Positions 1 through 64,000 of a stretch of 64,000 bases of DNA are shown one piece after another. The notes beneath the pieces were generated by a model. The model was not told the origin of the DNA and searched no databases. It worked only from the letters and a program-made list of their open reading frames with translations. Each line of letters begins with the position of its first letter. The stretch's first letter is position 1. The position numbers and the translations under genes are program-made. The stretch spans positions 34,587 through 98,586 of the forward strand of contig CAVPHA010000015.1 of the NCBI GenBank assembly GCA_963704125.1, in the 5' to 3' direction. Origin of the DNA: an uncultured Acidobacteriota bacterium. GTDB taxonomy: Bacteria > Acidobacteriota > Thermoanaerobaculia > Thermoanaerobaculales > Sulfomarinibacteraceae.

Positions 1-2
1 AC

Positions 3-95
3 GTCTTCGTCAACGGCGAACAGGTCCTCAAGGACGGCGAGCACACCGGGGCGACGCCCGGACGGGTGGTGCGCGGACCGGGGTGGACGGGGTAG
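3..95 (+). CDS. 3' end of an amidohydrolase-family gene (D-aminoacylase-like), truncated by the window edge
   Basis: Frame is open from the left edge to TAG 93-95. VFVNGEQVLKDGEHTGATPGRVVRGPGWTG resembles the C-terminus of N-acyl-D-amino-acid deacylase-type amidohydrolases. Only 30 codons are visible. Confidence 0.3.
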   Translation, partial: VFVNGEQVLKDGEHTGATPGRVVRGPGWTG

Positions 96-102
96 ATCGT
101 AG

Positions 103-525
103 CTGGATGCTGGATCACTGGATGCTGGATGCTGGATGCTGGATGCCGGAAGGTTGATCTCAGCAGACGGTAATCGTGAGTTGTGACCCGTGAATTGAGG
201 GCGAGTTGAGCCTGAAAACTGCTGCTTCTCCGGGATGTCGCAGCGCCGGACTCAATGGGCGCCTACACGGAACTCCTCGCCCCTCCCGAAAACTGAGGTG
301 TTACTTGAGCCTCTTGCAGAATTCCCGTTTCTCGGAGGATCGTCGTCAGTGGTCTTCTCGCCGGCGGGGGCGCCGGCGCCACAAAGGGCCGATGTTCATT
401 GTGGGGCCGGCGCCCTCGCCGGCCTGGGGCCGCAGCGGAGGGGTCCCCAGTTCCGTCAACACTCCGAGTTTTGCAACAGGCTCACTTAACAACTCCGGCT
501 CACGACTTCCTCGGTAGCCGGTTTC
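103..525. repeat. Heptad-periodic palindromic intergenic element E1: (CTGGATG)6 array plus inverted GTGAGNN-type arms
   Basis: Tandem CTGGATG units at 103-145. Arm 174-220 (cgtgagt tgtgacc cgtgaat ... gagttgagcctgaaaact) is an imperfect inverted copy of 466-510 (gagttttgcaacaggctcacttaacaactccggctcacgac). Confidence 0.5.
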
Positions 526-559
526 CCGCGAGTTGAGGTGTCACCACCGTCGCCGTCAG

Positions 560-1084
560 TCATTTTCCTCGCTTGGCCTCGACCAGCCTCAGCATCCAGC
601 CGACGATGGTGCTTCGCTCCGAACGGCCGAGCTTCTCCATGACCCGGTCGCCCGTGCTGACAAAGTCCTTGAGGCGAGCCAGTTGGTCGCCGAACGACCT
701 GGCTTCTGGGCCATCCAAGTGACCGGATGCCTCGAGACAGCGATGAAGGACATCAAGTACCGGCTCGACCTCCTTGCGCTTGCGCTCGCGCATGATTGCG
801 ACGAATACCTTCCATGGGTCTTTTTCTCCGACAAAGCTCTCCCTGCGCTCACCCTTTCGGATGGCGCTCGTGACGATGCCCATGGCAACGAGCTGCTTCG
901 AGCGCTCCATGTGCGCCCCCTCGGCTGATGGAGAGCGCATCCATGATCTCGTCCGTGGTCAGGGGGTCGTTGCTGACCATCAGCAGGGCGTGGATTCTCG
1001 CAACGAGCGGGTCATTCCCCAAGCGGGACCAAGGGCCCCCCACTCTGCGATGAATTCGTCCTTGAAATCCTGCAGCGTCTCCAT
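560..1084 (-). CDS. GbsR/MarR-family winged-helix transcriptional regulator, frame interrupted twice
   Basis: Three minus-strand segments join into about 175 codons: METLQDFKDEFIAEWGALGPAWG (ATG 1084), then DPLVARIHALLMVSNDPLTTDEIMDALSISRG (ORF 849-1043), then HMERSKQLVAMGIVTSAIRKGERRESFVGEKDPWKVF... (ORF 560-940). The pattern is typical of GbsR-type regulators. The first and last segments share one frame. Confidence 0.6.
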
Positions 1085-1111
1085 CCCGTCGAGTCTAACC
1101 GCCGATCCTGA

Positions 1112-1129
1112 GAATATTTCAAAATATTC
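1112..1129. promoter_or_regulatory. Palindromic operator candidate GAATATTT-CA-AAATATTC
   Basis: 8+8 nt inverted repeat read directly. It lies in the 90-bp AT-rich gap between the divergent GbsR-like gene (ATG 1084, minus) and the NmrA-like gene (ATG 1176). Confidence 0.5.
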
Positions 1130-1153
1130 TGAAAAATCGTTGCATTCTATAAT

Positions 1154-1173
1154 TTTTCAATATATATTGAAAA
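1154..1173. promoter_or_regulatory. Perfect 20-nt palindrome TTTTCAATATATATTGAAAA (operator / -10 region candidate)
   Basis: Self-complementary over all 20 nt. It ends 2 nt before ATG 1176 and is the second palindrome in the same divergent promoter gap. Confidence 0.5.
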
Positions 1174-1175
1174 TT

Positions 1176-2114
1176 ATGAATAGCACTCAAGCCACCACGA
1201 CGGGTAAAACCCAGGCCGTTACCGGAGCCTTCGGATACTCTGGAAGCCACATCGCTAAGGCACTTCTTGCGAGAGGTCATGACGTCGTCACCCTGACGTC
1301 ATCGCCGCCGGGTGGTTCTGAACTCTCATCAAGGGTCGGGGTGTTCCCCCTCGACTTCAGTCGCCCCGGCCACCTCGTGGAAGCGCTCGAAGGCGTCTCG
1401 GTTCTCTACAACACCTACTGGGTCAGGTTCAATCATCGGCGATTCGATCACGATCGCGCCGTGGAGAACAGTAGGACGCTCTTCGAGGCCGCTCGGTCGG
1501 CCGGCGTCGAGCGGGTGGTGCACGTCAGCATCACCAATCCGTCGCTCGATTCACCGCTCTCCTACTTCCGAGGAAAAGCGCTGGTTGAGGAGGCGCTGCA
1601 GACGAGCGGTCTTTCGTATGCCATTCTCAGGCCAGCCGTACTCTTTGGTGGAGGAGACATTCTCATCAACAACATCGCGTGGGCGTTGCGCCACCTTCCC
1701 GTTTTCGGAGTTTTCGGTGACGGTTCCTACCGTCTTCGACCGATTCACGTCGATGATCTCGCGGCGGCCGCGGTGCGGTTCGGGAAAGAACGAAACAACG
1801 TGGTGGTCGACGCGGTAGGTCCGGAAGCATTTTCCTATCGTGAGCTTGTCGAATCGATAGCGGACATCGTCGGAGTACGAAAACCGATCATCGGAGTGCC
1901 GAACCGGGTCGGCTGGATTGCAGGCAAGGCCCTGGGGCTTTTCCATGGCGACGTCACGATCACAATGGATGAGATTCGAGGACTGACCGCGGGGCTGCTC
2001 GATGTTGATTCCGACTCGATCGGGCGTACTGGGTTGACTGACTGGCTGCGTTCCAACCGGAAAACGATCGGGTTGCACTACGCGAGCGAGATGGCACGAA
2101 GATCAACTGGATGA
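1176..2114 (+). CDS. NAD(P)-binding NmrA-like / atypical SDR-family epimerase-like protein
   Basis: 312 uninterrupted codons from ATG 1176 (in frame with ORF 774-2114). N-terminal Rossmann motif VTGAFGYSGSHIAKALLARGHDV. Overall pattern resembles NmrA/NDUFA9-type NAD-binding proteins. Confidence 0.7.
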   Translation: MNSTQATTTGKTQAVTGAFGYSGSHIAKALLARGHDVVTLTSSPPGGSELSSRVGVFPLDFSRPGHLVEALEGVSVLYNTYWVRFNHRRFDHDRAVENSRTLFEAARSAGVERVVHVSITNPSLDSPLSYFRGKALVEEALQTSGLSYAILRPAVLFGGGDILINNIAWALRHLPVFGVFGDGSYRLRPIHVDDLAAAAVRFGKERNNVVVDAVGPEAFSYRELVESIADIVGVRKPIIGVPNRVGWIAGKALGLFHGDVTITMDEIRGLTAGLLDVDSDSIGRTGLTDWLRSNRKTIGLHYASEMARRSTG

Positions 2115-2407
2115 CGCTTCGATCGGACGAAAAAATGAAACCCAGGGGAACGGTGGTTCGATTGGAAGCCTTCGGTCCGAAATTAATGAGCCGCTCCCAA
2201 GCAAAGCGGATTGTCCGCAATCTCGAGGAATCCCAAGACGTCGTCCTCGACTTCAAGGGGGTCGATCTCGTCGGTCAGGGTTTCGCTGATGAGGTGTTTC
2301 GGGTTTGGGCGCATGCCCATCCCGATAGGAATCTGATCCCCATCGAGATGAAAGGGCCGGTGGAGTTCATGGTGGAACGGGCGATCCGACGGGCCGAGGA
2401 GGACTGA
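2111..2407 (+). CDS. STAS-like DUF4325 domain protein
   Basis: 98 codons. DVVLDFKGVDLVGQGFADEVFRVW matches the DUF4325 (STAS-like) core as I recall it. ATG 2111 overlaps the upstream TGA (ATGA). Confidence 0.6.
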   Translation: MTLRSDEKMKPRGTVVRLEAFGPKLMSRSQAKRIVRNLEESQDVVLDFKGVDLVGQGFADEVFRVWAHAHPDRNLIPIEMKGPVEFMVERAIRRAEED

Positions 2408-2451
2408 AAGGGCGCGGATTTGGCTGCGGTCCCGGTTCCGGATTCCCTCGA

Positions 2452-2560
2452 CTCCGGCCTTCTGGTCCGCCTCCGGCGGCCCAGCGTCGCACCATCGGCG
2501 TGGTCGCTCCGAGGGATGATTGGAAAAGCTGCGACCACGCCGATGGCACGCCGGCGGCCT
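2452..2560. repeat. Hairpin repeat, copy A (16-bp stem CCATCGGCGTGGTCGC / GCGACCACGCCGATGG, about 23-nt loop)
   Basis: Stem arms at 2492-2507 and 2531-2546. The core 2452-2560 reappears in reverse orientation at 17840-17962 with roughly 85% identity by eye. Confidence 0.7.
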
Positions 2561-2817
2561 ACTTCCACGCCGGGAGAGATGCTTTCATCGTGCCTCCCGG
2601 GGGAGCCCGCGCGTATGACATATGTGCCGGCCACGTCGTTGCGCTCACCGAGGAAGTCGCCGGGGGAGCCCGGTAGCGACAATGTGCGAAACGCCCGCGT
2701 CCCGGAGCATCGTTCCGGCACATTGTCAAACCCCGGGCACGAGCTCGCCGCGTGCACACGCGGCATCGGGACGGGCATGGGGAGAGAATCGGTATACTTT
2801 CCGTTCGGAGGAGATTC

Positions 2818-3537
2818 ATGGCCACACCGCACATCAACGCCGAACCCGGCGACTTCGCGCCCACGGTCCTCATGCCCGGCGATCCCCTGCGGGCGAAATA
2901 CATCGCCGAAACCTATCTCGAGGATGCCCGGCTGGTCTGCAATGTCCGCAACGTTTTCGGTTTTACCGGAAGCTATCGCGGTGACGAACTCTCGGTCATG
3001 GCGCACGGGATGGGGATCCCCTCGGCCTCGATCTACTTCTCCGAGCTCATGGAGCACTTCGGCGTCAAACGCATCATGCGGGTCGGAAGCTGCGGCACCT
3101 CGCACCCGGACGTCAAGCTCCGCGACATCGTCATCGCCATGGGCGCCTCGACCGACTCGGGGATCAACCGGATGCGATTCATGGGCCACGATCTCGCCGC
3201 CATCGCGAGCTTCAACCTCGTCCGCCACGCCGTGGACATCGCCGAAGCGCGGGATCTCCCCTACCACGTCGGCAACATCTTCTCCGCCGATCTCTTCTAC
3301 ACGCCGCAACCCGAGATCTTCGATCTCATGGCCAAGTACCAGATTCTCGGAGTCGAGATGGAGTCGGCCGGTCTCTATCCCCTCGCCGCCGAGCACGGCG
3401 TCGAGGCACTCGCTGTATGCACCGTCAGCGACAACATCCGCACCCATGAGGCGATGTCTTCAAAAGACCGGCAGACGAGCTTCAACCAGATGATCGAGCT
3501 CGCCCTCGAGACCGCGGTCGCCGCGAGTGGAAAGTGA
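2818..3537 (+). CDS. deoD: Purine nucleoside phosphorylase, DeoD type
   Basis: RBS GGAGGAG lies upstream of ATG 2818. [31 protein letters not shown]...[10 protein letters not shown]...[11 protein letters not shown] is a close match to hexameric DeoD PNP. 239 codons, intact. Confidence 0.93.
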
Positions 3538-3574
3538 ACCGTAAGGGTGCAAAGAACGCCAAGCGTCGGTGAAA

Positions 3575-3811
3575 TCAGAGCTTGCTGTGGGATCCGTCGC
3601 AACGCGGCTTATCGCCGGTCTTTTTGCACATGCAGATCGCGAGGGTGGATTTGGCCGCCACTTCCAGGGTCACCGGTTTGATCCCGCTCCCCTCGTGCGA
3701 CCGGTCGCACCAAGGCTGGTTCGCTGAGCGTCCGCAAGCACACCAGAAGTAGACACCTCTCTCGAGTTGGAGCACAACCGGCGCCGTGCCCGCGATCTTG
3801 GGTTCCGACAT
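3575..3811 (-). CDS. CDGSH iron-sulfur domain protein (two CDGSH-type motifs)
   Basis: MSEPKIAG...CACGRSANQPWCDRSHEG...CMCKKTGDKPRCDGSHSKL. Two C-x-C-x(8-10)-C-D-x-S-H motifs. 78 codons from ATG 3811. Confidence 0.85.
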   Translation of the reverse strand: MSEPKIAGTAPVVLQLERGVYFWCACGRSANQPWCDRSHEGSGIKPVTLEVAAKSTLAICMCKKTGDKPRCDGSHSKL

Positions 3812-3877
3812 GAATACCTCGATCCTTTGGAAACTCGCTCCAACCAAGATAGCAGGGTCGCCGCCAGGGTCCCGGAA

Positions 3878-4363
3878 ATGAACCGCAAGGACGCGAGGAA
3901 CGCAAGGCGTCGCAAACGCTTCATATGGGGCACGGATCGGGCTCGCTCCCAATGACAAAGACCCACGTCACCCTGAGCGCAGCGACCTCCTAGGTCGCGT
4001 AGTCGGAGCTCCCCTGAGGGTTGGAAGACCGCTCCTGTTGGCTCGTCCCACCGACCCTCGGGAGATTCTTCGACTCCCTCGCGGACTCGCTCGCTCAGAA
4101 TCACAGGTTTTTCGGCAGCTCCCGTCATTCCAAAGGTGGGCGACGCCAGGCGGCGTGGCGGTGCTCAGAATGACGGGCATCTTTCGGCCGCCGTCATCCC
4201 ACAGGCAGGCGCCGCCCTGGAGCGTGGCGGTGTTCGGGTCGACGACGATTCTCAGCGACTCCGCCGGCCGGGTCGGTTGCGATGCTTTGCGATGTCTTTG
4301 CGCCTTTGCGTCTTTGCTTTTCAACCCTGCGATGGAGCGATGCCTCTGCGCCTCTGCGTTAAG
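3878..4363. repeat. Heptad-periodic palindromic element E2 (long form with about 330-bp core)
   Basis: Left terminus 3878-3942: atgaac cgcaagg acgcgagg aacgcaagg cgtcgca...ggggcacggatcgg. Right terminus 4276-4363: ttgcgatg ctttgcgatg tctttgcg cctttgcg tctttgc ttttcaacc ctgcgatg...ctctgcg cctctgcg. The core carries gtca(c/t)cctgagc / ctcagaatgacgg hairpin motifs. Confidence 0.7.
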
Positions 4364-4371
4364 ACTCTCGC

Positions 4372-7026
4372 CTATCCACCGATGAGCGCCCTGACCTGTT
4401 CAGGCGCCTTCGCCAACGCCTCGTCGAGCTTGTCGACATCGGGACCGCCGGCCTGGGCGAGATTGGGTTTGCCGCCGCCTCGGCCGCCGACCACGGTGGC
4501 GAGCTCGCGGACGAGATCCCCGGCCTTGATCCGACCGGTGATGTCATCGGTGACGGCGGCGAGCAGGGTCGCCTTGCCATCCGACTCCATCCCCAGGACC
4601 ACCACCCCCGACCCCAACTTCTGGCGCATGGTGTCGGCCAGATTGCGGAGCTCTCCGGGGCTCATTTCCGGCGCCCGGCGGGCAAGCACCATCACGCCTT
4701 CGACCTCTTCGCGGATCTCCTCGACCCCGACATCACCCGAGGCGAGCTTGTGCTTGAGGGTCTTGACCTCGCGCTCGAGCTCGGAGAGCTGGCGATCGCG
4801 CTTGTCGAGGAGCTCGGGCAGCTGTTCGAAAGAGGTCTGGTAGCGACCCGCAAGTTCGTGCGCGAGCCGGGTGCGGTCCTGGACCAGCTCCACCGCGCCG
4901 CGGCCGGTCACAGCTTCGATGCGCCGCACCCCGGCGGCGACGCCGCGTTCGCCGGTGATGGTGCACAGACCGATGTCGCCGGTGCGATCGACGTGGCAGC
5001 CGCCGCAGAGCTCGCGCGAGAACTCACCATCGCCGACGGTGACGACCCGGACGTTCTCGCCGTACTTCTCACCGAAGAGCGCCATGGCGCCGAGGGCCTT
5101 CGCAGCGTCGATTGGCATGACGGTTTTGTCGAGGGGCCGGTTGCGGACGATCTCGGCGTTGACCAGCCGCTCGATCTCCTGGAGCTCGGCAAAGCTCACC
5201 GGCCCGTCCCACGAGAAGTCGAAGCGCAGCCGGTCGGGCTCGACCAACGAGCCGGCCTGCTGGGCGGCGTCGCCGAGCACGCGGTGAAGAGCGGCGTGGA
5301 GCAGGTGGGTGGCGGTGTGGTTGCGTTGGGTGTCGACCCGCGGGCCCTCGGAAACCGTGGCGATGACGGCGGCGCCCTTGACCAGCGCTCCCTCGATGAC
5401 CTCGATGCGGTGGACGATGAGACCGTCGATGGGTTTTTGGGTGTCGAAAACGCGGGCGTGACCACCCTCCCAGGTGATCTCGCCGCTGTCCCCGACCTGA
5501 CCGCCCGACTCGCCGAAAAACGGAGTCGTTTCGAGGACGACCTCACCCGACTCGCCGGGTTCGAGCTGATCCTCGAGCCCGTCCTCGCCGATGAGAGCGA
5601 TGACCTCGGTGTCGAGGGTGAGCCTTTCATAGCCGTCAAACTCCGATTTGACCCCCTTGTCGGCGAGATCCTCGTACTCTTCACGGTACCGGGCGGCGAG
5701 ATCGCCCTTCCACGACGCCTGACCGCGCTCGCGTTCCACCCTCAGCTCTTCCCGGAAACCCTCGTGATCGAGGGTGAGGCCTTCTTCCTGGGCAAACTCC
5801 TCAACCAGCTCGACTGGAATGCCGTGGGTCTGATAAAGATCAAAAACCACTCGCCCGGGAACCACCGTCTCGCCCGAGCGCTTGATCCGCTCGAGCTCGC
5901 GGCCGGCGATGTCGGTGCCGGCGTTGAGGGTGCGGGCGAAACGCCGCTCCTCCTGCTCGAGCTGGGTGGCGACAATTTCGTGGCGCTCGATGAGCTCGGG
6001 GTACTGCTCGCCCATAATTTCATCGACTACGGGCAACAAGGTGTAGAGGAACGCGCCGTCGAGACCGAGCTTGCGGCCGTAGCGCAGCGCGCGCCGGATG
6101 ATCCGGCGCAGCACATAGCCGCGGCCCTCGTTGGAGGGCACGACGCCGTCGGTGAGCAGGAACGCCGCGGCGCGGATGTGGTCCGCGATCACCCGGTATG
6201 CGGGAGCGAGTTCGCTCGCCGGGTCGTAGGGCCGCTCGACGAGTTTGCCGATGGCGTCGATGATGGGTACGAAGAGATCGGTGTCGTAGTTGGTTTCGAC
6301 CCCCTGCATGACGGTGGCGATGCGTTCGAGTCCGGCGCCGGTGTCGATGGAGGGGCGGGGCAGCGGTTCGAGCTTACCCGTCGGATCGCGATCGAACTGC
6401 ATGAAGACGAGGTTCCAGATCTCGATGATGTCGTCGCCCTCGCCGTTGACGAGCTCGGCGCGGCCCGGCGCGAAGGGGTCGGGGCCGCGATCGAAGTGGA
6501 TCTCGGAACAGGGACCGCAGGGACCGGTCTCGCCCATGGCCCAGTAGTTGTCCTTCTCGCCGAAGCGCAGGATGCGTTCCGGAGCGGCGCCGATCTCCTC
6601 CCAGAGCGCCGCGGCCTCGTCGTCATCGGTGTAGACGGTGAACCACAGCCGATCGACGGGCATGTCATAGACATCGACCAACAGGTCCCAGGCGAACCGG
6701 ATGGCGTCCCGCTTGAAATAGTCGCCGAAGGAAAAATTGCCGAGCATCTCGAAAAAGGTGTGGTGGCGCGCGGTGTAGCCCACATTCTCGAGGTCGTTGT
6801 GCTTGCCGCCGGCGCGGACGCACTTCTGCGATGAGGTGGCGCGGTTGTACGGTCGCTTCTCGCGGCCGATGAAGGTGTCCTTGAACTGGTTCATCCCGGC
6901 GTTGGCGAAGAGCAGGGTGGTGTCGCCGGCCGGCAACAACGAAGATGACGGCACGACCTGGTGGCCGTGCCCGGCAAAGAAGTCAAGAAAGGCGGCCCGG
7001 ATCTCCGAGCTGGTCATCGATTTCAT
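4372..7026 (-). CDS. alaS: Alanine--tRNA ligase
   Basis: 884-codon uninterrupted ORF. N-terminus SSEIRAAFLDFFAGHGHQVVPSSSL, then HHTFFEMLGNFSFGDYFK, the editing-domain HTATHLLHAAL motif, and a C-terminal DHHA1-like GGGKPNLAQAGG. Confidence 0.97.
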   Translation of the reverse strand: MKSMTSSEIRAAFLDFFAGHGHQVVPSSSLLPAGDTTLLFANAGMNQFKDTFIGREKRPYNRATSSQKCVRAGGKHNDLENVGYTARHHTFFEMLGNFSFGDYFKRDAIRFAWDLLVDVYDMPVDRLWFTVYTDDDEAAALWEEIGAAPERILRFGEKDNYWAMGETGPCGPCSEIHFDRGPDPFAPGRAELVNGEGDDIIEIWNLVFMQFDRDPTGKLEPLPRPSIDTGAGLERIATVMQGVETNYDTDLFVPIIDAIGKLVERPYDPASELAPAYRVIADHIRAAAFLLTDGVVPSNEGRGYVLRRIIRRALRYGRKLGLDGAFLYTLLPVVDEIMGEQYPELIERHEIVATQLEQEERRFARTLNAGTDIAGRELERIKRSGETVVPGRVVFDLYQTHGIPVELVEEFAQEEGLTLDHEGFREELRVERERGQASWKGDLAARYREEYEDLADKGVKSEFDGYERLTLDTEVIALIGEDGLEDQLEPGESGEVVLETTPFFGESGGQVGDSGEITWEGGHARVFDTQKPIDGLIVHRIEVIEGALVKGAAVIATVSEGPRVDTQRNHTATHLLHAALHRVLGDAAQQAGSLVEPDRLRFDFSWDGPVSFAELQEIERLVNAEIVRNRPLDKTVMPIDAAKALGAMALFGEKYGENVRVVTVGDGEFSRELCGGCHVDRTGDIGLCTITGERGVAAGVRRIEAVTGRGAVELVQDRTRLAHELAGRYQTSFEQLPELLDKRDRQLSELEREVKTLKHKLASGDVGVEEIREEVEGVMVLARRAPEMSPGELRNLADTMRQKLGSGVVVLGMESDGKATLLAAVTDDITGRIKAGDLVRELATVVGGRGGGKPNLAQAGGPDVDKLDEALAKAPEQVRALIGG

Positions 7027-7498
7027 GGTCTGAACTCTCCCTCTCGGTCGCGAGCCGGGTCACTGCGCGATAAGCGATATCGGCTGTAAACCCGCAGGCG
7101 ATGAGGGAGCTTACCAGACGTGCCCGGCGCTCGGGAAGCCGCCACCACCCCGGTTTCGCCCGCACCTCGACCTTGCGAACGGCGGTTTCAAGGGCGCGAC
7201 CGTGGAGCTCTTCTCCCAAAATGGACACCCGCTCGGCGAGATCGCCGTCGACCCCTCGACGGCGAAGCTCGAGCACCAGCCTGCGCGGGCCCCACCCGCG
7301 ATCGACCGAACGAAATTCGACAAAACGCTCCGCAAGCGCTTCATCGTCGAGCAGCCCGATCTCCGCCAGCCGCTCCAGGGCACGTTCGATATCGTCACTC
7401 TCGAAGCCCTTGCGGCGTAGCTTCTCAACCAGTTCGGCGCGGAAGTGATCGCGCCGGGCAAGCAGCTTGAGAGCTTTGTCGAAAGCGGGATTTTTCAA
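6983..7498 (-). CDS. recX: Recombination regulator RecX
   Basis: 171 codons, apparent TTG start at 7498. Repeated helical RecX pattern (ALKLLARRDHFRAELVEKLRRKGF...IERALERLAEIGLLDDEALAERF). Conserved recX-alaS synteny. Its 3' end overlaps the annotated alaS start by about 40 nt. Confidence 0.8.
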   Translation of the reverse strand: MKNPAFDKALKLLARRDHFRAELVEKLRRKGFESDDIERALERLAEIGLLDDEALAERFVEFRSVDRGWGPRRLVLELRRRGVDGDLAERVSILGEELHGRALETAVRKVEVRAKPGWWRLPERRARLVSSLIACGFTADIAYRAVTRLATERESSDHEIDDQLGDPGRLS

Positions 7499-7594
7499 TT
7501 CTTAATTCTAAACTCTTAATTCTTAATTACCATCGCAAGACCCCCGGTTGTGCCTGCGATGAAATTAAAAATTCATAATTAAAAATTCATAATT
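7498..7594. repeat. Heptad-periodic palindromic element E3 (AT-rich TTCTTAA subfamily)
   Basis: ttcttaa ttctaaa ctcttaa ttcttaa tt ac CATCGCA agacccccggttgtgcc TGCGATG a aattaaaaattcataattaaaaattcataatt. Same grammar as 53900-54016. Confidence 0.7.
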
Positions 7595-7630
7595 CGAGTT
7601 TGGAGCCTATTCGGAGGCTCCAAACTCGAA
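7593..7630 (-). terminator. Intrinsic-terminator-like hairpin overlapping the pilT stop codon
   Basis: Perfect 15-bp stem TTCGAGTTTGGAGCC (7593-7607) / GGCTCCAAACTCGAA (7616-7630) with an 8-nt loop. On the minus-strand RNA it is followed by UUAUGAAUUUUUAAUU. The pilT stop lies in the loop. Confidence 0.6.
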
Positions 7631-8788
7631 GGGCGAGTCTTCGGCAAAAGCGTCCATGGTCGAATCGGTGCCGAGCTCGAGAACACCCTCCATCTCCTCG
7701 CGCGACATATCCGAAGTCGATTGGATGCCCTGGATCTTGAGCTTGAACTCATCGGGATTGGTCGCCCGGCGAAGTGCCTCTTCGAGGGTAATGAGACCGT
7801 TTTTGTAGAGCAGATAGAGCGACTGATCGAAGGTCTGCATCCCGTACTGGCTGGTTCCCTGGGTGATGGCGTCGCGGATGAGCTTGGTCTTTTCCTTGTT
7901 CTCGATGCACTCACGAATGTAGGAGGTCGCGATGAGAATCTCCACCGCCGGGACCCGGCCCAGACCATCGGCCCGGGGTAGAAGTCGCATGGAGACGATC
8001 GCCTTGATCACCGCGGCGAGCTGGATGCGGATCTGCTTCTGCTGATGCGGCGGAAAGACCGAGATGATGCGGTTGACGGTCTCGGTCGCGTCGAGGGTGT
8101 GCAGGGTCGAAAGCACCAGGTGACCGGTCTCGGCCGCGAGCAGGGCGGTCTCGATGGTCTCGTAGTCACGCATCTCACCGACCAGGATGACATCGGGATC
8201 CTGGCGGAGCGCCGATCGCAGCGCAACGGAGAACTGTTTGGTGTCGACGTCGACCTCGCGCTGATTGATGATCGACTTCTTGTCGCGGTGGAGGAACTCG
8301 ATGGGGTCTTCGATTGTCATCACGTGCTCGATGCGGCGGGTGTTGATGTAGTCGATCATCGAGGCCAGGGAGGTCGATTTACCCGAGCCGGTGGTTCCGG
8401 TGACCAGGACCAATCCCCGTTGCTCCTCGCAGATCTTTTCCAGCACCGGCGGCAGCATGAGTTCCTTGAAGGTCTGAATCCGCGACGGAATGAGACGCAG
8501 GACGATCCCGACCGAACCACGCTGTTGGAAGATGTTGCAACGGAAACGACCCAACCCCGGCACCGAGTAGGCGATATCGGTCTCGAACTGGTGCTTGAAT
8601 CGTTCCTTCTGGCGGGACGACATCATGGAGAACGCCATGGCGATGGTGTCCTCCTGCATGAGTCGTTTGAATTCGGTCATCACCTGAAGGCGGCCGTCCA
8701 TCCTGAGAACGGGATGCGCCCCGACCTTGAGGTGGACATCCGAAGCCTTGCGCTCCACAGCGACCTTGAGGATGTCATTGATGTGCAT
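7607..8788 (-). CDS. pilT: Type IV pilus twitching-motility ATPase PilT
   Basis: GGAGG RBS lies before ATG 8788 (ORF extends to 8818). MHINDILKVAVERKASDVHL, Walker A GTTGSGKST, DPDVILVGEMRD, TLHT His box. Intact, with a longer acidic C-tail than classic PilT. Confidence 0.9.
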   Translation of the reverse strand: MHINDILKVAVERKASDVHLKVGAHPVLRMDGRLQVMTEFKRLMQEDTIAMAFSMMSSRQKERFKHQFETDIAYSVPGLGRFRCNIFQQRGSVGIVLRLIPSRIQTFKELMLPPVLEKICEEQRGLVLVTGTTGSGKSTSLASMIDYINTRRIEHVMTIEDPIEFLHRDKKSIINQREVDVDTKQFSVALRSALRQDPDVILVGEMRDYETIETALLAAETGHLVLSTLHTLDATETVNRIISVFPPHQQKQIRIQLAAVIKAIVSMRLLPRADGLGRVPAVEILIATSYIRECIENKEKTKLIRDAITQGTSQYGMQTFDQSLYLLYKNGLITLEEALRRATNPDEFKLKIQGIQSTSDMSREEMEGVLELGTDSTMDAFAEDSPFEFGASE

Positions 8789-8870
8789 CGACGAACCTCC
8801 GTTGGCGAACCTGATCACGTCAAGTGTACATCGGGATGCGGGTGGGGTGGAGTGGTTTGCCGCGCTGCGC

Positions 8871-9154
8871 GGAGGTATTAGGTATTAGGTGTTAGGTATT
8901 AGGTCATCGCAGTGGTGGTTGCCGGCGGCGCTTCCCCTTTGGATAAATGGTATTGGATGCCTGATTGATTCGCTGCCGGAAGGCGGCTGATTTGCAGCGC
9001 TGACGCCCCGTCGGCGTCGAGGACGACGAAGGTGGCTATGACGCCCACGAGACGTGCGCGCTACAACAAGCGATGCGGAGCCATCCACGAAGTCCTCCAT
9101 CCCAGAAACCGGATACAAATGCGATGGAGCTAATACCTAATACCTGATACCTCC
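8871..9154. repeat. Heptad-periodic palindromic element E4 (GGTATTA subfamily, 208-bp core)
   Basis: 8871-8911: ggaggtatta ggtatta ggtgtta ggtatta ggt CATCGCA. 9120-9154: TGCGATG gagc taatacc taatacc tgatacc tcc. Lies in the divergent pilT / symporter promoter gap. Confidence 0.75.
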
Positions 9155-9178
9155 GTAGCCCCAGCTACAATCCCCCTT

Positions 9179-10570
9179 GTGCCGAGTCTTGCCCTGATCC
9201 TGGTTGCGATCTACGCCATCGGCCTTCTGGCGCTGGCGCGGGGGAAGCCGTCCGCGGGCGGGATGGACTATCTCCTCGCCGGACGCAAGCTGACGCTCCC
9301 CGCCTTTGTCGCCACCCTGGTCACCACCTGGTACGGCGGCATCCTCGGGGTCGGCGAGTACGCCTGGCGCTTCGGGATCTCGACCTGGGTCGTCTTCGGC
9401 CTCCCCTATTACGCGGCCGCCCTGCTCTTCGCCTTCTGGCTCGCGCCGCGGCTGCGCCGAAGCGGCGCCGCGTCGATCCCCGATCTCCTGCTCGGCGCCT
9501 ACGGCCGGGGCGCCCGGCTCACCGGCGCCGCGGCCATCTTCGGTCTTACCCTGCCGGTCGCCTATCTGCTCATGCTGGCGACCCTTCTCACCCAGCTCAC
9601 CGGATGGCCGCCGCTGGTCGCGGTGGCGGTGGGGGCGGCCTTCTCGGCCGCTCTATGTCGGGATCTCGGGCTTCCGATCGGTGGTCCGGACCGACATCCT
9701 CCAGTTCGGACTCATGTACGCGGGGTTCTTCATCCTGCTCCCCGCCGCGCTGGCCCACACCGGCGGTCTTGCCGGTCTCTGGTCGACGCTCCCGGCGGAG
9801 CACCGGAGCTGGGACGGCGGTCTCGGTTGGCAGACGGTCCTGGTCTGGTATCTCATCGCGCTCCAGACCATGGTCGAGCCCAGCTTCTATCAACGGGTCT
9901 TCGCCGCCCGGACCCCCGCCGTCGCCCGTTCCGGCGTCGTGGTTTCGGTGGCGTTGTGGGCGCTCTTCGATTTCTTCTCCATCAGCTGTGGTCTTGCGGC
10001 CCGAGTGCTGCTGCCCCATCTCGACGACCCCCTCACCGCGTACCCCGCGCTCGCCGCAGATGGTGCTGCCGGCCTGGCTCGCTGCCTTTTTCACCCTGGC
10101 GCTCTTCGCCACCGTGATGTCGACCCTCGATTCTTATCTCTTTCTCTCCGCCGCCACCGTCGGCCACGATCTGACGAAGACTCCTCCATCACCCGGACAG
10201 GAGCGCCGGCGCATCCGTGCCGGTCTCTTCCTGTCCGCCATCCTCGCCTCGATCGGCGCCCTGCGTCTTCGACTCGGCGGTGACGGTCTGGCACCATGTC
10301 GGTTCGGTGGTGACCTCGGCGCTGCTGCTGCCCGTGGTCGGCGTCCACCTCCCCCAGCGCTGGCGGTTCAGTCCCATGGCGGCGACGACCGCCATGATCA
10401 GTGCGGCCGCGGTCGCGCTCGGCTGGATTCTCGCCGCCGGCGACGCAGGCTACCCCTTGGGAGTCGAACCCATGTTCCCCGCGCTCGGGTTGTCGGCGCT
10501 GGTTTGGGTCGTGGACAGGTCCAACGCAGAGACGCAGTGGCGCAGAGGCGCAGAGCCATCGCAGGGATGA
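9179..10570 (+). CDS. Sodium:solute symporter (SSS) family transporter, about 3 frame interruptions
   Basis: GTG 9179. Segments in three frames join: ...TTWYGGILGVGEYAWRFGIS..., ...LYVGISGFRSVVRTDILQFGLMYAGFF...SFYQRVFAART..., ...LFATVMSTLDSYLF..., ...VWHHVGSVVTSALLLPVV... The last about 50 nt are repeat E5 sequence. Confidence 0.75.
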
Positions 10571-10802
10571 ACCGCAAGGACGCAAGGGGCGCAAGGACAT
10601 CACATCATTCAATCATCACAACGTCTCAACCACGAAGACGCGAAGGAATCGCACGCGAAGACATCGCAGACGTCGCAAATAGGACGCGGATGATCACGGA
10701 TTCCGCGTTCATCCGCGTCCCATTGCGATGGACCTCTGCGCCTCTGCGTTGAACTGCGATGGTTGCGATGTCCTTGCGTCCCTTGCGACCTTGCGGTTCA
10801 AT
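10520..10802. repeat. Heptad-periodic palindromic element E5 (coreless form)
   Basis: Modules (cgcagag)n-catcgca, atgaac-(cgcaagg)3, tcaac-(cacgaag/acgcgaag)-acatcgca, then GGACGCGGATGA-tcacggattccgcgt-TCATCCGCGTCC at the centre. Followed by cattgcgatg-(ctctgcg)-ttgaac-tgcgatg-(ccttgcg)3-gttcaat. Confidence 0.8.
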
Positions 10803-10843
10803 CTGATCCCGAAGCGGGCGTACAATTCTCCCAGGAGGATCCC

Positions 10844-12396
10844 ATGCTCCCAATTCTCGACAACGACGGGATGCGCGAGGCGGATCGCCACACCATCGAA
10901 GACCTCGGCGTCCCCGGCATGGTGCTCATGGAGAACGCCGCCACCGGCGTCGTCGATGCCATCAGGGAGGTCTTCCCGGACGCCCGCCGGATCCTCATCC
11001 TCTGCGGTCCGGGCAACAACGGCGGCGACGGCTTCGCAGCCGCCCGCCACCTGCACAACGGCGGCCTCGATGTCCAGCTCTGCCTGGTCGGCGATCCCGC
11101 CAGACTCAGCCCCGACGCCGCCGCCAACCACCGTCTGGCGGAGGCCTTCGGCGTACCGACTGGCGGTGGTCGCGGACGATGATCTCTCACTCGTCGAGGC
11201 CATCCTCGACGACTGGCCCACCGATCTCGTGGTCGATGCCATCCTCGGCACAGGGAGCGATCGTCCGTTGACGGGACGCTACGCCGAGCTGGTGAACATC
11301 GTCGCCGCCTCCGGTCTCCCGGTGGTCGCCGTCGATGTTCCCACCGGGCTCAGCGGAAGCTCGTCGGAGATCCCGGGCGCGCATCTCCCGGCCGATCTCA
11401 CGGTGACCTTCGGCGCGCTCAAGATCTGCCACGCCCTGCCACCGGCCTGCATCAGCTGCGGCGAGGTCGCGGTGGTCGACATCGGCATCCCGCCACAGGC
11501 GATCGAGCAGGGTTGCTCGCTGCGGATGACCGAGGCGGAGGACATCGCGCTCATGCTCCCAGACCGTCGTCCCGACGGGCACAAGGGGCGGTTCGGCCAC
11601 CTCCTCATCGTCGCCGGCGCCAGCGGTCGCGGCGGTGCGGTCGCGATGGCCGCCAAATCGGCCGTCGTCATCGGCTCCGGGCTGGTCACCATGGCGGTTC
11701 CCGAACCCGTGGTCCCGGTCGTCGACGCCGCCTGTCTCGAGGCCATGACCCTCGGCCTTCCCGCCGACAAGAGAGGAGCCTTCGCCGGCGAAAAGGGGTT
11801 GGAGGACATCGTCGCGAGAGCGACGGCCATCGCAGCCGGACCGGGGATGGGGACCGGCGCGGGGGCGAAGAAGACCCTCGACTGGCTCCTGAAAAAGTGG
11901 GACGGACCGCTGCTTCTCGACGCCGACGCCATCAATCTTCTCGCCGGTTCGCCCAAGCGGTTGGCGGGTCGCAAGATCCCCGCGGTGCTCACCCCTCATC
12001 CCGGTGAACTCGCCAGGCTGCTCGGCGTGTCCACCGAGGCCGTTCTCGCCGACCGGCTCGACGCCGCGCGCTAGGCGGCGCGGCGATCCGGCGCCGTCGT
12101 CGTCGCCAAGGGCTACGGCACCATCATCGCCGAACCGGAGGGTCAGACATGGGTCAATCCCGACCGGTGACGTCGGTCTCGCCTCCGGGGGCTCCGGCGA
12201 TGTCCTCACCGGCGCCATCGGCGGGCTGCTCGCCCAGGGAGTCGATCCGCTGCGGGCCGCGCTCGTCGGCTGCTGGCTGCACGGCCGGGCCGGCGAGATC
12301 GGCGGCGAGATCTACCCCGCCGCCGTGCCTGCGAGCGAGCTTCCCGCCCTGCTCGCCGATGCCTGGAACGACCTGGAGGAACCGCGAGACGAATGA
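10844..12396 (+). CDS. nnr: Bifunctional NAD(P)H-hydrate repair enzyme Nnr (epimerase + ADP-dependent dehydratase), about 3-4 frame interruptions
   Basis: RBS AGGAGGA lies before ATG 10844. YjeF-N: [24 protein letters not shown]...[11 protein letters not shown]. Dehydratase: [28 protein letters not shown]...GPGMGTG...[13 protein letters not shown]...[11 protein letters not shown]. Stitched from three frames. Confidence 0.85.
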
Positions 12397-12872
12397 ACCT
12401 GCTGCAAACCTCGACCATCGCCGAGACCTTCGCGAGCCCGTCGGCCGACGCCACCGAAGCGGTCGGCGCAGCGCTCGCCGAGCTGCCTTCAGCCCGGTGA
12501 TGTGGTGCTCCTCGAGGGTGATCTCGCGGCCGGCAAGACGACCCTGGTGCGCGGCGCTGGTCCGCGCCCTCGGCGGCGACGCGACCGATGTCTCGTCACC
12601 CACGTTCGTGCTGCTGCAGAGCTACCACTGCAACCGCGGGTTCGTCGCGACCCTCCACCACGTGGATCTCTACCGTCTCGGCGAGAAGATCTCGGATCTC
12701 CGCGAGATCGGCATCGAGGAGGTGCTCTCGGATCCTGCCGCCGTGGTCGCGGTGGAGTGGCCGAAGGATGTGCTCGCGACCTGGATCCCCGCCGACGCGA
12801 GGGTCTGGCGGGTCGATCATCACCACCGGCGACGACGACGCGAGGCGCATCGAGGTCGTGGCGCCCGGGTAG
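12393..12872 (+). CDS. tsaE: tRNA t6A37 biosynthesis ATPase TsaE, about 3 frame interruptions
   Basis: ATG 12393 overlaps the nnr [21 protein letters not shown] (P-loop), [28 protein letters not shown]. Fragments lie in three frames, and the first and last share a frame. Confidence 0.8.
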
Positions 12873-12877
12873 CGGAC

Positions 12878-13408
12878 ATCAGAACCGCAAAGACGCGAAG
12901 ACGCCAAGACATCGCACACGAAGCCATCGCAAACGTCGCAAATAGGACGCGGATGAACGCGGATTCCGCGGATCAACACGGATCGGGTCCAGTGCCGACG
13001 TCGGCGCCTTCATTCTGATGGTCGTCAACCGGCCGGACGGTTGCCCTCGTCCAAGGGCCGAGGACCCAAGGCTCTGAGATTCGTCGGTATCGATCCTCTC
13101 CGAATCGATGACCAATCGTTTCTCAAGAATAGATAGATTGGGAGTGGATCCCAGGCGGAGCCGGCGCGCCGTAGGCGTGGCGGCCTGTGTATCGGGTGGG
13201 TGTGACGAACGCTGGCGTTCGGCGCGCCCACCCGATTCACAGGTGGTGGCGGTCCGACCGCCACCGACTCCGCCGCCTTCTTCGGCTGCGATGATCCGTG
13301 GAATCCGCGTTCATCCGCGTCCCATTGCGATGGTGCGATGCCTCTGCGTCTCTGCGTCTCTGCGTTGAAATGCGATGCTTTGCGCCCTTTGCGCCTTTGC
13401 GGTGAATC
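12878..13408. repeat. Heptad-periodic palindromic element E6 (long form with about 300-bp core)
   Basis: Left: agaac cgcaaag acgcgaag acgccaag acatcgca...catcgca aacgtcgca aat aggacgcggatgaacgcggattccgcggatca. Right (13290-13408) is the inverted copy: tgatccgtggaatccgcgttcatccgcgtcc cat tgcgatg...(ctctgcg)3 ttgaaa tgcgatg (ctttgcg)3 gtgaat. Confidence 0.8.
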
Positions 13409-13414
13409 ACCCGA

Positions 13415-14155
13415 TCAGGTCACGAGGATCCCGCCATCCACGGGGATGATGGCTCCGGTCATCCAGGAGGAGGCGTCCGACAACAGGTAGAGCACCATGG
13501 AGGAAATATCCCGCGGCTGGCCGATCCGGCCGAGGGGGTGCATGGCGCCCATGCCGACGACATCGTCACGGCTCATCCCGCGTCCGTCGTGGATCGGGGT
13601 GTCGACGACCGCCGGCATGATGGCGTTGACCCGCACCGTCGGCGCCCACTCGAGGGCGAGACACCGTGTCATGTGGTTGAGCGCGGCCTTGGATGCGTTG
13701 TACGCGATCATCCCCGGGATCACCCGGTCGGCCAGGGATGACGAGATGTTGACCACCGCCGGGGACTTGCCCTTCTTGAGCAGAGGCCCGAGGGCTCGGC
13801 TGAGGAGGTAGGGTCCGCGTACATTGACCGCGAAGACCCGGTCCCAGGTTTCGGGTTCGGTGTCGTCGAGGGTGGCCATCGGGGCGATCCCGGCGTTGTT
13901 GACCAGACCGTCGGCGGCGCCCCAGCGATCCTCGACCGCCCGCACCAGCGCCTCGACCTGATCGACGTCGGCAACATCGCAGGCGAAGGACCAGGCGCGA
14001 TCGCCGAGCCCGCCCACCACCTCGGCAAGCACCTCGGTGCGGCGCGCCACCAAACAGACTTCGGCGCCCGCCTCGTGCAGCAGATGGGCCGCATCGAGAC
14101 CGATCCCGCTCGACGCTCCGGTAACGATCACCCGTTGATTTCGTACTTCCAGCAT
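13415..14155 (-). CDS. Short-chain dehydrogenase/reductase (classical SDR)
   Basis: 246 codons, intact. TGASSGIG cofactor motif, NNAG, catalytic Y-x3-K (YNASKAAL). Confidence 0.9.
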   Translation of the reverse strand: MLEVRNQRVIVTGASSGIGLDAAHLLHEAGAEVCLVARRTEVLAEVVGGLGDRAWSFACDVADVDQVEALVRAVEDRWGAADGLVNNAGIAPMATLDDTEPETWDRVFAVNVRGPYLLSRALGPLLKKGKSPAVVNISSSLADRVIPGMIAYNASKAALNHMTRCLALEWAPTVRVNAIMPAVVDTPIHDGRGMSRDDVVGMGAMHPLGRIGQPRDISSMVLYLLSDASSWMTGAIIPVDGGILVT

Positions 14156-14326
14156 GGTTCCTCCGTTGGCGCTCGATTTTGCGGCTGCTCAGGGCTCGCT
14201 CGGAGCTTGCGGGTCTAGAATGGGTTCGATGACCAGTCCCGTGTCTTTCGTCGCACCGAGCCATCGACGCCTCGTACAACCACCCGGTTTCGCCGGCATT
14301 CCCATCGCCACCGGACGTAACCCGCG

Positions 14327-16354
14327 ATGAGCGGCGCCTGGGTCCTCGTCGCCCTCCTCGGTCCGCCGTTGGCGGCGCTCATCGCCGGTTTGACCCTGAG
14401 CGCGCGCCCGGTTCACCCGTTGGTCGTGATCGGGCTCAATGCGGTTTCGCCGGGCGCGGGGTTGGCGGCGGCGGGCAGACCGACCGTCGAATCGGCGTTC
14501 TGCGTCCTCATGGCACAGGCGAGCCTCGTCATCGCCGGCGCGATGGGGTCGCTGGGTTACTCGGTCCCGTTCATGATCGTCGGCGCCGTGTGGGCCTCGC
14601 TCTACACCCCGTTCAACCCGGCGGTGGTGGCCGACAAGGCTCTCGACCTCCCCGGGCGGGCGCTGGAGTCGCTGCCAACCACCTCGGCGAAAGCGGCGCC
14701 CCGAACACCCGCGATCTCCGGTTCCGCCATCGCATCCGAAGGAGACGAGTCCGCGACCGGCTACGCCGTCGAGGTAAAGTGCACCGAGTGCGGCGCCGAT
14801 GTCTCGGTGCCGGTGCTCCAGCGCATGGCCCACTGCGGTTTCTGCGGCAGCGACCACCTGGTGGTTGGCCACGATCAGACCTTGTATTTGAGCCTCCCCG
14901 AAAAGACCCCGACAGAGGCAGATCTCAAGGAGGCGCTCCTCGACCATTACCGATACCAGCACTACCTCAAACTCTTCCAGGCGTCGGTTCCCATGTTCCA
15001 GGTCGGCGCCACCGAGGCGACCGCGTCCGGCGCCCTGATCAGCCGACCGGAGGCCGAAGCCGCCGCCGCAGCGGCCGAGGCCATGGTCGCGAAAAAGGCG
15101 GACGCCTACCGCGCAAAACTCGCCCGCCAGCTCCAGATCGGCCGAACCGAGCGCTTTCTGTCTCCCTATCGCCACGGGATGGGAACCCTCTACCAGGCCG
15201 GCTTCGGCCGCCGCAAGGAGGACCAGGAGAAGACCCTCGGCTTCAAGATCGCCACCATCGAGGCCTCGGCCGCCGCGTCCTCGGCCGTCAAACTGCCCGA
15301 GATGGGCAAGCTCACCTACCTCCGGGCGCTGCACCCGGCCGCCGAGCGCCCGGCCGACGAGCTCAGTCTGGCCCTCGACCTCGACGAAGAAGTGTTACGA
15401 GGCGCGTTCGGCCATCTCGACCGCAAACAACTCGACCGCTCCATCAACACCATCCGACTCGGGTCGCGGTTCATCCGCGAGGTCAGCGCCGTCGTCTGGC
15501 GGCCGTGGTGGATCGTCGAGGTCTCCGCGCCAAAGATCCACGAACGGATCCTGGTCGACAGCGCCTCGGGATCGGTGATCGGCGCGGCCCCCACCTTCGA
15601 CCGCGGCGCGCTGCTCACCGAGTTACCCGAGGCCGCCCGCGATGCCGGCAGCGGGCTCCACTTCATCCCCATGGAGTGCCCCACCTGCGGCCACGAATTC
15701 GGTTTCGACAGCGACGCTGTGCTCCATTTTTGTAGAAACTGCCACCGAGTCTGCCGGGTTTCTGGCCGGCGCAAGGAAATTGTCGAATATTCCCGCACCG
15801 ATAGCATTGACGATGGCTTCGATCTCGTGCCCTTCTGGCTCTTCCCGCTCAGGATCCGGACTGCCGGCGGTGAACTCATCACCGATCTCGCCCACCTCAA
15901 GGACGGGATCGACGGCACCATGGACCAGATCGGCGACGACGCCCCCATGCGGCAGCACGGGCTCTACGTGCCCGCCATCCGCTGCATCAACTCGCGGCTC
16001 ATGGGCGAAGCCTTCAACCGGCTCTTCGACCACACCATCCGCGAGCGGTTCCGTACCAACCACGAACGCTACCCTCTCGACCTCAAACCCCGGCCGTGGT
16101 CGATCCATCTCGACGAAGCCGAGGCGCGCAATCTCGCGCCGCTCTATCTCGCCAACGCCTTCGGCCGCCGCGACCTCGCCCGGGTCAACGTCGACCAGGT
16201 GGCGAGCTGGCTCTTCGACGCCGAACAGGAAACCGAGGGCCGACTCGTCTACCTGCCCATCCCCAGGGTCGTGACCAATCCCTTCCGGCAGTACATCGGG
16301 CGATTCCAGGGGCGGGCGTTGGGAAAGGGCGACGAAGGGGGCTTGAGGGCTTGA
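14327..16354 (+). CDS. Hypothetical membrane-anchored protein with two CxxC-x14-CxxC zinc ribbons
   Basis: 675-codon uninterrupted ORF. The first 100 aa are hydrophobic (about 3 predicted TM helices). Ribbons CTECGADVSVPVLQRMAHCGFC (nt 14780-14845) and CPTCGHEFGFDSDAVLHFCRNC (nt 15677-15742). I recognise no family. Confidence 0.6.
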   Translation: MSGAWVLVALLGPPLAALIAGLTLSARPVHPLVVIGLNAVSPGAGLAAAGRPTVESAFCVLMAQASLVIAGAMGSLGYSVPFMIVGAVWASLYTPFNPAVVADKALDLPGRALESLPTTSAKAAPRTPAISGSAIASEGDESATGYAVEVKCTECGADVSVPVLQRMAHCGFCGSDHLVVGHDQTLYLSLPEKTPTEADLKEALLDHYRYQHYLKLFQASVPMFQVGATEATASGALISRPEAEAAAAAAEAMVAKKADAYRAKLARQLQIGRTERFLSPYRHGMGTLYQAGFGRRKEDQEKTLGFKIATIEASAAASSAVKLPEMGKLTYLRALHPAAERPADELSLALDLDEEVLRGAFGHLDRKQLDRSINTIRLGSRFIREVSAVVWRPWWIVEVSAPKIHERILVDSASGSVIGAAPTFDRGALLTELPEAARDAGSGLHFIPMECPTCGHEFGFDSDAVLHFCRNCHRVCRVSGRRKEIVEYSRTDSIDDGFDLVPFWLFPLRIRTAGGELITDLAHLKDGIDGTMDQIGDDAPMRQHGLYVPAIRCINSRLMGEAFNRLFDHTIRERFRTNHERYPLDLKPRPWSIHLDEAEARNLAPLYLANAFGRRDLARVNVDQVASWLFDAEQETEGRLVYLPIPRVVTNPFRQYIGRFQGRALGKGDEGGLRA

Positions 16355-16410
16355 GTCCGCGTCCGGGTCCGCCAGCGGTACCGATGACCTTCTGGGCTTG
16401 AACCACCGAG

Positions 16411-16576
16411 TTTGAAACACAAAGGACACAAAGAGCCACGAAGGTGCCACCAAGCATCGAAGATTGAGCCGCGTTCTTTCCGTTTCTGACTGCGGGGCCT
16501 ATTCCGATACCTTGCGATGAGTCAGAAGATGTCCTTTGTGGTTTCTTTGTGGATCTTGGTGCTCTTTGTGTTTCAG
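16411..16576. repeat. Heptad-periodic palindromic element E7 (CACRAAG subfamily)
   Basis: 16411-16462: ttgaaa cacaaag gacacaaag agccacgaag gtgccaccaag catcgaag. 16511-16576: cttgcgatg...tcctttgtg gtttctttgtg gatcttggtg ctctttgtg tttcag. Spacer about 48 nt. Confidence 0.8.
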
Positions 16577-16613
16577 ATATGTGCGCAGCGGTCCGCGTGG
16601 TTACAGCCCTATC

Positions 16614-16658
16614 GGGCACGGGCACGGGCTCGGGCACGGGCTCGGGCTCGGGCTCGGG
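16614..16658. repeat. Hexamer tandem array (GGGCWC)7
   Basis: gggcac gggcac gggctc gggcac gggctc gggctc gggctc, read directly. An inverted counterpart array lies at 42042-42074. Confidence 0.8.
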
Positions 16659-16707
16659 AGAGGGTGCGCTATTCTTAACCGGCAGTATTAAAGACACCGG
16701 AGGAGCC

Positions 16708-17136
16708 ATGGCAGCCGAAATCTTCACCAGCAAATGGGCCGATCTCTGGACCGACGCGATCAACGCCAACGCCGACTACAAGAAGGCCGCGACCAAGTGG
16801 GAGGGCGCCATCGGCCTGGTCATGACCGTCGACGGCGACATGGGGATCCCGTCGGAGCGGATCGTCGTTGCCGATCTCTGGCACGGCGACTGCCGCGGCG
16901 CGGCCACCGCCACCGAAGCCGATCTCGAAGACGTTCCCTATCTCATCAAGGCCAACCCCGCCACCTGGAAGAGTGTGCTCATCGGCAAGACCGACCCCAT
17001 CGTCGGCCTCATGGGCGGCAAGCTCAAGCTCGCCAAGGGCAGCCTCTTCGCGTTGCTTCCGTATGCCAAGGCGGCGAAAGAGCTGGTCAACTCGGCGATC
17101 GCGGTGGACACCAGCTATCCCGACGGCTGGAACTGA
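16708..17136 (+). CDS. SCP2 sterol-binding domain protein
   Basis: RBS GGAGGAG lies before ATG 16708. 142 codons. FTSKWADLWTDAINANADYKKAA...LIGKTDPIVGLMGGKLKLAKGSLFALLPYAKAAKEL is a typical SCP-2 fold signature. Confidence 0.8.
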   Translation: MAAEIFTSKWADLWTDAINANADYKKAATKWEGAIGLVMTVDGDMGIPSERIVVADLWHGDCRGAATATEADLEDVPYLIKANPATWKSVLIGKTDPIVGLMGGKLKLAKGSLFALLPYAKAAKELVNSAIAVDTSYPDGWN

Positions 17137-17839
17137 GGGCCGGGGCAGGCGACCGGGGCAGCGTCGCGGCATGGCACTCGGCTGTTCCTGAGGCAGCGTC
17201 CGCTGACGACGGCCGATGTCAAGGGCATGACGAATCGCCGCGACGGCGACCCTGTGACATCGGCAGCATCTCAGCGGCTGGTCGGGGGCATGAACGACCA
17301 GGACAGTGACCGCGGCACGACGCGCAGCTGCTGATCACCGGCGTCATCGCCCACCGTAAAGCCCTCGAGAGCCGCACGGCATCGCAATGCCGGATCGACC
17401 CTCCGGCATCTCGGCGACGTGCACGAGCCATCGCCGTGACCGGCGCTCGCCTCCGGACGATCGGCCTCATCGCCGCGGCAAGGTGCCTCGGCGCACGAAG
17501 CAAGCCGCCGGCGTCTGCATCGTGCGGCGTCGCAACCCGGCCGATGCACCACTCACGCGATCCCGTCGATACGGGCGACGCCGGGACGACCGAAGGCGGA
17601 TCTCGTGTCCAGGACGGTGCCGTGCAGAACCGGCGAATCCAGTCGGCAGCCGATCCGGGATCACTCCGCGTCGATTTCCGAGACCGATGCCGACCAGGGC
17701 ACGCGGAATCGGCGTTCATCGGGACGTGCACGTAATTGTGCCTCATCGACCATCCGGCACGCGCCGCGCGCCGCGCACAATTGCGTCACGGGGCACTCCA
17801 CGGGGAGAGCGATGCGGTCTTCTGTTCCGGCTCGGAGGC

Positions 17840-17962
17840 AGGCCGCCGGCGTACCATCGGCGTGGTCGCAGCCCTTCCAATCCACCCCCGAGCGACCACG
17901 CCGATGGGGCGACGCTGGGGCGCTGGGACGCCAAGCGTCACGGCGGACCAGAAGGCCGGAGC
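17840..17962. repeat. Hairpin repeat, copy B (reverse orientation of 2452-2560)
   Basis: Same 16-bp stem (17854-17869 / 17892-17907), with the loop being the reverse complement of copy A's loop. Flanks align over about 120 nt. Confidence 0.7.
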
Positions 17963-18043
17963 CGTGACAGAACCGGCGATCCGCAGACCGAGGCCACGGC
18001 GACCGAATGCCGAAGCCAGCGACCGTAGCCACTTCCAAAATAT

Positions 18044-18231
18044 TGCCGCAGCTTGACAGTCGCACTGCGGCATTTTTTCATCCTTCCAACCGATTCAATC
18101 TCGAATTATTCAGATTTAAAATATTTAAAAACAATCATTTAACATCTTTTTGCCGCAAAGCGGCAAAAAACCCTTGACACGTATGCCGCAGCGCGTTATA
18201 TTCTGTCCATCGGGAATGCCGCAGAGCGGCA
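18044..18231. promoter_or_regulatory. Cluster of TGCCGCA/TGCGGCA palindromes (operator candidates) around the phasin promoter
   Basis: TGCCGCAG-13nt-CTGCGGCA (18044-18072). TGCCGCaaaGCGGCA (18151-18165). Half-site TGCCGCA (18184-18190, inside the spacer). TGCCGCagaGCGGCA (18217-18231, just downstream of the -10). Confidence 0.5.
18174..18202 (+). promoter_or_regulatory. Sigma70-type promoter (TTGACA-17 nt-TATATT) for the phasin gene
   Basis: Consensus -35 at 18174-18179, exact 17-nt spacer, -10 TATATT at 18197-18202. An AT-rich UP-like tract lies at 18090-18150. The CDS starts at 18305. Confidence 0.65.
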
Positions 18232-18304
18232 AAGCCGAGCGAAGAACCAAAAAACCGGCGCTCGAGCGCCACACGAGCCGGACAAGCCGGCAAGGAGGAT
18301 CAGA

Positions 18305-18778
18305 ATGACCGCCAAGAAGAAAGCCAAGAAGGTCCAGACCGAAATCGTCGAGAACGCCCACCAGATCTGGCTCGCCGGTCTCGGCGCCGTCGCCACCGCC
18401 CAGGAAGAGGGCGGCAAGCTCTTCAAGAGCCTCGTCGAGAAGGGCCAGGACTTCGAGAAGCTCGGCAAGGACAAGGTCGAGCAGGCCAAGGGCGCCGTCA
18501 GCGGCGTCAAGGTCGTGGCCGAGAGCTACTGGGAGACCTTCGAGCGCACCCTCGATGACAAGGTGACCGGCGTCATCCACCGCATGGGCGTTCCCACCAA
18601 GGACGAGATCGATACCCTCACCGAGCGGGTCGAGAACCTCACCGCGTCCATCGACAAGCTCCGCGCGAAGGAGACCCGCCAAACCGCGCACCCGCGCCAA
18701 GACCGCCGCGCAAGAAACCCGCCGCCAAGAAGGCCGCGACCGCCGACGAAGCCCGCCGCCGCGACGACTCCGAAGTAA
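18305..18778 (+). CDS. Phasin-family PHA granule-associated protein (PF05597-like)
   Basis: RBS AAGGAGG lies before ATG 18305. NAHQIWLAGLGAVATAQEEGGKLFKSLVEKG...VPTKDEIDTLTERVENLTASIDKL matches the phasin/PhaF N-domain. The Pro/Arg-rich tail may hide compensating frameshifts (another frame reads KKPAAKKAA). Confidence 0.75.
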   Translation: MTAKKKAKKVQTEIVENAHQIWLAGLGAVATAQEEGGKLFKSLVEKGQDFEKLGKDKVEQAKGAVSGVKVVAESYWETFERTLDDKVTGVIHRMGVPTKDEIDTLTERVENLTASIDKLRAKETRQTAHPRQDRRARNPPPRRPRPPTKPAAATTPK

Positions 18779-18812
18779 GTATCCGACCGATCGACGCATC
18801 GATCATCGATCA

Positions 18813-18840
18813 ACGGCGCCGCCCTGCGGCGCCGTTTTTC
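18813..18840 (+). terminator. Rho-independent terminator
   Basis: 10-bp GC stem ACGGCGCCGC / GCGGCGCCGT with a 3-nt loop, followed by TTTTTC. Lies 35 nt after the phasin stop. Confidence 0.85.
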
Positions 18841-18876
18841 GTTGCGCCTGATTCGCCACTTCGCTACTGTTGACGG

Positions 18877-19589
18877 ATGACAGGCACACGTTGCAATCGT
18901 CGAAGACGAGCAGAACATCCGCGAGAACGTCGGCTTCGCCCTCAAACGGGAGGGCTACCAGGTCGAGAGCTACGCCGACGGCCTCGCCGCCTGGGAGGCG
19001 TTCGAGACCAGCCTCCCCGATCTCGTGATCCTCGACATCATCATGCCCCGGATGGACGGACTCGAGCTGTGCCGGCGTCTGCGAACCCTGTCGCAGACGA
19101 TCCCCATCGTGTTCCTGACCTCGCGGGACGAGGAGTTCGACCGCGTTCTCGGTCTCGAGCTCGGCGCCGACGACTACCTGTGCAAGCCGTTTTCCATGCG
19201 GGAGCTCGTGGCCCGGGTCAAGGTGCTCTTCCGCCGGCTCTCGCTGCTCAACGACCGGAGCCCCGACCGACGAAGAGGAGCTTCTCACCATCGGCGATCT
19301 GGTCCTCGATCTGCGTCGCTACACGGCCCGTTGGGGCAACCAGACGGTCCCGTTGACGGTGACCGAGTTCATGATGCTCCACGCCCTGGTTCGGCGGCCC
19401 GGCCACGTCAAGACCCGGCAGCAGCTCATGGAACAGGGCTATCCGCACGACACCTATGTCTCGGATCGGACCATCGACTCGCACATCAAGCGCATCCGCA
19501 AGAAGTTCTCGAGCCTGGACGAGAGCTTCGACCAGATCGAGACCGTCTACGGTCTCGGCTATCGCTACACCGAGGTCCCCGAATCGTGA
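18877..19589 (+). CDS. OmpR/PhoB-family response regulator, about 2 frame interruptions
   Basis: ATG 18877, then a shift within about 15 nt. AIVEDEQNIRENV...DLVILDIIMPRMDGLELCRRL...LGADDYLCKPFSMRELVARV. The winged helix is in another frame: LTVTEFMMLHALVRRPGHV...VYGLGYRY. Confidence 0.85.
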
Positions 19590-19637
19590 TCGGCGGCCGC
19601 CTCTCGCGGCTCAGCCGCCTGACCTCCCCGGAGACAC

Positions 19638-21204
19638 GTGCCGATGGCATCGCTCCGCTGGCTCTCACGCATCTCGATCCGGCTGCTCGCGTTCAACGTG
19701 CTGGTGGTCTTTCTCCCCATGGCCGGAGTTCTCGTCCTCGACACCTACGAACGCCACCTTCTCGAGGCCCAGGAGCGAACCATGGCGCAGGAGGGCCGGC
19801 TGCTCGCCGCCGCCATCGAGGCGACGGGTCGATTCGAAGCCGCCGACGCCCAGGGCATTCTGGTCCAGCTCGGCCAACGCCACCTCGCCCGTCTGAGGGT
19901 CGTCGACCGCCAGGGCGAACTCTTCGCCGACTCAGCCAGCCTCGGACCGCGGCGCGATGAGACCCACCCCCCGAGCAGCCCGCGGCGCAACCCGTCCGAT
20001 GCCCCGTTTCTCTACCGCATCGGTTCCCTCCCCTTTCGCGACGCTGCGGCGACTCACCCAACCACCGGTCGACGATCCCGGCGACGCCTGGGAGCCCGCG
20101 AGCTTCCTCGACGCTCCCGAGGTCCGCGACGCCCTCGACGGTCGCTACGGCGCCACCACGAGGATCACTCCGGGGAGCCAGCGATCGGTCAGCCTCTACA
20201 TCGCGATCCCGGTTCGGATCGACGGCGTGGTCGAGGGGGCGGTGCTCGTCTCCCAGTCCACCGGGCGGATCCTCCAGGCTCTCTACTCGGTCCGTCTCGA
20301 TGTCTTCCGGGTCTTTCTCGGGAGCCTCTCGGTGGCGATGGTCCTGACCCTGCTCATGGCGACCACCATCGCCCGCCCTCTGGGCCGACTGCGCCGTCGA
20401 GCCGAGGCGATCCTCGACCGGCGCGGCCGCCTCCGCGGCAGTTTCGAACCGAGCCGGAGAACCGATGAGATCGGCGATCTCGAACGGGCGCTGGCCGAGC
20501 TCACGAGACGGCTGGAGGAGCACCTCCAGTTCACCGAGTCGTTCGCCGCCGATGTGTCGCACGAGTTCAAAAACCCCCTCGCGGCCATCCGATCGGCCAC
20601 CGAGATGGCCCTCGAGGTCGATGACCCCGGCGAACGGCGCCGCTTTCTGACCATGATCCAGCACGACGTCGCCCGCATGGAACGCCTGCTCACCGAGGCC
20701 CGCGAGATCTCACGGATCGACGCGCGGATCGACGAGGAGGACCTCGAATCGGTCTCTCTCGACAAGCTGCTCGAGGGCCTCGTCGAGGCCTTCCGCCTGC
20801 GCCGCGGCGGCCGCGGCCCCGAGTTCACCGTGGCTCTCGCCGATCGCGAGGTCGAGGTCATCGCCTCGGCCGACCGGCTGACCCAGGTCTTCGAGAACCT
20901 CCTCGCCAACGCGGTGAGCTTCTCGCCCGCCGACGGCACCGTCACCATCACCCTCCGCGTCGAAGACGAGCAGGCGGTCGTGACCATCGCCGACGAGGGC
21001 CCCGGGATCCCCGAAGAGCACTTCGAGCGGATCTTCAGCCGCTTCTTCTCCTACCGGCCGGACCATCCGGACGACGGCGGCCACTCGGGCCTCGGGCTGT
21101 CCATCGTCCGGGCGGTGGTCGAGGCCTATCACGGCACCGTCACCGCCGGCGCCCGCTCGGGCGGCGGCGCCAAGATGACGGTGAGGCTGCCGCTGGCCGA
21201 GTGA
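19638..21204 (+). CDS. Sensor histidine kinase (TM-sensor-HAMP-HisKA-HATPase), at least 1 frame interruption
   Basis: SLRWLSRISIRLLAFNVLVVFLPMAG TM segment; H-box SHEFKNPLAAI; N-box FENLLANAVSF; DEGPGIP; GLGLSIV. The start may lie at GTG 19586, overlapping the regulator stop. Frame switch near 20040. Confidence 0.85.
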
Positions 21205-21230
21205 GTTCATCCCGGAAGGATGCGCGGGAC

Positions 21231-22463
21231 CTACGCGACGCACATCTCCTGGCCATGCTCATCGCGGCACCGGGGGCACCCATCGACGACCCCGGCAAGC
21301 CTCCGGATGCCCTCGGCGATGCGGTCCTCGGGCATGGCCGAGAAGTTCAGCCGCATGGTGTTCTCGTGACCCCCGTCGGTGAAGAACGCACCCCCCGGGA
21401 CAAAGGCGACGTTCTCGTCCAGGCTGCGCTCGAGGACCTCGCGGGCATCGAGATGCGCCGGCAGCTCGACCCAGAGAAAGAGGCCTCCGGCCGGCCGGGT
21501 GTAGCTGACTCCCGGCGGCATGTGGGTGTCGAGGGCCGCCAACATCGCGTCGCGCCGCCTCCGGTAGACCTCCCGATGCCCGGCGATGTGACCCTCGAGA
21601 TCACACTCGAGAATGAAGCGCGCCGCCAGGAGCTGGGTGAGCCTCGAGGTGTGCAGGTCGACGCCCTGCTTGACCAGAACATAGCGTTGCAGGATCTCGC
21701 GGTCGGCGGCCACCCACCCGAGCCGCAGACCCGGCGACAGGATCTTGGAAAAGGTCCCGAGGAAGACCACCAGCCCCGCAGTGTCGAAGGAGGCGACCGG
21801 CGGCAGCGCATCGCCCTCGAAGCAGAGTTCCGCGTACGGCGCGTCCTCGATCACCGGCACCCCGAAACGGGTGGCGATCTCCACCAGGGCTCGCCGCCGA
21901 TCCACCGACCAGCGGCGGCCGGTCGGGTTCTGGAAATCGGGCACCACATAGATCAGCTTGGCCCGATCGGGTCCATCGAGGCGGCGCTCGAGCTCAGCCG
22001 GCACCATGCCGTCGTCATCGGTCGGAACCTCGACGAACCGCGGCTGGTAGGCGCGGAGAGCGTTGATGGCTCCGAGATACGTGGGGCTCTCGCAGAGCAC
22101 CACGTCGCCCTCGTCGACGAAGATCTTCCCGGTGAGATCGAGGGCCTGCTGCGAGCCGCTGACGACGAGCACCTCGTCGGCGGTGCGCTCGAGACCGAAG
22201 CGGTCCCCCAGCCGGTCGGCGATCAGCTCTCGCAGCACCACCATCCCCTCGGTCGGCGCGTACTGCAGGGCCTCGCGCCGTCGTCGAGGAGGAGGTCGCG
22301 GGCGAACTCGGCCATCTCAGCCGCCGGAAACAGCTCCGAGCGCCGGCAGCCCGCCGGCGAATGAGATCACCTCGGGGTGCTGGGTGATCTTGAGGATCTC
22401 GCGGATGTCCGAGGTTCGCAGCTCGCTCATGCGGTCGGCAAAAGCGGTGGTCTGCAGGTTCAT
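21231..22463 (-). CDS. PLP-dependent aminotransferase, class I/II fold (LysN/MocR-effector-like), 2 compensating frame interruptions
   Basis: ATG 22463: MNLQTTAFADRMSELRTSDIREILKITQHPEVISFAGGLPA. A short out-of-frame stretch follows, then ORF 21231-22244 with SGSQQALDL, NPTG and FSKILSPGLRLGW (PLP lysine). Confidence 0.8.
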
Positions 22464-24038
22464 TTCATTCTCCTCGAGGGATCACACGACGGGCGCGGTC
22501 GATGCGCCTTCGATCGTTGAGCCGGGGCGCCGTCGGCTGCCGTCTCGCGCACCGCATCGAGCAGCCGCTCGATCCCGACATCGATGTACGTCTTCGGCGC
22601 AGTGGGTGAAGTTGAGCCGGATCGCGTTCTCGGGCGGCTCGGCCGCGAAGCAGGCCCGACCCGGCAGGAAGGTCACGCCGCGGTCGCCGGCGCCGGCCAT
22701 CAGCGCCGACTGGTCGACGCCGTCCGGGATGCCGCACCAGATGTAGAAGCCGCCGTCGGGCACGCGGATGTCGAGCGACAGACTCGGATTCGCCCGCTCG
22801 AGCGCCGCCGCCATCATGTCCCGACGCCGCCGGTACGCGCGCTTGAGTCGGTCGATGTGGGTCGCCAGATGCGCCGTCGCGGACGAATCGTTCGAGCAGG
22901 AACTGCCCGAAGCTGTTGCTGTGGAGATCCGCGCCCTGCTTGGCCAGGACCAGCTGGCGCAGCACCACCGGCGGCGCCACCATGTAGCCGATCCGCAGAC
23001 CGGGCAACAGCACCTTGGAAAAGGTGCTGAGATAGATGACGAGGTCGTCTTCGTCGAGGGCCTTGAGCGACGGCAGCGGGTCGCCCTCGTAGCGCAGCTC
23101 CGAGTACGGGTCGTCTTCGACGACCGGGACCTGCCAGCGCGCCGCGAGCTCGAGCAGGTGGCGGCGGCGCTCGAGGCTCATCACGGCGCCGGAGGGGTTC
23201 TGGAAGGTCGGCAGGGTGTAGATGAACTTCGGCCGGTGGTGCTCGAGCACGGAGGCGAGAATGTCGGTCCGCATGCCGTGGGCGTCGACGGGCACGCCGA
23301 TCAGCCGCGCCTGCGCGCTGCGGAAGGTCTGCAGAGCGCCGATGTAGGAGGGCTCCTCGACCACCACCACGTCGCCGGGATCGAGAAAGTCCTCGCCAGG
23401 AGATCGAGCCCCTGCTGCGATCCGGAGACCACCAGCACCTCCGAGGTCCTGGCGTGGATCCCGCGGGACGCCAACCACCGGGCGAGGGTGTCGCGCAGCG
23501 GCGTGTGACCCTCGGTCGGACAGTGCAGGAGAGACGGCGGACCGGCGTTGCGGAGGATCTCATCGGTGAGCCGGCCACGATGATCGACCGGCAGCAGCTC
23601 CGGCGCCGGCAGGCCGATGGAGAAGGAGATCATGTCGCGGCGCTCGGTCATGGCGAGGAGATCGGCGAGGATCGGATCCCGGGAGCGGGCCGCGCCGCCG
23701 CGGAAGAGCTGACGCCACGGCACGTCGGTCGCCGCTCCCGGTCGCGCGGGGGCCGCCGGGGGCCGGAGAACGGCGGTTCCGCGCCCGACATGGGCGTCCA
23801 CCAGCCCGAGCGCCTTGAGTTCCCGGTAGGCGTTGAGCACGGTGGACCGGTTGACATCGAGCGCCGCCGCCAACCGTCGTTCCGGCGGCAGCCGAAGCCC
23901 TCGGGCAACGCCCCGCGTGTGAATCATCGCCTGGATGCCGCGCACCAGCTGACGGTAGATCGGCTCGTCACTGCCGCGGTCGATGGTGATGTCCAAGAAG
24001 ACCTCCTCGTCAGGCTTGATCCGCGGTCCGGCGGTCAT
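22460..24038 (-). CDS. MocR-type regulator (GntR wHTH + aminotransferase-like domain), about 4 frame interruptions in the C-terminal half
   Basis: From ATG 24038: ITIDRGSDEPIYRQLVRGIQAMI...LPPERRLAAALDVNRSTVLNAYRELKALGLV (GntR HTH). Then SGSQQGLDL, NPSGAVMS and FSKVLLPGLRIGY in other frames. The TGA overlaps the downstream ATG (ATGA). Confidence 0.8.
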
Positions 24039-24473
24039 GCGCAGCCCTGTAGGATCGGCGGTTCGATGTCGCGGGGACGTCCGGGCAGTGTCGACTTCGC
24101 ATCCCACGGCCCGCCAACAGCAGCCGCTCTCCCATTGCTCGAGGCCCGGCGCTAGATGTACCCCGTTACAGCGGTTGATGCGGGCGATCCCCTGGGCAAA
24201 ACGAACCAGGCGCATGCCGATACCCCGATCGTCGAAATCGGGATCCACCTCGAGCACCCGGATGGTGGCACACCTCAGACGGCCGTCGACGGCCCAACTC
24301 AGTTCGAGACCTAGGATCGCGCGCACCAGGCCCCCATCCAAAGCGGCCAGCATCCGGCCTCGCGGGTGATCCGGCAGTTCGGCAAGGCGGGCGGAGACCG
24401 CGGCCCACCACGGCTCAGGCGATCCGGAGACCCGCGAGAAGAGTTTGCTGCGATCGATTTGGTTGATGTGCAT
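24039..24473 (-). CDS. GNAT-like acetyltransferase domain, in frame with (apparently fused to) the MocR regulator
   Basis: MHINQIDRSK... ATIRVLEVDPDFDDRGIGMRLVRFAQGIAR resembles GNAT motif A (R-G-x-G). There is no stop between it and MTAGPRIK at 24038 within the intact ORF 23301-24500. Confidence 0.5.
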
Positions 24474-24540
24474 CGCCTCGACCTCCTTGATTGGAACCAT
24501 CCATTCATCAAGATATGGCCGAAATTTCTGGAGTCAACCA

Positions 24541-24592
24541 CCAATATCGGTGGATTTGACCCAACCAATATCTGAATTGTCTCCACCAATGT
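24541..24592. promoter_or_regulatory. Three direct repeats (C/A)ACCAAT(A/G)T spaced 24 and 21 bp, upstream of the GNAT-MocR operon
   Basis: CCAATAT at 24541 and 24565, CCAATGT at 24586, all read directly. They lie 40-120 nt upstream of the minus-strand start at 24473/24500. Confidence 0.4.
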
Positions 24593-24723
24593 CGTTCGCT
24601 GCGGAGTACGGCGCCCATCCGGCATCGACACAACTCGGACCTCCGGTGCTACCATGCCCGGGAGAGAGAGCGGTTCGAGACGGGTTGCGCTGATGGACGG
24701 TCGAAAACACGGAGGATGAAACA

Positions 24724-25146
24724 ATGAAGCGGAAGATTTTGGTGGTCGTTGTGGCAGGGTTGCTGCTGAGCGTGACCGGGGCATGGGCCCAGGAAAGCAT
24801 CATCGACGATGTGGTGGCGGGCTGCGACACCGAGATCGCAACCTACTGCAGCCAGGTGACGCCGGGCGAGGGCCGTATGCTGGCCTGCTTCTACGCGCAC
24901 GGGGACAAGCTCTCCGCGCAGTGTGAGTACGCCCTGTACCTTGGGGCCGCACAGCTCGAGGTGTTCGCCGACGCCGTCATCCTCGTCGCGGAGGCGTGTC
25001 ACGACGACCTGCTGGCGTTCTGTGGCGATGTCGAGCTCGGCGAAGGCCGGGTTGCGACCTGCCTGCTGGAGAACAAGGCCGAGGTCCAGGATGCCTGCCG
25101 TCAGGCGATGGACGAGGTCGGACTCGAGTTCGTCGAAGAAGACTGA
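24724..25146 (+). CDS. Secreted cysteine-rich repeat protein (two Cys-rich repeats)
   Basis: Signal peptide MKRKILVVVVAGLLLSVTGAWA. Two units of the form C-x(6-7)-C-x4-PGEGR-x3-C-x(13)-C (CDTEIATYCSQVTPGEGRMLAC...C and CHDDLLAFCGDVELGEGRVATCL...C). Confidence 0.7.
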   Translation: MKRKILVVVVAGLLLSVTGAWAQESIIDDVVAGCDTEIATYCSQVTPGEGRMLACFYAHGDKLSAQCEYALYLGAAQLEVFADAVILVAEACHDDLLAFCGDVELGEGRVATCLLENKAEVQDACRQAMDEVGLEFVEED

Positions 25147-25171
25147 CCCCGTCGACGGGTCGTGCGGGCGT

Positions 25172-25205
25172 GATCGAGAAGCCGAGCCGCCTCGGCTTCT
25201 CGATC
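25172..25205 (+). terminator. 15-bp hairpin after the Cys-rich gene (terminator-like, no T-tract)
   Basis: GATCGAGAAGCCGAG-ccgc-CTCGGCTTCTCGATC, a perfect stem 26 nt after the stop. It lacks a U-run, so its function is uncertain. Confidence 0.45.
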
Positions 25206-25265
25206 CCGGCAGAGGAACCGGCAGCGGTTCCTTTGCTTTGGTAGCTGGGGGCTTACCCTCGTCGA

Positions 25266-25433
25266 TCAGCCTGCGCCGTGGAAGAACCGGGAAAGGCCGT
25301 CGAGGCCGAACTGGACCCCCATAGCCATCACGATCAGCCCCATGAAGGCCTGGACGGTTGAGTTCAGGAACCCTCCCGCCCCTCCACCGTTGTTCTTGCC
25401 TGCGGGCAGCGCGATCAACACCAACCAGGTCAT
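25266..25433 (-). pseudogene. C-terminal remnant of a MarC-family (UPF0056) membrane protein
   Basis: 55-codon ORF MTWLVLIALPAGKNNGGGAGGFLNSTVQAFMGLIVMAMGVQFGLDGLSRFFHGAG resembles the last helix of MarC-family proteins. No N-terminal 150 aa are recognisable upstream. Confidence 0.35.
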
Positions 25434-25684
25434 CACGGTGGCAATGGCTTGCAGGTGGAACTCTTCATCTTCCCCTCGCTTCAGTCGCGCGAATTCTAAC
25501 CGAAACCCCCGGTATACGTTGCCGACGGGAAAACCCCGATGTCAGCGATGATACCTGGTCGCGATATTTTCCGCGTTTCTCTATAGGACCGACTCGGATT
25601 GCCGCGCAGCCGGGTCGATCCCGACGACGGTCCGGATCATTTCCCGAGCCGTCGCCGGTCCGTCATTTGACAGGAGGAAACACC

Positions 25685-28478
25685 ATGCCCGATCGATTTC
25701 ATGCTGTCGCCTGACCTCATCAGAATCCACTTCTCCGGCCCGCCTGCTGCGCTGTACCGCAGCGGCGGTCGCGGCTGCCGCACTGCTGGTCGGAGCGTCG
25801 CAGCCGGTATTCGCCAGCTCGCCCCTCGACCAACCAGTTCCAGGTCAACACCGTCACCGGGAGCTATCAGGAGTGGCCCGCCGTCGCGACCGACGCGGCC
25901 GGCAACTTCGTCGTCGTCTGGGAGAGCTAGGCCTCCGAGCGGCATCCGACGACTACGGCACCTCGGTCCAGGGCCGGCGGCTCAACGCGAACGGCGTCGC
26001 CGCCGGACCCGACTTCCAGGTCAACACCTCGACCATCTACAACCAGAAGGCGCCCGCGGTGGCGATGAACTCGAGCGGCGCGTTCGTCGTGGTCTGGGAG
26101 AGCAACCACAACGGGTCGAACTTCGACATCATGGCCCAGCGCTACAACGCCGCCGGCGCCAGGGTCGGGTCCGAGATCCTCGTCAACAGCGAGTTCACCG
26201 CCGGCGATCAGTTGTCCCCGACGGTGGCGATGGCCGACAACGGCGACTTCGTCGTCGTCTGGCGCAGCGCCGGCGGCGCCGGCGGGGACCCCGACATCAG
26301 CATTCAGGGCCGCCGGTGGAGAGCATCCGACGGCAGCTTCTTCGACCAGTTCCTGGTCAATGACGTCACCACCGGCGACCAGGATGAACCGACCATCGCG
26401 ACCAACGGCAAGGGCCGATACCTCGTCGCCTGGCAGTACCCCGGAACGAGCAGCTTCATCGCCGTTCGCACCTTCACGGTCGACAATCTGCGCGCTGAAG
26501 GACTGACCGCCACCGCCCCGCAGCAGCGAGCCAACACCCACCCGTCGGGACCGGACAGCAACCTCTCGGTGGCCATGGCGTCGGACGGTCGCGCCATCGT
26601 CGGCTGGGAGACCTTCGGCGCCACCTTCGGCAACGACAACCAGCGGATCTCGATCCAGGCCCGCCGCCTCGATCCCACCGGCGCCTTCATCGACGGCAAC
26701 GACGTCCAGATCAACACCTATATTCCCTCCGACCAGCGCTACCCCTCGGTGGCCATCGCCGCGAACGGCATCTCGGCGGTCGCCTGGCAGAGCTATGGCT
26801 CGCCCGGGAACGACAACTCCGACTACAGCATCCAGTTCAGGGCGTTCGACCCGGACGGGGTCGCCCTCGACCCGGTCGAGGTCCAGGCCAACACCTACAC
26901 CAACAGCGATCAGCTCTTCCCGGCGGCGGTGCTCGCCCCGAACGGGAAGCTGCTCGTGACCTGGGAGAGCAACGGCAGCCCCGGCAACGACAACGACGGC
27001 TTCAGCATCCAGGGACGGCTCTTCCGGGTCTTCACTCCGCCCAGCGATGCGGTGGCCATCCCGGCGGTGGCCCGGGTGGCGGGGAGCGGCGCGTTCTTCA
27101 CGTCGCGCGTCGCCCTGTTCCACACCGGCGCCGGAGACCGGAAGGTCGTCGTCACCTACTTCCCGCGCGCCGATATCGGCGGCCCGACCCGCACCGCGAT
27201 CGGTGCCCCTGCCGGCGAACACCCAGCTCGCGGTCGCCGACCCGCTCGCGGCCTGGTTCGGTTTCAGCGGCGGCGACACCGGCGTCGGCAGCCTCCTGTT
27301 CGAGCTCACGGACACGAACGGCCAGCCGAGCAGCGACATCCTCCTCGCCCAGAGCATCGTCTTCGCCCGCAAGACCGACGGCAGCGAGTTCGGCCAGTTC
27401 TTCCCGGCGATGCGCGAGTCGGACGCCCTGGTGGCCGGACAGATCGGCTATCTGGCGAGCACCGTCAACGCCCAGGTCTACCGGGTCAACGTGGGTCTGA
27501 TGGCCCTGGCCGACGGCACCCGGGTCAAGGTGACTCCGCAGGACAAGATCGGCACGCCGCTGGCGACCGGCCAGATCTTCGACCTCGACCGGGGCGGCAA
27601 TCGTCAGCTGAACAACATCTTCAACGTCTTCCAGCTGACCCCGCGCGACAACATCGTGATCGCGGTCGAGGTGATGTCGGGTTCGGTGCTGACCTACGGC
27701 AGCATCCTCGACGGCAACCTCGTCTACACCGGGACCAGCGACCCGACCACCATCCTCCCGGTCACCGGCGGCGCGCCCGCAGGTGACCCTGCTCGAGCTC
27801 GGACCGATCCAGGGGCTCAACGAGTTCAGCGGCTCCGCCAGCGTCACCAACCACAGCGCGGGGCAGGCAATCGGTCCGGGCCGACTTCTTCGCCCGCGGA
27901 ACCCCCGGCGTCAAGGCCAGCGCCACCTTCACCATCCCCGGCGGCACGACCGTCGGCTACGAGGACATCATCGGCGGGCTCTTCGGGCTCCAGGGGGTCG
28001 GGACGCTTCGCCTGACCGCCGAGAACGGCACCCTGATCAGCGCCGTCGGCCGCGAGTTCGCGCATCTATCGCGACACCCAGGGCACCGTCAACGGAACCG
28101 CCGGCCAGGCGATTCCCGGCATGCTGCCGCGCCGAGCGGCTCGAGGCCGGCTCCCGGTACCACCTGCTCGGCCTGCGCGAGGTCGACAACCCGGGCGGCA
28201 GGGAGCGGAGCCACATCGCGGCCTTCAACCCGGGCGCCGCCGCCGTGACCCTCACCGTGGAGGTCTTCGACGGCGCCACCGGCGTCTCCGAGGGTTCGAC
28301 CCAGCTCATCGTTCGCGGCGGCGAGCTGATCCAGACCAACAGCATCATCGCGGTCGTCAACCCCGGCCAGAACGGCCAGCTCAAACGGCTCGAGGTGAGG
28401 GCGACCGGACCGCTCTACGTCAGGGCGTTCCGGGTCAACAAGGATGGCGACCCGATCACCATCCCGCCGCAGCGATAG
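25685..28478 (+). CDS. Large secreted repeat protein: 7 FQVNT...VVVWES-type repeats plus two C-terminal beta-rich modules; about 9 frame interruptions
   Basis: RBS AGGAGGA lies before ATG 25685. Signal-like RLLRCTAAAVAAAALLVGASQPVFA is in a second frame. Repeats include FQVNTVTGSYQEWPAVATDAAGNFVVVWES, FQVNTSTIYNQKAPAVAMNSSGAFVVVWES, VQINTYIPSDQRYPSVAIAANG and VQANTYTNSDQLFPAAV. The tail ends ...RAFRVNKDGDPITIPPQR. Confidence 0.65.
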
Positions 28479-28578
28479 CGAGGGAGCGCGGGCGCGTCCG
28501 AGTGCGGCGCGCGCCCTCATCTCGGGACCGACCGAGGACGGCGGGCAGCATCGGGCGGTGTGCCGGAGCTCGAGACGA

Positions 28579-29267
28579 CTACCCGGCCGCCGTCGGCCGG
28601 GTCGATTGCCGGCGCAGCCGCGCCGGACTCGCGCGCTCAGGCGGACGCCGGGAGCGCCGCTGTCCTCCGGTCAGCTCGCGGTAGAGCCAGGCCTTGGCCA
28701 TGGCCCAGTCCCGCTTGACCGTGATCTCCGACACCTTCTGGACGACCGCGACCTCCTCGATCGACAGACCACCGAAGTAGCGGAGCTCGACGACCTCGGC
28801 CTGGCGCTCGTCCAGCGCAGCGAGCCGTTCCAGCGCCTGGTGGAGGAGCAGGACATCGGTTTCGGGGGGCGCCGACACCTCGGCCGCGTCGTCGAGCGAG
28901 ATGCGCAGCGCATCACCGCCGCGCTTGGCGGCGGCCCGGGAGCGGGCGTGATCGACGAGGATGCGCCGCATGAGCTGGGCGGCGACGCCGTGGAACTGGG
29001 CCCGGTTCTTCCAACGCGCGCTCCGCTGGTCGACGAGCCGCAGGAAGGTCTCGTGCACCAGGGCGGTCGGCTGCAGCGTGTGCGACTCCGCGCTCACGCG
29101 CCAGTTGTCGGCCCGCCTGGCGTTTGAGCTCGGCGTAGACCAAGCGGCACGAGCCGGTCGAGCGCCTGACGGTCGCCGTCGCCCCAGGCCAGCAACAGTT
29201 CGGTGACGCCCTGTTCCAAACCACCGCTCCAATCACCCGCCGAATCGACCCGCGGGTCCGCTCATCA
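28579..29267 (-). CDS. ECF-type RNA polymerase sigma factor (PF07638/TIGR02999-like), about 3 frame interruptions
   Basis: VTELLLAWGDGDRQALDRLVPL / VYAELKRQAGRQLARE / HTLQPTALVHETFLRLVDQRSARWKNRAQFHGVAAQLMRRILVDHARSRAAAKRGG ... LRYFGGLSIEEVAVVQKVSEITVKRDWAMAKAWLYREL. Start assigned to ATGATG at 29267. Confidence 0.8.
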
Positions 29268-29279
29268 TAGCCAATCGCC

Positions 29280-31730
29280 TCACCGCGCGCCGGAACCGGA
29301 AGCGCAGCGCGCCGCGGCCGCCCGGAGCCGCTGTCGTTCGGCGGCGGCGTCCCCATCGAGGGCGCCGCCGGCCTCCGCCTCGGCCCACAGGGCGAGGGCC
29401 TCGTCGAGGACGGGCTGGATCTCGGCGCACGGCGCGTCGCCGTCGCCGACGACCGCGGCCAGAGCTCCGGCAAGACGAAGACATCCGCTGCGCAGCACGT
29501 TGCGGGCCCGGACGTCCTCGGGGTCGGCCTCGGAAACCGTCCGGCGGAGATCGACCGCCTGCTCGTAGTGCGCCGCCGCCTGACGCGGCTGCCCGAGCTC
29601 GAGCAGGACGTAGCCGAGATCGCCGTGATCGAAGGACACGTCGAGCATCGTCTCGGGGTGGCCCGGGCTCGCCGCCAGGCGCGCCTCGTCGATGGCGAGC
29701 GCCTCCGCCAGGATCGTCGAGCGCCCCTTCGAGGTCGCCGACGACCGACCGCACCGCACCCACCTTCTTGCAGGCGAGCGCGAGGTTGCGCCGGTCGCCG
29801 TCGGTCGCGGTCGGGCGCCTCGCCGAGACTCCGGTAGATCGCGAGGCACTCCTCGAAACCCACCAGGGCGCCTTCGAAGTCGCCTTCGTCCGTCCGCAGC
29901 TGGGCGGTGTCCCAGAGGCTCGAGGCGACCGCCGCGACGCACTCTCGGATCGTCCGGGGCGGCTGCGGCTGCGGCTCGGCGAAGAACGAGCGCCGCGTCG
30001 ATACTCCCGTGCCTGCCCCTCGCGATCCCCGACCGCCCCGAAGAGGTCGCCGAGGGTGCCGTGCGACCGCGCCAGGGAGAGCCGCGCGTCCAGACCGGCC
30101 GGATCGGCCCGGACGATCGCCTCGCGCAGGGCGACCGCCCGCCGCTGGCTGGCGATGGCGCCCTCGGCGTCGCCGAGATTGGCCACCCCGACCCCGCCCT
30201 GGACCGCGGCGATCCGCTCGAACGCCCCGGCGAGCTCGGCCTGGAGGGCGGCGTCGTCGCCGGCCTCCCGCTCGAGGCGTTCCAGGTACTCGAGACCGAC
30301 CTCGACGATCCGCTTGCGCACCGGCGTCGATCCCGGGAGCGCGGCGACCTGCGCTTCGATCTCGAAGACGAACGTCCCCGCCAGCCGCCGCACCTCGTCG
30401 AAGCGGCGTTCGGCGACGGCGCGCTCGGTGCGCGCGACGCGGGCCTGGCTGCACGGTTGCGACGAGCCCGCCGCAAAGGCTGACGAAGGCGAGCAGGGTC
30501 GCGATCGACGCCGCCCGATGGCGACCGAGGAACTTCCGGGCGCGATAGGCGAGGCGGTCGGGCCGCGCGCGGATCGGCAGGCCGGTGAGGTGCCGGCGGA
30601 GATCCTCCGACAGCTGCACCACCGAGGTGTAGCGACGTGCGGGGTCCTTGGCCATGGCGCGCAGCACGATGGTGTCGAGGTCACCCTCGAGGCTCCGCCG
30701 CAGCCGACGGAGGTTGGCGTCGGGCGGACCGGCCGGCGACGCCATCGCCGCCCGTTCGCCCGGATCGGCCGGGCAGCGGCCGCATCACCGCCTGGCTCGG
30801 GCGGGTCACCTCCTGCTCGCAGATCGCGCGCAGCATCTCGTCGGCGCTGCGCGAGCCGAGGTCGTACGGCCTGCGCCCGGTGAGCAGCTCGTAGAGCATG
30901 ACGCCGAGGGCGTAGACGTCGGTGGCGGTCGTCACCGGTTCGCCGCGGATCTGCTCGGGGCTCGCGTACTCCGGGGTCATCCACCAGCCGGTCGCGGGCG
31001 CCGCGGGCAACGAGTCGGTCGGGTCCGGCGCGAGCAGCTTCGCGATGCCGAAGTCGAGGAGCTTCAGGGTGCCGTCGGCGGTGACCAGGTGGTTCGCGGG
31101 CTTGAGGTCGCAGTGCACGACGAGCCGGCTGTGGGCGAGGGCGACCGCGGTGCAGGCGGTGCGGACCAGCTCGATCCGCGCCGCGATGCCGAGACCGCGC
31201 TCGCGGCAGTGGACGTCGATGGGCGATCCCTCGACCAACTCCATGACGCAGTAGAGCCGACCGGTTTCATCGGCGCCGGCGTCGAGCAGACCGGCGATGT
31301 TGGGGTGCTCGAGCGAGGCCAGGATCCGGCGCTCGCGGCGGAATCGCTCCTCGAAGAACTCGGACTCGAGGTCCGGTGTGGAGGAGCTTGAGGGCAACCT
31401 CCTTGTGGAAGGCGTCGTCGTCGCGGACCGCCCGGTAGACGACTCCCATGCCGCCCCGGCCGATCTCGGAGAGCACGCGGTAGGCGCCGAACCGCCGCCC
31501 CAGGGGCGAGGGGGCGGACGCCTGCGTCATCGCCAAGTCAGGATCTCGGCCGCCGGGGTCTCGAGAAACGGACCGGCGTTCTGCTCGGCGGCGAGCAGCG
31601 ACTCGAGTTCGGATCGCAGCTCTCGATCGTCGCCGCAGGCGCGGTCGAGGAAATCCGTCCGCTCGGCGGGGTCGAGCGACTGGGCCTCGGCGAAGAGCCC
31701 CTTGAGGCGCTGCCAACGGTCCGGCTTCAC
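29280..31730 (-). CDS. Serine/threonine protein kinase with TM segment and C-terminal TPR-like region, at least 8 frame interruptions
   Basis: N-term MKPDRWQRLKGLFAEAQSLDPAERTDFLDRACGDDRELRSELESLL; GRGGMGVVYRA; HCDLKPANHLV; DFGIAKLL; MTPEYASPEQ; DLDTIVLRAMAKDPARRY. A helical repeat tail lies across three frames. Confidence 0.8.
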
Positions 31731-31978
31731 ATCGACCGCCCAGACGCCGCCCGGCCGGTCTCGTAAACACCCGCCGCCGCCCGGCCGAACCCGGTGAGAG
31801 CGTCGACATCACGATCGATCGGGAGCCTCATGCCGTCATGTCCTTGTCCGGTTGGGGTGCCGAACACACCGATTCTATCCTGTTTGTCCGCTACTTCGGA
31901 CCACCGAAAGGCCTGCATCGCAGCTGTTCGGGATTCCGAGGTGCGGTTCGAGGTTCCGCCGCCGTGAGAACATAAGCC

Positions 31979-32188
31979 ATGCCATCCGCCTCGAGTTTGT
32001 TTGTCGGGATTCTCACCGGCGCGCTGGGAGTCGCGTATTTCGTTTACGGGAAGCGGCAGCAGAGGATCGGCTTCCTCGCGGCCGGTGTGGCTCTCTGCGT
32101 CTTTCCCTATCTCGTCGATGGAGCCATTCTACAGATCCTCGTCGGTCTCGGACTGCTGGCGGCGCCGTTTCTCGCTTCCAGGCATTGA
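31979..32188 (+). CDS. Small hydrophobic membrane protein (2-3 TM), function unknown
   Basis: 69 codons: MPSASSLFVGILTGALGVAYFVYGKRQQRIGFLAAGVALCVFPYLVDGAILQILVGLGLLAAPFL. Coding status is inferred only from hydrophobic periodicity and the intact ORF. Confidence 0.4.
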   Translation: MPSASSLFVGILTGALGVAYFVYGKRQQRIGFLAAGVALCVFPYLVDGAILQILVGLGLLAAPFLASRH

Positions 32189-32251
32189 TCGATCGAGAGA
32201 TCGAGGGGAGAGCCGGAGTCATCGCGTCGGATCGCTCCCACCCGGTGGTTA

Positions 32252-33133
32252 TCAGTGGGCGTGGCTGTGGGCGATCTCGGCGGCGGTCGCGTTCTCGACC
32301 TTGGTCACGGTGACACTGAAGACCACATCCTTGCCGGCGAACGGGTGATTTCCGTCCATCCTGGCCGTGGTGTCATCGAGGTGGATGATGGTCAGCGGGA
32401 CCGGCCGGCCATTCTGGTCCTGGGTGGCGACCATGCTCCCGACCGCGACATCCGGGGGCAGTTGACTCCGTTTGACCTCGATGATCCGCGATTCATCGCG
32501 TTCCCCGAACGCATCCGCGCATGGGATTTCGACGGTCTTCTGCGCGTCCACCTCGAGACCTGCGACCGCGTTCTCGAGAGCCGGGAGCAGTTGCCCGACG
32601 CCGTGGAGATAGCGCATGGGTCCGACGCGCGTCGACGAGTCGAGGATGCGGCCCTCGGCGTCTGAGAGCTCGAAATCGAGGGTAACGATCCGCCCTTCGC
32701 GGATATCGGCCACCCCTTCGATGGGCTCTCTCTTGACTTCGTCGTGGTGGTGTCCGCCACAACCGCCACCGCCACCGCCGCAGGTCTGCGCCTCGTCGAA
32801 CGCCGGACAGCCACCCTTGATGAAGAGTTCGACCGCATCCCGGACGGACTGGGCATCCTGTTTGAAATGGACGGCGATGCCGACCTGCTGAAACCCTGCG
32901 AGCGGGCGTTGACCCATCCCGCCGGCGAGCAGAACATCGACGCCCTTCTCCTTGAGGAGGTTGACCGGCGCCATGCAGCCGCCCTCTTCGTGGCCGCCGT
33001 TCGGGACGATCGAGACCTCGCCGATCTCACCGCTCCCGACCTCGACGAGGGTAAAGGCCCCACAGTGGCCGAAGTGTTCGGAGATGGTGGCGTCGAGGCC
33101 TTCGGACGAATCGGATGGGATGGCTATCAGCAT
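32252..33133 (-). CDS. Fusion protein: NifX/NifB-type FeMo-cofactor-binding-like domain + SlyD-type FKBP peptidyl-prolyl isomerase
   Basis: ATG 33133. MLIAIPSD...ISEHFGHCGAFTLVEV...GVDVLLAGGMGQRPLAGFQQVGIAV (PF02579-like). Linker CGGGGGGCGGHHH. Then IVTLDFELSDAEGRILDSS...HPFAGKDVVFSVTVTKV (SlyD FKBP with IF insert). His-rich end HSHAH. Intact, 293 codons. Confidence 0.8.
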   Translation of the reverse strand: MLIAIPSDSSEGLDATISEHFGHCGAFTLVEVGSGEIGEVSIVPNGGHEEGGCMAPVNLLKEKGVDVLLAGGMGQRPLAGFQQVGIAVHFKQDAQSVRDAVELFIKGGCPAFDEAQTCGGGGGGCGGHHHDEVKREPIEGVADIREGRIVTLDFELSDAEGRILDSSTRVGPMRYLHGVGQLLPALENAVAGLEVDAQKTVEIPCADAFGERDESRIIEVKRSQLPPDVAVGSMVATQDQNGRPVPLTIIHLDDTTARMDGNHPFAGKDVVFSVTVTKVENATAAEIAHSHAH

Positions 33134-33227
33134 GGCATTCCTTTCGCGGCCTGAAATGGTACTCCTCGCACCGGGCTCTGTCGACCCCGATGGCGAGGTC
33201 TCTTCCACAGCCCGGACGGGTGGCGGT

Positions 33228-33256
33228 TTGACAATCTGTACAATTTTCTGTACATT
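33228..33256 (+). promoter_or_regulatory. Promoter (TTGACA-17-TACATT) with two embedded TGTACA operator cores for the phd/vapC operon
   Basis: -35 at 33228-33233 and -10 at 33251-33256. TGTACA at 33237-33242 and 33249-33254 (12 bp centre to centre). TGTACA cores are the known YefM/Phd-type operator motif. Confidence 0.6.
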
Positions 33257-33280
33257 GAGGGACAGAAAGCCGGTGCCCCG

Positions 33281-33520
33281 ATGAAAACTGTTTCACTGAC
33301 CGAGTTTCGCAACAATGCCTCGGGCATGTTGACCGACGTCGAACATGGCGAGGAGCTTGTGGTGCTTCGGCACGGACGGCCGATCGCCAAGGTCTCTCCG
33401 GTCAAGAGATCCGGGGATTTGGCTCCGTCCTGGCAGGGCCCGGCCCTGCGCCTTACAGCCAAGGGCGCCGACCTCGCGGCGGCAATCCTGGAAGCCCGTG
33501 ATCGTGAAGACCTTTCTTGA
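33281..33520 (+). CDS. Type II antitoxin, Phd/YefM family
   Basis: 79 codons. MKTVSLTEFRNNASGMLTDVEHGEELVVLRHGRPIAKVSP is the canonical Phd/YefM N-terminal fold signature. It overlaps the toxin start. Confidence 0.85.
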   Translation: MKTVSLTEFRNNASGMLTDVEHGEELVVLRHGRPIAKVSPVKRSGDLAPSWQGPALRLTAKGADLAAAILEARDREDLS

Positions 33521-33917
33521 CTCCTCGTCATTCGCGAAACGCTTCGTCGAAGAGCCGGGTAGTGATGCCGTCGAAGCGGCGTGCGGTCGAGCCACCGAAC
33601 TGGGCCTGAGCGTCATCTGTATTCCCGAGATCCTCTCGGCGCTCAATCGGCGGCTCCGAGAACGCGCCCTCACCCGCCGGCAATACACCTTGGCCAAACG
33701 GCGTCTCATCCATGACGTCCGCGATGCGGACATCGTCAACCTGACCGGACCCGTGGTCAGATCGTCGATCGCGGTGCTCGAGGAGAGTCCTGTGCGGGCG
33801 ATGGACGCGCTGCACATCGCCTGCGCGCTCGAGTGGAACGCGGAGCTCTTCGTCTCCGCGGACCAACGGCAGCTGCGCGCGGCAAAGAGGACCGGGCTGA
33901 AGACGCTCCAAACTTAA
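33498..33917 (+). CDS. vapC: Type II toxin, PIN-domain ribonuclease VapC
   Basis: GTG 33498 (or 33504). FLDSSSFAKRFVEE (first acidic Asp), PEILSAL, AMDALHIACAL, FVSADQRQ: the conserved PIN acidic residues are in order. About 139 codons, intact. Confidence 0.8.
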   Translation: MIVKTFLDSSSFAKRFVEEPGSDAVEAACGRATELGLSVICIPEILSALNRRLRERALTRRQYTLAKRRLIHDVRDADIVNLTGPVVRSSIAVLEESPVRAMDALHIACALEWNAELFVSADQRQLRAAKRTGLKTLQT

Positions 33918-33934
33918 ACGGGAATACGTCGAGG

Positions 33935-35482
<1,548 letters not shown>

Positions 35483-35492
35483 GACCGCTCCC

Positions 35493-35776
35493 CTACTTCT
35501 TGCGGGCGCTGAACATCTTCAGCATGCGGTTGGTGACGAGGAATCCGCCGACCACGTTGACGGCCGCAAAGGCGACGGCGACGGTGGCCAGGATCTTGGA
35601 GATCTCGGGGCTGTCGATGGCCCCGGCGAGGATCAGGGCGCCGATGATGGTGATGCCCGAGATCGCGTTGGACCCCGACATCAGCGGGGTGTGCAGGGTC
35701 GGCGGGACCTTGGTGATGATCTCGAAACCGACGAAGATCGCCAGCACGAAGACGGTCAGCAGCATGACGAGGTCGC

Positions 35777-35780
<4 letters not shown>
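35493..35780 (-). CDS. pntAB: NAD(P) transhydrogenase subunit alpha part 2
   Basis: 95 codons, intact. MSDLVMLLTVFVLAIFVGFEIITKVPPTLHTPLMSGSNAISGI. ATG overlaps the pntAA TGA (ATGA). Confidence 0.9.
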
Positions 35781-36954
<1,174 letters not shown>

Positions 36955-36993
36955 CGTTGATTGTCCCTTCGATGCATAACCGGGGCCGGACCC

Positions 36994-37915
36994 CTACTGG
37001 ATCAACCAACGCAGAGACTCGGCCGACATTCCCACCGGCTCGCCGCAGAGATCGATAAAGGCCTTCCAGTCGCCCTGCCCGGGCTGGAACTCGGCGTCCG
37101 AGGTTGCCTGGTCGATGCGCGACATATAGGCCAAGAAAGGCGGCGGCCTCGAGGTCGGGATTCTCGGGATCCACTTCGCACGGGTCCCACGTCACGGTGT
37201 CCGGGTCGATCACGACCTCGACCCGTCCCGGGGTGGTCATGGTCGAGCACACCGAGCTGCTCGAGGCTCCACTGCGACATGGAAAAGGCGGGTACCCGCT
37301 TGCGCACCGATGCGATCTCGGTCCCGGTCGCCGAGTAAGGTGCTGATGATGAAGTCGGTCCCGGTGACCGAGAGGTTCACCACCCCGACATTGGAGCGCA
37401 CCGCGTCGTCGAACCGCGCCCCGGGAAGAACCAGGCGGCCCGGCGCCACCATCACGCCGAGCAGATTCGAAACCACGGCCTGCCCGTAGGTCGCGGCGGG
37501 GTCGGCGTTGTTGAAGATCCGGGTCGCGGCGGTGAGCTGGGCATAGTCCTCGTCGCCGGCGTCGCGCAGCTCGGCGAGCAGCACCAGGGTTCCCTTGGTG
37601 TTCCCCTGGTCCGGGAACCAGGTACCGAGGGCATCCTCGACGGTCAAGGTCTCGCCGGCGGCCAGGGGAAAGTCCTCGAGCGGGACGAAGGGGAGGATGT
37701 GCGGCGTGTTCTCCCGGAGAAAGGCGGCCGTGACATCGATGGTGCCGTCGCTGACGTTGGACAGCGAGATCGAGGTCATCCAATCGGCGCCGGCGACCCC
37801 GCTGTTCTTGGCGATCACGGGCACGATGTGCGCCGGGGCCGCGATCTGGGCGGCGCACGGCAAGGCCACGAGGAGCAGAGCGAACGATCGTCACGGGCCG
37901 GAGGACGTGTTTCAT
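36994..37915 (-). CDS. Secreted hypothetical protein related to the C-terminal modules of the 25685-28478 exoprotein, about 3 frame interruptions
   Basis: GGAGA lies before ATG 37915. MKHVLRPVTIVRSA.. signal, then IVPVIAKNSGVAGADWMTSISLSNVSDGTIDVTAAFLREN...AAGETLTVEDALGTWF...TKGTLVLL, parallel to AIPAVARVAGSGAFFTSRVALFHTGAGDRKVVVTYF... in the exoprotein. Confidence 0.5.
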
Positions 37916-38019
37916 GTCGGTTTCTCCCATTGTTGCGTTCGTGGTTGGAGTGTAACCCGCCCGTCCCGCCGATTGCCACCGGGAAGAAGACCGTCGCTGA
38001 GTGAGCAAATCCCGAGCGG

Positions 38020-40013
38020 ATGTTCGGGCCGGGCCGCCGCTCCGATATCATCTCCTGGTGCACTCGCTTCAGTTGCTTGATTGTCATTCTCCTCGCTGCG
38101 GCCGCCGCCGGCGCCGGATCGCCGGCCACGGTCGAGATCGTCCTCGATGCATCGGCGGCGATGAACCGCCCGGGGCCGGGAGGAAGTGCGATCGAAGCCC
38201 TCGTCCGCGAGGCGATGGCGGCGATCGTGGCCGAGACCGCCGAACTCCAACCGGACTTGAAGATCGGGTTGCGTCTCGCCGGCGGCGATCGCCGGACCGA
38301 GAGCCTCGGGTCCTGTGCGGCGATGAGCCTCGCCCTTCCGCCGGCCGACCTCGACCCGGAACAGTGGCTCAGAGATCTCGACGCCATCGAACCCTGGGGT
38401 CTGCGTCCCCTGATCGCCTCGACCCTGGCAGCGCTCGACGATCTCGACCCGGCGCCGGGCACGCGGCGGATCGTCATCGTGACCTCGGGTGACGACGAGT
38501 GCGGGCTCGGACCGCAGCAGGTCGCCGCGGCCCTGAGCGCCCAGCACCGACCGACCGAGCTTCGGATGGTCGGTCTCGGCCTCGATCAGGACATCGCCGA
38601 GAAGTTCGGGGCGGTCCCCCTTCGCAACGCCACCACCACCGAGGAACTCCTGGCCGCCCTTCGATGGGCGATCCTCGACACCGAGAGCGAGGTGCGGCCC
38701 ACCGGAGCGCTCCTACCTGAAACTCGCCACCGAGACCCCTGAGCCCGTGGTCGCCCGGGTGGATCTGGTCGATATGGCAACCGGGGAGATCCTTCACCGA
38801 GACCGTCACAGGAGAGGCGGGCTTCGACCTCCCCGCGGGCCGTTACAGCATCGCGGTGGTCCCGGAAACCGGGAGATTGCACGAATTCAGAGATCTCGTA
38901 ATCCCGGCCGGCGCCGCGACCCGAATCGAGCTCGATCTGAATTCCCGGCAGCCGACGGCCATCGACGTGGGAACCGACCCCATCGTCGTCGGCGCCCCGA
39001 CCTGGATCGACATCGCCGGGTACGTCCCCGACCGGGCGCGCCTGCTCTTTGTCGACGCCAACGGACTCGCCGTCTCTCCTTCGACGGATCCGTTCGAGGA
39101 CGATGGCTGGAGCGCAGTGGCGCCGCCGGTCCGGACCCCTTGATCTGCTCCTTGTCGAGCCTGAAGCTGGGGGCGTCCGCCGGGTGCTCGCGACGCGTCC
39201 GATCATTGCGATCACGACCGCACCGAGTCTCACCGCTCCCGATGAAATCGGCATCGATGAAGAGTTCACGGTGGGATGGTCGGGTGCCAAGGAAGCCGGG
39301 GACTTTGTCGCCTTGGTTCCGCGAGCCGGCGCCCCGACGGATGCGCTCTGGTGCGCCGGAGCCGGGACCCAGGTCCGAGGCTCGGTTGAACGCGCCGCCG
39401 ACCGAGGCGGAACTCGATCTCATCTACGTCGTCGGCGTCACGATGTCGGTCGCGGCCAGGCACCCCGTCGAGGTGACAGCGCCCTTGGCCTCGGTCGCCG
39501 TCCACGGCGAGGACGGCACCGGGTGAGACCATCGAGGTGAAGTGGACCGGGCCCGAAAACGATGAGGATTACCTCAGTCTGGCCGAGGCCGGATCGCCCG
39601 ACGACGCCTACGTCGAGTGGGCGAGGGTCGAAGACGGCAACCCGGCGGTCTTTCGTGCACCGGGCTCTCCGGGTAGCTACGAGGCGCGGTACGTCGATGG
39701 CCGAACCGGTGAGGCGCGGGCGCGGACGCCGGTCGAGGTCGTCGCCGTTACCGCCGCATTGGTGACGCCGGCGACGGCACGGGCCGGAATGCGGTTCGAG
39801 ATCGGCTGGACCGGACCGAATTCCCCCGGAGACATGCTCGCCATCGCCAAACCCGGCGCCGATCCGGACCGTTGGCTCGACTGGGCGCCGACCACCATCG
39901 GTTCCCCCCTCACCCTTGCGGCCCCGACCACACCGGGCACCTACGAGATCCGCTATGTCGCCAAAACGGGTCCGCAAATCCTCGCCACCGCCGTGATCAA
40001 GATCCGACAGTGA
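38020..40013 (+). CDS. Exported von Willebrand factor A domain protein with C-terminal repeat domains, about 5 frame interruptions
   Basis: Signal/TM CLIVILLAAAAAGAG. MIDAS-like VEIVLDASAAMN...IVIVTSGDDEC. C-terminal repeats: FTVGWSGAKEAGDFVALVP, IEVKWTGPENDEDYLSLAE, FEIGWTGPNSPGDMLAIAKPG ... PGTYEIRYV. Confidence 0.7.
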
Positions 40014-40320
40014 ACCGCCACGTCGAGAATGGCGGGTGCGATTTCCGGAGTTGGCGCCCGAGCTCCGGTGTGACGCTCTTGTCCTCGCCCATCTGCCGCC
40101 GGAGACCACCGCCGAGACCATCCTCGAGCGGTTACCCGAGGAACTCCCGGGAGCGGCAACCATCGTGCCCTGGGTGGCGGGACCTAAGGGGTGTGAACCC
40201 ATCGATGACGGCGATCGTTCCGGTTTTCCGAATCGACGCCCGTTCCACCGATGCTCGAGGTCTGTGGGTACTCGCGGGCGAGACGCCCGCAATGGGCCGA
40301 TCCGATCTACGGGACGAGCG

Positions 40321-41958
40321 TCAGGTCTGCAGCACACCGACCTTGAAGGGTGCGATCTCGGGCTGGTGAGCCGCCGCCTCGAGGCTGCGGATGATGACCT
40401 CGCGGGTGCGTCTCGGATCGATGATCTCGTCGACCCACAGCCGCGCCGCGGCGTAGCGCGGTCGGTGGCCGCGTCGTAACGCGCCTGGATCTCGGCCAGA
40501 CGCTCGGCCCTCTCCTCGTCGGATGACCTCGTCGCCGCGGTTCTTGAGCTGGATGGCGAGCAGGGTCTTCGACGCCTGCTGGCCGCCCATGACCGAGATC
40601 GACGCCGACGGCCAGGCGTAGTAGAAACGGGCGCCGTAGGCGCGGCCGCAGAGGGCGTAGTTCCCGGCGCCGAAGGAGTTCCCGACAAAGACGGTGATCT
40701 TCGGCACCACCGAGTTCGCGACCACGTTGACCAGCTTCGCGCCGTCCTTGATGATGCCCTCGCGCTCGGACTTGGAGCCCACCATGAAACCGGTCACATC
40801 CTGGAGAAAGACCAGCGGGATCCCCTTCTGGTTCATGAGTTCGACAAACCGCGCCCCCTTGTCGGCGGAGTCGGAGTAGATCACGCCGCCGATCTGCATC
40901 TCCCGTTCGCTCTTCTCGAGGCCCCGCCGACGATGGACGATCTGCCGATCGTTGGCGACGATCCCGACCGCCCAGCCGCCGATCCGGCCGGTGCCGCAGA
41001 TCATGGTCCGCCCGTAGGTCGCCTTGTACTCGGTGAACTCGGAACCGTCGAGGATCCGACCGAGCAGATCGTGGGTGCTGTAGGGTCGCGACCGATCCAC
41101 CGGCATGAGACCGAGGAGCTCCTCGGGATCGGCCAGCGGCGGCCGCTCCTCGATCCGGTCGAAAGGCGCCATGGCGGGACGCGCCAGCTCGCCGATCCGC
41201 GCGCGGATGTGGTCGATGGCGGCGAGGTCGTCGGGGAACCGATCATCGACCACCCCGGAGATGTCGACCTGGACCTCGGCGCCACCGAGGTCCTGGTTGT
41301 CCTTCTTCTCACCGATGGCGGCGGCGACCAGGTGCGACCCGGCGAGGAAGATGGTCCCGGTCCCTTCGACGATGAGCGCCTCGTCGGACATGATCGGGCA
41401 GGTAGGCGCCGCCGGCGACGCAGGAACCCATGATGGCCGAGATCTGGTAGATGCCCTCGGCCGACAGCCGGGCGTTGTTGTAGAAGACCCGCCCGAAGTG
41501 ATCGCGATCGGGGAAGATCTCGTCCTGCATGGGCAGAAAAACACCCGCCGAGTCGACGAGATAGATGATCGGCAGTCGGTTCTCCAGGGAGAAATCCTGC
41601 GCCCGGAGGATCTTCTTGCAGGTCAGGGGAAACCACGCCCCGGCCTTGACCGTCGCATCGTTGGCGACGATGACGCACTCGCGGCCGCTGACCCGTGCCG
41701 AGCCCGGTGACGACCCCCGCCGCCGGCGCGCCGCCCCACTCCTCGTAGATCTCCCAGGCGGTGAAGGTCCCGAGCTCGAGGAATTCCGACCCGTCATCGA
41801 TGAGCGCCGCGACCCGTCTCCCGAGCGAGGAGTTTGCCCGTTTTCGCTGTCTCGCGGCGGCCTTTTCACCACCACCGGCGGCGATGGTCGCGCCGCTGCG
41901 CCTCGATGATCCGCAGCTCGTTCAGCCAGTGATCCCGATTCGCCTCGTAGGCCGACAT
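40321..41958 (-). CDS. Acyl-CoA carboxylase carboxyltransferase (beta) subunit, methylcrotonyl-/propionyl-CoA carboxylase family, about 5 frame interruptions
   Basis: ATG 41958: [90 protein letters not shown]...[28 protein letters not shown]...[14 protein letters not shown]. Confidence 0.85.
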
Positions 41959-42041
41959 CGTGTCGCGCTTCGCGGTTCAGCAACTTCGGCATTCACCACC
42001 TCATTCGAGAGCGTTCTAGGGAGCCATTGTAGACCTTCTCT

Positions 42042-42266
42042 CCCGTGCCCGTTTCCGTGCCCGTGCCCGTACCCGAAAAGTGCTCGCGATCGGTAGCGCC
42101 GCCAATCGTGATCAGCAACCGTGACCGTGGCCGTGACGCTGCTCATCCTCGGTCCCGGTGTCCCTTGTAGCACCGGCGTCTGGGCCGCCCCTGGCGCCCC
42201 GGCGTCGCGTGAACAGCGCGATCGCCGCCGCTGCTCCTGACGCCGATCACGGATCACGGATTACGT
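42042..42266. repeat. Composite low-complexity element E8: (CCGTGC)n hexamer array plus inverted CGTGAC / GATCACG arrays
   Basis: 42042-42074: ccgtgc ccgttt ccgtgc ccgtgc ccgtac (reverse complement of the 16614 array). 42103-42140: cgtgatc..cgtgac cgtggc cgtgac. 42245-42265: gatcacg gatcacg gattacg. Confidence 0.5.
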
Positions 42267-42323
42267 CCCCCTCCCGCCGGAGTGTTACACTCCCCAAGCG
42301 ATGTTTCCGGGGGGGCCAGGGCG

Positions 42324-43255
42324 ATGGCGAAGATCAAGGTACGGCGAACCAATCGAGAAGAGCTTCCCGGTCTCGCCGTGCTCCGCGACGCCGTCGCCGC
42401 CGAGCTCGACGGCCTTCCCGAGCCACCGCGGCATGCTCGATCTCGACATGGAGCTCGACCCCGATCTCACCCACCTCATCACCCACGACCCGGACGGCTT
42501 TCAGACCGCCGAGGACAAGGACGAGACCGTCGGGTTCGCCGCCGGCCACGTCCGGTCGCGCCAGTGCGTGATCTCCGAGATGTGGGTGCTGCCGCAGCAC
42601 CGCGGCCGCGGCGCCGGCGAGGCCCTGATGCAAGCGGATGCTGACCTACGGCGAGCGCTCCGGCGCCCGCGAGTTCCTCACCGTCGTTCCCACCGAGGGG
42701 GTCGCCCAGAGCCTGCTTCTGCGCCATGGTTTCCGGCCCGTGGCGCCGGTGTATCAACTGACGATCCAGCCCACCGATGGCGCCGCGCCTCGGCCACGCC
42801 CTGTCGCGGCTGATGGATGGACGCGACGTCACCACCGATCTCTTCAACCGTCGCGGCCAGGCCGATCTCGATCGCATCGACAAGCTCAACCGCAACATCG
42901 TCCGCGATGTCGACCATCAGTACTGGCTCAAACAGCGCGGCCACCACGCCGCCTTCGTCCGCCAGGGCGAGCGCATCGCCGCCTACGCCTATGGCGGCCG
43001 CGACCAGGTCGGACCCGTCGCCGGCACCACCCGGGAAGCCGCGATCTGCGCCCTCGGTTGGGCGATCAATCTCGCCAGCGAAGCCGCGGAGCGAGGACGC
43101 CGTCCTCACGGTGCGGATCCCGGCGCCGTTTCACGAGGCGGTCGACGCCATCCTGGACGCCGGGCTGCCGTCTCGAGGCCACCCTGATGATCTACGGGCG
43201 GGATCTCAAGCTGGCCTTCGACCGCTCCACCCTCGGCCACGTCGCCCTGCCATGA
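42324..43255 (+). CDS. GNAT-family N-acetyltransferase (apparently two acyl-CoA N-acyltransferase halves), about 5 frame interruptions
   Basis: MAKIKVRRTNREELPGLAVLRDAV...; VGFAAGHVRSRQCVISEMWVLPQHRGRGAGEALM (motif A Q/R-x-x-G-x-G/A); ...SLLLRHGFRPV; second half ...FVRQGERIAAYAYGGRDQVGPVAG. Stitched from three frames. Confidence 0.65.
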
Positions 43256-45315
43256 GCGACGACATCCGCCCGGCGAACCGGACGGAGCTCACGCGACCGT
43301 CGCCGGGTCGACTACGCCCACGATCTCAATGAACAGCAGTACGCGGCGGTCATGCACCCGGGCGGGCCCATGCTCGTGCTCGCCGGCGCCGGCACCGGCA
43401 AGACCCGGACCCTGGTCTACCGCGCCGGCCGGCTCATCGAAGACGGGGTCCCGCCCGGGCAGATCCTGCTGCTGACCTTCACCAACAAGGCGGCCCGCGA
43501 GATGCTCGATCGGGTCGGTCAACTGCTCGAGCGCGACACCGCGCGGGTCCACGGCGGGACCTTCCACTCGGCCGGCCACCGGATCCTCCGGCGCTACGCC
43601 GAAGCAGGTCGGCTACACCCCGCGGTTCAGCATTCTCGACCGCGAGGACGCCGGCGATCTCATGGGCCACGCCCTGGCCGACGTCTCACCCGAGGTCCCC
43701 GAGCGGCGGCTGCCCCGACCGCGCCTGCTCGTCGATCTCTACAGCTTCGTCATCAACACCGGCCACGAGCTCGAGGACGTGCTGCTCGAGCGCGCGCCCC
43801 AGTTCTACGACCAGGCCGAGATCATCGCCGCCATCTTCAAGCGCTATCTCGAACGCAAACGCAACGCCGATCTCATGGACTTCGACGATCTGCTGCTCAA
43901 CTGGCTGCTGCTGCTCAAGCGCTACCCCGATGTCCGGCGCCGGCTCGCCGCGAGCTACACCCACATCCTGGTCGACGAGTACCAGGACACCAACCGGCTC
44001 CAGGCCGACATCGTCGACGCCATGCTCGGACCCGAGCGCAACGTCATGGTCGTCGGCGACGACGCCCAGTCCATCTACGCCTTCCGCGGCGCCGACTTCG
44101 ACAACATCCTGAGCTTCCCCGAGCGCCACCAGGGCTGCACCGTCTTCCGCCTCGAGACCAACTACCGGTCGACGCCGCCGATCCTCGCCCTCGCCAACGC
44201 CTCCATCGTGCACAACGAGCGCCAGTTCAAGAAGGAGCTCCGATCGATCCGCAACGACGGAGAGACGCCCGCCGAGGTCGTGCGTCCCCAGCCCCGAGCT
44301 CCAGGCCTCCTGGATCGCCGACACCGTCCTCGAGCTGCGCGAGGAGGGCGTCGAGCTCGAGGAGATGGCCGTGCTCTACCGCAACCACTCGCACTCCTTC
44401 GATCTCCAGGTCGAGCTGACCCGGCGCAACATCCCGTTCCAGGTCCGCTCCGGTCTGCGGTTCTTCGAACACCGACACGTCAAGGATGTCCTCGCCCACC
44501 TGCGGTTCGTCGACAACCCACGCGACGAGATCTCCTTCGCCCGGCTCATGAAGCTCCGCTCCGGTTTCGGACCGCGACTCACCGCCCGGCTCTGGCAGGC
44601 CATGGCCGGCGCCAACCCGTTCGAGCGCCTGCTCCACCTCGACCCCGCCACCGTCGATCTGCCGAAGACCGCCCGGATCTCGCTGACCGTCGCCCGGACC
44701 CTGCTCGGCGAACTGGCCGAACCGAAGCTCCTCGGTCAACCCGGCGAGGCGATCCGGCTCGTCGTGTCCGAGTTCTAACGCGACTGGGCGCGGGGCAATC
44801 TCGAGAACGCCGGCAACCGGCTCGAGGACATCGAACAGCTCGCGCTCTTTGCCGACGGCTATCCCGACATGGTGACCTTTCTCGCCGAGATCACGCTGCT
44901 CAACGATCTCTCGGGCGAGGACTCCGTCGGCGGCCCGACCGACGAGGTCCTGACGCTCTCGAGCACCCACCAGGCCAAGGGTCTCGAGTGGCGGGCGGTC
45001 TTTGTCATCTGGCTCGCCGAGGGCCGCTTCCCCAGCGCCCGGGCCGAGGACATCGAGGAGGAGCGGCGGCTCTTCTATGTCGCCGTGACCCGCGCCCGCG
45101 ACCGGCTCTGTCTCCTGCGACCCGAGCTCGCCCGCGACCGCTACCGGGTCGATGTCCTGCTCGATCCCTCGCGCTTCCTCAGCGAGCTGCCCGAGGACGT
45201 CAGGGAGCGGGTGGTGGTCGCCGAAGAGCGGGAGGATGAAGACCAGGATCTCCTGCCCGCCGGCCGCTACCAGCTGCCGGGGTTTCTCGATGATCCCGAG
45301 GACGAGGTGAATTGA
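43252..45315 (+). CDS. UvrD/PcrA/Rep-family ATP-dependent DNA helicase, about 5 frame interruptions
   Basis: ATG 43252 overlaps the upstream TGA. LNEQQYAAV...VLAGAGTGKTRTLVYR; LLLTFTNKAAREM; HILVDEYQDTNRLQ; VVGDDAQSIYAFRGA; LETNYRST; STHQAKGLEW; LFYVAVTRARDRL. Confidence 0.88.
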
Positions 45316-45514
45316 GGGACCGGTCGGCAGTGGACAGTGGCCGCGTGACACCCGATGCAGCAAGGCGCTCGGCACTTCAGATCTGTAGGGTGGGCCTGAA
45401 GCGCCACTCCAGTCGCCATCCAGTCGGAGAATACGCCACCTGGGGCTGAGCTCCCCAATCACACCGTCCTCGCCCCGACCTGAGGTTCGCAACGGCAGAT
45501 CGGCTCAGCGCCAT

Positions 45515-45580
45515 CCATGCGTGACCAAGCTTGCGTCGTTGCGTGTTCAACCCTGCGACGGTGCGATGTACCCTGCGACC
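45515..45580. repeat. Half-element of the heptad family (E9 right arm)
   Basis: ccatgcgtgacc aagcttgcg tcgttgcg tgttcaacc ctgcgacgg tgcgatg taccctgcgacc. Shares ttcaaccctgcga(t/c)gg(a/t)gcgatg with 4320-4345. The matching left arm is unclear. Confidence 0.4.
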
Positions 45581-45595
45581 AGTTACCTGATCCAC

Positions 45596-45624
45596 TTGAC
45601 ACGCCGCGGCAGATCTTTTAGTAT
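45596..45624 (+). promoter_or_regulatory. Sigma70-type promoter (TTGACA-17-TAGTAT) upstream of trxA
   Basis: -35 at 45596-45601, 17-nt spacer, -10 at 45619-45624. RBS AAGGAG lies 7 nt before ATG 45685. Confidence 0.55.
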
Positions 45625-45684
45625 ATCGCTGAATGGTTATGAGGTAACAGGCCTCAGATAGCCTCGCAACACAAGGAGTCAACC

Positions 45685-46053
45685 ATGTCAGTACAAGACT
45701 TGACCAAAGACAATTTCGAAAGCACCATTTCCGACAACGACATCGTCATCATCGACTTCTGGGCCGAGTGGTGCGGTCCGTGCAAGGCGTTCAAACCGAT
45801 CTTCCACGCCGCCGCCGACCGTCACGACGACGTGACCTTCGTCTCCTGCGACACCGAGGCCGAGACCGAGCTCGCCGGGATGTTCCAGGTCCGGTCGATC
45901 CCGACGACGGTCATCTTCCGCGAGCAGATTCCGATCTTCAGCCAGCCCGGGATGCTCCCGGCCGAGGCCCTCGACGAGATCCTCGGCAAGGTCAAGGAGC
46001 TCGATATGGACGAGGTCCGCAAGACCGTCGAGGAGCAGGCCGCACAGGCGTAA
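45685..46053 (+). CDS. trxA: Thioredoxin
   Basis: 122 codons, intact. IVIIDFWAEWCGPCKAFKPIF (WCGPC active site) and VRSIPTTVIF. Confidence 0.93.
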   Translation: MSVQDLTKDNFESTISDNDIVIIDFWAEWCGPCKAFKPIFHAAADRHDDVTFVSCDTEAETELAGMFQVRSIPTTVIFREQIPIFSQPGMLPAEALDEILGKVKELDMDEVRKTVEEQAAQA

Positions 46054-46076
46054 GCGCCACACCACACTGAACTTCG

Positions 46077-46105
46077 AGGGGCGGCCGATGCCGCCCCTTT
46101 CTTTG
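46077..46105 (+). terminator. Rho-independent terminator after trxA
   Basis: AGGGGCGG-ccgatg-CCGCCCCT stem-loop followed by TTCTTTG, 24 nt after the stop. Confidence 0.75.
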
Positions 46106-46530
46106 TGAACGTGATCGGTGAACCGTGATCCGCTCATCGGCAGCGACATCGTTCAACACAATGGGACACGGATCAACACGGATGAACGCAGATTGCACGG
46201 ATTCTTATCGAGAGTTGGATCGTGGCTATTCGCCTTCAACTTTGCATCGGCTGGATCGCCTGCTTGCAGGGCCAGGTCATTGATTTGGAAACGGATTTCA
46301 CCGATCGCTCTTCTGCACCTTCCTGATGAGTCAACACCTGGCTCCGTGAAGATCCGTCACAGATCAGAAACGACAACCTACCGGCATCCGAGCGCGACAC
46401 CACGAAGTCAGAGCTCGAACCAGAATTCGGACGCCACCCTCAAGAAAAATCCGTGTCCATCTGCGTCTCATCCGTGTCCTATTTGCGATGGTCTTGGCGT
46501 TCTTTGCGTCTTTGCGGTGAAACTGCGATG
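46105..46530. repeat. Heptad-periodic palindromic element E10 (long form with about 240-bp core)
   Basis: Left: gtgaac gtgatcg gtgaac cgtgatc...gacatcg ttcaac acaat gggacacggatcaacacggatgaacgcagattgcacggattc. Right (46446-46530): aaaaatccgtgtccatctgcgtctcatccgtgtcc tat ttgcgatg gtcttggcg ttctttgcg tctttgcg gtgaaa ctgcgatg. Confidence 0.75.
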
Positions 46531-46579
46531 GGCCCTCGCGCGCTCTTGCCCCTCCGCTCTTGCCCGGTACTGTTCCCCC

Positions 46580-48289
46580 ATGAGCGACATCTTCCGCAAT
46601 CTGCCCGACAACGTGCGCGATCTCGTCCGGCGCGCCGGCATCGATCATCGCGATCGCGGCATCACCATCTTCGACGGCCGCGGTCGAAACTCCGACCGAC
46701 GCAGCTATGCCGAAGCTACTCGAACTCGCGACCGCGGCGGCTTCCCGTTTCGACTCTCTGGGCATCGGCCCCGGCGAACCGGTGATGGTCGCCCTTCCGA
46801 CCTCCTGGGAGTGGTTGGAGGCGTGGATGGGTCTGCTCTTTCGCGGCGCCCTGCCGGTCGCGAGCTCCGGCGCCAGCGGACTCGCCGCCGCCGAGACCCA
46901 GCTCGGCAAGATCGATCAGGTCATGGGCGCCATCGGCGCCCGTCACGTCATCGCCGGCGCGGCGTTCCGCGATCAGGCCGCAGCCGGCGGATTCGACCGC
47001 GCGTCCTCGCGGCGTCATCACCCCCGAAGAGCTGCGCGCGGCCGACCCGACCCGGGCTTCGAGCCACCCGACCATCGGCGCCGACGACGTCGCCTTCCTC
47101 CAGCTCACCTCGGGTTCCACCGGACTGCCCCGGGCGGTCATGATCACCCACCGCGGCGCGGTCCACAATCCCGCCGCCAACTGTGAGAGTTCCTCCGGAC
47201 AGATGCGGCAGCCGATCCAGGACTGGGTCGAGTGCATGATCGTCCTGGCTGCCGCTCTACCACGACATGGGTCTCATCGGCTGTCTCCTGCTGCCGCTTC
47301 TGATCGGCTACGAGCTTCGAGCTGCTTCGGCCCCAGACCTTTCTCGCCCGACCCATGTTGTGGCTCCGCGAACTCGCGACCAACGGCCTCAGCTTCGCAC
47401 CGGCGCCCAACTTCGGCTATCAGCTCTGCGTCGAGAGGATCAAACCCGACCAGCTCGAGGGATGCGGATCTGTCGAACTTCAAGGTCGCCCTCACCGGCG
47501 CCGAGATGGTCCGACGCGAGACCGCCGATGCCTTTGTCGAGGCGTTCGCCCCGTTCGGATTCACCCCGGAGAGCGTTCGTGCCCTGCTACGGACTCGCCG
47601 AAGCCACCCTCGCCGTCACCTTCGACCAGGAGGGGAAAGGGGTGCGCACCCTCCCCGCCCCGGCCGGCAGCCGACGCCGGGTTCGCCATGGCCGAGGTGG
47701 TGAGCGTCGGCCGGCCGATCCGGGACACCGAGTCAAGATCGTCGCCCCCGACGGACGCCGGCTCGGGGAGGACGCCGTCGGCGAGGTCTGCATCAACGGC
47801 CCGGGGGTCTTCGCCGGGTACTACCGCGACGACGAGGCCACCGCCGAGAGTCTCGATCGACGGTTGGTATCACACCGGTGATCTCGGATTTCTCCACGAC
47901 GGCGAGCTCTATCTCACCGGCCGGATCAAGGATGTCCTCATCGTTCGCGGCCACAATCTCATGCCCGATGAGATCGAGCGCCTCGCCGATGCCGTCACCG
48001 GCGGCGGGGGTCTGATGCGCTCCGCCGCGTTTTCGGTGGCGCGCGGCGCCGCCGGCGAGGAACCGGTCCTCGTGGTCGAGAGCCGGAACCGATGATGCCG
48101 ATACTCTCGGACGCCATCGCCCGCGAGATCAAGATCGAGGTCGGCCGCGCCCTCGGCCTGCCGCTCGCCGATGTCGTCTTTGTCCGCCGCGGGCGAATCC
48201 CGAGAACGACGAGCGGCAAGATGCAGCGGGCCGAGGTCCGCAAGCGGTATATCGAGGGGACGTTGGAGGTCATCGGGGGTGAGGGGTAA
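46580..48289 (+). CDS. Fatty acyl-AMP ligase / AMP-dependent synthetase (FAAL-like), about 8 frame interruptions
   Basis: ATG 46580. AFLQLTSGSTGLPRAVMITH (AMP motif); WLPLYHDMGLIG; NFGYQLC; CYGLAEATLAV; GWYHTGDLGF; LTGRIKDVLIVRGHNLMPDEIE; RIPRTTSGKMQR. Stitched across all three frames. Confidence 0.8.
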
Positions 48290-48385
48290 AGGGTTAGGAG
48301 TTAGGAGATGAGGAAGTCGAAGACCGTTGTGACCGCCTTACCCTTACTCCTCACTCCTCACTCTTAACTCCTCACCTCCTCACCC
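48278..48385. repeat. Heptad-periodic palindromic element E11 (GTTAGGA subfamily)
   Basis: ggtgagg ggtaaag ggttagg agttagg agatgagg aag - spacer - cttaccc ttactcc tcactcc tcactct taactcc tcacctc ctcaccc. The left arm includes the last codons and TAA of the FAAL gene. Confidence 0.7.
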
Positions 48386-48427
48386 GATCGCAGCTACAAT
48401 GCCCCGCGAAGGAGAGCACACTCAGGC

Positions 48428-48670
48428 ATGAATCGCTCCGAGATCGCGATTGAGATCATCGCCCGGATCACCGGCCTGCCGCCCGAGTCCATCGTTCCCG
48501 AGATGGAGCTCGTCGCCGATCTCGACATGGACTCCGCCAAGGCCCTCGAACTCCTCGTCGAGCTCGAAGACCGGCTCGGCGTGGAGATCGACGACGACGA
48601 TGCCGCCAATCTGAACACCGTCGGCGACGTTCTCGCCACCATCGAATCCCTCGATCATCCACCCGCATGA
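48428..48670 (+). CDS. Acyl carrier protein
   Basis: 80 codons, intact. LVADLDMDSAKALELLVELEDRLGVEI contains the D-S phosphopantetheine attachment motif in the usual helix II context. Lies directly downstream of the FAAL. Confidence 0.85.
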   Translation: MNRSEIAIEIIARITGLPPESIVPEMELVADLDMDSAKALELLVELEDRLGVEIDDDDAANLNTVGDVLATIESLDHPPA

Positions 48671-48702
48671 TCGACGAGAAGCCGGCGTGAGCGCTGAGCG
48701 TC

Positions 48703-49946
48703 ATGCGACCACGCAGCGTCAACGACGTCCTCAACTGGCTGGTGGTGGTTCTCGCCTTCTCGCTGCCGCTCTACCGCGCATGGGTGAGCCTCGCCGCCAT
48801 CCTGATTCTGCTCCTGTGGTTCTTCCAGGACCGGCCTCAATGATCGCGAAGCGCAAGCTCGGACACCACCGTCTGACCCTGGCCATCCTGGTCTTTCTCG
48901 CTCTCAACCTGCGTCTCGCTCCTGTGGTCCGAGGATCCGGCCGGCGGCTTCGAGTACTGGCGCAAGTACCTCTACCTCCTTCTTGGTGCCCGGCCATCGC
49001 CTCGAGCCTGCGACCGGTCTTCGCCCGACGGCCTTCGTCGCCTTTCTCGCCGCAACCGTGTCTCGTCGGTGGCCATGATGCCCGTCGTCATCATCGGCGA
49101 CATCCACATCCGCCACATCCACCCGGACAACCCGGCCGCCACCATGTCGCATCTGGACTACAGCATGGTGCTGGCGGTCGCGGGCGTGCTGATCCTCGTC
49201 CATCTCGCCCACTCGACCATGCGGGGCGCGGCAGCGACGCTGTGGATCCTGCTCTTCGGGGTCGTCATCGGCGGCTTGTTGCTCAACATCGGCCGCAGCG
49301 GTCAGTTCGCCTTCGTCGCGACCCTGGCGGTGCTCGTCCCGTTTCTCCTGCGCCGACGCTCGTGGCTCGTCCAGGTCGCGGTCCTGGTCGTGGTCGCCAC
49401 CGCCCTGCTCGCGGCCTATCTTCGTGGTCACACCATTTCAGCCAGCGAGTCGAGACCGCCGCCGTCGAACTCCACGATGCCGTCGTCGAGCACCGGGTCG
49501 ACACCAACCAGGGCAAGCGGGTGGCGGCGATGGTCGTCGGACTCGAGATCGTTCGCGCCCACCCCGTCCTCGGGACCGGAATCGGCGGCAACATGCCCGA
49601 GTTCCGCCGCCTGCTCGAGACCGACTACCCACAGTTCAGGGATGCGGTGAGCTGGTTCCCACACTTCCACAACCAGTACATGCAGGTGACCACCGAACTC
49701 GGGCTGGTGGGGCTGCTCGTCGCTGCTGGCGATGTTTGCGGCCCTCTTCACCGGACGCTAACCGAAGCCCCGAGTTCCAGGCGGCGGCGGTGGCCGTCGG
49801 CTGCGTCTATCTCTTCGGCTTCCTCGGCGACCCGTTTCTCCACAAGCAGCTGCCGCTTGGCGCTCTTCGCCCTCGTCGCCGGGGTCATCTCGTCGAATGA
49901 CGAGGTGTTTGTGGACACGAGTTCACAGTCGACTGTCGACAGTTGA
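48703..49946 (+). CDS. O-antigen ligase / Wzy_C-family polytopic membrane protein, about 6 frame interruptions
   Basis: ATG 48703: MRPRSVNDVLNWLVVVLAFSLPLYRAWVSLAAILILLLWF. Many hydrophobic segments. GTGIGGNMPEF...FPHFHNQYMQVTTELGLVGLL matches the Wzy_C loop. The 3' end runs into repeat E12. Confidence 0.65.
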
Positions 49947-50300
49947 CAGTTGAAGTACATCGTATGGCGCGATTGGCCTGATCGGCGAGTCGGCAGCTCG
50001 AGCGACTGGCGACTTCGTACTCAGACCTTCGTGTCCTCAGCTGATTTGTCTTGAAACACGAAGAGCACGAAGTTACACAGAAGATCTCCACGAAGCATCG
50101 CAGTGTTGACCCGGACCCTACCTTGAAGCAGATTGTGAAATCTCTCCTGAATCCTTGCGATGGGTCAAGAAATGTCCTTTGTGATTTCTTCGTGGTCTTC
50201 GTGTTTCAAAGGTGCCTTGTCGGCTGCGTTTGCCGATCCACGAAGTCGTTTGCCGATCCGGCAGTGGGTACAAACAAATCACGAATCACGGATCACCGCT
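49921..50300. repeat. Heptad-periodic palindromic element E12 (nested; CACGAAG core module with AGTTGAC, GATCGGC and AATCACG flanking arrays)
   Basis: 50051-50102: ttgaaa cacgaag agcacgaag ttacacagaag atctccacgaag catcgcag. 50153-50210: ccttgcgatg...tcctttgtg atttcttcgtg gtcttcgtg tttcaaa. Flanks: 49921-49962 gttcac agtcgac tgtcgac agttgac agttgaa. 50270-50300: aatcacg aatcacg gatcacc. Confidence 0.75.
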
Positions 50301-52052
50301 CACTTTCGCGTCGCCATCCTGATCGCCTTCCAAACCTGCGGTCGCGAGGCGGCGATATTCGTCGCAGTCGCGCAGCAACTCGGCCTTGGTCCCGGCGCCG
50401 ACGATCCGTCCTCGCCTTGAGCACGAGGATCCGGTCGGCGAGATCGACGGTGGACAGCCGGTGGGCGATGATGAAGGTGATCCGGTTGCGGATGATCTCC
50501 GAGAGGGCGCGCTGGATCGCCGCCTCCGACCGGTTGTCGAGGGCCGATGTCGCCTCGTCGAGGATGAGCACGTCGGGATCGCGGTAGATGGCGCGGGCGA
50601 TGGCCAGACGCTGCCGCTGACCGCCCGAGAGATTGGCGCCGAACTCGTCGAGGATCGCATCGATGCCGCCGTCCATGGCCGAGACGAAGTCCCAGGCGCC
50701 GGCTTCGCGCAGGCGCATTCTCCACCCTCTCGCGGTCGGCATCGCGGCCGTAGGCGACGTTGCGACGCCACCGTGTCGTTGAAGATGTAGACCCGCTGGG
50801 TCACGACTCCGATGCGACAGCGGAGCTCGGCCGAGATCGAGCTCGCGGGCATCGACGCCGTTGATCCGCAGCACGCCCTCGCGTCGGGTCGTAGAACCGC
50901 AGCACCAGGTTGACCAGGGAGGTCTTCCCGCCGCCGCTGTCGCCGACCAGGGCGATGGTCTCGCCCGCCCGTGACCTCGAGGCTCGACGCCCGCGCAGGG
51001 CCCGGCACGTCGCCGTAGGACAGGTGGACATCGTCGAAGCTCGACCGAGGCGATGGGTCCGTCGATGGAGCGATCCCCCGAGTGATCTGCGGCTGCAGAT
51101 CGAGGAGGTCGAAGATCCGTTCCGACGCCGCCACGGCTTCGAACATCTGGTTCGACGCCTGGGAGATCCGTTTGATCGGGTTGTAGATGCTGAAGAGCGC
51201 CACGGTGAATCGCATGAAGTCCGCGAACTCCATCGTTCCCGGCCATGATTTCGCGACCACCGAACCAGATCACGAGCGCAGCGGCGATGGCGCCGAGGAA
51301 CTCCATGAGCGGGTTGGTGAGCTCCCGGGTTCGCACCCCCTTCATGTTGATCCGCCGAAATTCCAGGTTTTCGGCTTCGAACCGGCTCGAGCTTCGAAAT
51401 CCTCGGCGGTCTGCGCCTTGATGATCTCGATGTTGTTGAAGATCTCCGCCAGACGCGAGCCGTGATGTCCGAGTCCTTTTCCTGCGAGCGGTGCATGATC
51501 GCTTGAAGCGTTTCGCCAGGGCGGCGAGGGGCCACACCGCCAGCGGCAGGACCACCAGGCCCCAGAAGGCGAGCTTGGGGCTCGCCACGATCACGACGCA
51601 CGACGAACGCGATCGCGATCAGGCTTTCCCTGATGACCACGGCGAGCTGCTGGGTGACGGCCATCCTGATCCGGTTGATGTCGTTGGTCACCCTGCGAGA
51701 TGAGCTCGCCGCCGCGGAACCGGTTGAAGAAATCCGAGATCGAGGCTGACGATATGACCCGAGCAGCCGGTCCCGCAGACGGCGGACGATGTCGAGTCCG
51801 ACCCACTGGAGCTCGTAGACCTGGAGGTAGCGGCCGACCCCGACAAAAAAGAACAAGACCACCACGGCTGCCGGGCAGGACGCTTGATCATGAGACTGTC
51901 CGGGGCGATGAAGACTCCTTGATGACATCCTTGATCAGATACATGACGGCGCCGTAGGCCGCGGCGCCGACCAGACCGCCGATGAACGAAACGGCGATCC
52001 GACCCTTGTAGTCCTTGAGGTAGGGACCGAGTCGACGAAGGAACTGCCACAT
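50286..52052 (-). CDS. ABC transporter, fused permease/ATPase (MsbA-like lipid/polysaccharide exporter), about 8 frame interruptions
   Basis: ATG 52052: MWQFLRRLGPYLKDYKGRIAVSFIGGLVGAAAYG. Walker A GDSGGGKTSLVNLVLRFYDP. Signature/Walker B LSGGQRQRLAIARAIYRDPDVLILDEATSALD. IIAHRLSTV. Confidence 0.8.
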
Positions 52053-52060
52053 GCCCGGTC

Positions 52061-52941
52061 CTACCCGACTTCAGCCGCCACTCGGCGGCCCCGTCGGCCG
52101 ACCATCGTCCTCGCTCTCCTCGAGGCTCTCGAGACCTTCCCACGTCGTCGTCTTCGTCGTCGAACTCGGGCAGGCTCGGCTCGATCCCCCGGGCCGCGTT
52201 GATTCGCCAGCCCCAGAGGATCGAGTACTTCATATAGGCGCTGTAGGCCTGCAGCGCGCAGAAGACCAGACCGCGCCCGCCATCGAGGATGCCGAGCTGG
52301 ATGATGTAGGTGCGAAAGAACCTCCACAGGGGACGAAACGCAACCTCGAGCGCAGCCGGGCGTCTTGCCGTCCCGCCACCCCTGAGCGGCGCCCCAGTAG
52401 CCGTACTTGGCGAGTCGAAAGGCGTACTCGTCAAAACTCCGGTCCACCATGTGGTGTTCCATGGAGTTCTTGAGGATCGGGGCTTCGCCCCCGGTGTGGA
52501 GCAGCGAGTGGACTCGGCGGTTCTCGTAGTAGGCGGTTCCGGTTCTGAACAACCGAGCCACCCGATCCCGCTGCCAGCCCGAGTACTCTGATCCGCTTGC
52601 CGAGAAAGTAGACATCCCGGTTGATGGTGTATGCGTTGTGCTCCGGCCCGCGAGCGAGCAGATCCTCGATCTCGCGTGCGAGAGCCGGGGTGCAACGCTC
52701 GTCGGAGTCGAGGAGGAAGACCCACTCAAACCGGACATGCTTCAGCGCCCAGTTCTTCTGGGCCCCGGCGCCGAAGTAGGTGCGTTCGAAAAACCGCACC
52801 TTGTCGTAGCTCTGAGCGATCTCGGGGTGTCCGATCGGTGGAGAACGAGTCGACCACGATGATCTCGTCGCACCACAGGAGCGACTCGATACAGGCACCG
52901 ATGTTGTGCTCCTCGTTGAAACAGGTGACGAGACCGCTCAC
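52061..52941 (-). CDS. Family 2 glycosyltransferase, about 4 frame interruptions
   Basis: GTG 52941: VSGLVTCFNEEHNIGACIESLLWCDEIIVVDSFSTDRTPEIA...FLLDSDERCTPAL...NRRVHSLLHTGG...WRFFRTYIIQLGILDGGRGLVFCAL. Both ends are uncertain. Confidence 0.7.
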
Positions 52942-53167
52942 CTTCGGCCGGGTTCTGCCGTCGTCCAGGGTCTGTCGTCTCAGGCTTGGGGATCCATGGT
53001 TCTCCGTCGCACGATCGATCAGAGCTCTCTCCGAATGGATGCCACAGATTGTTTCGGCTCCGCGCTTCCATCTCGGCGAAATGCTAACACATGCCGGTAC
53101 TTCGGTTGGCGGCCGGAGCTCAGCACCGAAAGCGACAAATATCACTGAATCAGCACCTCTCGGGGGT

Positions 53168-53884
53168 ATGATGGAAAGGATGGGCAGTTTTCAGCAGACA
53201 TGTCCTCGTCATCGGCGCCAAGAGCGACGCCCTGGATCGCATCGCACCCATGTTGCGGCGCGCCGAGTTCAACGTCCACACCGCCGAACCGTCACCGGTG
53301 GTCTTCGATCTCGTCCTCGGCACCTCCTTCGAGCTCGTTCTGGTGAGCTATCCGCTGCGAGGATCTTGATCTCGACGACTTCATCGACGCCCTTCGCAGG
53401 GATGGGTCCTGGTGCCGGAAGGCCGCGCTCGTTCTCCTTGCCGAGCCCGATCACCTCGACGATGCGCTGCGCACTGGTGGATCTCGGTGTCAATCGCGCC
53501 GTCGGCCTCGACTGGCCGGAGGGTCGTCTTCACCAGGCCATCGCGGATCTTCTCGAGGTCGCGCCGAGGATCTCGCTTCGGGTGCTGGTTCACCTCAAGG
53601 TCGAGATCACGGACCAATCCAAAAGAGCCCTCTATCAGACCGTCAACGTCTCTCGAACAGGGATGCTCCTCCGCGGAGACGACCAGGATCTCGATCCGGG
53701 GACGCGATTCAGCTTCTTCTTCGGCATCCCCGACGGTCGACGGCTGGTCGAGGGGACCGGCGAGGTCGTCCGGAGAACCAACCCGATCCGCGAAGGCACC
53801 GCGGGTCTCGGCATCCGTTTCATCCGGATCGCCGGCGAAGGCGAGGAACAACTCGAGAGCTTTGTGAAGCGGAATCAGCGGTGA
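53168..53884 (+). CDS. Receiver-like domain + PilZ domain protein (c-di-GMP binding candidate), about 3 frame interruptions
   Basis: HVLVIGAKSDALDRIAPMLRRAEFNVHTAE...LVLVSYPL (REC-like, no obvious phospho-Asp pocket checked). PilZ motifs RISLR (RxxxR) and NVSRTG (D/NxSxxG), then GLGIRF. Confidence 0.65.
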   Translation: MMERMGSFQQTCPRHRRQERRPGSHRTHVAARRVQRPHRRTVTGGLRSRPRHLLRARSGELSAARILISTTSSTPFAGMGPGAGRPRSFSLPSPITSTMRCALVDLGVNRAVGLDWPEGRLHQAIADLLEVAPRISLRVLVHLKVEITDQSKRALYQTVNVSRTGMLLRGDDQDLDPGTRFSFFFGIPDGRRLVEGTGEVVRRTNPIREGTAGLGIRFIRIAGEGEEQLESFVKRNQR

Positions 53885-53899
53885 GCCCGCAGCTCACCA

Positions 53900-54016
53900 G
53901 TTCTTAATTCTTAATTCTTAATTCTTAATTATTCATCGCACGCTCATCGTCCGCAATGGCCTTGCGTGACTTCTGTGCGCTGAATTAAGAATTCAGAATT
54001 AAGAATTGAGAATTCA
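53900..54016. repeat. Heptad-periodic palindromic element E13 (AT-rich TTCTTAA subfamily)
   Basis: (ttcttaa)4 ttatt CATCGCA cgctcatcgtccgcaatggccttgcgtgacttctg TGCGCTG aattaag aattcag aattaag aattgag aattc. Same subfamily as 7498-7594. Confidence 0.8.
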
Positions 54017-54048
54017 TCTCGCGTCGACTTCGCGGCAGGCCTATACAG

Positions 54049-55236
54049 CTATCTTTTCGGCAGCAGAAAGTAGAGTTCCCCGAGGTGTTTGGTCCGACCG
54101 GCGAGCTCACCGGCCTCGTCTCCCTGACCGAAGAAGAGATCAACCCGGCCGGGGCCGCGGATCGAACCGCCCGTGTCCTGATTGAGTACGAATCGTGAGA
54201 TGGGCACCTCTCCGCCTTCGGCGGTCGGCATCACGGCATTGATCCAGGCCATCACCGGCGCCGGGAAGAGCCTCCGGTCGGTGGCGATGGATCGGCCGCC
54301 GGTCACCGGTTCTCCGTAGCATCCCAGCGGACCGCCATCGGCCGGAAGCGCTCGGAAGAAGACATACGACGGGTTGTAGCTCAGCACCCGACGCAACTCA
54401 TCCGGATGCTCGTCCAGATAGGCGCGAATCGCCTGCATGGACATCTCCTCGCGACTGACGAGACCGTCATCGATGAGCAGACGCCCGATGGATCGATACG
54501 GCCGGCCGTTGGTGTGTGCGTACCCGGCCCGCACTCTCCCGCCGTCGGGGAAGACCAGAGTGCCCGAACCCTGGACGTGGAGAAAGAATGCATCCACCGG
54601 GTCGTCGACATAGCCCATCACTTCGACCCGGCCGGCAGGCCGGCGCCGAAGTCGATGGCATCGCGCTCGTGGTAGGGCACCAGCATTCGCCCGTCGACTC
54701 GACCGACGAGGCGCGAGCGGGTCGGTCTCGACGCCGAAATCGCCGAGATCGACGGTGATGAGGTCGTCCGGAACACCGTAGATCGGGTGTTCGAAAGATC
54801 TCGGAGCCTTCACTGCGGGCATCGAGCAGACGGTTCGTAGTACCCGTGAAGAAGACCTCGCCCCGGCCATCGCGGCCCACCGATCGCAAGCAGAAGGAAC
54901 TCCTCCTGAAGACGCCGGCGGTCCTTCCTCGGCCGCGGCAGCGGCGATGATCTCGCACGCTCGCCGCACCCCGGCTCGCGAGTTCGGCCGCCGATCGCTC
55001 GACCGGTCCCGAAATCGAAGACCCGATCAGGGGAACCCGTTCGAGATAGGCGATGGACGGCCCGCACGCCGCCTCGAGGCTCTCCGGATCGAGAGTCGTC
55101 GGCGAGGGAGGGCCAGTCGTCGACAGGAACGATCTCCAGGGGAACCACCGGCGGCGGCTCGACCGGTCTCGTGAACACAGCCGCCGATCAGCGACGAGCA
55201 CGCCGTCGACGGCGACCAGCGAGTCGGGTTACGCAT
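54049..55236 (-). CDS. mltA: Membrane-bound lytic murein transglycosylase A (MltA family), about 5 frame interruptions
   Basis: ORF 54049-54969 holds MGYVDDPVDAFFLHVQGSGTLVFPDGGRVRAGYAHTNGRPYRSIGRLLIDDG...VFFRAL...GRSIATD...NQDTGGSIRGPGRVDLFFG (MltA + 3D domain). FTGYYEP lies upstream in another frame. The start at 55236 is tentative. Confidence 0.8.
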
Positions 55237-56315
55237 CTCGTCGATCCCGCCGCGGGAAGTTCCTTCACGTACACATCCTGCTTGGGATAGGGGATCTCGA
55301 TCCCGGCGTGCTGCGAACGCCTTGTAGACCCTTCGGTTGAGCTCGTCGAGCACCCGGCCGCGATAGAGGGGTTGTTCGATCCAGGCAAGCAGTTCGAAGT
55401 CGAGGCCGGAGTCGCCGAAGGTCCGAAACCGAACCCGCGGCGCGGGTTCGCCGACCAGATAGCGGCGCATCCTCGCTGCACGACCGAGCAGCACATCACG
55501 GACCTGATCCACATCACTGCCGTAGGCCGCCGAGACCTTGACCCGAACCCGCATCTTGTCGTGCGGACCGCCGGTTTCGTTGACGATGCGACCGTTGCCG
55601 ATGACCGCGTTGGGCACGGTCACCTCGACATCGTCCCGGTCAGAATCCGGGTCGATCGAATCCCGATCTCCTGAACCTCACCGCGCAGACCACCGTCGAG
55701 AACGACAAAATCACCCACCTTGTAGGGTGCATCGGCGAGGATGAAGACCCCGGAGAAGAGATTCGCCAGGGTGTCCTTGGCGGCAAAACCGACGGCGATC
55801 CCGACGATCCCCGCCGATGCCAGCCACGAGGTCAAGGGCACATTCCACGCGACGCAGATGAAATAGACACCGGCGCCGACGACCAGGAACTTCGCCACCA
55901 TGTCGAGCAGCGGCACCGTCTTCGGCTGGATCCAATGAAAACGATCGACGTTGCGGCTCAGCGCCTCGAGCACCACCTTGCTCGACCGCAACAGGGCAAT
56001 GCTCCACATCACGATGATCAGGGTCGACAAGAAACCCTTGATCGCCAGATCGACCGTCTCGGGGAGATGAAGCGGGATCTCAGCCAGCCAGAATCCACCA
56101 AAGACAAAAGACCAGAAGATCGGTCCCTTGAGGATCGCCGCGATCTTGTCATCGACATCGGTGTCGGTGCACTTGGTCAGCCGGTGGACCAGGTGCCGGA
56201 AGGTGAAACGGGCGATGAACGCCACCAAAATCGCAGCAACGAAAATCGCCGCTGCACGTTGGTTCGGCGATTCGGGAAGGTAGGGGATTCGGGCGAGCAG
56301 TGTGTTCATGTCCAT
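55188..56315 (-). CDS. mscS: Small-conductance mechanosensitive channel (MscS family), about 2-3 frame interruptions in the C-terminal half
   Basis: ATG 56315. TM region, then SAGIVGIAVGFAAKDTLANLFSGVFILADAPYKVGDFVVLDG..GEVQEIGIRSTRILT; DDVEVTVPNAVIGNGRIVN; IEIPYPKQDVYV in other frames. Confidence 0.8.
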
Positions 56316-56422
56316 GCTGAGTACATCCTCACCGGGAGTTCATCGGATCTCGTTTCGTGATCAGTATAGGGCGCGCAGGAGAATCGTCCGCCGACATCCG
56401 CCGATCGACGTGTCATGATGAA

Positions 56423-57769
56423 ATGGCGATGATCGAATTTGGAGGGCGCGGTTTGAATCCAAGGGACTTCACCCGGAAGCTGATCCGCTGGACGGCGATC
56501 GGTATCGGCGCCCTCGTCGTGACCTCGGCCCTGGGCTCCTTCGCACTGCATACCTACGGCGCCTACCGGCTCGACCGTGCACGAACGGATTTCAGCGCGA
56601 GCTGGGGGCATCTCGCACTCTCCAGGCCTGCTGCACCGGTCCCCGACGACGAGAACGGCGCCCGGTGGCTGGTGGCGGGCGGGGACGCCATCGTGTGTTC
56701 GGATGAAGACCGGAGGTTCTACGGTCAGCTTTCGGACCGGCCGGCGGCGGAGTGGACCGACGCGGAGCGGTCCCGTGCCCGGTGGATTCTCCACGAGCAA
56801 CAGAACGCGCTCGGAATCCTCCTTCGTTCGGGAACCTGCGAGACCTTCAACCTCGGCTCCGACGGTCTTCGCCCAAGCTATGAAACGGTTGAATTTTCGA
56901 GCATCGTGATGGGTGTCCGTCTTCTCGTGCTCGAGGCCCGCCTGGCCTGGAGCGAGGGCCGCACGGCCGACGCATTGGCGGCGCTCGACGCGGCAGGCCG
57001 GTCTGCCGACGGCCTCCTGCAGACGCCGATTGTGATGGTCTCGACCATCGGCTCGGCCGCCGACAGATGGGTGGCGGCAGTGGCGACGGCTATCGTCAGC
57101 GATCCCTCCGCCAGCGCGGCGACGCTGCGAAACCTCCGGGCGATCCTGCCTTCAGTAGACCCGGTCCAGAGCACCAATATGACCTTCGCAATTTCCATCG
57201 CAGAGCTCGCCGACGAGGGGTTCCAGTACATCGAGGAATCCTTCGATCCCTCCATGGGCTGGGCCGTTCCCTTCTGGATCTCCAATCACTATCTCTTGGA
57301 GGACCTCTACCTTGCCGAAGTCCTCGAGGGCTGGCGGCGTTTTCTCGAGATCGGCAAGACGCCGGCGGCTCTCTGGTCCCCGGACGCCATCCGTGAGATC
57401 TGGGAAGACCCCTCGTGGCCGCAATGGCTGGCCATGACCGGGGCCTACACCCCGAACCTGCTGCCCGCGACAGCCCGGGCGCAGGCGGCGTCCACCGAAC
57501 TCCAGCAACTCGAGCTTGCGATCGAACTCCGGTTGGCATCGCCCGGGGGACTCGGCCCGGATGCCTGCGAGCTCATCAGCGAGACCCGGCCGACCGCCCT
57601 GACCGGAGAACCGATCGACTGCCGATTCGACGACATTCGGTGTCTGATCGTCATCGAAGCCCCGGGCGCCGAGCACGCACTGAGCCCGTTCGTCCCACCT
57701 CAAAGCAAGGCTGCGCAGATTCGACCCATAGAGATCCCGGTCACGCTTGGCGGCACCGGTTGTGAATGA
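56423..57769 (+). CDS. Hypothetical membrane-anchored protein (single N-terminal TM, helical ectodomain)
   Basis: ATG 56423, 448 codons uninterrupted. TM WTAIGIGALVVTSALGSFAL. The rest is Ala/Leu/Trp-rich with no motif I recognise. Confidence 0.5.
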   Translation: MAMIEFGGRGLNPRDFTRKLIRWTAIGIGALVVTSALGSFALHTYGAYRLDRARTDFSASWGHLALSRPAAPVPDDENGARWLVAGGDAIVCSDEDRRFYGQLSDRPAAEWTDAERSRARWILHEQQNALGILLRSGTCETFNLGSDGLRPSYETVEFSSIVMGVRLLVLEARLAWSEGRTADALAALDAAGRSADGLLQTPIVMVSTIGSAADRWVAAVATAIVSDPSASAATLRNLRAILPSVDPVQSTNMTFAISIAELADEGFQYIEESFDPSMGWAVPFWISNHYLLEDLYLAEVLEGWRRFLEIGKTPAALWSPDAIREIWEDPSWPQWLAMTGAYTPNLLPATARAQAASTELQQLELAIELRLASPGGLGPDACELISETRPTALTGEPIDCRFDDIRCLIVIEAPGAEHALSPFVPPQSKAAQIRPIEIPVTLGGTGCE

Positions 57770-57777
57770 GCGCTGCG

Positions 57778-57866
57778 GGAACCGTTAGGAAGTTAGGAGG
57801 TTAGAAGGTTAGAGACGTGAGAATGGAAATTCCGTCTCGTCCAAGCTTCTCACGTCCTCACTTCCC
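57778..57866. repeat. Heptad-periodic element E14 (GTTAGGA subfamily, asymmetric arms)
   Basis: gggaac cgttagg aagttagg aggttag aaggttag agacgtgag aatgg - aaattccgtctcgt - ccaagcttctcacgtcctcacttccc. GACGTGAGAA / TTCTCACGTC pair. Confidence 0.6.
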
Positions 57867-57901
57867 GACGCCTGCAGTCCAGTCTCTGGGGACTGCGGCG
57901 G

Positions 57902-59167
57902 TTACCGCACCATCACCATCGACAACCACGGCCAATAGGTGATGACCAGGACGCAGGCGAAGAGGATGAGCAGCCACGGCAGGGTGGCCCGGTAGAGGGT
58001 GACGATGGGCTTGTCGAAACGGTAGGAGGCGATGAAGAGGTTCATCCCCACCGGCGGGGTGCAGTAGCCGATCTGCATGTTGGCGAGGAAGATCATCCCG
58101 AGGTGGATGGGCTCGATCCCGTAGCCGGCCGCCAGCGGCAGCAGCAACGGCACCACGATGATCAGCGCCGAGAAGACGTCGAGCATGGTCCCGAGCACGA
58201 GCAGGAAGATGTTGAGTAGGATCAGGAAGGTCAGCTTCGACGACACGTGCGCGGTGACGAAGTCGAAGAGCTTCATCGGAATCTGGGCGTCGATCATGGC
58301 GTTGGTCGAGGCCAGCGAGGCGCCGAGGATCACGAGGATCCCGCCGACGAGCACCATGGACTCCCGCATGACTCCCGGGAGCGCTTTGAACGGGATCTCC
58401 CGGTAGATGACCATCTCGACGATCAGGACATAGATCACGGTCACCGCCGCCGCCTCGGAGACCGCGAAGAACCCGCTGTAGACCCCGCCGAGGACGATGA
58501 TCGGCAGCGGGATCTCCCAGATGGCGGCGCGGACCGCGGCCGCCGCCTCGCGGGCCGAAAAGGCGGGTCGAGCCGCCGCGCTCTGCTGCAGGAAACGGCC
58601 CTCGCGGAAGCTCCACAGACCGAGGGCGAGGACCATCAAGGAGCCGGGCAGGATGCCGGCGATGAAGAGCCGGTCGACGCTGACCTCGGCGACGATGCCG
58701 TAGAGGATCAGCGGCAGCGACGGCGCGAAGAGCAGACCGAGACTGCCCGAGGTCGTGACCAATCCGAGGCTGAAGTTCTCGCGGTAGCCCGCATCCCGCA
58801 ACGCCGGATAGAGCAGAGCGCCCATGGCGACGATGGTCACCCCCGAGGCTCCGGTAAAGGCGGTGAAGAGGGCGCAGGTCACCAGCGCGATGACCGCGAG
58901 TCCGCCCGGCATCCAGCCGAGCAGTGCGTCGGACAGGCGCACGAGTCGATTGGGCGCTCGGCTCTCACCGAGGATGAAGCCGGCAAAGGTGAAGAGCGGG
59001 ATGGCGAGCAGCACCGGGGTGTCGGCGATGCGGTAGATCTCCATGACCACCGCGATCTGATCGATATCGGCGCGGCCGAAGGCGAAGATCGCACCGGCCG
59101 CGATGACCGCGAAGAGCGGCGCCCCGAGCAGGGCCATCGCCAGCAGGAGGAGACCGGTCAGGATCAC
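57902..59167 (-). CDS. dctM: TRAP transporter large permease DctM
   Basis: GTG 59167 overlaps the dctQ TGA (GTGA). 421 codons, intact. VILTGLLLLAMALLGAPLFAV...IPLFTFAGFILGES...GASGVTIVAMGALLYPAL...LANMQIGYCTPPVGMNLF. Confidence 0.9.
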   Translation of the reverse strand: MILTGLLLLAMALLGAPLFAVIAAGAIFAFGRADIDQIAVVMEIYRIADTPVLLAIPLFTFAGFILGESRAPNRLVRLSDALLGWMPGGLAVIALVTCALFTAFTGASGVTIVAMGALLYPALRDAGYRENFSLGLVTTSGSLGLLFAPSLPLILYGIVAEVSVDRLFIAGILPGSLMVLALGLWSFREGRFLQQSAAARPAFSAREAAAAVRAAIWEIPLPIIVLGGVYSGFFAVSEAAAVTVIYVLIVEMVIYREIPFKALPGVMRESMVLVGGILVILGASLASTNAMIDAQIPMKLFDFVTAHVSSKLTFLILLNIFLLVLGTMLDVFSALIIVVPLLLPLAAGYGIEPIHLGMIFLANMQIGYCTPPVGMNLFIASYRFDKPIVTLYRATLPWLLILFACVLVITYWPWLSMVMVR

Positions 59168-59700
59168 TCGTCGGCCTTCCCGGCAAAACTCCTGCGCAGG
59201 TGAAACCCGGTCAAGAGCAGGTATCGCATGGTGAGCAGCCCGAAGGCGAGCGGCAGGACCGACGCGGTCACCCACAGCGGCACCGAGGCAAAGGCGATTT
59301 CGTCGTAGGCCCGGGCGTCCTTGACGAATCGGAAGGCCTGCCAGGCGAGAAAACCCGACACCGAGGCCGTGAAGAGATCGGTCACCACCCGGATTCTCGA
59401 CCGCCACGGCTCGCCGACAAACCGCGACACCACATCGACATTGATCTGACGGTCGTCGCGGGCGGCGGCCACCGCACCGAGGAATCCGACCCACAGCACC
59501 AGGGCGCGGAGCAGCGGATCTCCCCAGATGATGGCGGTGTCGAAGACGTTGCGGGCGAGAATCTGCCACGCTGCGAGACCGATCATGATCGCGAGCAGGA
59601 TCACCAGCAGCGTATCTTCAAGAGAGCCGAGCCAGCGGAGCACCCGGCCGAATCCGCCCTCGGCTTCCCATGCTCGAGCCGCCGGACGGGACGGATTCAC
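59164..59700 (-). CDS. dctQ: TRAP transporter small permease DctQ
   Basis: GTG 59700 overlaps the dctP TGA. 178 codons. LEDTLLVILLAIMIGLAAWQILARNVF...WGDPLLRALVLWVGFLGAVAAARDDRQINVDVV. Four hydrophobic helices. Confidence 0.8.
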   Translation of the reverse strand: MNPSRPAARAWEAEGGFGRVLRWLGSLEDTLLVILLAIMIGLAAWQILARNVFDTAIIWGDPLLRALVLWVGFLGAVAAARDDRQINVDVVSRFVGEPWRSRIRVVTDLFTASVSGFLAWQAFRFVKDARAYDEIAFASVPLWVTASVLPLAFGLLTMRYLLLTGFHLRRSFAGKADE

Positions 59701-60734
59701 TGGCCTTCCGTAGCCTCCGCCGACGAGTCGGCGTCGACGGCGGCGATCTCGGCCGCGGATCCTCGGCCAGGAGTTCGCGATCAAGTCCGAGCTCCTCGAC
59801 CAATCCGCTCGATGACCGTTTGGCGAGCTCCTGCCACTGCCGTTCGGTGTCGGCCGGTGGTGTGACCGTCACGACTCCCTGTTTCTCGAGGGCGCGCCGG
59901 GCGCCTTCGTTGTCCTGCCGCGCCCGGCGGTCGAGGGTTTCGGTCATCTTGCCCAGAACCTCGTCGACCACCTTCTGGTCGTCTCCGCTCAGGGTCGACC
60001 AGGCGCGATCCGAAATCACCATGCAACCGTAGGTGTAGATCAACAGGACACTTCGATGGCGTACTTGATCTTGGTGAACCACTGCAGCGCGACCGCCGCG
60101 ACCGGCGGACCGCTGACGACATCGACCAGGCCCGTCTGAAGCCCGGTCAGCACATCGGCCAGACCCAGCGGAACCGGCGACAAGAGCGGCCTCCTCGACC
60201 AGCACCCGGCCGACCGGATCGTTCTCCGGGAGCCACGCCTTGCTCCCTTTGAGTTCGGCAAAGGTCGAGGCCTTCTTGGTGGAGTAGATATAGGCGAACC
60301 CACCCTCGATGAATCCAAAGGCGTGGTAACCCGTTGTCAGTCGAGAGCCGGCGATGAGCATGGGATCCATCGTTGCGAGCGAACCGCGTCGACCTCGTCG
60401 TAGGTACTGAAGAGCAGCGGCAGGTTGTAGATCCGGATATCGGAACCACGTGGGCGAAGCTCCCGGCAACGAAAGACCCCGCCGTGCAGCTGGCCGATGC
60501 GCATCTTGCGCAGCACCGCGTCGTCGTCGCCCATGGTCCCGCCCGGGATAGAAGCGGAAGGTGACCCTGCCGTAGGTTCGCTCCGAGATCTCGTCCGCCG
60601 CCTTTTTTGCCTCGGTCATCCAGAACGACCCGTCGGGGGCCACGGTGGCGATCTTGAACTGCGCCGCTTCGGCCGCGGGAGACATGGTGCGCGAGGAGTG
60701 ACGCGAGAAGCAGCGTGAGGATCGAACGTCGCAT
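59697..60734 (-). CDS. dctP: TRAP transporter substrate-binding protein DctP, about 5 frame interruptions
   Basis: ATG 60734: MRRSILTLLL.. signal. FKIATVAPDGSFWMTEAKKAADEISERTYGRVTFRFYPGG.MGDD; GFAYIYSTK...ELKGSKAWLPENDP; ISDRAWSTLSGDDQKVVDE... in three frames. Confidence 0.75.
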
Positions 60735-60737
60735 GAA

Positions 60738-61665
60738 TTACTCCACGAAATAGTCGTCGGATTCGGCCAGCAGGATCCGCGCCTGCGCCTGAGCCATGGA
60801 GTTGAGGAGAACGAGACCCGGGGACATTCGGATCGGCTTCGATGACCTCGAGAAGGAGGCGGTCGTGGAGTTCGCGATCGAAGACCATCCGAGCGTACTC
60901 CTTGGCGAGGAGGACCTTGGTCATGAGGTCCTTGCCCTGGGCCAGTTCGATGGCCCGTTCGAAGTCCTTCCGACCCTGCTCGGGCTTGCCGCCGAGGGCC
61001 GCCGGGATGATGCTGTTGAGGACCCCGAGGTAGGTGTAGGCCGCACCGTCGCGGTAGTCCTCGTCGAGGGCGGTGACCCGCAGCATGATCGCCTCGACCC
61101 GGGCCTTGTCCGCCACCGCAGACCAGTCGGCGCGGTTGACCTGGACCCAGGTCGCCCACGAGACACCGGCGGCGAAGAGGGCCGGCACATGCTTTGCCTG
61201 CGACGCCGTCGATGATGTGCCTGGAATTCGTCGAAGGGCAGCTGCCACGAATCGCAGGTCGCGGGTTCGACCTCACACAGCCCGCGCCAACCATAGCTTC
61301 GGCCTCGCTCGGCGAGCCGCGAGGCCCGTTCCTGATCCTCGACGAAACCGGAGGTGTAGCTCGAGTAGAGCTGGGCGCCGGCGATGAGCAGACCGGTGTT
61401 GTCGGGATCGCCGGCGATCATGGCATCGACCATCAGCAGATAGGCGGGCGCTCCCTGGCGAACCGTCTCGGGATCGTTGTGGTCGAGCACCGCCGAGGTC
61501 AGACCCTCGGTCACCCGCGAGGTCACGGGGGCGATCACCGTCGAGCACCCGGTGAAGAGGCACGACACGACGCCGCCGCAGCCGGAACAGCCGTCCGCGG
61601 ACACCTCGAGCTGGATCGTCGCACTGGAAACTCTCCTCAGACCGATTTGCACGGAGTCCGGCCAT
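60738..61665 (-). CDS. TRAP-associated TatT-like (TPR/T-component) lipoprotein, about 4 frame interruptions
   Basis: LFTGCSTV lipobox-like; DPETVRQGAPAYLLMVDAMIAGDPDN; DGAAYTYLGVLNSIIPAALGGKPEQGRKDFERAIELAQGKDLMTKVLLAKEYARMV; the end LVLLNSMAQAQARILLAESDDYFVE with TAA 3 nt before the dctP ATG. The start is uncertain. Confidence 0.6.
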
Positions 61666-61816
61666 TCACAGGATGGCCGGATTGTACCCCATGTCGCATG
61701 GCGACCGATGTCGATGCGCGGTCTCCGGGAGCGAGATTTACCGGCGAGACCGATCGAATCAGCCTCCCGGGACTCCGAAACCACCCTTGAGGGGCCCGAC
61801 CCGGAACCCGATCGCT

Positions 61817-62466
61817 TCAGGCTGAGCCCGCGGCGGTCTTCTCCGCCGGCTGATTGGTGATCATCGTCCGCCCGGTCGACGGATCCGTCATCATCCGAAC
61901 CTGGACGGTGCGATAGCTGCCCGACAGACGATAGGGTTTGCCGGTGTAGATGGTGAGAATCTGCGAGACGTAGTTCCGGGTCTCGTTGTAGGGCGGGACC
62001 CCGCGGTAGCGGGCAACCGCTCCTTCGCCGGCGTTGTAGGCCGCCAGCGCGAACTGGAGGTTGCCGCGGTACACGATCGACGAGCCGGGCAAACTCACGG
62101 ACGCCGCCGCGGACGTTCTGCTCCGGATCGAACGGGATCGGCGACACCGAGTCTGTTCGCGGTCGCCGGCATCAGCTGCATCAGACCCATGGCGCCCTTG
62201 CGGCTGACGGCGCTGCGGGTCATAACCCGACTCGACCCTGACCAGGGCATCCACGAGCTTCGGATCGAGACCATGCTCGACGACTCACCTGCCGGACGAG
62301 CTCGCGCACCCCGGACGCTCGAGGACACGACCGTCCCGGCGACCGGAGCCGACGGCCCGGCAGCCCACGCCGCGCCCGTCATGAGACAACATGACGACAC
62401 AGCTGCACAGCAAACGCACGAACGCCACGTTACTATTATTGCAGATATCGGCTTCCGGGAGGCCAT
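61817..62466 (-). CDS. Soluble lytic transglycosylase domain protein (Slt/GH23), about 3 frame interruptions
   Basis: Signal [12 protein letters not shown]...AAWA; [14 protein letters not shown]; [18 protein letters not shown]; [32 protein letters not shown]. Confidence 0.8.
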
Positions 62467-62519
62467 CCGCTTTGTCCCACACGTCACAAACACCCCTGGA
62501 TTCACCGTTTTCCGCCAAA

Positions 62520-63870
62520 ATGGAGGGCGCCGGTCTGGCCGATGCCGCCATGGCCGCATTCCGCCACCACCTCGAACGGTTCCTCAACGGCGACACCGGC
62601 ACCCTCGGCCGCGAGCAGATCGAGCCGGTCAGCACGCTGGCCGAGATCGAGAACTCCGGACCAACGCGATCTCGACCGGGAGCTCCTCGCCCGGACGGTG
62701 GTCATCAAGCTCAACGGCGGCCTCGGAACAAGCATGGGACTCGAGACCGCCAAATCGCTCATCGAAGTCCGCCCCGGAACGTCCTTCCTCGATCTCGTCG
62801 CCCGGCAGATCTTCGCTCTGCGACAGCGCACGGACAGTTCGATACCGCTGCTCCTGATGAACAGCTTTCGCACCGAGAAAGACACCGACCGACGCCCTCG
62901 CGGCCTATCCCGGTCTCGCCGCGGACGGTCTTCCCCTCGGATTCCTCCAGCACCGGGTGCCGAAGATCCACATCGAGGATCGACTGCCCGGTGGCGTGGG
63001 CCGCCGATCCCGAGCTCGAGTGGTGTCCGCCGGGACACGGCGACATCTACACCGGGCTCGCCACCTCCGGGAATCCTCGATCTCCTCCTCGACAAGGGCT
63101 TCGAGTACGCCTTCATCTCGAACTCGGACAATCTCGGTGCGGTCCTCGACCCGGATCTGCTCCGGCACATGATCGGATCAGGCGCCGAGTTCATGATGGA
63201 GGTGGCCGATCGAACCCCGGCCGACCGCAAGGGCGGCCATCTCTGCCGCCTCCGCGACGGACGGTCTCGCCTTGCGCGAATCCGCGCAGTGCCCACCCGA
63301 CGAGCGTCGACGACTTCCAGGACATCCACACGCACCGCTTTTTCAACACCAACAACATCTGGCTGTCGTTGCCGGCTCTCGCGGCTCTCCTCGACCGCCA
63401 CCACGGGTTCCTTCCCCTGGACACCATCGTCAACCGCAAGACCGTCGATCCCCGCGACCCGCGACTCGCCCGCGGTGGTCCAGCTCGAAACCGCCATGGG
63501 CGCCGCGATTTCTCTCTTCGATCGCGCCATCGCGGTTCGCGTGCCGCGGCGGCGGTTCTCGCCGGTCAAGAACACCGACGATCTCCTCGGGGTTCGATCC
63601 GACGCCTTCGAACTCACCGATGACGGGCGGATCGTGCTCGCAGCGAACCGCAACGCCCCGCCCACCATCCAACTCGATCCGCGGTACTTCAAGCTCCTCG
63701 ACGACTTCGACCAGCGATTCCCGGCCGGGCCTCCGTCCCTGGTCGGATTGCACGAGCCTGCGGGTCGATGGCGACGTCACCTTCGGCGGCGGGTGTCGTC
63801 ATCGAGGGCGAGGTGATGATCCGCGGCAGCGAGGAACCGAGCCGGATTCCGGACGGGGCGGTGCTCAGGG
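62520..63870 (+). CDS. UTP--glucose-1-phosphate uridylyltransferase, UDPGP (eukaryote-like, PF01704) family, about 6 frame interruptions; 3' end uncertain
   Basis: ATG 62520: MEGAGLADAAMAAFRHHLERFLNG. VVIKLNGGLGTSMGLETAKSLIEV; IPLLLMNSFRTEKDT; GFEYAFISNSDNLGA; EFMMEVADRTPADRKGGHL; VQLETAMGAAISLF; RFSPVKNTDDLL. The stop is not confidently placed (63820-63960). Confidence 0.75.
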
Positions 63871-64000
63871 GCGAGCACCGGGCGTTCGAACCGCGCTCGA
63901 TCCGGAACGATGTTCACCGCTTCGACAGCGATCCGACCGTCCCAGTTGTCGGCGATAGTCTCGCGCAGCATCGAACGCATCGCCAATCAGCTGAAAAGGA

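Follow-up and report, generated by a model that had tools for sequence, protein, structure and literature searches.

Which kind of sequence fills the long intergenic gaps of a soil-type acidobacterial genome (Thermoanaerobaculia, Acidobacteriota), and how did it come to be there? The 64,000-nt stretch analysed here, referred to as the window, was described in an earlier note as carrying, in almost every longer gap, one family of heptad-periodic palindromes with a common TTGAAC/TTCAAC joint and a CATCGCA tag, built to one grammar at 14 or more sites, which suggested selection or templating on structure rather than on one sequence. Here we ask how much of that description stands, and whether the elements are best read as repeats, binding sites, RNA hairpins, mutational by-products or terminators.

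Results

A family of palindromes with tandem-repeat arms

Tandem arrays of 7-10-nt units with inverted partners were recovered by TRF and an inverted-repeat search where the earlier note had placed them (Table 1). The family stands up and exceeds chance by a wide margin, although its first description was too tidy: 10-12 intergenic sites are palindromes with such arms, four of the sites originally listed (103-525, 42042-42266, 48278-48385 and 57778-57866) lack a tag or a partner, and 45515-45580 carries the modules of a single arm. CATCGCA/TGCGATG forms the inner stem at 10 of the 10-12 palindromic sites, 25 of the 34 copies of these heptamers in the window lie inside elements, and within any one element the left copy is always CATCGCA and the right one TGCGATG. 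The elements form a modular, dyad-symmetric family. A strict grammar, which asks for three tandem units with a period of 7-10 and, within the following 10 nt, CATCGCA bearing no more than one mismatch, matched the window 12 times; 20 dinucleotide shuffles gave 0-1 matches each (mean 0.2), so the grammar is enriched over shuffled controls, whilst the D-module pattern gave 5 matches against 0.01 expected. Fold z-scores were -7 to -12 for 8865-9160, 10515-10805, 12875-13410 and 53895-54020, -3 to -6 for 7490-7600, 16405-16580, 50045-50215, 57775-57870 and 48270-48390, and about -2, weak overall, for 3878-4363 and 46105-46530.

Table 1. Positions, strand and make-up of tandem arrays and palindromic elements in the window.
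Feature	Position	Strand	Composition and setting
Single (GCTGGAT)x6.9 array	102..150	+	few nt past stop codon; no inverted partner, no CATCGCA tag
E6, composite	3878..4365	.	between alaS stop and CDGSH gene start; left arm K module (3878-3918); interior of two 55-75-nt direct repeats and GACTCCGCC remnant of S element; right arm K' + E' with four TGCGATG-type tags (4277-4365)
E1, AT-rich hairpin	7497..7595	.	AATTCTT/AATTATG units; between pilT stop and recX; CATCGCA at 7531, 17-nt loop, TGCGATG at 7555; terminal unit contains recX TTG start codon (7498)
E2	8871..9155	.	(GGTATTA)n-CATCGCA, conserved 208-nt interior, TGCGATG-(TAATACC)n; divergent pilT/9179 gap
E3, composite	10520..10802	.	left arm E-K-H-D, right arm D'-E'-K'; D and D' separated by 1-nt loop
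E4, composite	12878..13408	.	left K-H-D, 300-nt interior, right D'-E'-K'; between convergent tsaE and SDR gene
S, structured interior segment of E4	13154..13274	+	multi-branched junction fold, -97.6 kcal/mol, z -6.4
E5, H-type hairpin	16411..16576	.	TTGAAAC-(CACAAAG/CACGAAG)n-CATCGAA, loop, TGCGATG-(CTTTGTG)n-GTTTCA
Hexamer array (TCGGGC)x7.8	16612..16658	+	shares gap with E5; same alphabet oppositely oriented at 42042-42075
Loose cluster of 6-7-nt arrays	42042..42266	.	CCCGTG, ACCGTG, GATCACG; weakly palindromic (z ~ -2), no tag
E12	45515..45580	-	one arm's modules only, TGCGATG/TGCGACG tags; no hairpin (z ~ +1); upstream of TTGACA-17-TAGTAT promoter-like site
E11, composite	46105..46535	.	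directly after canonical terminator (46076-46099); D arms (CACGGAT units) around 250-nt interior; right arm plus K' module and two TGCGATG tags
E10	48278..48385	.	(GTTAGGA/GTGAGGA)n versus (CTCCTCA)n; good palindrome, no tag; upstream stop codon inside left array; TACAAT hexamer 9 nt past right end
(AGTTGAC)x4.9 array	49920..49953	+	overlaps Wzy_C gene stop; then CATCGTA; unit also found in L002 and L008
E7, H-type hairpin	50051..50210	.	TTGAAAC-(CACGAAG)n-CATCGCA (50096), loop, TGCGATG (50156)-(CTTCGTG)n-GTTTCAA; convergent gap
(AATCACG)x2.9 array	50277..50296	+	3' end of ABC-transporter gene
E8	53899..54016	.	(TTCTTAA)x4.3-CATCGCA (53934), 35-nt loop, TGCGCTG-(GAATTAA)x4.7; fold z -9; convergent PilZ/MltA gap
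E9	57778..57866	.	(GTTAGGAG)n palindrome, no tag; between convergent 470-aa ORF and DctM gene

Two of the proposed rules hold in part. Units of 7 nt exist, but periods span 6-10 nt, TRF assigning 8-9 nt to the CGCAAAG, CGCAGAG and CACGAAG units, 10 nt to CGCGGAT and 6 nt to CCCGTG/CGGGCA; and the TTGAAC joint is confined to K, E and H modules. The elements make up about 5% of the window, as first estimated, and occupy almost every longer gap at about 3.5-17 kb and 42-58 kb, but are absent from 17-42 kb and 58-64 kb, and long gaps such as 14156-14326 and 17137-18304 hold none. In line with the original claim, four elements lie in convergent, six in tandem and two in divergent gaps, and most elements start 0-15 nt past a stop codon. 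No target duplication was seen at any element end, and an Rfam search of the elements returned zero matches, even at E<=1. The RKDAK-type proteins named in the earlier note as possible translations of such arrays were not confirmed, the sole window ORF that translates a K array being without a homologue in the protein collection.

Modules are shuffled and probably copied between gaps

Modules K, E, H and D combine differently between the two arms of an element and between orthologues. Partner arms carry unequal numbers of units, and even their modules differ; in E3 the module order itself is permuted between arms. E3 and E4, 2.3 kb apart, have 30-31-nt non-repetitive junctions in common, CATCGCA[G/A]ACGTCGCAAATAGGACGCGGATGA and TCCGCGTTCATCCGCGTCCCATTGCGATGG. 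A homologue of S (85% identity) lies inside a different composite element in the relative L002, both sides of its long stem having changed, and ordinary intergenic DNA of the window genome and L002 gives no alignment. The L002 orthologue of E6 carries other modules on each arm together with a D/S fusion at a GATCAACA microhomology, and between the window and L082 the E2 element aligns in plus orientation whilst all flanking genes align in minus, i.e. an inversion. Identical junctions at separate loci and a common interior at non-orthologous sites need copying, beyond local evolution.

Persistence at orthologous sites and wider distribution

Orthologous copies occupy the same intergenic gaps of the independent assemblies L001, L002, L004 and L082, and the elements are therefore not assembly artefacts. 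In the window, L001 and L004 the arms and tags of E1 are conserved around unrelated loops, each arm of this pilT-recX site holding its own consensus in the three genomes (AATTATG in one, AAGAATT in the other); the site is empty in L083. E2 recurs in L082 and L002. The gap upstream of pilT contains some different tandem array in nearly every relative, so that arising in place fits there as well as insertion.

The density of CRCVRRK-type arrays falls from 18.8 per 100 kb in the window to 11.4 for close relatives, 4.1 for the remaining Thermoanaerobaculia and 1.9 outside the phylum. Modules tagged with CATCGCA are found in close relatives only, marking a clade-specific tag, whilst arrays of period 6-12 run at about 4-5 per 10 kb across Thermoanaerobaculia against about 1.4 elsewhere. 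Hairpins with tandem-repeat arms, some with the same unit alphabets, are present across Acidobacteriota and in phage contigs, and one phage-like contig with an integrase and a phage metallopeptidase has its intergenic gaps filled with these alphabets. With regard to a copy-and-paste origin, the same alphabets in distant phyla could also mean a shared binding factor rather than mobility.

Arm polarity and folding

Amongst 78 arm pairs compared the 5' arm was usually purine-rich or GGA-rich: the purine-rich arm was 5' in 54 pairs and 3' in 22 (p=3e-4), GGA exceeded TCC on the 5' arm in 24 pairs against 3, and in 16 pairs, as opposed to 1, a Shine-Dalgarno-like core was confined to the 5' arm. 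Such polarity argues for a constraint on the single strand and fits regulatory RNA hairpins formed and kept in place by selection, without mobility, whereby ribosomes or a CsrA-like protein would bind the nascent purine/GGA-rich 5' arm before the pyrimidine-rich 3' arm sequesters it, setting translation coupling, RNA processing or message stability. Also consistent with this are E1, whose sense strand folds 5-10 kcal/mol better in all three orthologues and whose 3' arm holds the recX start codon; the single arms directly upstream of ATG in phage-like contigs, the last unit of which gives AAGGAG or GGAG; an H-type hairpin in four related viral contigs with a stem that is invariant or shows G-U/A-U changes only and a variable loop; and the heptamer arrays just upstream of start codons in Beggiatoaceae, proposed as post-transcriptional sites (PMC4679880). 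We nevertheless consider it unlikely that RNA hairpins of this kind account for the family. Arm mismatches lack an overall wobble bias (25 G-T top, 19 G-T bottom and 38 transversion-type), the Shine-Dalgarno core is wholly absent from 57 of 74 pairs, the AT-rich family has the opposite polarity, and the junctions and interior described above require copying. Since two of six tandem-gap elements fold better on the sense strand and three on the antisense, a consistent sense-strand advantage is missing and an RNA function is unproven.

These data also bear on the proposal that selection acts on structure rather than on sequence, which we do not uphold: the arm mismatches show no wobble bias, partner arms differ, and the E1 arms keep separate consensus sequences. 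Unit sequences recur not only at separate loci but also in phage contigs and other phyla, indicating that sequence families matter, not structure alone.

Discussion

Relation to known repeats

The likeness to REP/BIME and STRR repeats suggested previously is supported. REP/BIME/REPIN elements of Proteobacteria, which are mobilised by RAYT Y1 transposases, are likewise extragenic, multi-copy imperfect palindromes, mosaics of alternating-orientation units with short conserved linkers and one short conserved tag across otherwise different stems; they too leave no target duplication, persist long at orthologous sites and often lie near stop codons. However, the window arms comprise 30-110 nt of tandem 7-10-nt sub-repeats whereas REP stems measure 5-13 bp, CATCGCA is internal and base-paired whereas the GTAG or CGTC of REPs is unpaired at the stem foot, and loops reach 350 nt. 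No RAYT was found, and the search for a transposase or other enzyme flanked by arms gave none, either in the window or among some 2.1 Mb of further loci, a small part of any one genome.

Eukaryotic FB (foldback) elements have terminal inverted repeats built of tandem sub-repeats. Like the window elements, foldback-type MITEs combine long inverted arms of tandem sub-repeats with a variable middle, internal deletions and inversions, but the window elements have no target-site duplication, size class or related autonomous element, and FB elements are eukaryotic. In most copies of any one family the loop and interior sequences show no relation to one another (e.g. 7538-7554 versus 53941-53975), which is unlike typical MITEs and speaks against a copy-and-paste reading. 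Within the same phylum, the TIRYT-associated TIR families (Di Nocera et al., 2013; PMC3733652) form inverted-repeat dimers and clusters unrelated to GTAG REPs, although a tandem sub-repeat structure is not described for them and the sequence examined here contains no TIRYT gene.

The earlier note knew of no description of this architecture. Rfam indeed has no match, but inverted pairs of 3-5 tandem hepta- to nonanucleotides at variable spacing were catalogued in the intergenic regions of Geobacter metallireducens as classes 1-3 (Aklujkar et al., 2009; PMC2700814). These have the same pair architecture and purine-rich 5' arm polarity, and some of their units are alike: MTYCTGA resembles AATTCTK and CTCCTCA of the window, TCTCCGTS is the reverse complement of CACGGAG units in a related phage contig, and GTTGCTYN resembles CAGCAACT units in L107. 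The Geobacter sites belong to another phylum and a descriptive catalogue in which no CATCGCA tag, TTGAAC end or module nesting is reported; their assignment to IHF/HU was made without a test (PMC2700814). Cyanobacterial STRR and Beggiatoaceae TAACTGA repeats (PMC4679880) are likewise intergenic tandem heptanucleotide arrays, often just upstream of start codons and of patchy phylogenetic spread, but they repeat a single heptamer in direct orientation, inverted pairs being all but absent (169 direct sets versus one indirect), and unlike the window elements they lack tag, modules and hairpin.

Other explanations

Tandem operators with units of 7 bp (omega protein of pSM19035) and 8 bp (MetJ) exist, and we take the AATCACG/GATCACG units at 50277 and 42245 to resemble the omega heptad WATCACW. 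The arrays might accordingly be iterated sites for DNA-binding proteins, one dimer per 7-9-bp unit, comparable to ribbon-helix-helix operators or nucleoid protein sites, the inverted pairs bracketing or looping intergenic DNA as in the 'global regulator site' idea from G. metallireducens. The architecture is that of the Geobacter classes (3-5 tandem units, inverted pairs, variable distance, mostly intergenic), comparable alphabets turn up in different phyla (ATTCTGA/CTCCTGA, CACGGAG and GTTGCT-like units) and the E1 arms do not converge on complementarity. Yet as many proteins would be needed as there are unrelated alphabets, at least eight within 64 kb, neither a tag held across alphabets nor 5'-purine polarity has a reason in double-stranded sites, module order and unit number are free to vary, and most elements are found behind stop codons, in gaps of the convergent or tandem kind, and not at promoters, all of which makes this reading quite improbable.

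We give still less credence to a neutral by-product of mutation, in which slipped-strand expansion at pre-existing hairpins and template switching between quasi-palindrome arms create and equalise arrays without function or transposition. The changing alphabet upstream of pilT, the unequal unit numbers of arms and orthologues and the generally raised frequency of period 6-12 arrays across Thermoanaerobaculia speak for it, but it leaves unexplained the tag common to different alphabets, the non-repetitive junctions shared by separate loci, the alphabets common to phyla and phage, the polarity rule and the retention of E1 arms and tags despite full loop divergence.

Simple transcription terminators, bidirectional in convergent gaps, are very improbable: despite the many elements just past stop codons, the four in convergent gaps and the A and T runs after the H-type hairpin of the four viral contigs, none of the main hairpins has the 3-8-nt loop plus T-run signature and terminator-like matches in these regions are at chance level (15 vs 10.8+/-3.1 and 10 vs 8.3+/-3.3). 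The elements are not intrinsic terminators, in agreement with the earlier note, which had called them not simply terminators. Moreover, a canonical terminator is used right beside E11, promoters follow E2 and E12 in their divergent gaps, and loops extend to 200-350 nt.

A proposed modular repeat superfamily

The reading we favour, although we hold it at somewhat less than even chances, is that the elements belong, as copies, to a superfamily of modular, non-coding palindromic repeats spread through the lineage and behaving like REP/BIME mosaics or foldback MITEs. For it speak the junctions and S interior shared by separate sites, the nested modules, the persistence of E1 and E2, the inversion of E2, the clade enrichment, the link to a phage-like contig, the arm polarity with its single-strand constraint and, as a hint at the RNA level, the sense-strand fold of E1; against it stand the enzyme search without a find, the unrelated loops, the changing arrays upstream of pilT and the lack of wobble bias and of a consistent sense-strand advantage. 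An arm is a string of modules, each of 2-5 tandem units of 7-10 nt, with an outer TTGAAC-type end in K, E and H and, in this clade, an inner CATCGCA tag, the two tags pairing atop the stem. In the sequence comparisons modules come and go and are reshuffled independently in either arm, unit number varies, interiors are lost by deletion between microhomologies, and the stretch between the arms can invert. Units may grow and shrink via slipped-strand mispairing, whilst a putative enzyme would copy modules or whole elements between gaps without leaving a target duplication; most plausibly this enzyme acts on single-stranded hairpin DNA, as do RAYT/TIRYT-type transposases, with gene conversion as the alternative. 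The TIR-associated Y1 transposases and repeat families of Acidobacteria (PMC3733652) provide a precedent.

Palindromes with tandem-repeat arms are a poorly described relative of bacterial REP/BIME elements, found also in related bacteria, their phages and Geobacter. For their hosts they would be long-lived residents, taking up the room between the preceding stop codon and whichever promoter or start codon comes next. Where transcribed, they would fold into long hairpins, the 5' arm rich in purines and GGA and the 3' arm in pyrimidines, which probably act post-transcriptionally, insulating or stabilising neighbouring messages, and the pilT-recX hairpin probably occludes the recX start.

Tandem-unit palindromes form a modular family

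The grammar proposed in an earlier note was recovered at the sites cited there, as three to seven tandem short units followed inwards by CATCGCA, a spacer, and then TGCGATG with complementary arrays, and Tandem Repeats Finder and an inverted-repeat finder each independently recovered the arrays and arms. The resulting intergenic elements (E1-E12) make up about 5% of the window, as had been estimated, and hold 25 of the 34 copies of the tag (CATCGCA/TGCGATG, at the inner stem), always in the order CATCGCA...TGCGATG. A strict form of the grammar, which required three units of period 7-10 and, within 10 nt of them, a tag with no more than one mismatch, gave 12 matches, compared with an average of 0.2 over 20 dinucleotide-shuffled sequences, and a degenerate 23-nt pattern for the D module gave 5 matches against 0.01 expected. 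Four elements had fold z-scores between -7 and -12 and five others between -3 and -6, and values were about -2 at 3870-4370, 46100-46535 and 42040-42270; excess folding was absent at 45510-45585 and 49915-50050. Other parts of the description hold in narrower form: arrays of period 7 do exist (at 102, 7497, 8873, 48342, 49920 and 53901 by Tandem Repeats Finder), but many others have periods of 6, 8, 9 or 10 nt; the TTGAAC joint is found in, and restricted to, the K (CGCAARG), E (CGCAGAG) and H (CACRAAG) modules; and at four of the 14 cited sites the tag, a partner arm or both are missing. Almost every longer gap had been said to carry an element, but the 17-42 kb and 58-64 kb stretches have none, and neither do the long gaps at 14156-14326 and 17137-18304 (1.17 kb).

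The arms combine four modules, K, E, H and D (K', E' and D' being inverted counterparts on the right arm), or use unrelated alphabets (see table), and further composite variants occur in E6 and E11. The arms of E3 and E4 differ in module content and order, which would not be expected of a simple inverted duplication, and since their non-repetitive junctions are shared (one difference in 31 nt on the left, identity over 30 nt on the right) either one copy derives from the other or both go back to a shared source. Stems are 76-95% complementary, and a test for RNA structure over all stems gave no wobble bias among the mismatches (25 G-T on the top strand, 19 on the bottom strand, 38 transversion-type). 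The interior of E6 contains a tandem duplication of about 72 nt, the copies of which are 75% identical and each have a GTCATTCC...GAATGAC hairpin. That of E4 contains a 120-nt GC-rich segment, S, which has a multi-branched junction as its fold (-97.6 kcal/mol, z -6.4), is more stable on the plus than on the minus strand, and had no match in Rfam. A copy of S with 85% identity lies in a non-orthologous composite element of the relative L002 (13349-13479), with both sides of the long stem changed. Remnants of S (GACTCCGCC...TGCGATG) were also seen in the window and in L002 (12775-12803).

Repeats of other kinds were also observed. Two near-identical REP-like palindromes (CGTCGCACCATCGGCGTGGTCGC / GCGACCACGCCGATGG), 15 kb apart, belong to a different repeat family, one that lacks tandem units, and a similar palindrome, CCCAATCAGCGTGGTCG...CGACCACGCTGATTGAG, occurs in an intergenic gap of L002. 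The 1.17-kb gap has no codon periodicity, and its AT-rich end, upstream of the gene at 18305, carries a TTGACA/TATATT promoter-like site surrounded by repeated TGCCGCA...TGCGGCA palindromes, which look like a putative operator array for some regulator. A 45-nt unit is present twice in tandem (77% match), apparently within a coding region.

Source genome and assembly

The window has a G+C content of 62-75%, and its alanyl-tRNA synthetase (Pfam) is 84-86% identical to that of three Thermoanaerobaculales/Acidobacteriota bins (L001, L002 and L004), compared with about 55% for other Thermoanaerobaculia. Several genes look frameshifted (see table), which suggests assembly indel errors or pseudogenes; the assembly may therefore contain indel errors, but such errors could not generate the tandem-unit palindromes. 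Gene context was taken from Pfam matches and synteny blocks, because gene finders based on GC3, codon/hexamer log-odds and 3-base periodicity gave unreliable maps. No tRNA or tmRNA was found in the search for these.

Modules, elements and other features of the window
Feature	Position (strand)	Structure	Context or remark
K module		TTGAAC-(CGCAARG N)n-CATCGCA
E module		TTCAA-(CGCAGAG N)n-CATCGCA
H module		TTGAAAC-(CACRAAG NN)n-CATCGCA
D module		AATRGGA-(CRCGGAT NNN)n	innermost in every case
Other, unrelated alphabets		GGTATTA, TTCTTAA/AATTATG, GTTAGGA, CTGGATG, AGTTGAC, AATCACG, hexamers CCCGTG/CGGGCA
E1			tandem gap, pilT to recX
E2			divergent gap
E3	10520-10802	E-K-H-D left, D'-E'-K' right	tandem gap
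E4	12878-13408	K-H-D left, 300-nt interior, D'-E'-K' right	convergent gap, tsaE/SDR
E5			tandem gap
E6			tandem gap, alaS to CDGSH
E7			convergent gap, Wzy_C/ABC transporter
E8			convergent gap, PilZ/MltA
E9			convergent gap, ORF/DctM
E10			tandem gap, to ACP gene
E11			tandem gap, thioredoxin and terminator, then next gene
E12			divergent gap
E6 interior	4093-4235	two tandem copies
S	13154-13274 (+)	multi-branched junction	interior of E4
S remnant	4262-4284
Alanyl-tRNA synthetase	4372-7026 (-)
Frameshift-like gene	12074		YjeF/Carb_kinase domain broken off at position 145 of the 242-position profile
Frameshift-like gene	about 12830		TsaE C-terminus runs on in a different frame
Frameshift-like gene	46560-48289		acyl-AMP-ligase-like region broken into several ORFs
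Frameshift-like gene	50293-51594		ABC transporter with partial domain matches only
REP-like palindromes	2485-2553; 17847-17914
Non-periodic gap	17137-18304		putative operator array at AT-rich end
Tandem 45-nt unit	44455-44542
nhaA-I riboswitch candidate	44925-44968 (-)		RF03057, sub-threshold

Elements turn over rapidly at long-lived sites

In the syntenic bins L001, L002 and L004 the genes align (about 80% nucleotide identity) but the intergenic gaps do not; elements are nonetheless retained. At the E1 site the window, L001 and L004 all have one arm of AATTATG type and the other of AAGAATT type and retain the tags, with completely different loops; the site is an empty 28-nt gap in L083 and holds other structures in L082 and in L002. 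Both arms of E2 are present in L082, where the interior is 72% identical with conserved blocks and the element is oppositely oriented relative to pilT and the divergent gene; in L002 only one array and the tags remain. Site-specific inversion at the E2 tag was considered and not retained, since the evidence is ambiguous: with respect to the genes, the AGGT and AGCYC junction variants keep their side in both the window and L082, but in L002 they do not. The L002 orthologue of E6 has different modules in each arm, with a D unit fused to S at a GATCAACA microhomology. The gap upstream of pilT holds a tandem array in almost every relative, mostly of another alphabet. These comparisons show rapid internal turnover, in unit number, module content, deletion and inversion, at long-lived sites.

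The arms are strand-polarised

Arm composition was compared in 78 inverted pairs of tandem arrays drawn from all the sequence compared. The 5' arm was the purine-rich one in 54 pairs and the pyrimidine-rich one in 22 (p=3e-4), and had more G than C in 57 pairs versus 18 (p=7e-6). GGA exceeded TCC on the 5' arm in 24 pairs versus 3, and GGAG, GAGG or AGGA was exclusive to that arm in 16 pairs versus 1. The purine bias was kept when viral loci selected by pattern were left out (44 versus 22, p=0.009), and the AT-rich TTCTTAA family is an exception to the polarity. As a palindrome is identical on both strands, the polarity of its arms belongs to the element itself. It suggests that a single strand, of RNA or ssDNA, is under constraint, and not duplex binding sites, and weighs against the less likely alternative that the elements are protein-binding iterons. 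Another, also less likely, is that they are RNA switches evolved in place. The polarity speaks for it, as does the sense RNA of E1, which is 5-10 kcal/mol more stable in all three orthologues; the absence of a consistent sense-strand advantage across six tandem-gap elements and the junctions shared by E3 and E4 speak against it. A pure mutational by-product, an unlikely alternative, would fit the variation in unit number but not the polarity.

Gene context

Elements occupy convergent, tandem and divergent gaps alike (4, 6 and 2 respectively, from Pfam and synteny), as the earlier note had claimed, and most start 0-15 nt past the upstream stop codon. It had also held that they are not simply terminators, and the explanation that they are is the weakest: terminator-like matches occur at chance level, none of them is the main hairpin of an element, the main hairpins do not match an intrinsic terminator (a compact GC-rich hairpin with a 3-8 nt loop, then a T/U run), and a canonical terminator is in use right beside E11. 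TACAAT hexamers at 9166, 10821 and 48395, 9-18 nt past the right ends of E2, E3 and E10, are preceded by AGC or GCG and correspond to TACACT or TACAAT in relatives; these hexamers probably serve as -10 boxes for the genes that follow, in which case the -35 region holds the last repeat unit. E1 terminates within the recX start codon; in the ORF initiated by TTG at 7498, RecX_HTH1 begins at residue 5. An ECF-sigma promoter (TGAAC-N16/17) was rejected, as the downstream position reads CGCA or CACG and not CGT, and likenesses to boxA, Rho rut, triplex (PMC4666352) and LexA-box sequences were weighed with no test in their support.

Distribution beyond the clade

Tagged modules are confined to the closest relatives (L082, L002, L001, L004 and L119), and the density of CRCVRRK-type arrays, 18.8 per 100 kb in the window, drops to 11.4, 4.1 and about 2 as phylogenetic distance grows. 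Hairpins with tandem-repeat arms are common in Thermoanaerobaculia and also occur in Pyrinomonadaceae, Bryobacterales and others, at times with an identical unit (e.g., GCGCAAAG in L039). In more distant soil metagenome contigs inverted CAGCAACT arrays are present (L107, 20010-20130; L113, 2031-3302; L116, 4005-5233), and GGTCTCGC arrays flank recX on both sides.

The TTGAAMCRCRAAGNNCRCRAAG pattern was found in 24 stretches of IMG/VR contigs (38-69% G+C), with multiple copies on some. The tagged K-module pattern gave 0 matches in viral contigs, and a BLAST search with E3 gave no match to INPHARED cultured phages or PLSDB plasmids. On the phage-like contig L184 (IMGVR_UViG_3300044712_001751; integrase, phage metallopeptidase, methyltransferase and radical SAM genes), period-9 CACGAAG, CACGGAT, CACGGAG and CGCAGAT arrays are present in most gaps between 1840 and 8520, often as single arms in which the final unit provides the Shine-Dalgarno before ATG. 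In the viral contig L081 (IMGVR_UViG_3300033991_000115; 488-530) an exact D-type module, AATAGGA CGCGGATGAA CGCGGATAAA CGCGGATCGG, forms a single arm directly upstream of AAAGGAG-N6-ATG. An H-type stem in four related viral contigs is nearly invariant, with G-U/A-U alternation only, and has a variable loop.

Comparison with known repeat systems

Like REP/REPIN sequences the elements are extragenic, multi-copy imperfect palindromes, at 12 or more sites in 64 kb and outside confirmed genes. REP sequences are, however, defined by a stem of no more than 5-13 bp and a GTAG or CGTC tag that lies unpaired at one of its feet (PMC3733652), whereas arms in the window are 30-110 nt of tandem units, with an internal, paired CATCGCA/TGCGATG and no GTAG/CGTC at the feet. 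TIR-associated Y1 transposases with repeat families are known in Acidobacteria (PMC3733652). Across 2.1 Mb of loci, with this genome represented by 64 kb, no long arm-flanked ORF was found that might encode a cognate RAYT or other enzyme, and a search of all loci for ORFs lying between inverted arms with a separation of 350-3500 nt gave gene-flanking arrays only and no transposase. The palindromic K, E, H and D units, in alternating orientation with CATCGCA-type linkers, resemble BIMEs (E3, E4, E6, E11 and the L002 elements). Terminal inverted repeats (TTGAAC...GTTCAA) on arms of 76-95% complementarity recall MITEs, but none of the 12 elements has a target-site duplication at its ends, loops are unrelated among copies except for S, and no autonomous copy was found. 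Tag type and position and stem size on the one hand, and duplication, interior and autonomous copy on the other, thus set the elements apart from both REPs and MITEs.

STRRs are also tandem heptanucleotide arrays in intergenic DNA, but direct arrays of one or a few heptamers, whereas here at least 8 alphabets occur, mostly as tagged inverted pairs; TAACTGA in Beggiatoaceae likewise forms direct heptamer arrays near start codons (PMC4679880). One precedent bears on the statement in the earlier note that no description was known: inverted pairs of three to five tandem units with variable spacing were catalogued in Geobacter metallireducens by Aklujkar et al. (2009) in three classes (24, 21 and 8 pairs; GTTGCTYN, TCTCCGTS[Y] and MTYCTGA), guessed by the authors to be IHF/HU sites, and two insertion sequences keep a constant distance to class 1 sites (PMC2700814). 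No description of the tag, the modules or the polarity was found in the literature searched. Our elements share with classes 1-3 the three to five tandem units of 7-9 nt in inverted pairs, the variable spacing and the intergenic position, and unit consensuses are similar but not identical: AATTCTK and CTCCTCA (window), CACGGAG (L184) and CAGCAACT (L107; resembling class 1 GTTGCTYN). In G. bemidjiensis 12% of intergenic gaps carry palindromic and direct-repeat families.

A literature text search with literal element sequences gave no match, and an ORF translating a K array (3767-3955) had no homologue in a protein search. The comparison with Rfam that the earlier note had proposed gave 0 matches at the gathering score and, at E<=1, one unrelated sub-threshold match, a candidate nhaA-I riboswitch (E=0.014) that scored 32.1 bits where the gathering score is 37.

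Interpretation

These results show a multi-copy modular palindromic superfamily enriched in one clade. Its elements work like REP/BIME mosaics or foldback MITEs. Slippage would alter unit number; modules and whole elements may be copied by a mechanism without target duplication, possibly acting on hairpin ssDNA; and transcripts over elements would fold as long hairpins and might influence neighbouring genes. A broader reading, which we put forward as improbable, is that there is a cross-phylum class (Acidobacteriota, their phages and Geobacter) of tandem-unit hairpins in which the 5' arm is purine/GGA-rich or resembles a Shine-Dalgarno sequence and the 3' arm resembles an anti-Shine-Dalgarno, either written by a dedicated copying mechanism or read by conserved machinery, for example the 16S rRNA 3' tail or a CsrA-type protein. 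Such hairpins would be co-transcriptional switches or ribosome decoys, and CATCGCA would be where a clade-specific enzyme binds or cuts in order to move or invert modules.

REP, BIME, REPIN and MITE sequences are the best cases of long-lived, semi-domesticated bacterial DNA, and to our knowledge small intergenic repeats have been studied almost solely in Proteobacteria. The present analysis points to a different design in an abundant and little-studied soil and sediment phylum, with expandable tandem-unit arms, swappable modules, a common inner tag and strand polarity, the echoes of which in phages and Geobacter were noted once and never pursued further. If an enzyme or reader protein were found, it would account for a recurrent source of false 'hypothetical proteins' and of alignment breaks in metagenome bins. 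It would also offer a way to approach how Acidobacteriota control gene boundaries, and provide a new system for the persistence of repeat populations in genomes.

Follow-up and report, generated by a model that had tools for sequence, protein, structure and literature searches.

Stacked hairpin-forming non-coding repeats in the intergenic regions of an uncultured Acidobacteriota genome

Four loci in a 64-kb stretch of DNA (64,000 nt, here called the window), taken from the genome of an uncultured Acidobacteriota (Thermoanaerobaculales), consist of stacked non-coding repeats that form hairpins. They are built in three layers: outer array modules, an inner CGGAT element, and a centre that is empty or holds a conserved core family. 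The modules follow a grammar of strict polarity, termini and cores recur at unrelated loci and in other genomes, the elements are absent from most orthologous spacers, and the CGGAT arm is found in many tailed-phage contigs. With a probability of about one half, we read these loci as selfish, non-autonomous repeats of a foldback or REPIN/BIME-like kind, which accumulate at hairpins between the genes of a Thermoanaerobaculales-like genome. A search for published accounts of this variant found none.

Architecture of the composite loci

The four loci, wA to wD, and the parts of wA and wB outside the cores are as follows.

3878..4363, unstranded: wC, composite element downstream of alaS, with K arrays on both arms
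10520..10802, unstranded: wA, coreless composite foldback between the end of a sodium:solute symporter gene and the start of the nnr (YjeF_N/Carb_kinase) gene, both named from orthologous loci
10524..10563, plus strand: wA Q module, ACGCAGAG x4 then CATCGCA
10568..10605, plus strand: wA K module, TGAAC, CGCAAGGA x3 and a degenerate CATCACA
10632..10677, plus strand: wA CGAAGA-type units interleaved with ATCGCA/CATCGCA/GTCGCA
10678..10724, unstranded: wA minimal CGGAT hairpin element, AATAGGACGCGGATGA-TCACGGATTCCGCGT-TCATCCGCGTCCCATT
10724..10800, minus strand: wA right arm, TGCGATG, CTCTGCG x2 and TTGAAC, TGCGATG x2, TCCTTGCG x3 and GTTCA
12878..13408, unstranded: wB, composite foldback, B-type core, in the spacer of the convergent gene pair tsaE and SDR
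12881..12940, plus strand: wB left outer modules, (A)GAAC with CGCAAAGA-type x3 and CATCGCA, CACGAAGC with CATCGCA, then AACGTCGCA
12941..12984, plus strand: wB left arm of the CGGAT element, AATAGGACGCGGATGA and three CGGAT decamers
Within 13287..13406, minus strand: wB right arm, inner part, TGCGATG, CGGAT arm (13294-13326), TGCGATG x2
Within 13287..13406, minus strand: wB right arm, outer part, CTCTGCGT x3 with TGAAA, TGCGATG, CTTTGCGC x3 with GTGAA
46105..46530, unstranded: wD, composite element directly after a canonical intrinsic terminator (46076-46099)

An earlier, sequence-only reading had described dispersed non-coding elements with inverted ends in core-bearing and coreless forms, a description that holds. 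Its further claim of one set of composite termini fits wA and wB fully, while wC and wD have only some of the named modules. Both arms of wB (12878-13408) contain a K array (CGCAAAGA-type 8-mers), CATCGCA/TGCGATG, AAT(A/G)GGACGCGGATGA and CGGAT decamers, and the left CGGAT arm is 94% complementary to 13292-13326. In wC, K arrays are present on both arms, but exact CATCGCA occurs on the right only (the left reads CGTCGCA), the inner repeat on the left only, as a degenerate ATGGGGCACGGATC, and no CGGAT arm is found on the right. In wD, both arms carry the inner repeat and CGGAT arrays, but only the right arm has a K array and CATCGCA; the left outer array is of another type (GTGAAC/CGTGATC). The absence of a core from wA is borne out at 10678-10724, which reads AATAGGACGCGGATGA-15 nt-TCATCCGCGTCCCATT, as is, by direct reading, the differing module order of its two arms. 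Because this order is not mirror-symmetric, simple nested insertion fails as an explanation.

The wA K module pairs with 10764-10800 (37 nt, 92% complementary). Folded as single-stranded DNA, wA and wB are very stable (z = -9.1 and -14.5, respectively), and the values for wC and wD are -1.8 and -1.7. The open reading frame upstream of wA runs on through the Q module to a stop at 10568-10570, and one frame extends 16 codons into an array.

Outer array modules

Each outer module consists of a short linker (TGAAC or TTTCAC), 2-4 tandem 7-10-mers and CATCGCA, and its type is set by the core sequence of the repeat unit (GCAAGG, GCAGAG, CGAAGA, AGGTATT, AATTCTT, CACAGAT and others). Modules are chained one after another and always face inward, toward the spacer centre, in about 15 intergenic regions of the window; the same layout is present in 14 metagenome contigs. 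Each outer arm is a chain of independent modules rather than a single terminal repeat, and the modules also occur alone in some ten other window spacers. About half of the true spacers examined in the window bear them. Two simpler members illustrate the range.

7497..7595, unstranded: AATTCTT x4, CATCGCA, 17 nt, TGCGATG and an AATTCAT-type array
8873..9152, unstranded: AGGTATT x4, CATCGCA, a 208-nt core, TGCGATG and CTAATAC x3

The former is retained at the orthologous site in three relatives (L083, L084 and L004), an instance of stable inheritance that speaks against the selfish reading. In L002 the left array and the frame of the latter recur, but they enclose only 21 nt.

CATCGCA occurs 34 times in the window against 14.4 +/- 3.5 expected, and 25 of these copies fall in array loci that make up 5.7% of the window (p about 2e-24). 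At every locus all plus-strand copies precede all minus-strand copies (Fisher p = 8e-6). The arrays hold 2-4 units, about 25-30 bp per arm. This constancy could mean a functional length constraint, which would count against a selfish reading.

Ordinary simple-sequence repeats, arising by slippage in place and made symmetrical by hairpin-templated repair with no dispersal, are a very improbable source of these arrays. True microsatellites do occur in the clade (by our counts, about 39 copies of GCAGCG in L083, about 25 in L084 and about 12 of GCAGTG in L001), and the arrays upstream of the nnr promoter vary by lineage. Against this origin, composite junctions are identical at separate loci, CATCGCA-[AG]ACGTCGCAAATAGGACGCGGATGA in wA and wB being one example, a repeat of 94 nt has 83% identity, and the same junctions are present in other genomes, so that in-place slippage is already contradicted. 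In place of the identical units and freely varying copy number of simple-sequence repeats, units include variable 2-3-nt spacers, which are not a slippage product, and CATCGCA-bounded arrays never exceed about four units, unlike the true microsatellites of the clade.

Central cores

Where they are not empty, the centres are occupied by a D-type unit, a B-type four-way-junction module, or other inverted-repeat elements. The cores of the composite loci are the following.

3967-4104 and 4121-4177: wC core, two other inverted-repeat elements, with a GACTCCGCCG junction (4257-4266)
12985..13286, plus strand: wB B-type core
13153..13275, plus strand: four-way-junction module of about 125 nt in the wB core, recurring elsewhere
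46160-46483, unstranded: wD D-type unit, its left end made of four units and its right end of three

The cores had been described as unrelated to one another, and no core-to-core BLAST match exists among the three in the window; homologues are nevertheless found elsewhere, and the wC and wB cores both carry GACTCCGCCG 11-12 nt before the first right-arm TGCGATG. Cores of the D and B types recur, and they lie at non-homologous loci in other genomes. The cores are not arbitrary cargo, as had been suggested, but a few conserved repeat families travelling with the same termini.

The wD core, about 345 nt long, is a uniform unit whose two ends, distinct from each other, are the same wherever it recurs at unrelated loci in other metagenomes. 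Alignments of locus wD extend over 370 nt for L106b (74%), 331 nt for L158 and 203 nt for L106a; the inner repeat cores of the three full-length copies are spaced 307, 310 and 311 nt apart, and L106 holds two copies within 3.5 kb. Single-base indels in the alignment exclude a conserved open reading frame. The D-type unit behaves as a discrete element. In the B-type core, 58 nt (13013-13070) are 98% identical to L140, and the right part has homologues in L002 (13349-13479), L140 and L098, with identities of 76-98% in L140 and 85% in L002. Flanking genes are non-homologous between copies of either type, which are thus dispersed at unrelated sites in the manner of MITEs, with copy number in the source genome known from the 64-kb window alone. 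Copies within one genome are no closer than copies in different genomes (74-89%), and so give no sign of a recent burst.

The earlier reading also proposed that the cores could encode small RNAs. As stated this lacks support; it may hold for the 13153-13275 module, of which there are only four sequences. The helix GGCGGAG/CTCCGCC closes the module, and inside it lie three hairpins, a short GC one, a long variable one (13195-13240) and GGTGGCGG-TCCGA-CCGCCACC (13247-13267); fold prediction reproduces the latter two, which had been noted before. That the cores, and this module especially, might be genes for small structured RNAs, with the flanking arrays incidental or acting as insulators, appears decidedly improbable. 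The predicted four-way junction is stable (-106.9 kcal/mol, z = -7.5) and more so on the plus strand than on the minus strand (-92.4), compensatory changes affect 11 of 48 pairs across the four sequences, mostly in the long hairpin, a covariance model recovers 4/4 copies at 90-141 bits, and the near-identical 58-nt stretch in L140 points the same way. However, only four sequences are involved, DNA palindromes yield the same 'covariation' signal, and adding weaker matches did not improve the alignment. Searches of the elements with Rfam 15 models gave no match, either at the gathering score or with the cut-off relaxed to E <= 1, and ARAGORN found nothing. The module in L002 is antisense to both neighbouring genes, and the two copies in L140 are inverted relative to each other.

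Inner element and tailed phages

The inner element is a separate hairpin, with a terminal inverted repeat AATGGGACACGGAT followed by CACGGAT decamers, and also occurs alone as a hairpin of 45-100 nt. At up to 3 mismatches, AATAGGACRCGGATGA is found six times in the window against 0.68 expected. AAT(G/A)GGAC(A/G)CGGAT with CGGAT decamers stands at both ends of wA, wB, wD, L099, L106a, L106b, L112a, L151 and L158. The distance between inner repeat cores is 30, 57 or 89 nt in the coreless members of this sample and 183-369 nt in those with a core. This layered anatomy fits the earlier suggestion of a hairpin that accepts insertions.

The inner CGGAT arm is also an intergenic hairpin in many uncultivated tailed-phage genomes. 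Arrays of CACGGAT x3 are present in more than 120 IMG/VR viral contig stretches (fewer than one expected by chance, by our own estimate), and several of the array-bearing contigs that were checked encode portal, capsid or terminase proteins. Where two phage arrays lie at most 141 nt apart, 23 pairs are head-to-head and 3 tail-to-tail. Across 72 array-bearing viral loci, each gene family is present in at most 9.

Orthologous spacers and mobility

In relatives with flanking genes 78-91% identical, orthologous spacers are mostly free of these elements: the spacers of L081 (genes 88-91% identical), L083, L084 and L001 differ in content. Between L083 and L084 (90-94% identical) there are clean indels of 256 and 445 nt, flanked by direct repeats of about 10 nt. 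All relatives compared are at most 95% identical, too distant for an empty site to be recognised at any of the four loci.

A rather unlikely alternative is that the repeats are not parasites but structural signals under selection, acting as long RNA stem-loops within intergenic transcripts (RNase III processing sites, 3'-end protection or insulation) or as DNA arrays to which a nucleoid or regulatory protein binds; in that case host and phage would have sequence in common because they have a binding or processing factor in common. The very stable folds, the constant 2-4 units of about 25-30 bp per arm and the retention of 7497-7595 agree with such a role, as does the position of arrays, with units differing by lineage, right next to the conserved nnr -10 promoter box in every relative. 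In the phage contig L205, hairpins occupy five spacers between phage genes, with a terminator-like hairpin inside two of the three loops read, and single arms directly precede AGGAGG-ATG in L209, L234, L238 and L289. Yet most orthologous spacers are wholly different among close relatives, the gene map, read directly, shows no dependence of element orientation on the direction in which flanking genes are transcribed, and only 8 of 73 single phage arrays have a Shine-Dalgarno sequence and open reading frame within 60 nt downstream. Each of the many array types would also require its own factor. Canonical terminators coexist with the elements, and since one lies just before wD and another before the L158 copy, the elements are not needed as terminators.

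Selfish repeats, our preferred reading, share several features with MITEs: the units are 45-400 nt long and without coding capacity (50-800 bp in MITEs), and their terminal inverted repeats have the expected length of at least 10-15 bp. A target-site duplication, a feature by which MITEs are defined, was not found, with no direct repeat of at least 3 nt at the inner repeat boundary of 9 elements; the flanks there are inverted rather than direct (...TCGCAAT, element, ATTGCGA...). None was seen by eye at the outer TGAAC...GTTCA ends either. Among about 300 loci, neither a transposase or HUH gene beside the copies nor an autonomous partner with the same ends was found, and a tblastn search with an approximate IS200 TnpA query matched one unrelated locus only.

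Relation to known repeat families

Eukaryotic foldback transposons generate target duplications. The eukaryotic elements FB, Galileo and Tetris share with the present loci long inverted termini of tandem sub-repeats, arms that differ in length and composition between copies, and a middle that may be present or absent (PMC3573991; PMC3688188; PMC4079207). In Galileo, the sub-repeats are multiple transposase-binding sites (PMC3573991; PMC3688188; PMC4079207). In contrast to those elements, with their known transposases, the repeats described here reside in a bacterial chromosome and in phages and show no duplication; the resemblance is one of architecture only, with no bearing on descent.

BOX modules are 45-60 nt long rather than 8-mer arrays. 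Strict inward polarity around a centre, as seen here, is shown by neither NIME nor BOX, which have other motifs and belong to other organisms. Common to the Neisseria NIME (RS units bounded by dRS3; PMC1797815), the pneumococcal BOX (boxA-boxB(n)-boxC; PMC3049150) and the present repeats are intergenic mosaics of variable modules, varying in internal number, with one short conserved punctuating motif and a stable predicted secondary structure. The punctuation of NIME is a 20-bp inverted repeat (PMC1797815).

REP, BIME and REPIN sequences of Proteobacteria are likewise short intergenic hairpin repeats in alternating orientation that form mosaics with linkers, lack target-site duplication, occur as singletons, doublets and clusters, and vary strongly among related strains (PMC3733652; PMC3116915). 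Their 20-40-nt imperfect palindrome with a GTAG or CGTC tag is replaced here by arms of tandem 7-10-mers with CATCGCA on the inner side. In addition, no RAYT gene was seen at the loci examined, and the centres hold conserved cores of 125-330 nt.

Tandem 7-mers at many strictly intergenic loci per genome are also known as the cyanobacterial STRR and as the TAACTGA (PMC4679880) and GGGGATT (PMC4692102) repeats, the former from Beggiatoaceae. One or a few units dominate those genomes, and TAACTGA sets are almost all direct repeats (PMC4679880), whereas many unit types occur here, in 2-4 copies and in inverted pairs ending in CATCGCA. MITEs known both from phages and from their prokaryotic hosts are small non-coding intergenic elements with inverted ends in cellular and viral genomes, and the largest phage set of one survey (99/284) came from phages of Acidobacteriae UBA7540 (PMC11602168). 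Compared by description only, they differ in requiring a target duplication of 2-10 bp, not found here.

Possible mechanism and significance

Under the selfish-repeat reading, an enzyme whose gene lies elsewhere would copy the units in trans, reading the repeated heptamers as multiple binding sites and leaving no target duplication; a hairpin- or single-strand-specific enzyme, for example HUH/Y1 or IS110-like, would fit. New copies would preferentially land in palindromes already present, after which one-sided deletion, unequal recombination and slippage may scramble module order. The inner element may travel from host to host with phages.

More speculatively, and with considerable doubt, the repeats may represent an undescribed class of prokaryotic mobile or recombinogenic element, common to uncultivated tailed phages and Acidobacteriota, with 'iteron-like' array ends and spread through hairpin DNA. 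Its ends would consist of a linker and three spaced heptamers, with the bacterial lineage closing its arrays with an invariant CATCGCA. Such a layout resembles, by analogy, the iteron-plus-nick-site arrangement at HUH endonuclease origins. Such an element could spread without target duplication, and the four-way junction would be one example of the conserved structured modules that it could carry.

Since the modules lie in about half of the examined spacers, they shape promoters, 3' ends and even the ends of open reading frames. The modules also cause intergenic DNA to turn over much faster than the surrounding genes. Hairpin-forming repetitive sequence of this kind may confound assembly, binning and gene calling. 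The CACGGAT hairpin of many tailed-phage contigs could act in horizontal spread, as its vehicle, or reflect a shared host factor. It might also be used as a marker to assign phages to their hosts in this little-known phylum. If the mechanism proves new, these repeats would be a bacterial counterpart to eukaryotic foldback elements.

Genomic setting

The window has a G+C content of 65.7%, and its alanyl-tRNA synthetase shares 84-86% identity with the enzymes of three metagenome-assembled genomes labelled Thermoanaerobaculales or Acidobacteriota (L002, L004 and L001; L-numbers denote loci or contigs from relatives, metagenomes or IMG/VR). The four composite elements, wA to wD, occupy the following spacers, with the gene order around wA and wB taken from annotated orthologous loci.

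3878-4363: wC, downstream of alaS
10520-10802: wA, coreless, between a sodium:solute symporter gene and nnr (YjeF_N/Carb_kinase), which is followed by tsaE
12878-13408: wB, with a B-type core, between tsaE and an SDR gene on the opposite strand
46105-46530: wD, a D-type unit, after a canonical intrinsic terminator at 46076-46099

An exact-protein lookup of the window's SDR protein returned no record. Throughout the window, apparent frameshifts and premature stops split many genes, for instance the symporter (four pieces, 9191-10516), nnr (12069-12156) and tsaE (12486-12550). This pattern points to a long-read assembly with many indel errors and not to true pseudogenes. Such errors do not explain the repeats; JGI contigs and short-read assemblies such as L002, a k141 contig, contain the same modules.

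At 10517-10570, the symporter open reading frame (ORF) extends 16 codons into a GCAGAG array and ends at a TGA inside GGGATGAAC; arrays can therefore change protein C-termini. In L084, the orthologue stops directly after TTCAACGCA. Elsewhere in the window, an AT-rich stretch with several (T)GCCGCA boxes and TTGACA-like hexamers (18040-18230), upstream of a lysine/alanine-rich ORF (18299-18780), looks like a strong regulated promoter.

Anatomy of the elements

The sequence-only reading had described composite inverted termini that enclose a core in wB, wC and wD and abut directly in wA. This is confirmed in full for wA and wB, but only for part of the modules in wC and wD. The centre of wA consists of GGACGCGGATGA, 15 nt and TCATCCGCGTCC, without a core. 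Both arms of wB carry a K array (CGCAAAGA-type 8-mers), CATCGCA/TGCGATG, AAT(A/G)GGACGCGGATGA and CGGAT decamers. K arrays are also found on both arms of wC, but its exact CATCGCA is confined to the right arm, which lacks the CGGAT array; the left arm has a degenerate ATGGGGCACGGATC. Both arms of wD bear the inner repeat and a CGGAT array, but only the right one has the K array and CATCGCA. The K module takes the form TGAAC-(CGCAAGGA)3-CATCGCA, and AATAGGACRCGGATGA at up to three mismatches occurs six times in the window against 0.68 expected. Compared with shuffled controls, single-stranded DNA folds of wA (z = -9.1) and wB (z = -14.5) are strong, while the overall folds of wC (z = -1.8) and wD (z = -1.7) are unremarkable.

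A module grammar across the window

Of a module system found in about 15 spacers, these four elements are the most complex representatives. By our own count from the list of gaps, those spacers make up roughly half of the true intergenic regions examined. Reading the sequence directly and with Tandem Repeats Finder, we identified short arrays in inverted pairs, built from many kinds of unit, including AATTCTT, AGGTATT/CTAATAC, GTTAGGA/CCTCACT, AGTTGAC, CACAAAG, CCCGTG, GCTGGAT, TCGGGC and TTCTTAA. About ten further spacers hold inverted or single arrays of the same grammar as wA to wD, many bounded by CATCGCA/TGCGATG.

Further array spacers, upstream part: 102-150, 3534-3563, 7497-7595, 8873-9152, 16413-16658
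Further array spacers, downstream part: 42042-42265, 45518-45570, 48293-48383, 49920-50300, 53901-54014, 57784-57812

Alignment of 92 occurrences from the window and related contigs defines the repeating unit as a linker, (G)TT(G/T/C)A(A)C, two to four units and CATCGCA, the last forming the inner-side end of many arrays. CATCGCA is present in 34 copies in the window (14.4 +/- 3.5 expected), 25 of which fall within 5.7% of its length (binomial p ~2e-24). At every locus, plus-strand copies precede all minus-strand copies (left 8:1, right 0:16; Fisher p = 8e-6). With modules chained head to tail along each arm, an arm is a higher-order repeat built from independent modules and does not form one terminal repeat, which accounts for the unlike module order in the two arms of wA. 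A type IIS site at the GCGATG contained in TGCGATG was considered and set aside.

Repeats of another sort occur at 25838-26970, where a long ORF contains six diverged copies of a coding repeat; the copies match over 90 nt and follow one another at intervals of about 165-354 nt. The ORF encodes a repeat-domain protein with no relation to the foldback elements.

Cores as conserved repeat families

The cores had been taken for unrelated cargo. They are instead conserved repeat families with homologues at other loci. The D-type element wD aligns over its full length with copies in L106 (L106b; 370 nt, 74%) and L158 (331 nt, 69%), and partially with L106a and L130; L106 carries two D-type copies within 3.5 kb. 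Three full copies are of near-equal length (307, 310 and 311 nt) and retain one four-unit end and one three-unit end with matching spacers at each; the end polarity is inherited together with the unit. A hammerhead in the D-type core (CTGATGAG) was dropped as a candidate, since the motif is not conserved across copies.

The B-type core of wB has counterparts in L140 (76-84%, rising to 98% over one 58-nt stretch), in L002 at 13349-13479 (85%) and in L098. Within it, 13153-13275 is predicted to form a four-way junction (-106.9 kcal/mol, z = -7.5) that is more stable on the plus than on the minus strand. Across four sequences, 11 of 48 pairs are changed on both sides, mostly in the long hairpin. 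A covariance model scored the copies of this module at 90-141 bits (n = 4) and found a diverged second, inverted copy in L140. Extending the family to weaker matches (L015, L008 and the second L140 copy) gave a poor, uninformative alignment.

The core of wC contains two inverted-repeat elements. GACTCCGCCG lies in this core 11-12 nt before the right arm's first TGCGATG, a junction that wB has too.

3967-4104: GTCACCCTGAGCG...CGCTCAGAATCAC
4121-4177: CCCGTCATTC...GAATGACGGG

Homologous core copies are flanked by genes unrelated to one another and to the window, with L098 as the sole exception. There, a B-type element adjoins the orthologue of window gene 56876-57769; in the window, nothing but a short GTTAGGAG array occupies that place. 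Rfam searches gave no match within the elements, whether at the gathering score or at E <= 1, and ARAGORN found nothing. Outside them, 44925-44968 (minus strand) matches an nhaA-I riboswitch-like RNA below threshold, scoring 32.1 bits (E = 0.014) where the gathering cut-off is 37.

A further structured repeat, about 140-200 nt long and dispersed over several loci at 73-85% identity, combines a short GC hairpin with a long one (CAATCAGCGTGGTCG...CGACCACGCTGATTG in the L083 and L084 copies), and the four-way-junction model matches it weakly (25.5 bits).

Window: 2440-2640 and 17736-17940
Other loci: L002 6477-6616, L083 7599-7715, L084 15486-15700, L081 1-125, L144 2698-2907

The inner CGGAT element and phages

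Within the CATCGCA frames of wA, wB and wD lies AAT(G/A)GGAC(A/G)CGGAT, followed by CACGGAT units at 2-3 nt spacing. This inner element is a family separate from the outer modules. A metagenome search with TCGCAN{2,3}RGGACRCGGAT proved too loose, with most of the 80 loci returned being chance matches and only about 14 real. The latter share a layout of variable outer arrays, CATCGCA, AATGGGACACGGAT with decamers, a centre, and then the inverse. In this sample, the core-to-core spacing of the inner repeat is 30, 57 or 89 nt in coreless elements and 183-369 nt in those with a core.

In IMG/VR, the pattern CACGGATN{2,3}CACGGATN{2,3}CRCRGAT matched at least 120 contig stretches. Given its 19 fixed bases, two positions of two-fold degeneracy and four possible spacings, we estimate fewer than one chance match per 1e11 bases. 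A few matches keep a period of exactly 9 nt and are probably coding repeats with no relation to the arrays. Among the matches listed, the G+C content of array-bearing stretches ranges from 32% to 68%, and the prefix (T)TTTAAC is common (15 of 106 arrays), along with TGAAAC, GGAAAC and TTGGGA types. Phage arrays and bacterial modules are of common design, a linker and three units, for example TTTAAC-(CACGGAT)3. CACGGAT decamer arrays at L205, L207, L209 and L211-L289 form intergenic hairpins or single arms upstream of genes. Neighbouring arrays at most 141 nt apart comprise 23 head-to-head and three tail-to-tail pairs among the matches listed, where AGGAGG-ATG also stands directly downstream of some single arms, but only for 8 of 73 single arrays. 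L205 has five hairpins between phage genes within 14 kb, with a terminator-like hairpin in two of the three loops read.

Several array-bearing contigs encode portal, capsid and terminase proteins. A search for a gene shared near phage arrays brought up only these structural genes and no linked enzyme. GenBank phages and PLSDB plasmids contained no BLAST match to the element sequences, the one K-array + CATCGCA pattern scanned in IMG/VR gave no hits, and a search for presence/absence polymorphisms among viral loci returned none. CsrA sites, CtrA boxes, DnaA boxes and IHF sites presumably do not account for the CACGGAT arrays, as each applies to just some of the copies or has the wrong spacing.

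Turnover at orthologous spacers

L002 is collinear with the window from 3574 to 17148 (genes 77-87% identical), and its spacers hold the same kinds of modules in different arrangements. At the position of wC, for instance, where the window has a 330-nt core, L002 combines a K array and a CGGAT arm with three copies of CATCGCA, and of the B module it has no more than the terminal hairpin. The tsaE-SDR spacer of L081 contains other hairpin repeats and none of these modules, with flanking genes 88-91% identical to the window. In L001, L083 and L084, hexamer arrays (GGACGC, GGGATC, GGGCAC) closely precede the conserved GCGTACAAT -10 box of nnr. By contrast, L083, L084 and L004 share the simple element 7497-7595 with the window. 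Recombination between lineages probably adds to this turnover, because identity to one relative shifts sharply along the region (L083, 89% around alaS and 78% around nnr).

The pilT-symporter spacer bears a GCAGCG or GCAGTG microsatellite with about 39 (L083), 25 (L084) and 12 (L001) copies by our own counts; on either side of it, in the divergent promoter region, lie inverted GCGTCC/GGACGC arrays.

L083 7550-8060 and L084 15080-16010: microsatellite, orthologues of window 8822-9190
L001 3570-3900: microsatellite

L083 and L084, 90-94% identical, differ by clean indels of 256 nt and 445 nt (L084 10762-11018 and 15111-15556), which concern repeat families other than those of wA to wD. Their boundaries are imperfect direct repeats of about 10 nt, CAACCA[AC]GGG and CCTCAA[GC]GC. 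Each indel holds several hairpin repeats, and one of the two indels begins with TGCGATG and then an AGC-type array. Composite repeats here either insert with duplication or are lost between microhomologies.

Mobility and function

Of the proposal that these are cargo-carrying MITEs, dispersed foldback elements in filled and empty forms remain, while arbitrary cargo and MITE membership do not. No target-site duplication is seen at the inner repeat: nine elements have no direct repeat of 3 nt or more, and their flanks prolong the palindrome (TCGCAAT on the left, ATTGCGA on the right). The absent duplication speaks against a standard DDE mechanism and strict MITE membership; an enzyme acting on hairpins or single strands would be compatible with it. 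No direct repeats were seen at the outer TGAAC...GTTCA ends, nor was a transposase-like gene found near any copy. Copies within a genome (wA and wB, 78-89%; L106a and L106b, 75%) are no closer than copies between genomes.

The elements fit selfish repeats of the foldback type that are non-autonomous and gather at palindromes already present between genes. This reading draws on the strict inward polarity, as seen for the two ends of a mobile unit, on the dominance of head-to-head over tail-to-tail pairs, though either would form a hairpin, and on discrete units of conserved length with two different ends. Dispersal to unrelated loci and phages and rapid turnover at orthologous sites argue for it as well. 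The main rival is a functional signal, acting in RNA processing or stability or as a protein-binding array common to host and phage. Such a signal explains why arrays keep to two to four units, why the 7497 element is conserved and why copies are placed in phage operons, but leaves unexplained the spacer turnover and an orientation independent of transcription. The selfish-repeat and functional readings are not mutually exclusive; REP/BIME elements are commonly discussed as both.

Closest known kinds and the link to phages

The elements belong to a known kind, intergenic mosaic repeats, and no description of these sequences themselves was found in literature searches on the sequence strings or on repeats in Thermoanaerobaculia. 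Among the closest known kinds are REP/BIME/REPIN (PMC3733652, PMC3116915), Neisseria NIMEs (PMC1797815), pneumococcal BOX elements (PMC3049150), heptamer arrays of cyanobacteria and Beggiatoaceae (PMC4679880), and eukaryotic foldback elements with internally repetitive termini (PMC3573991, PMC3688188). A survey of MITEs in viruses assigns 99 of 284 phage MITEs to phages of Acidobacteriae UBA7540 (PMC11602168), and these MITEs and the CGGAT hairpins may be one phenomenon. For mosaic repeats of this kind, the link to phages was unexpected.
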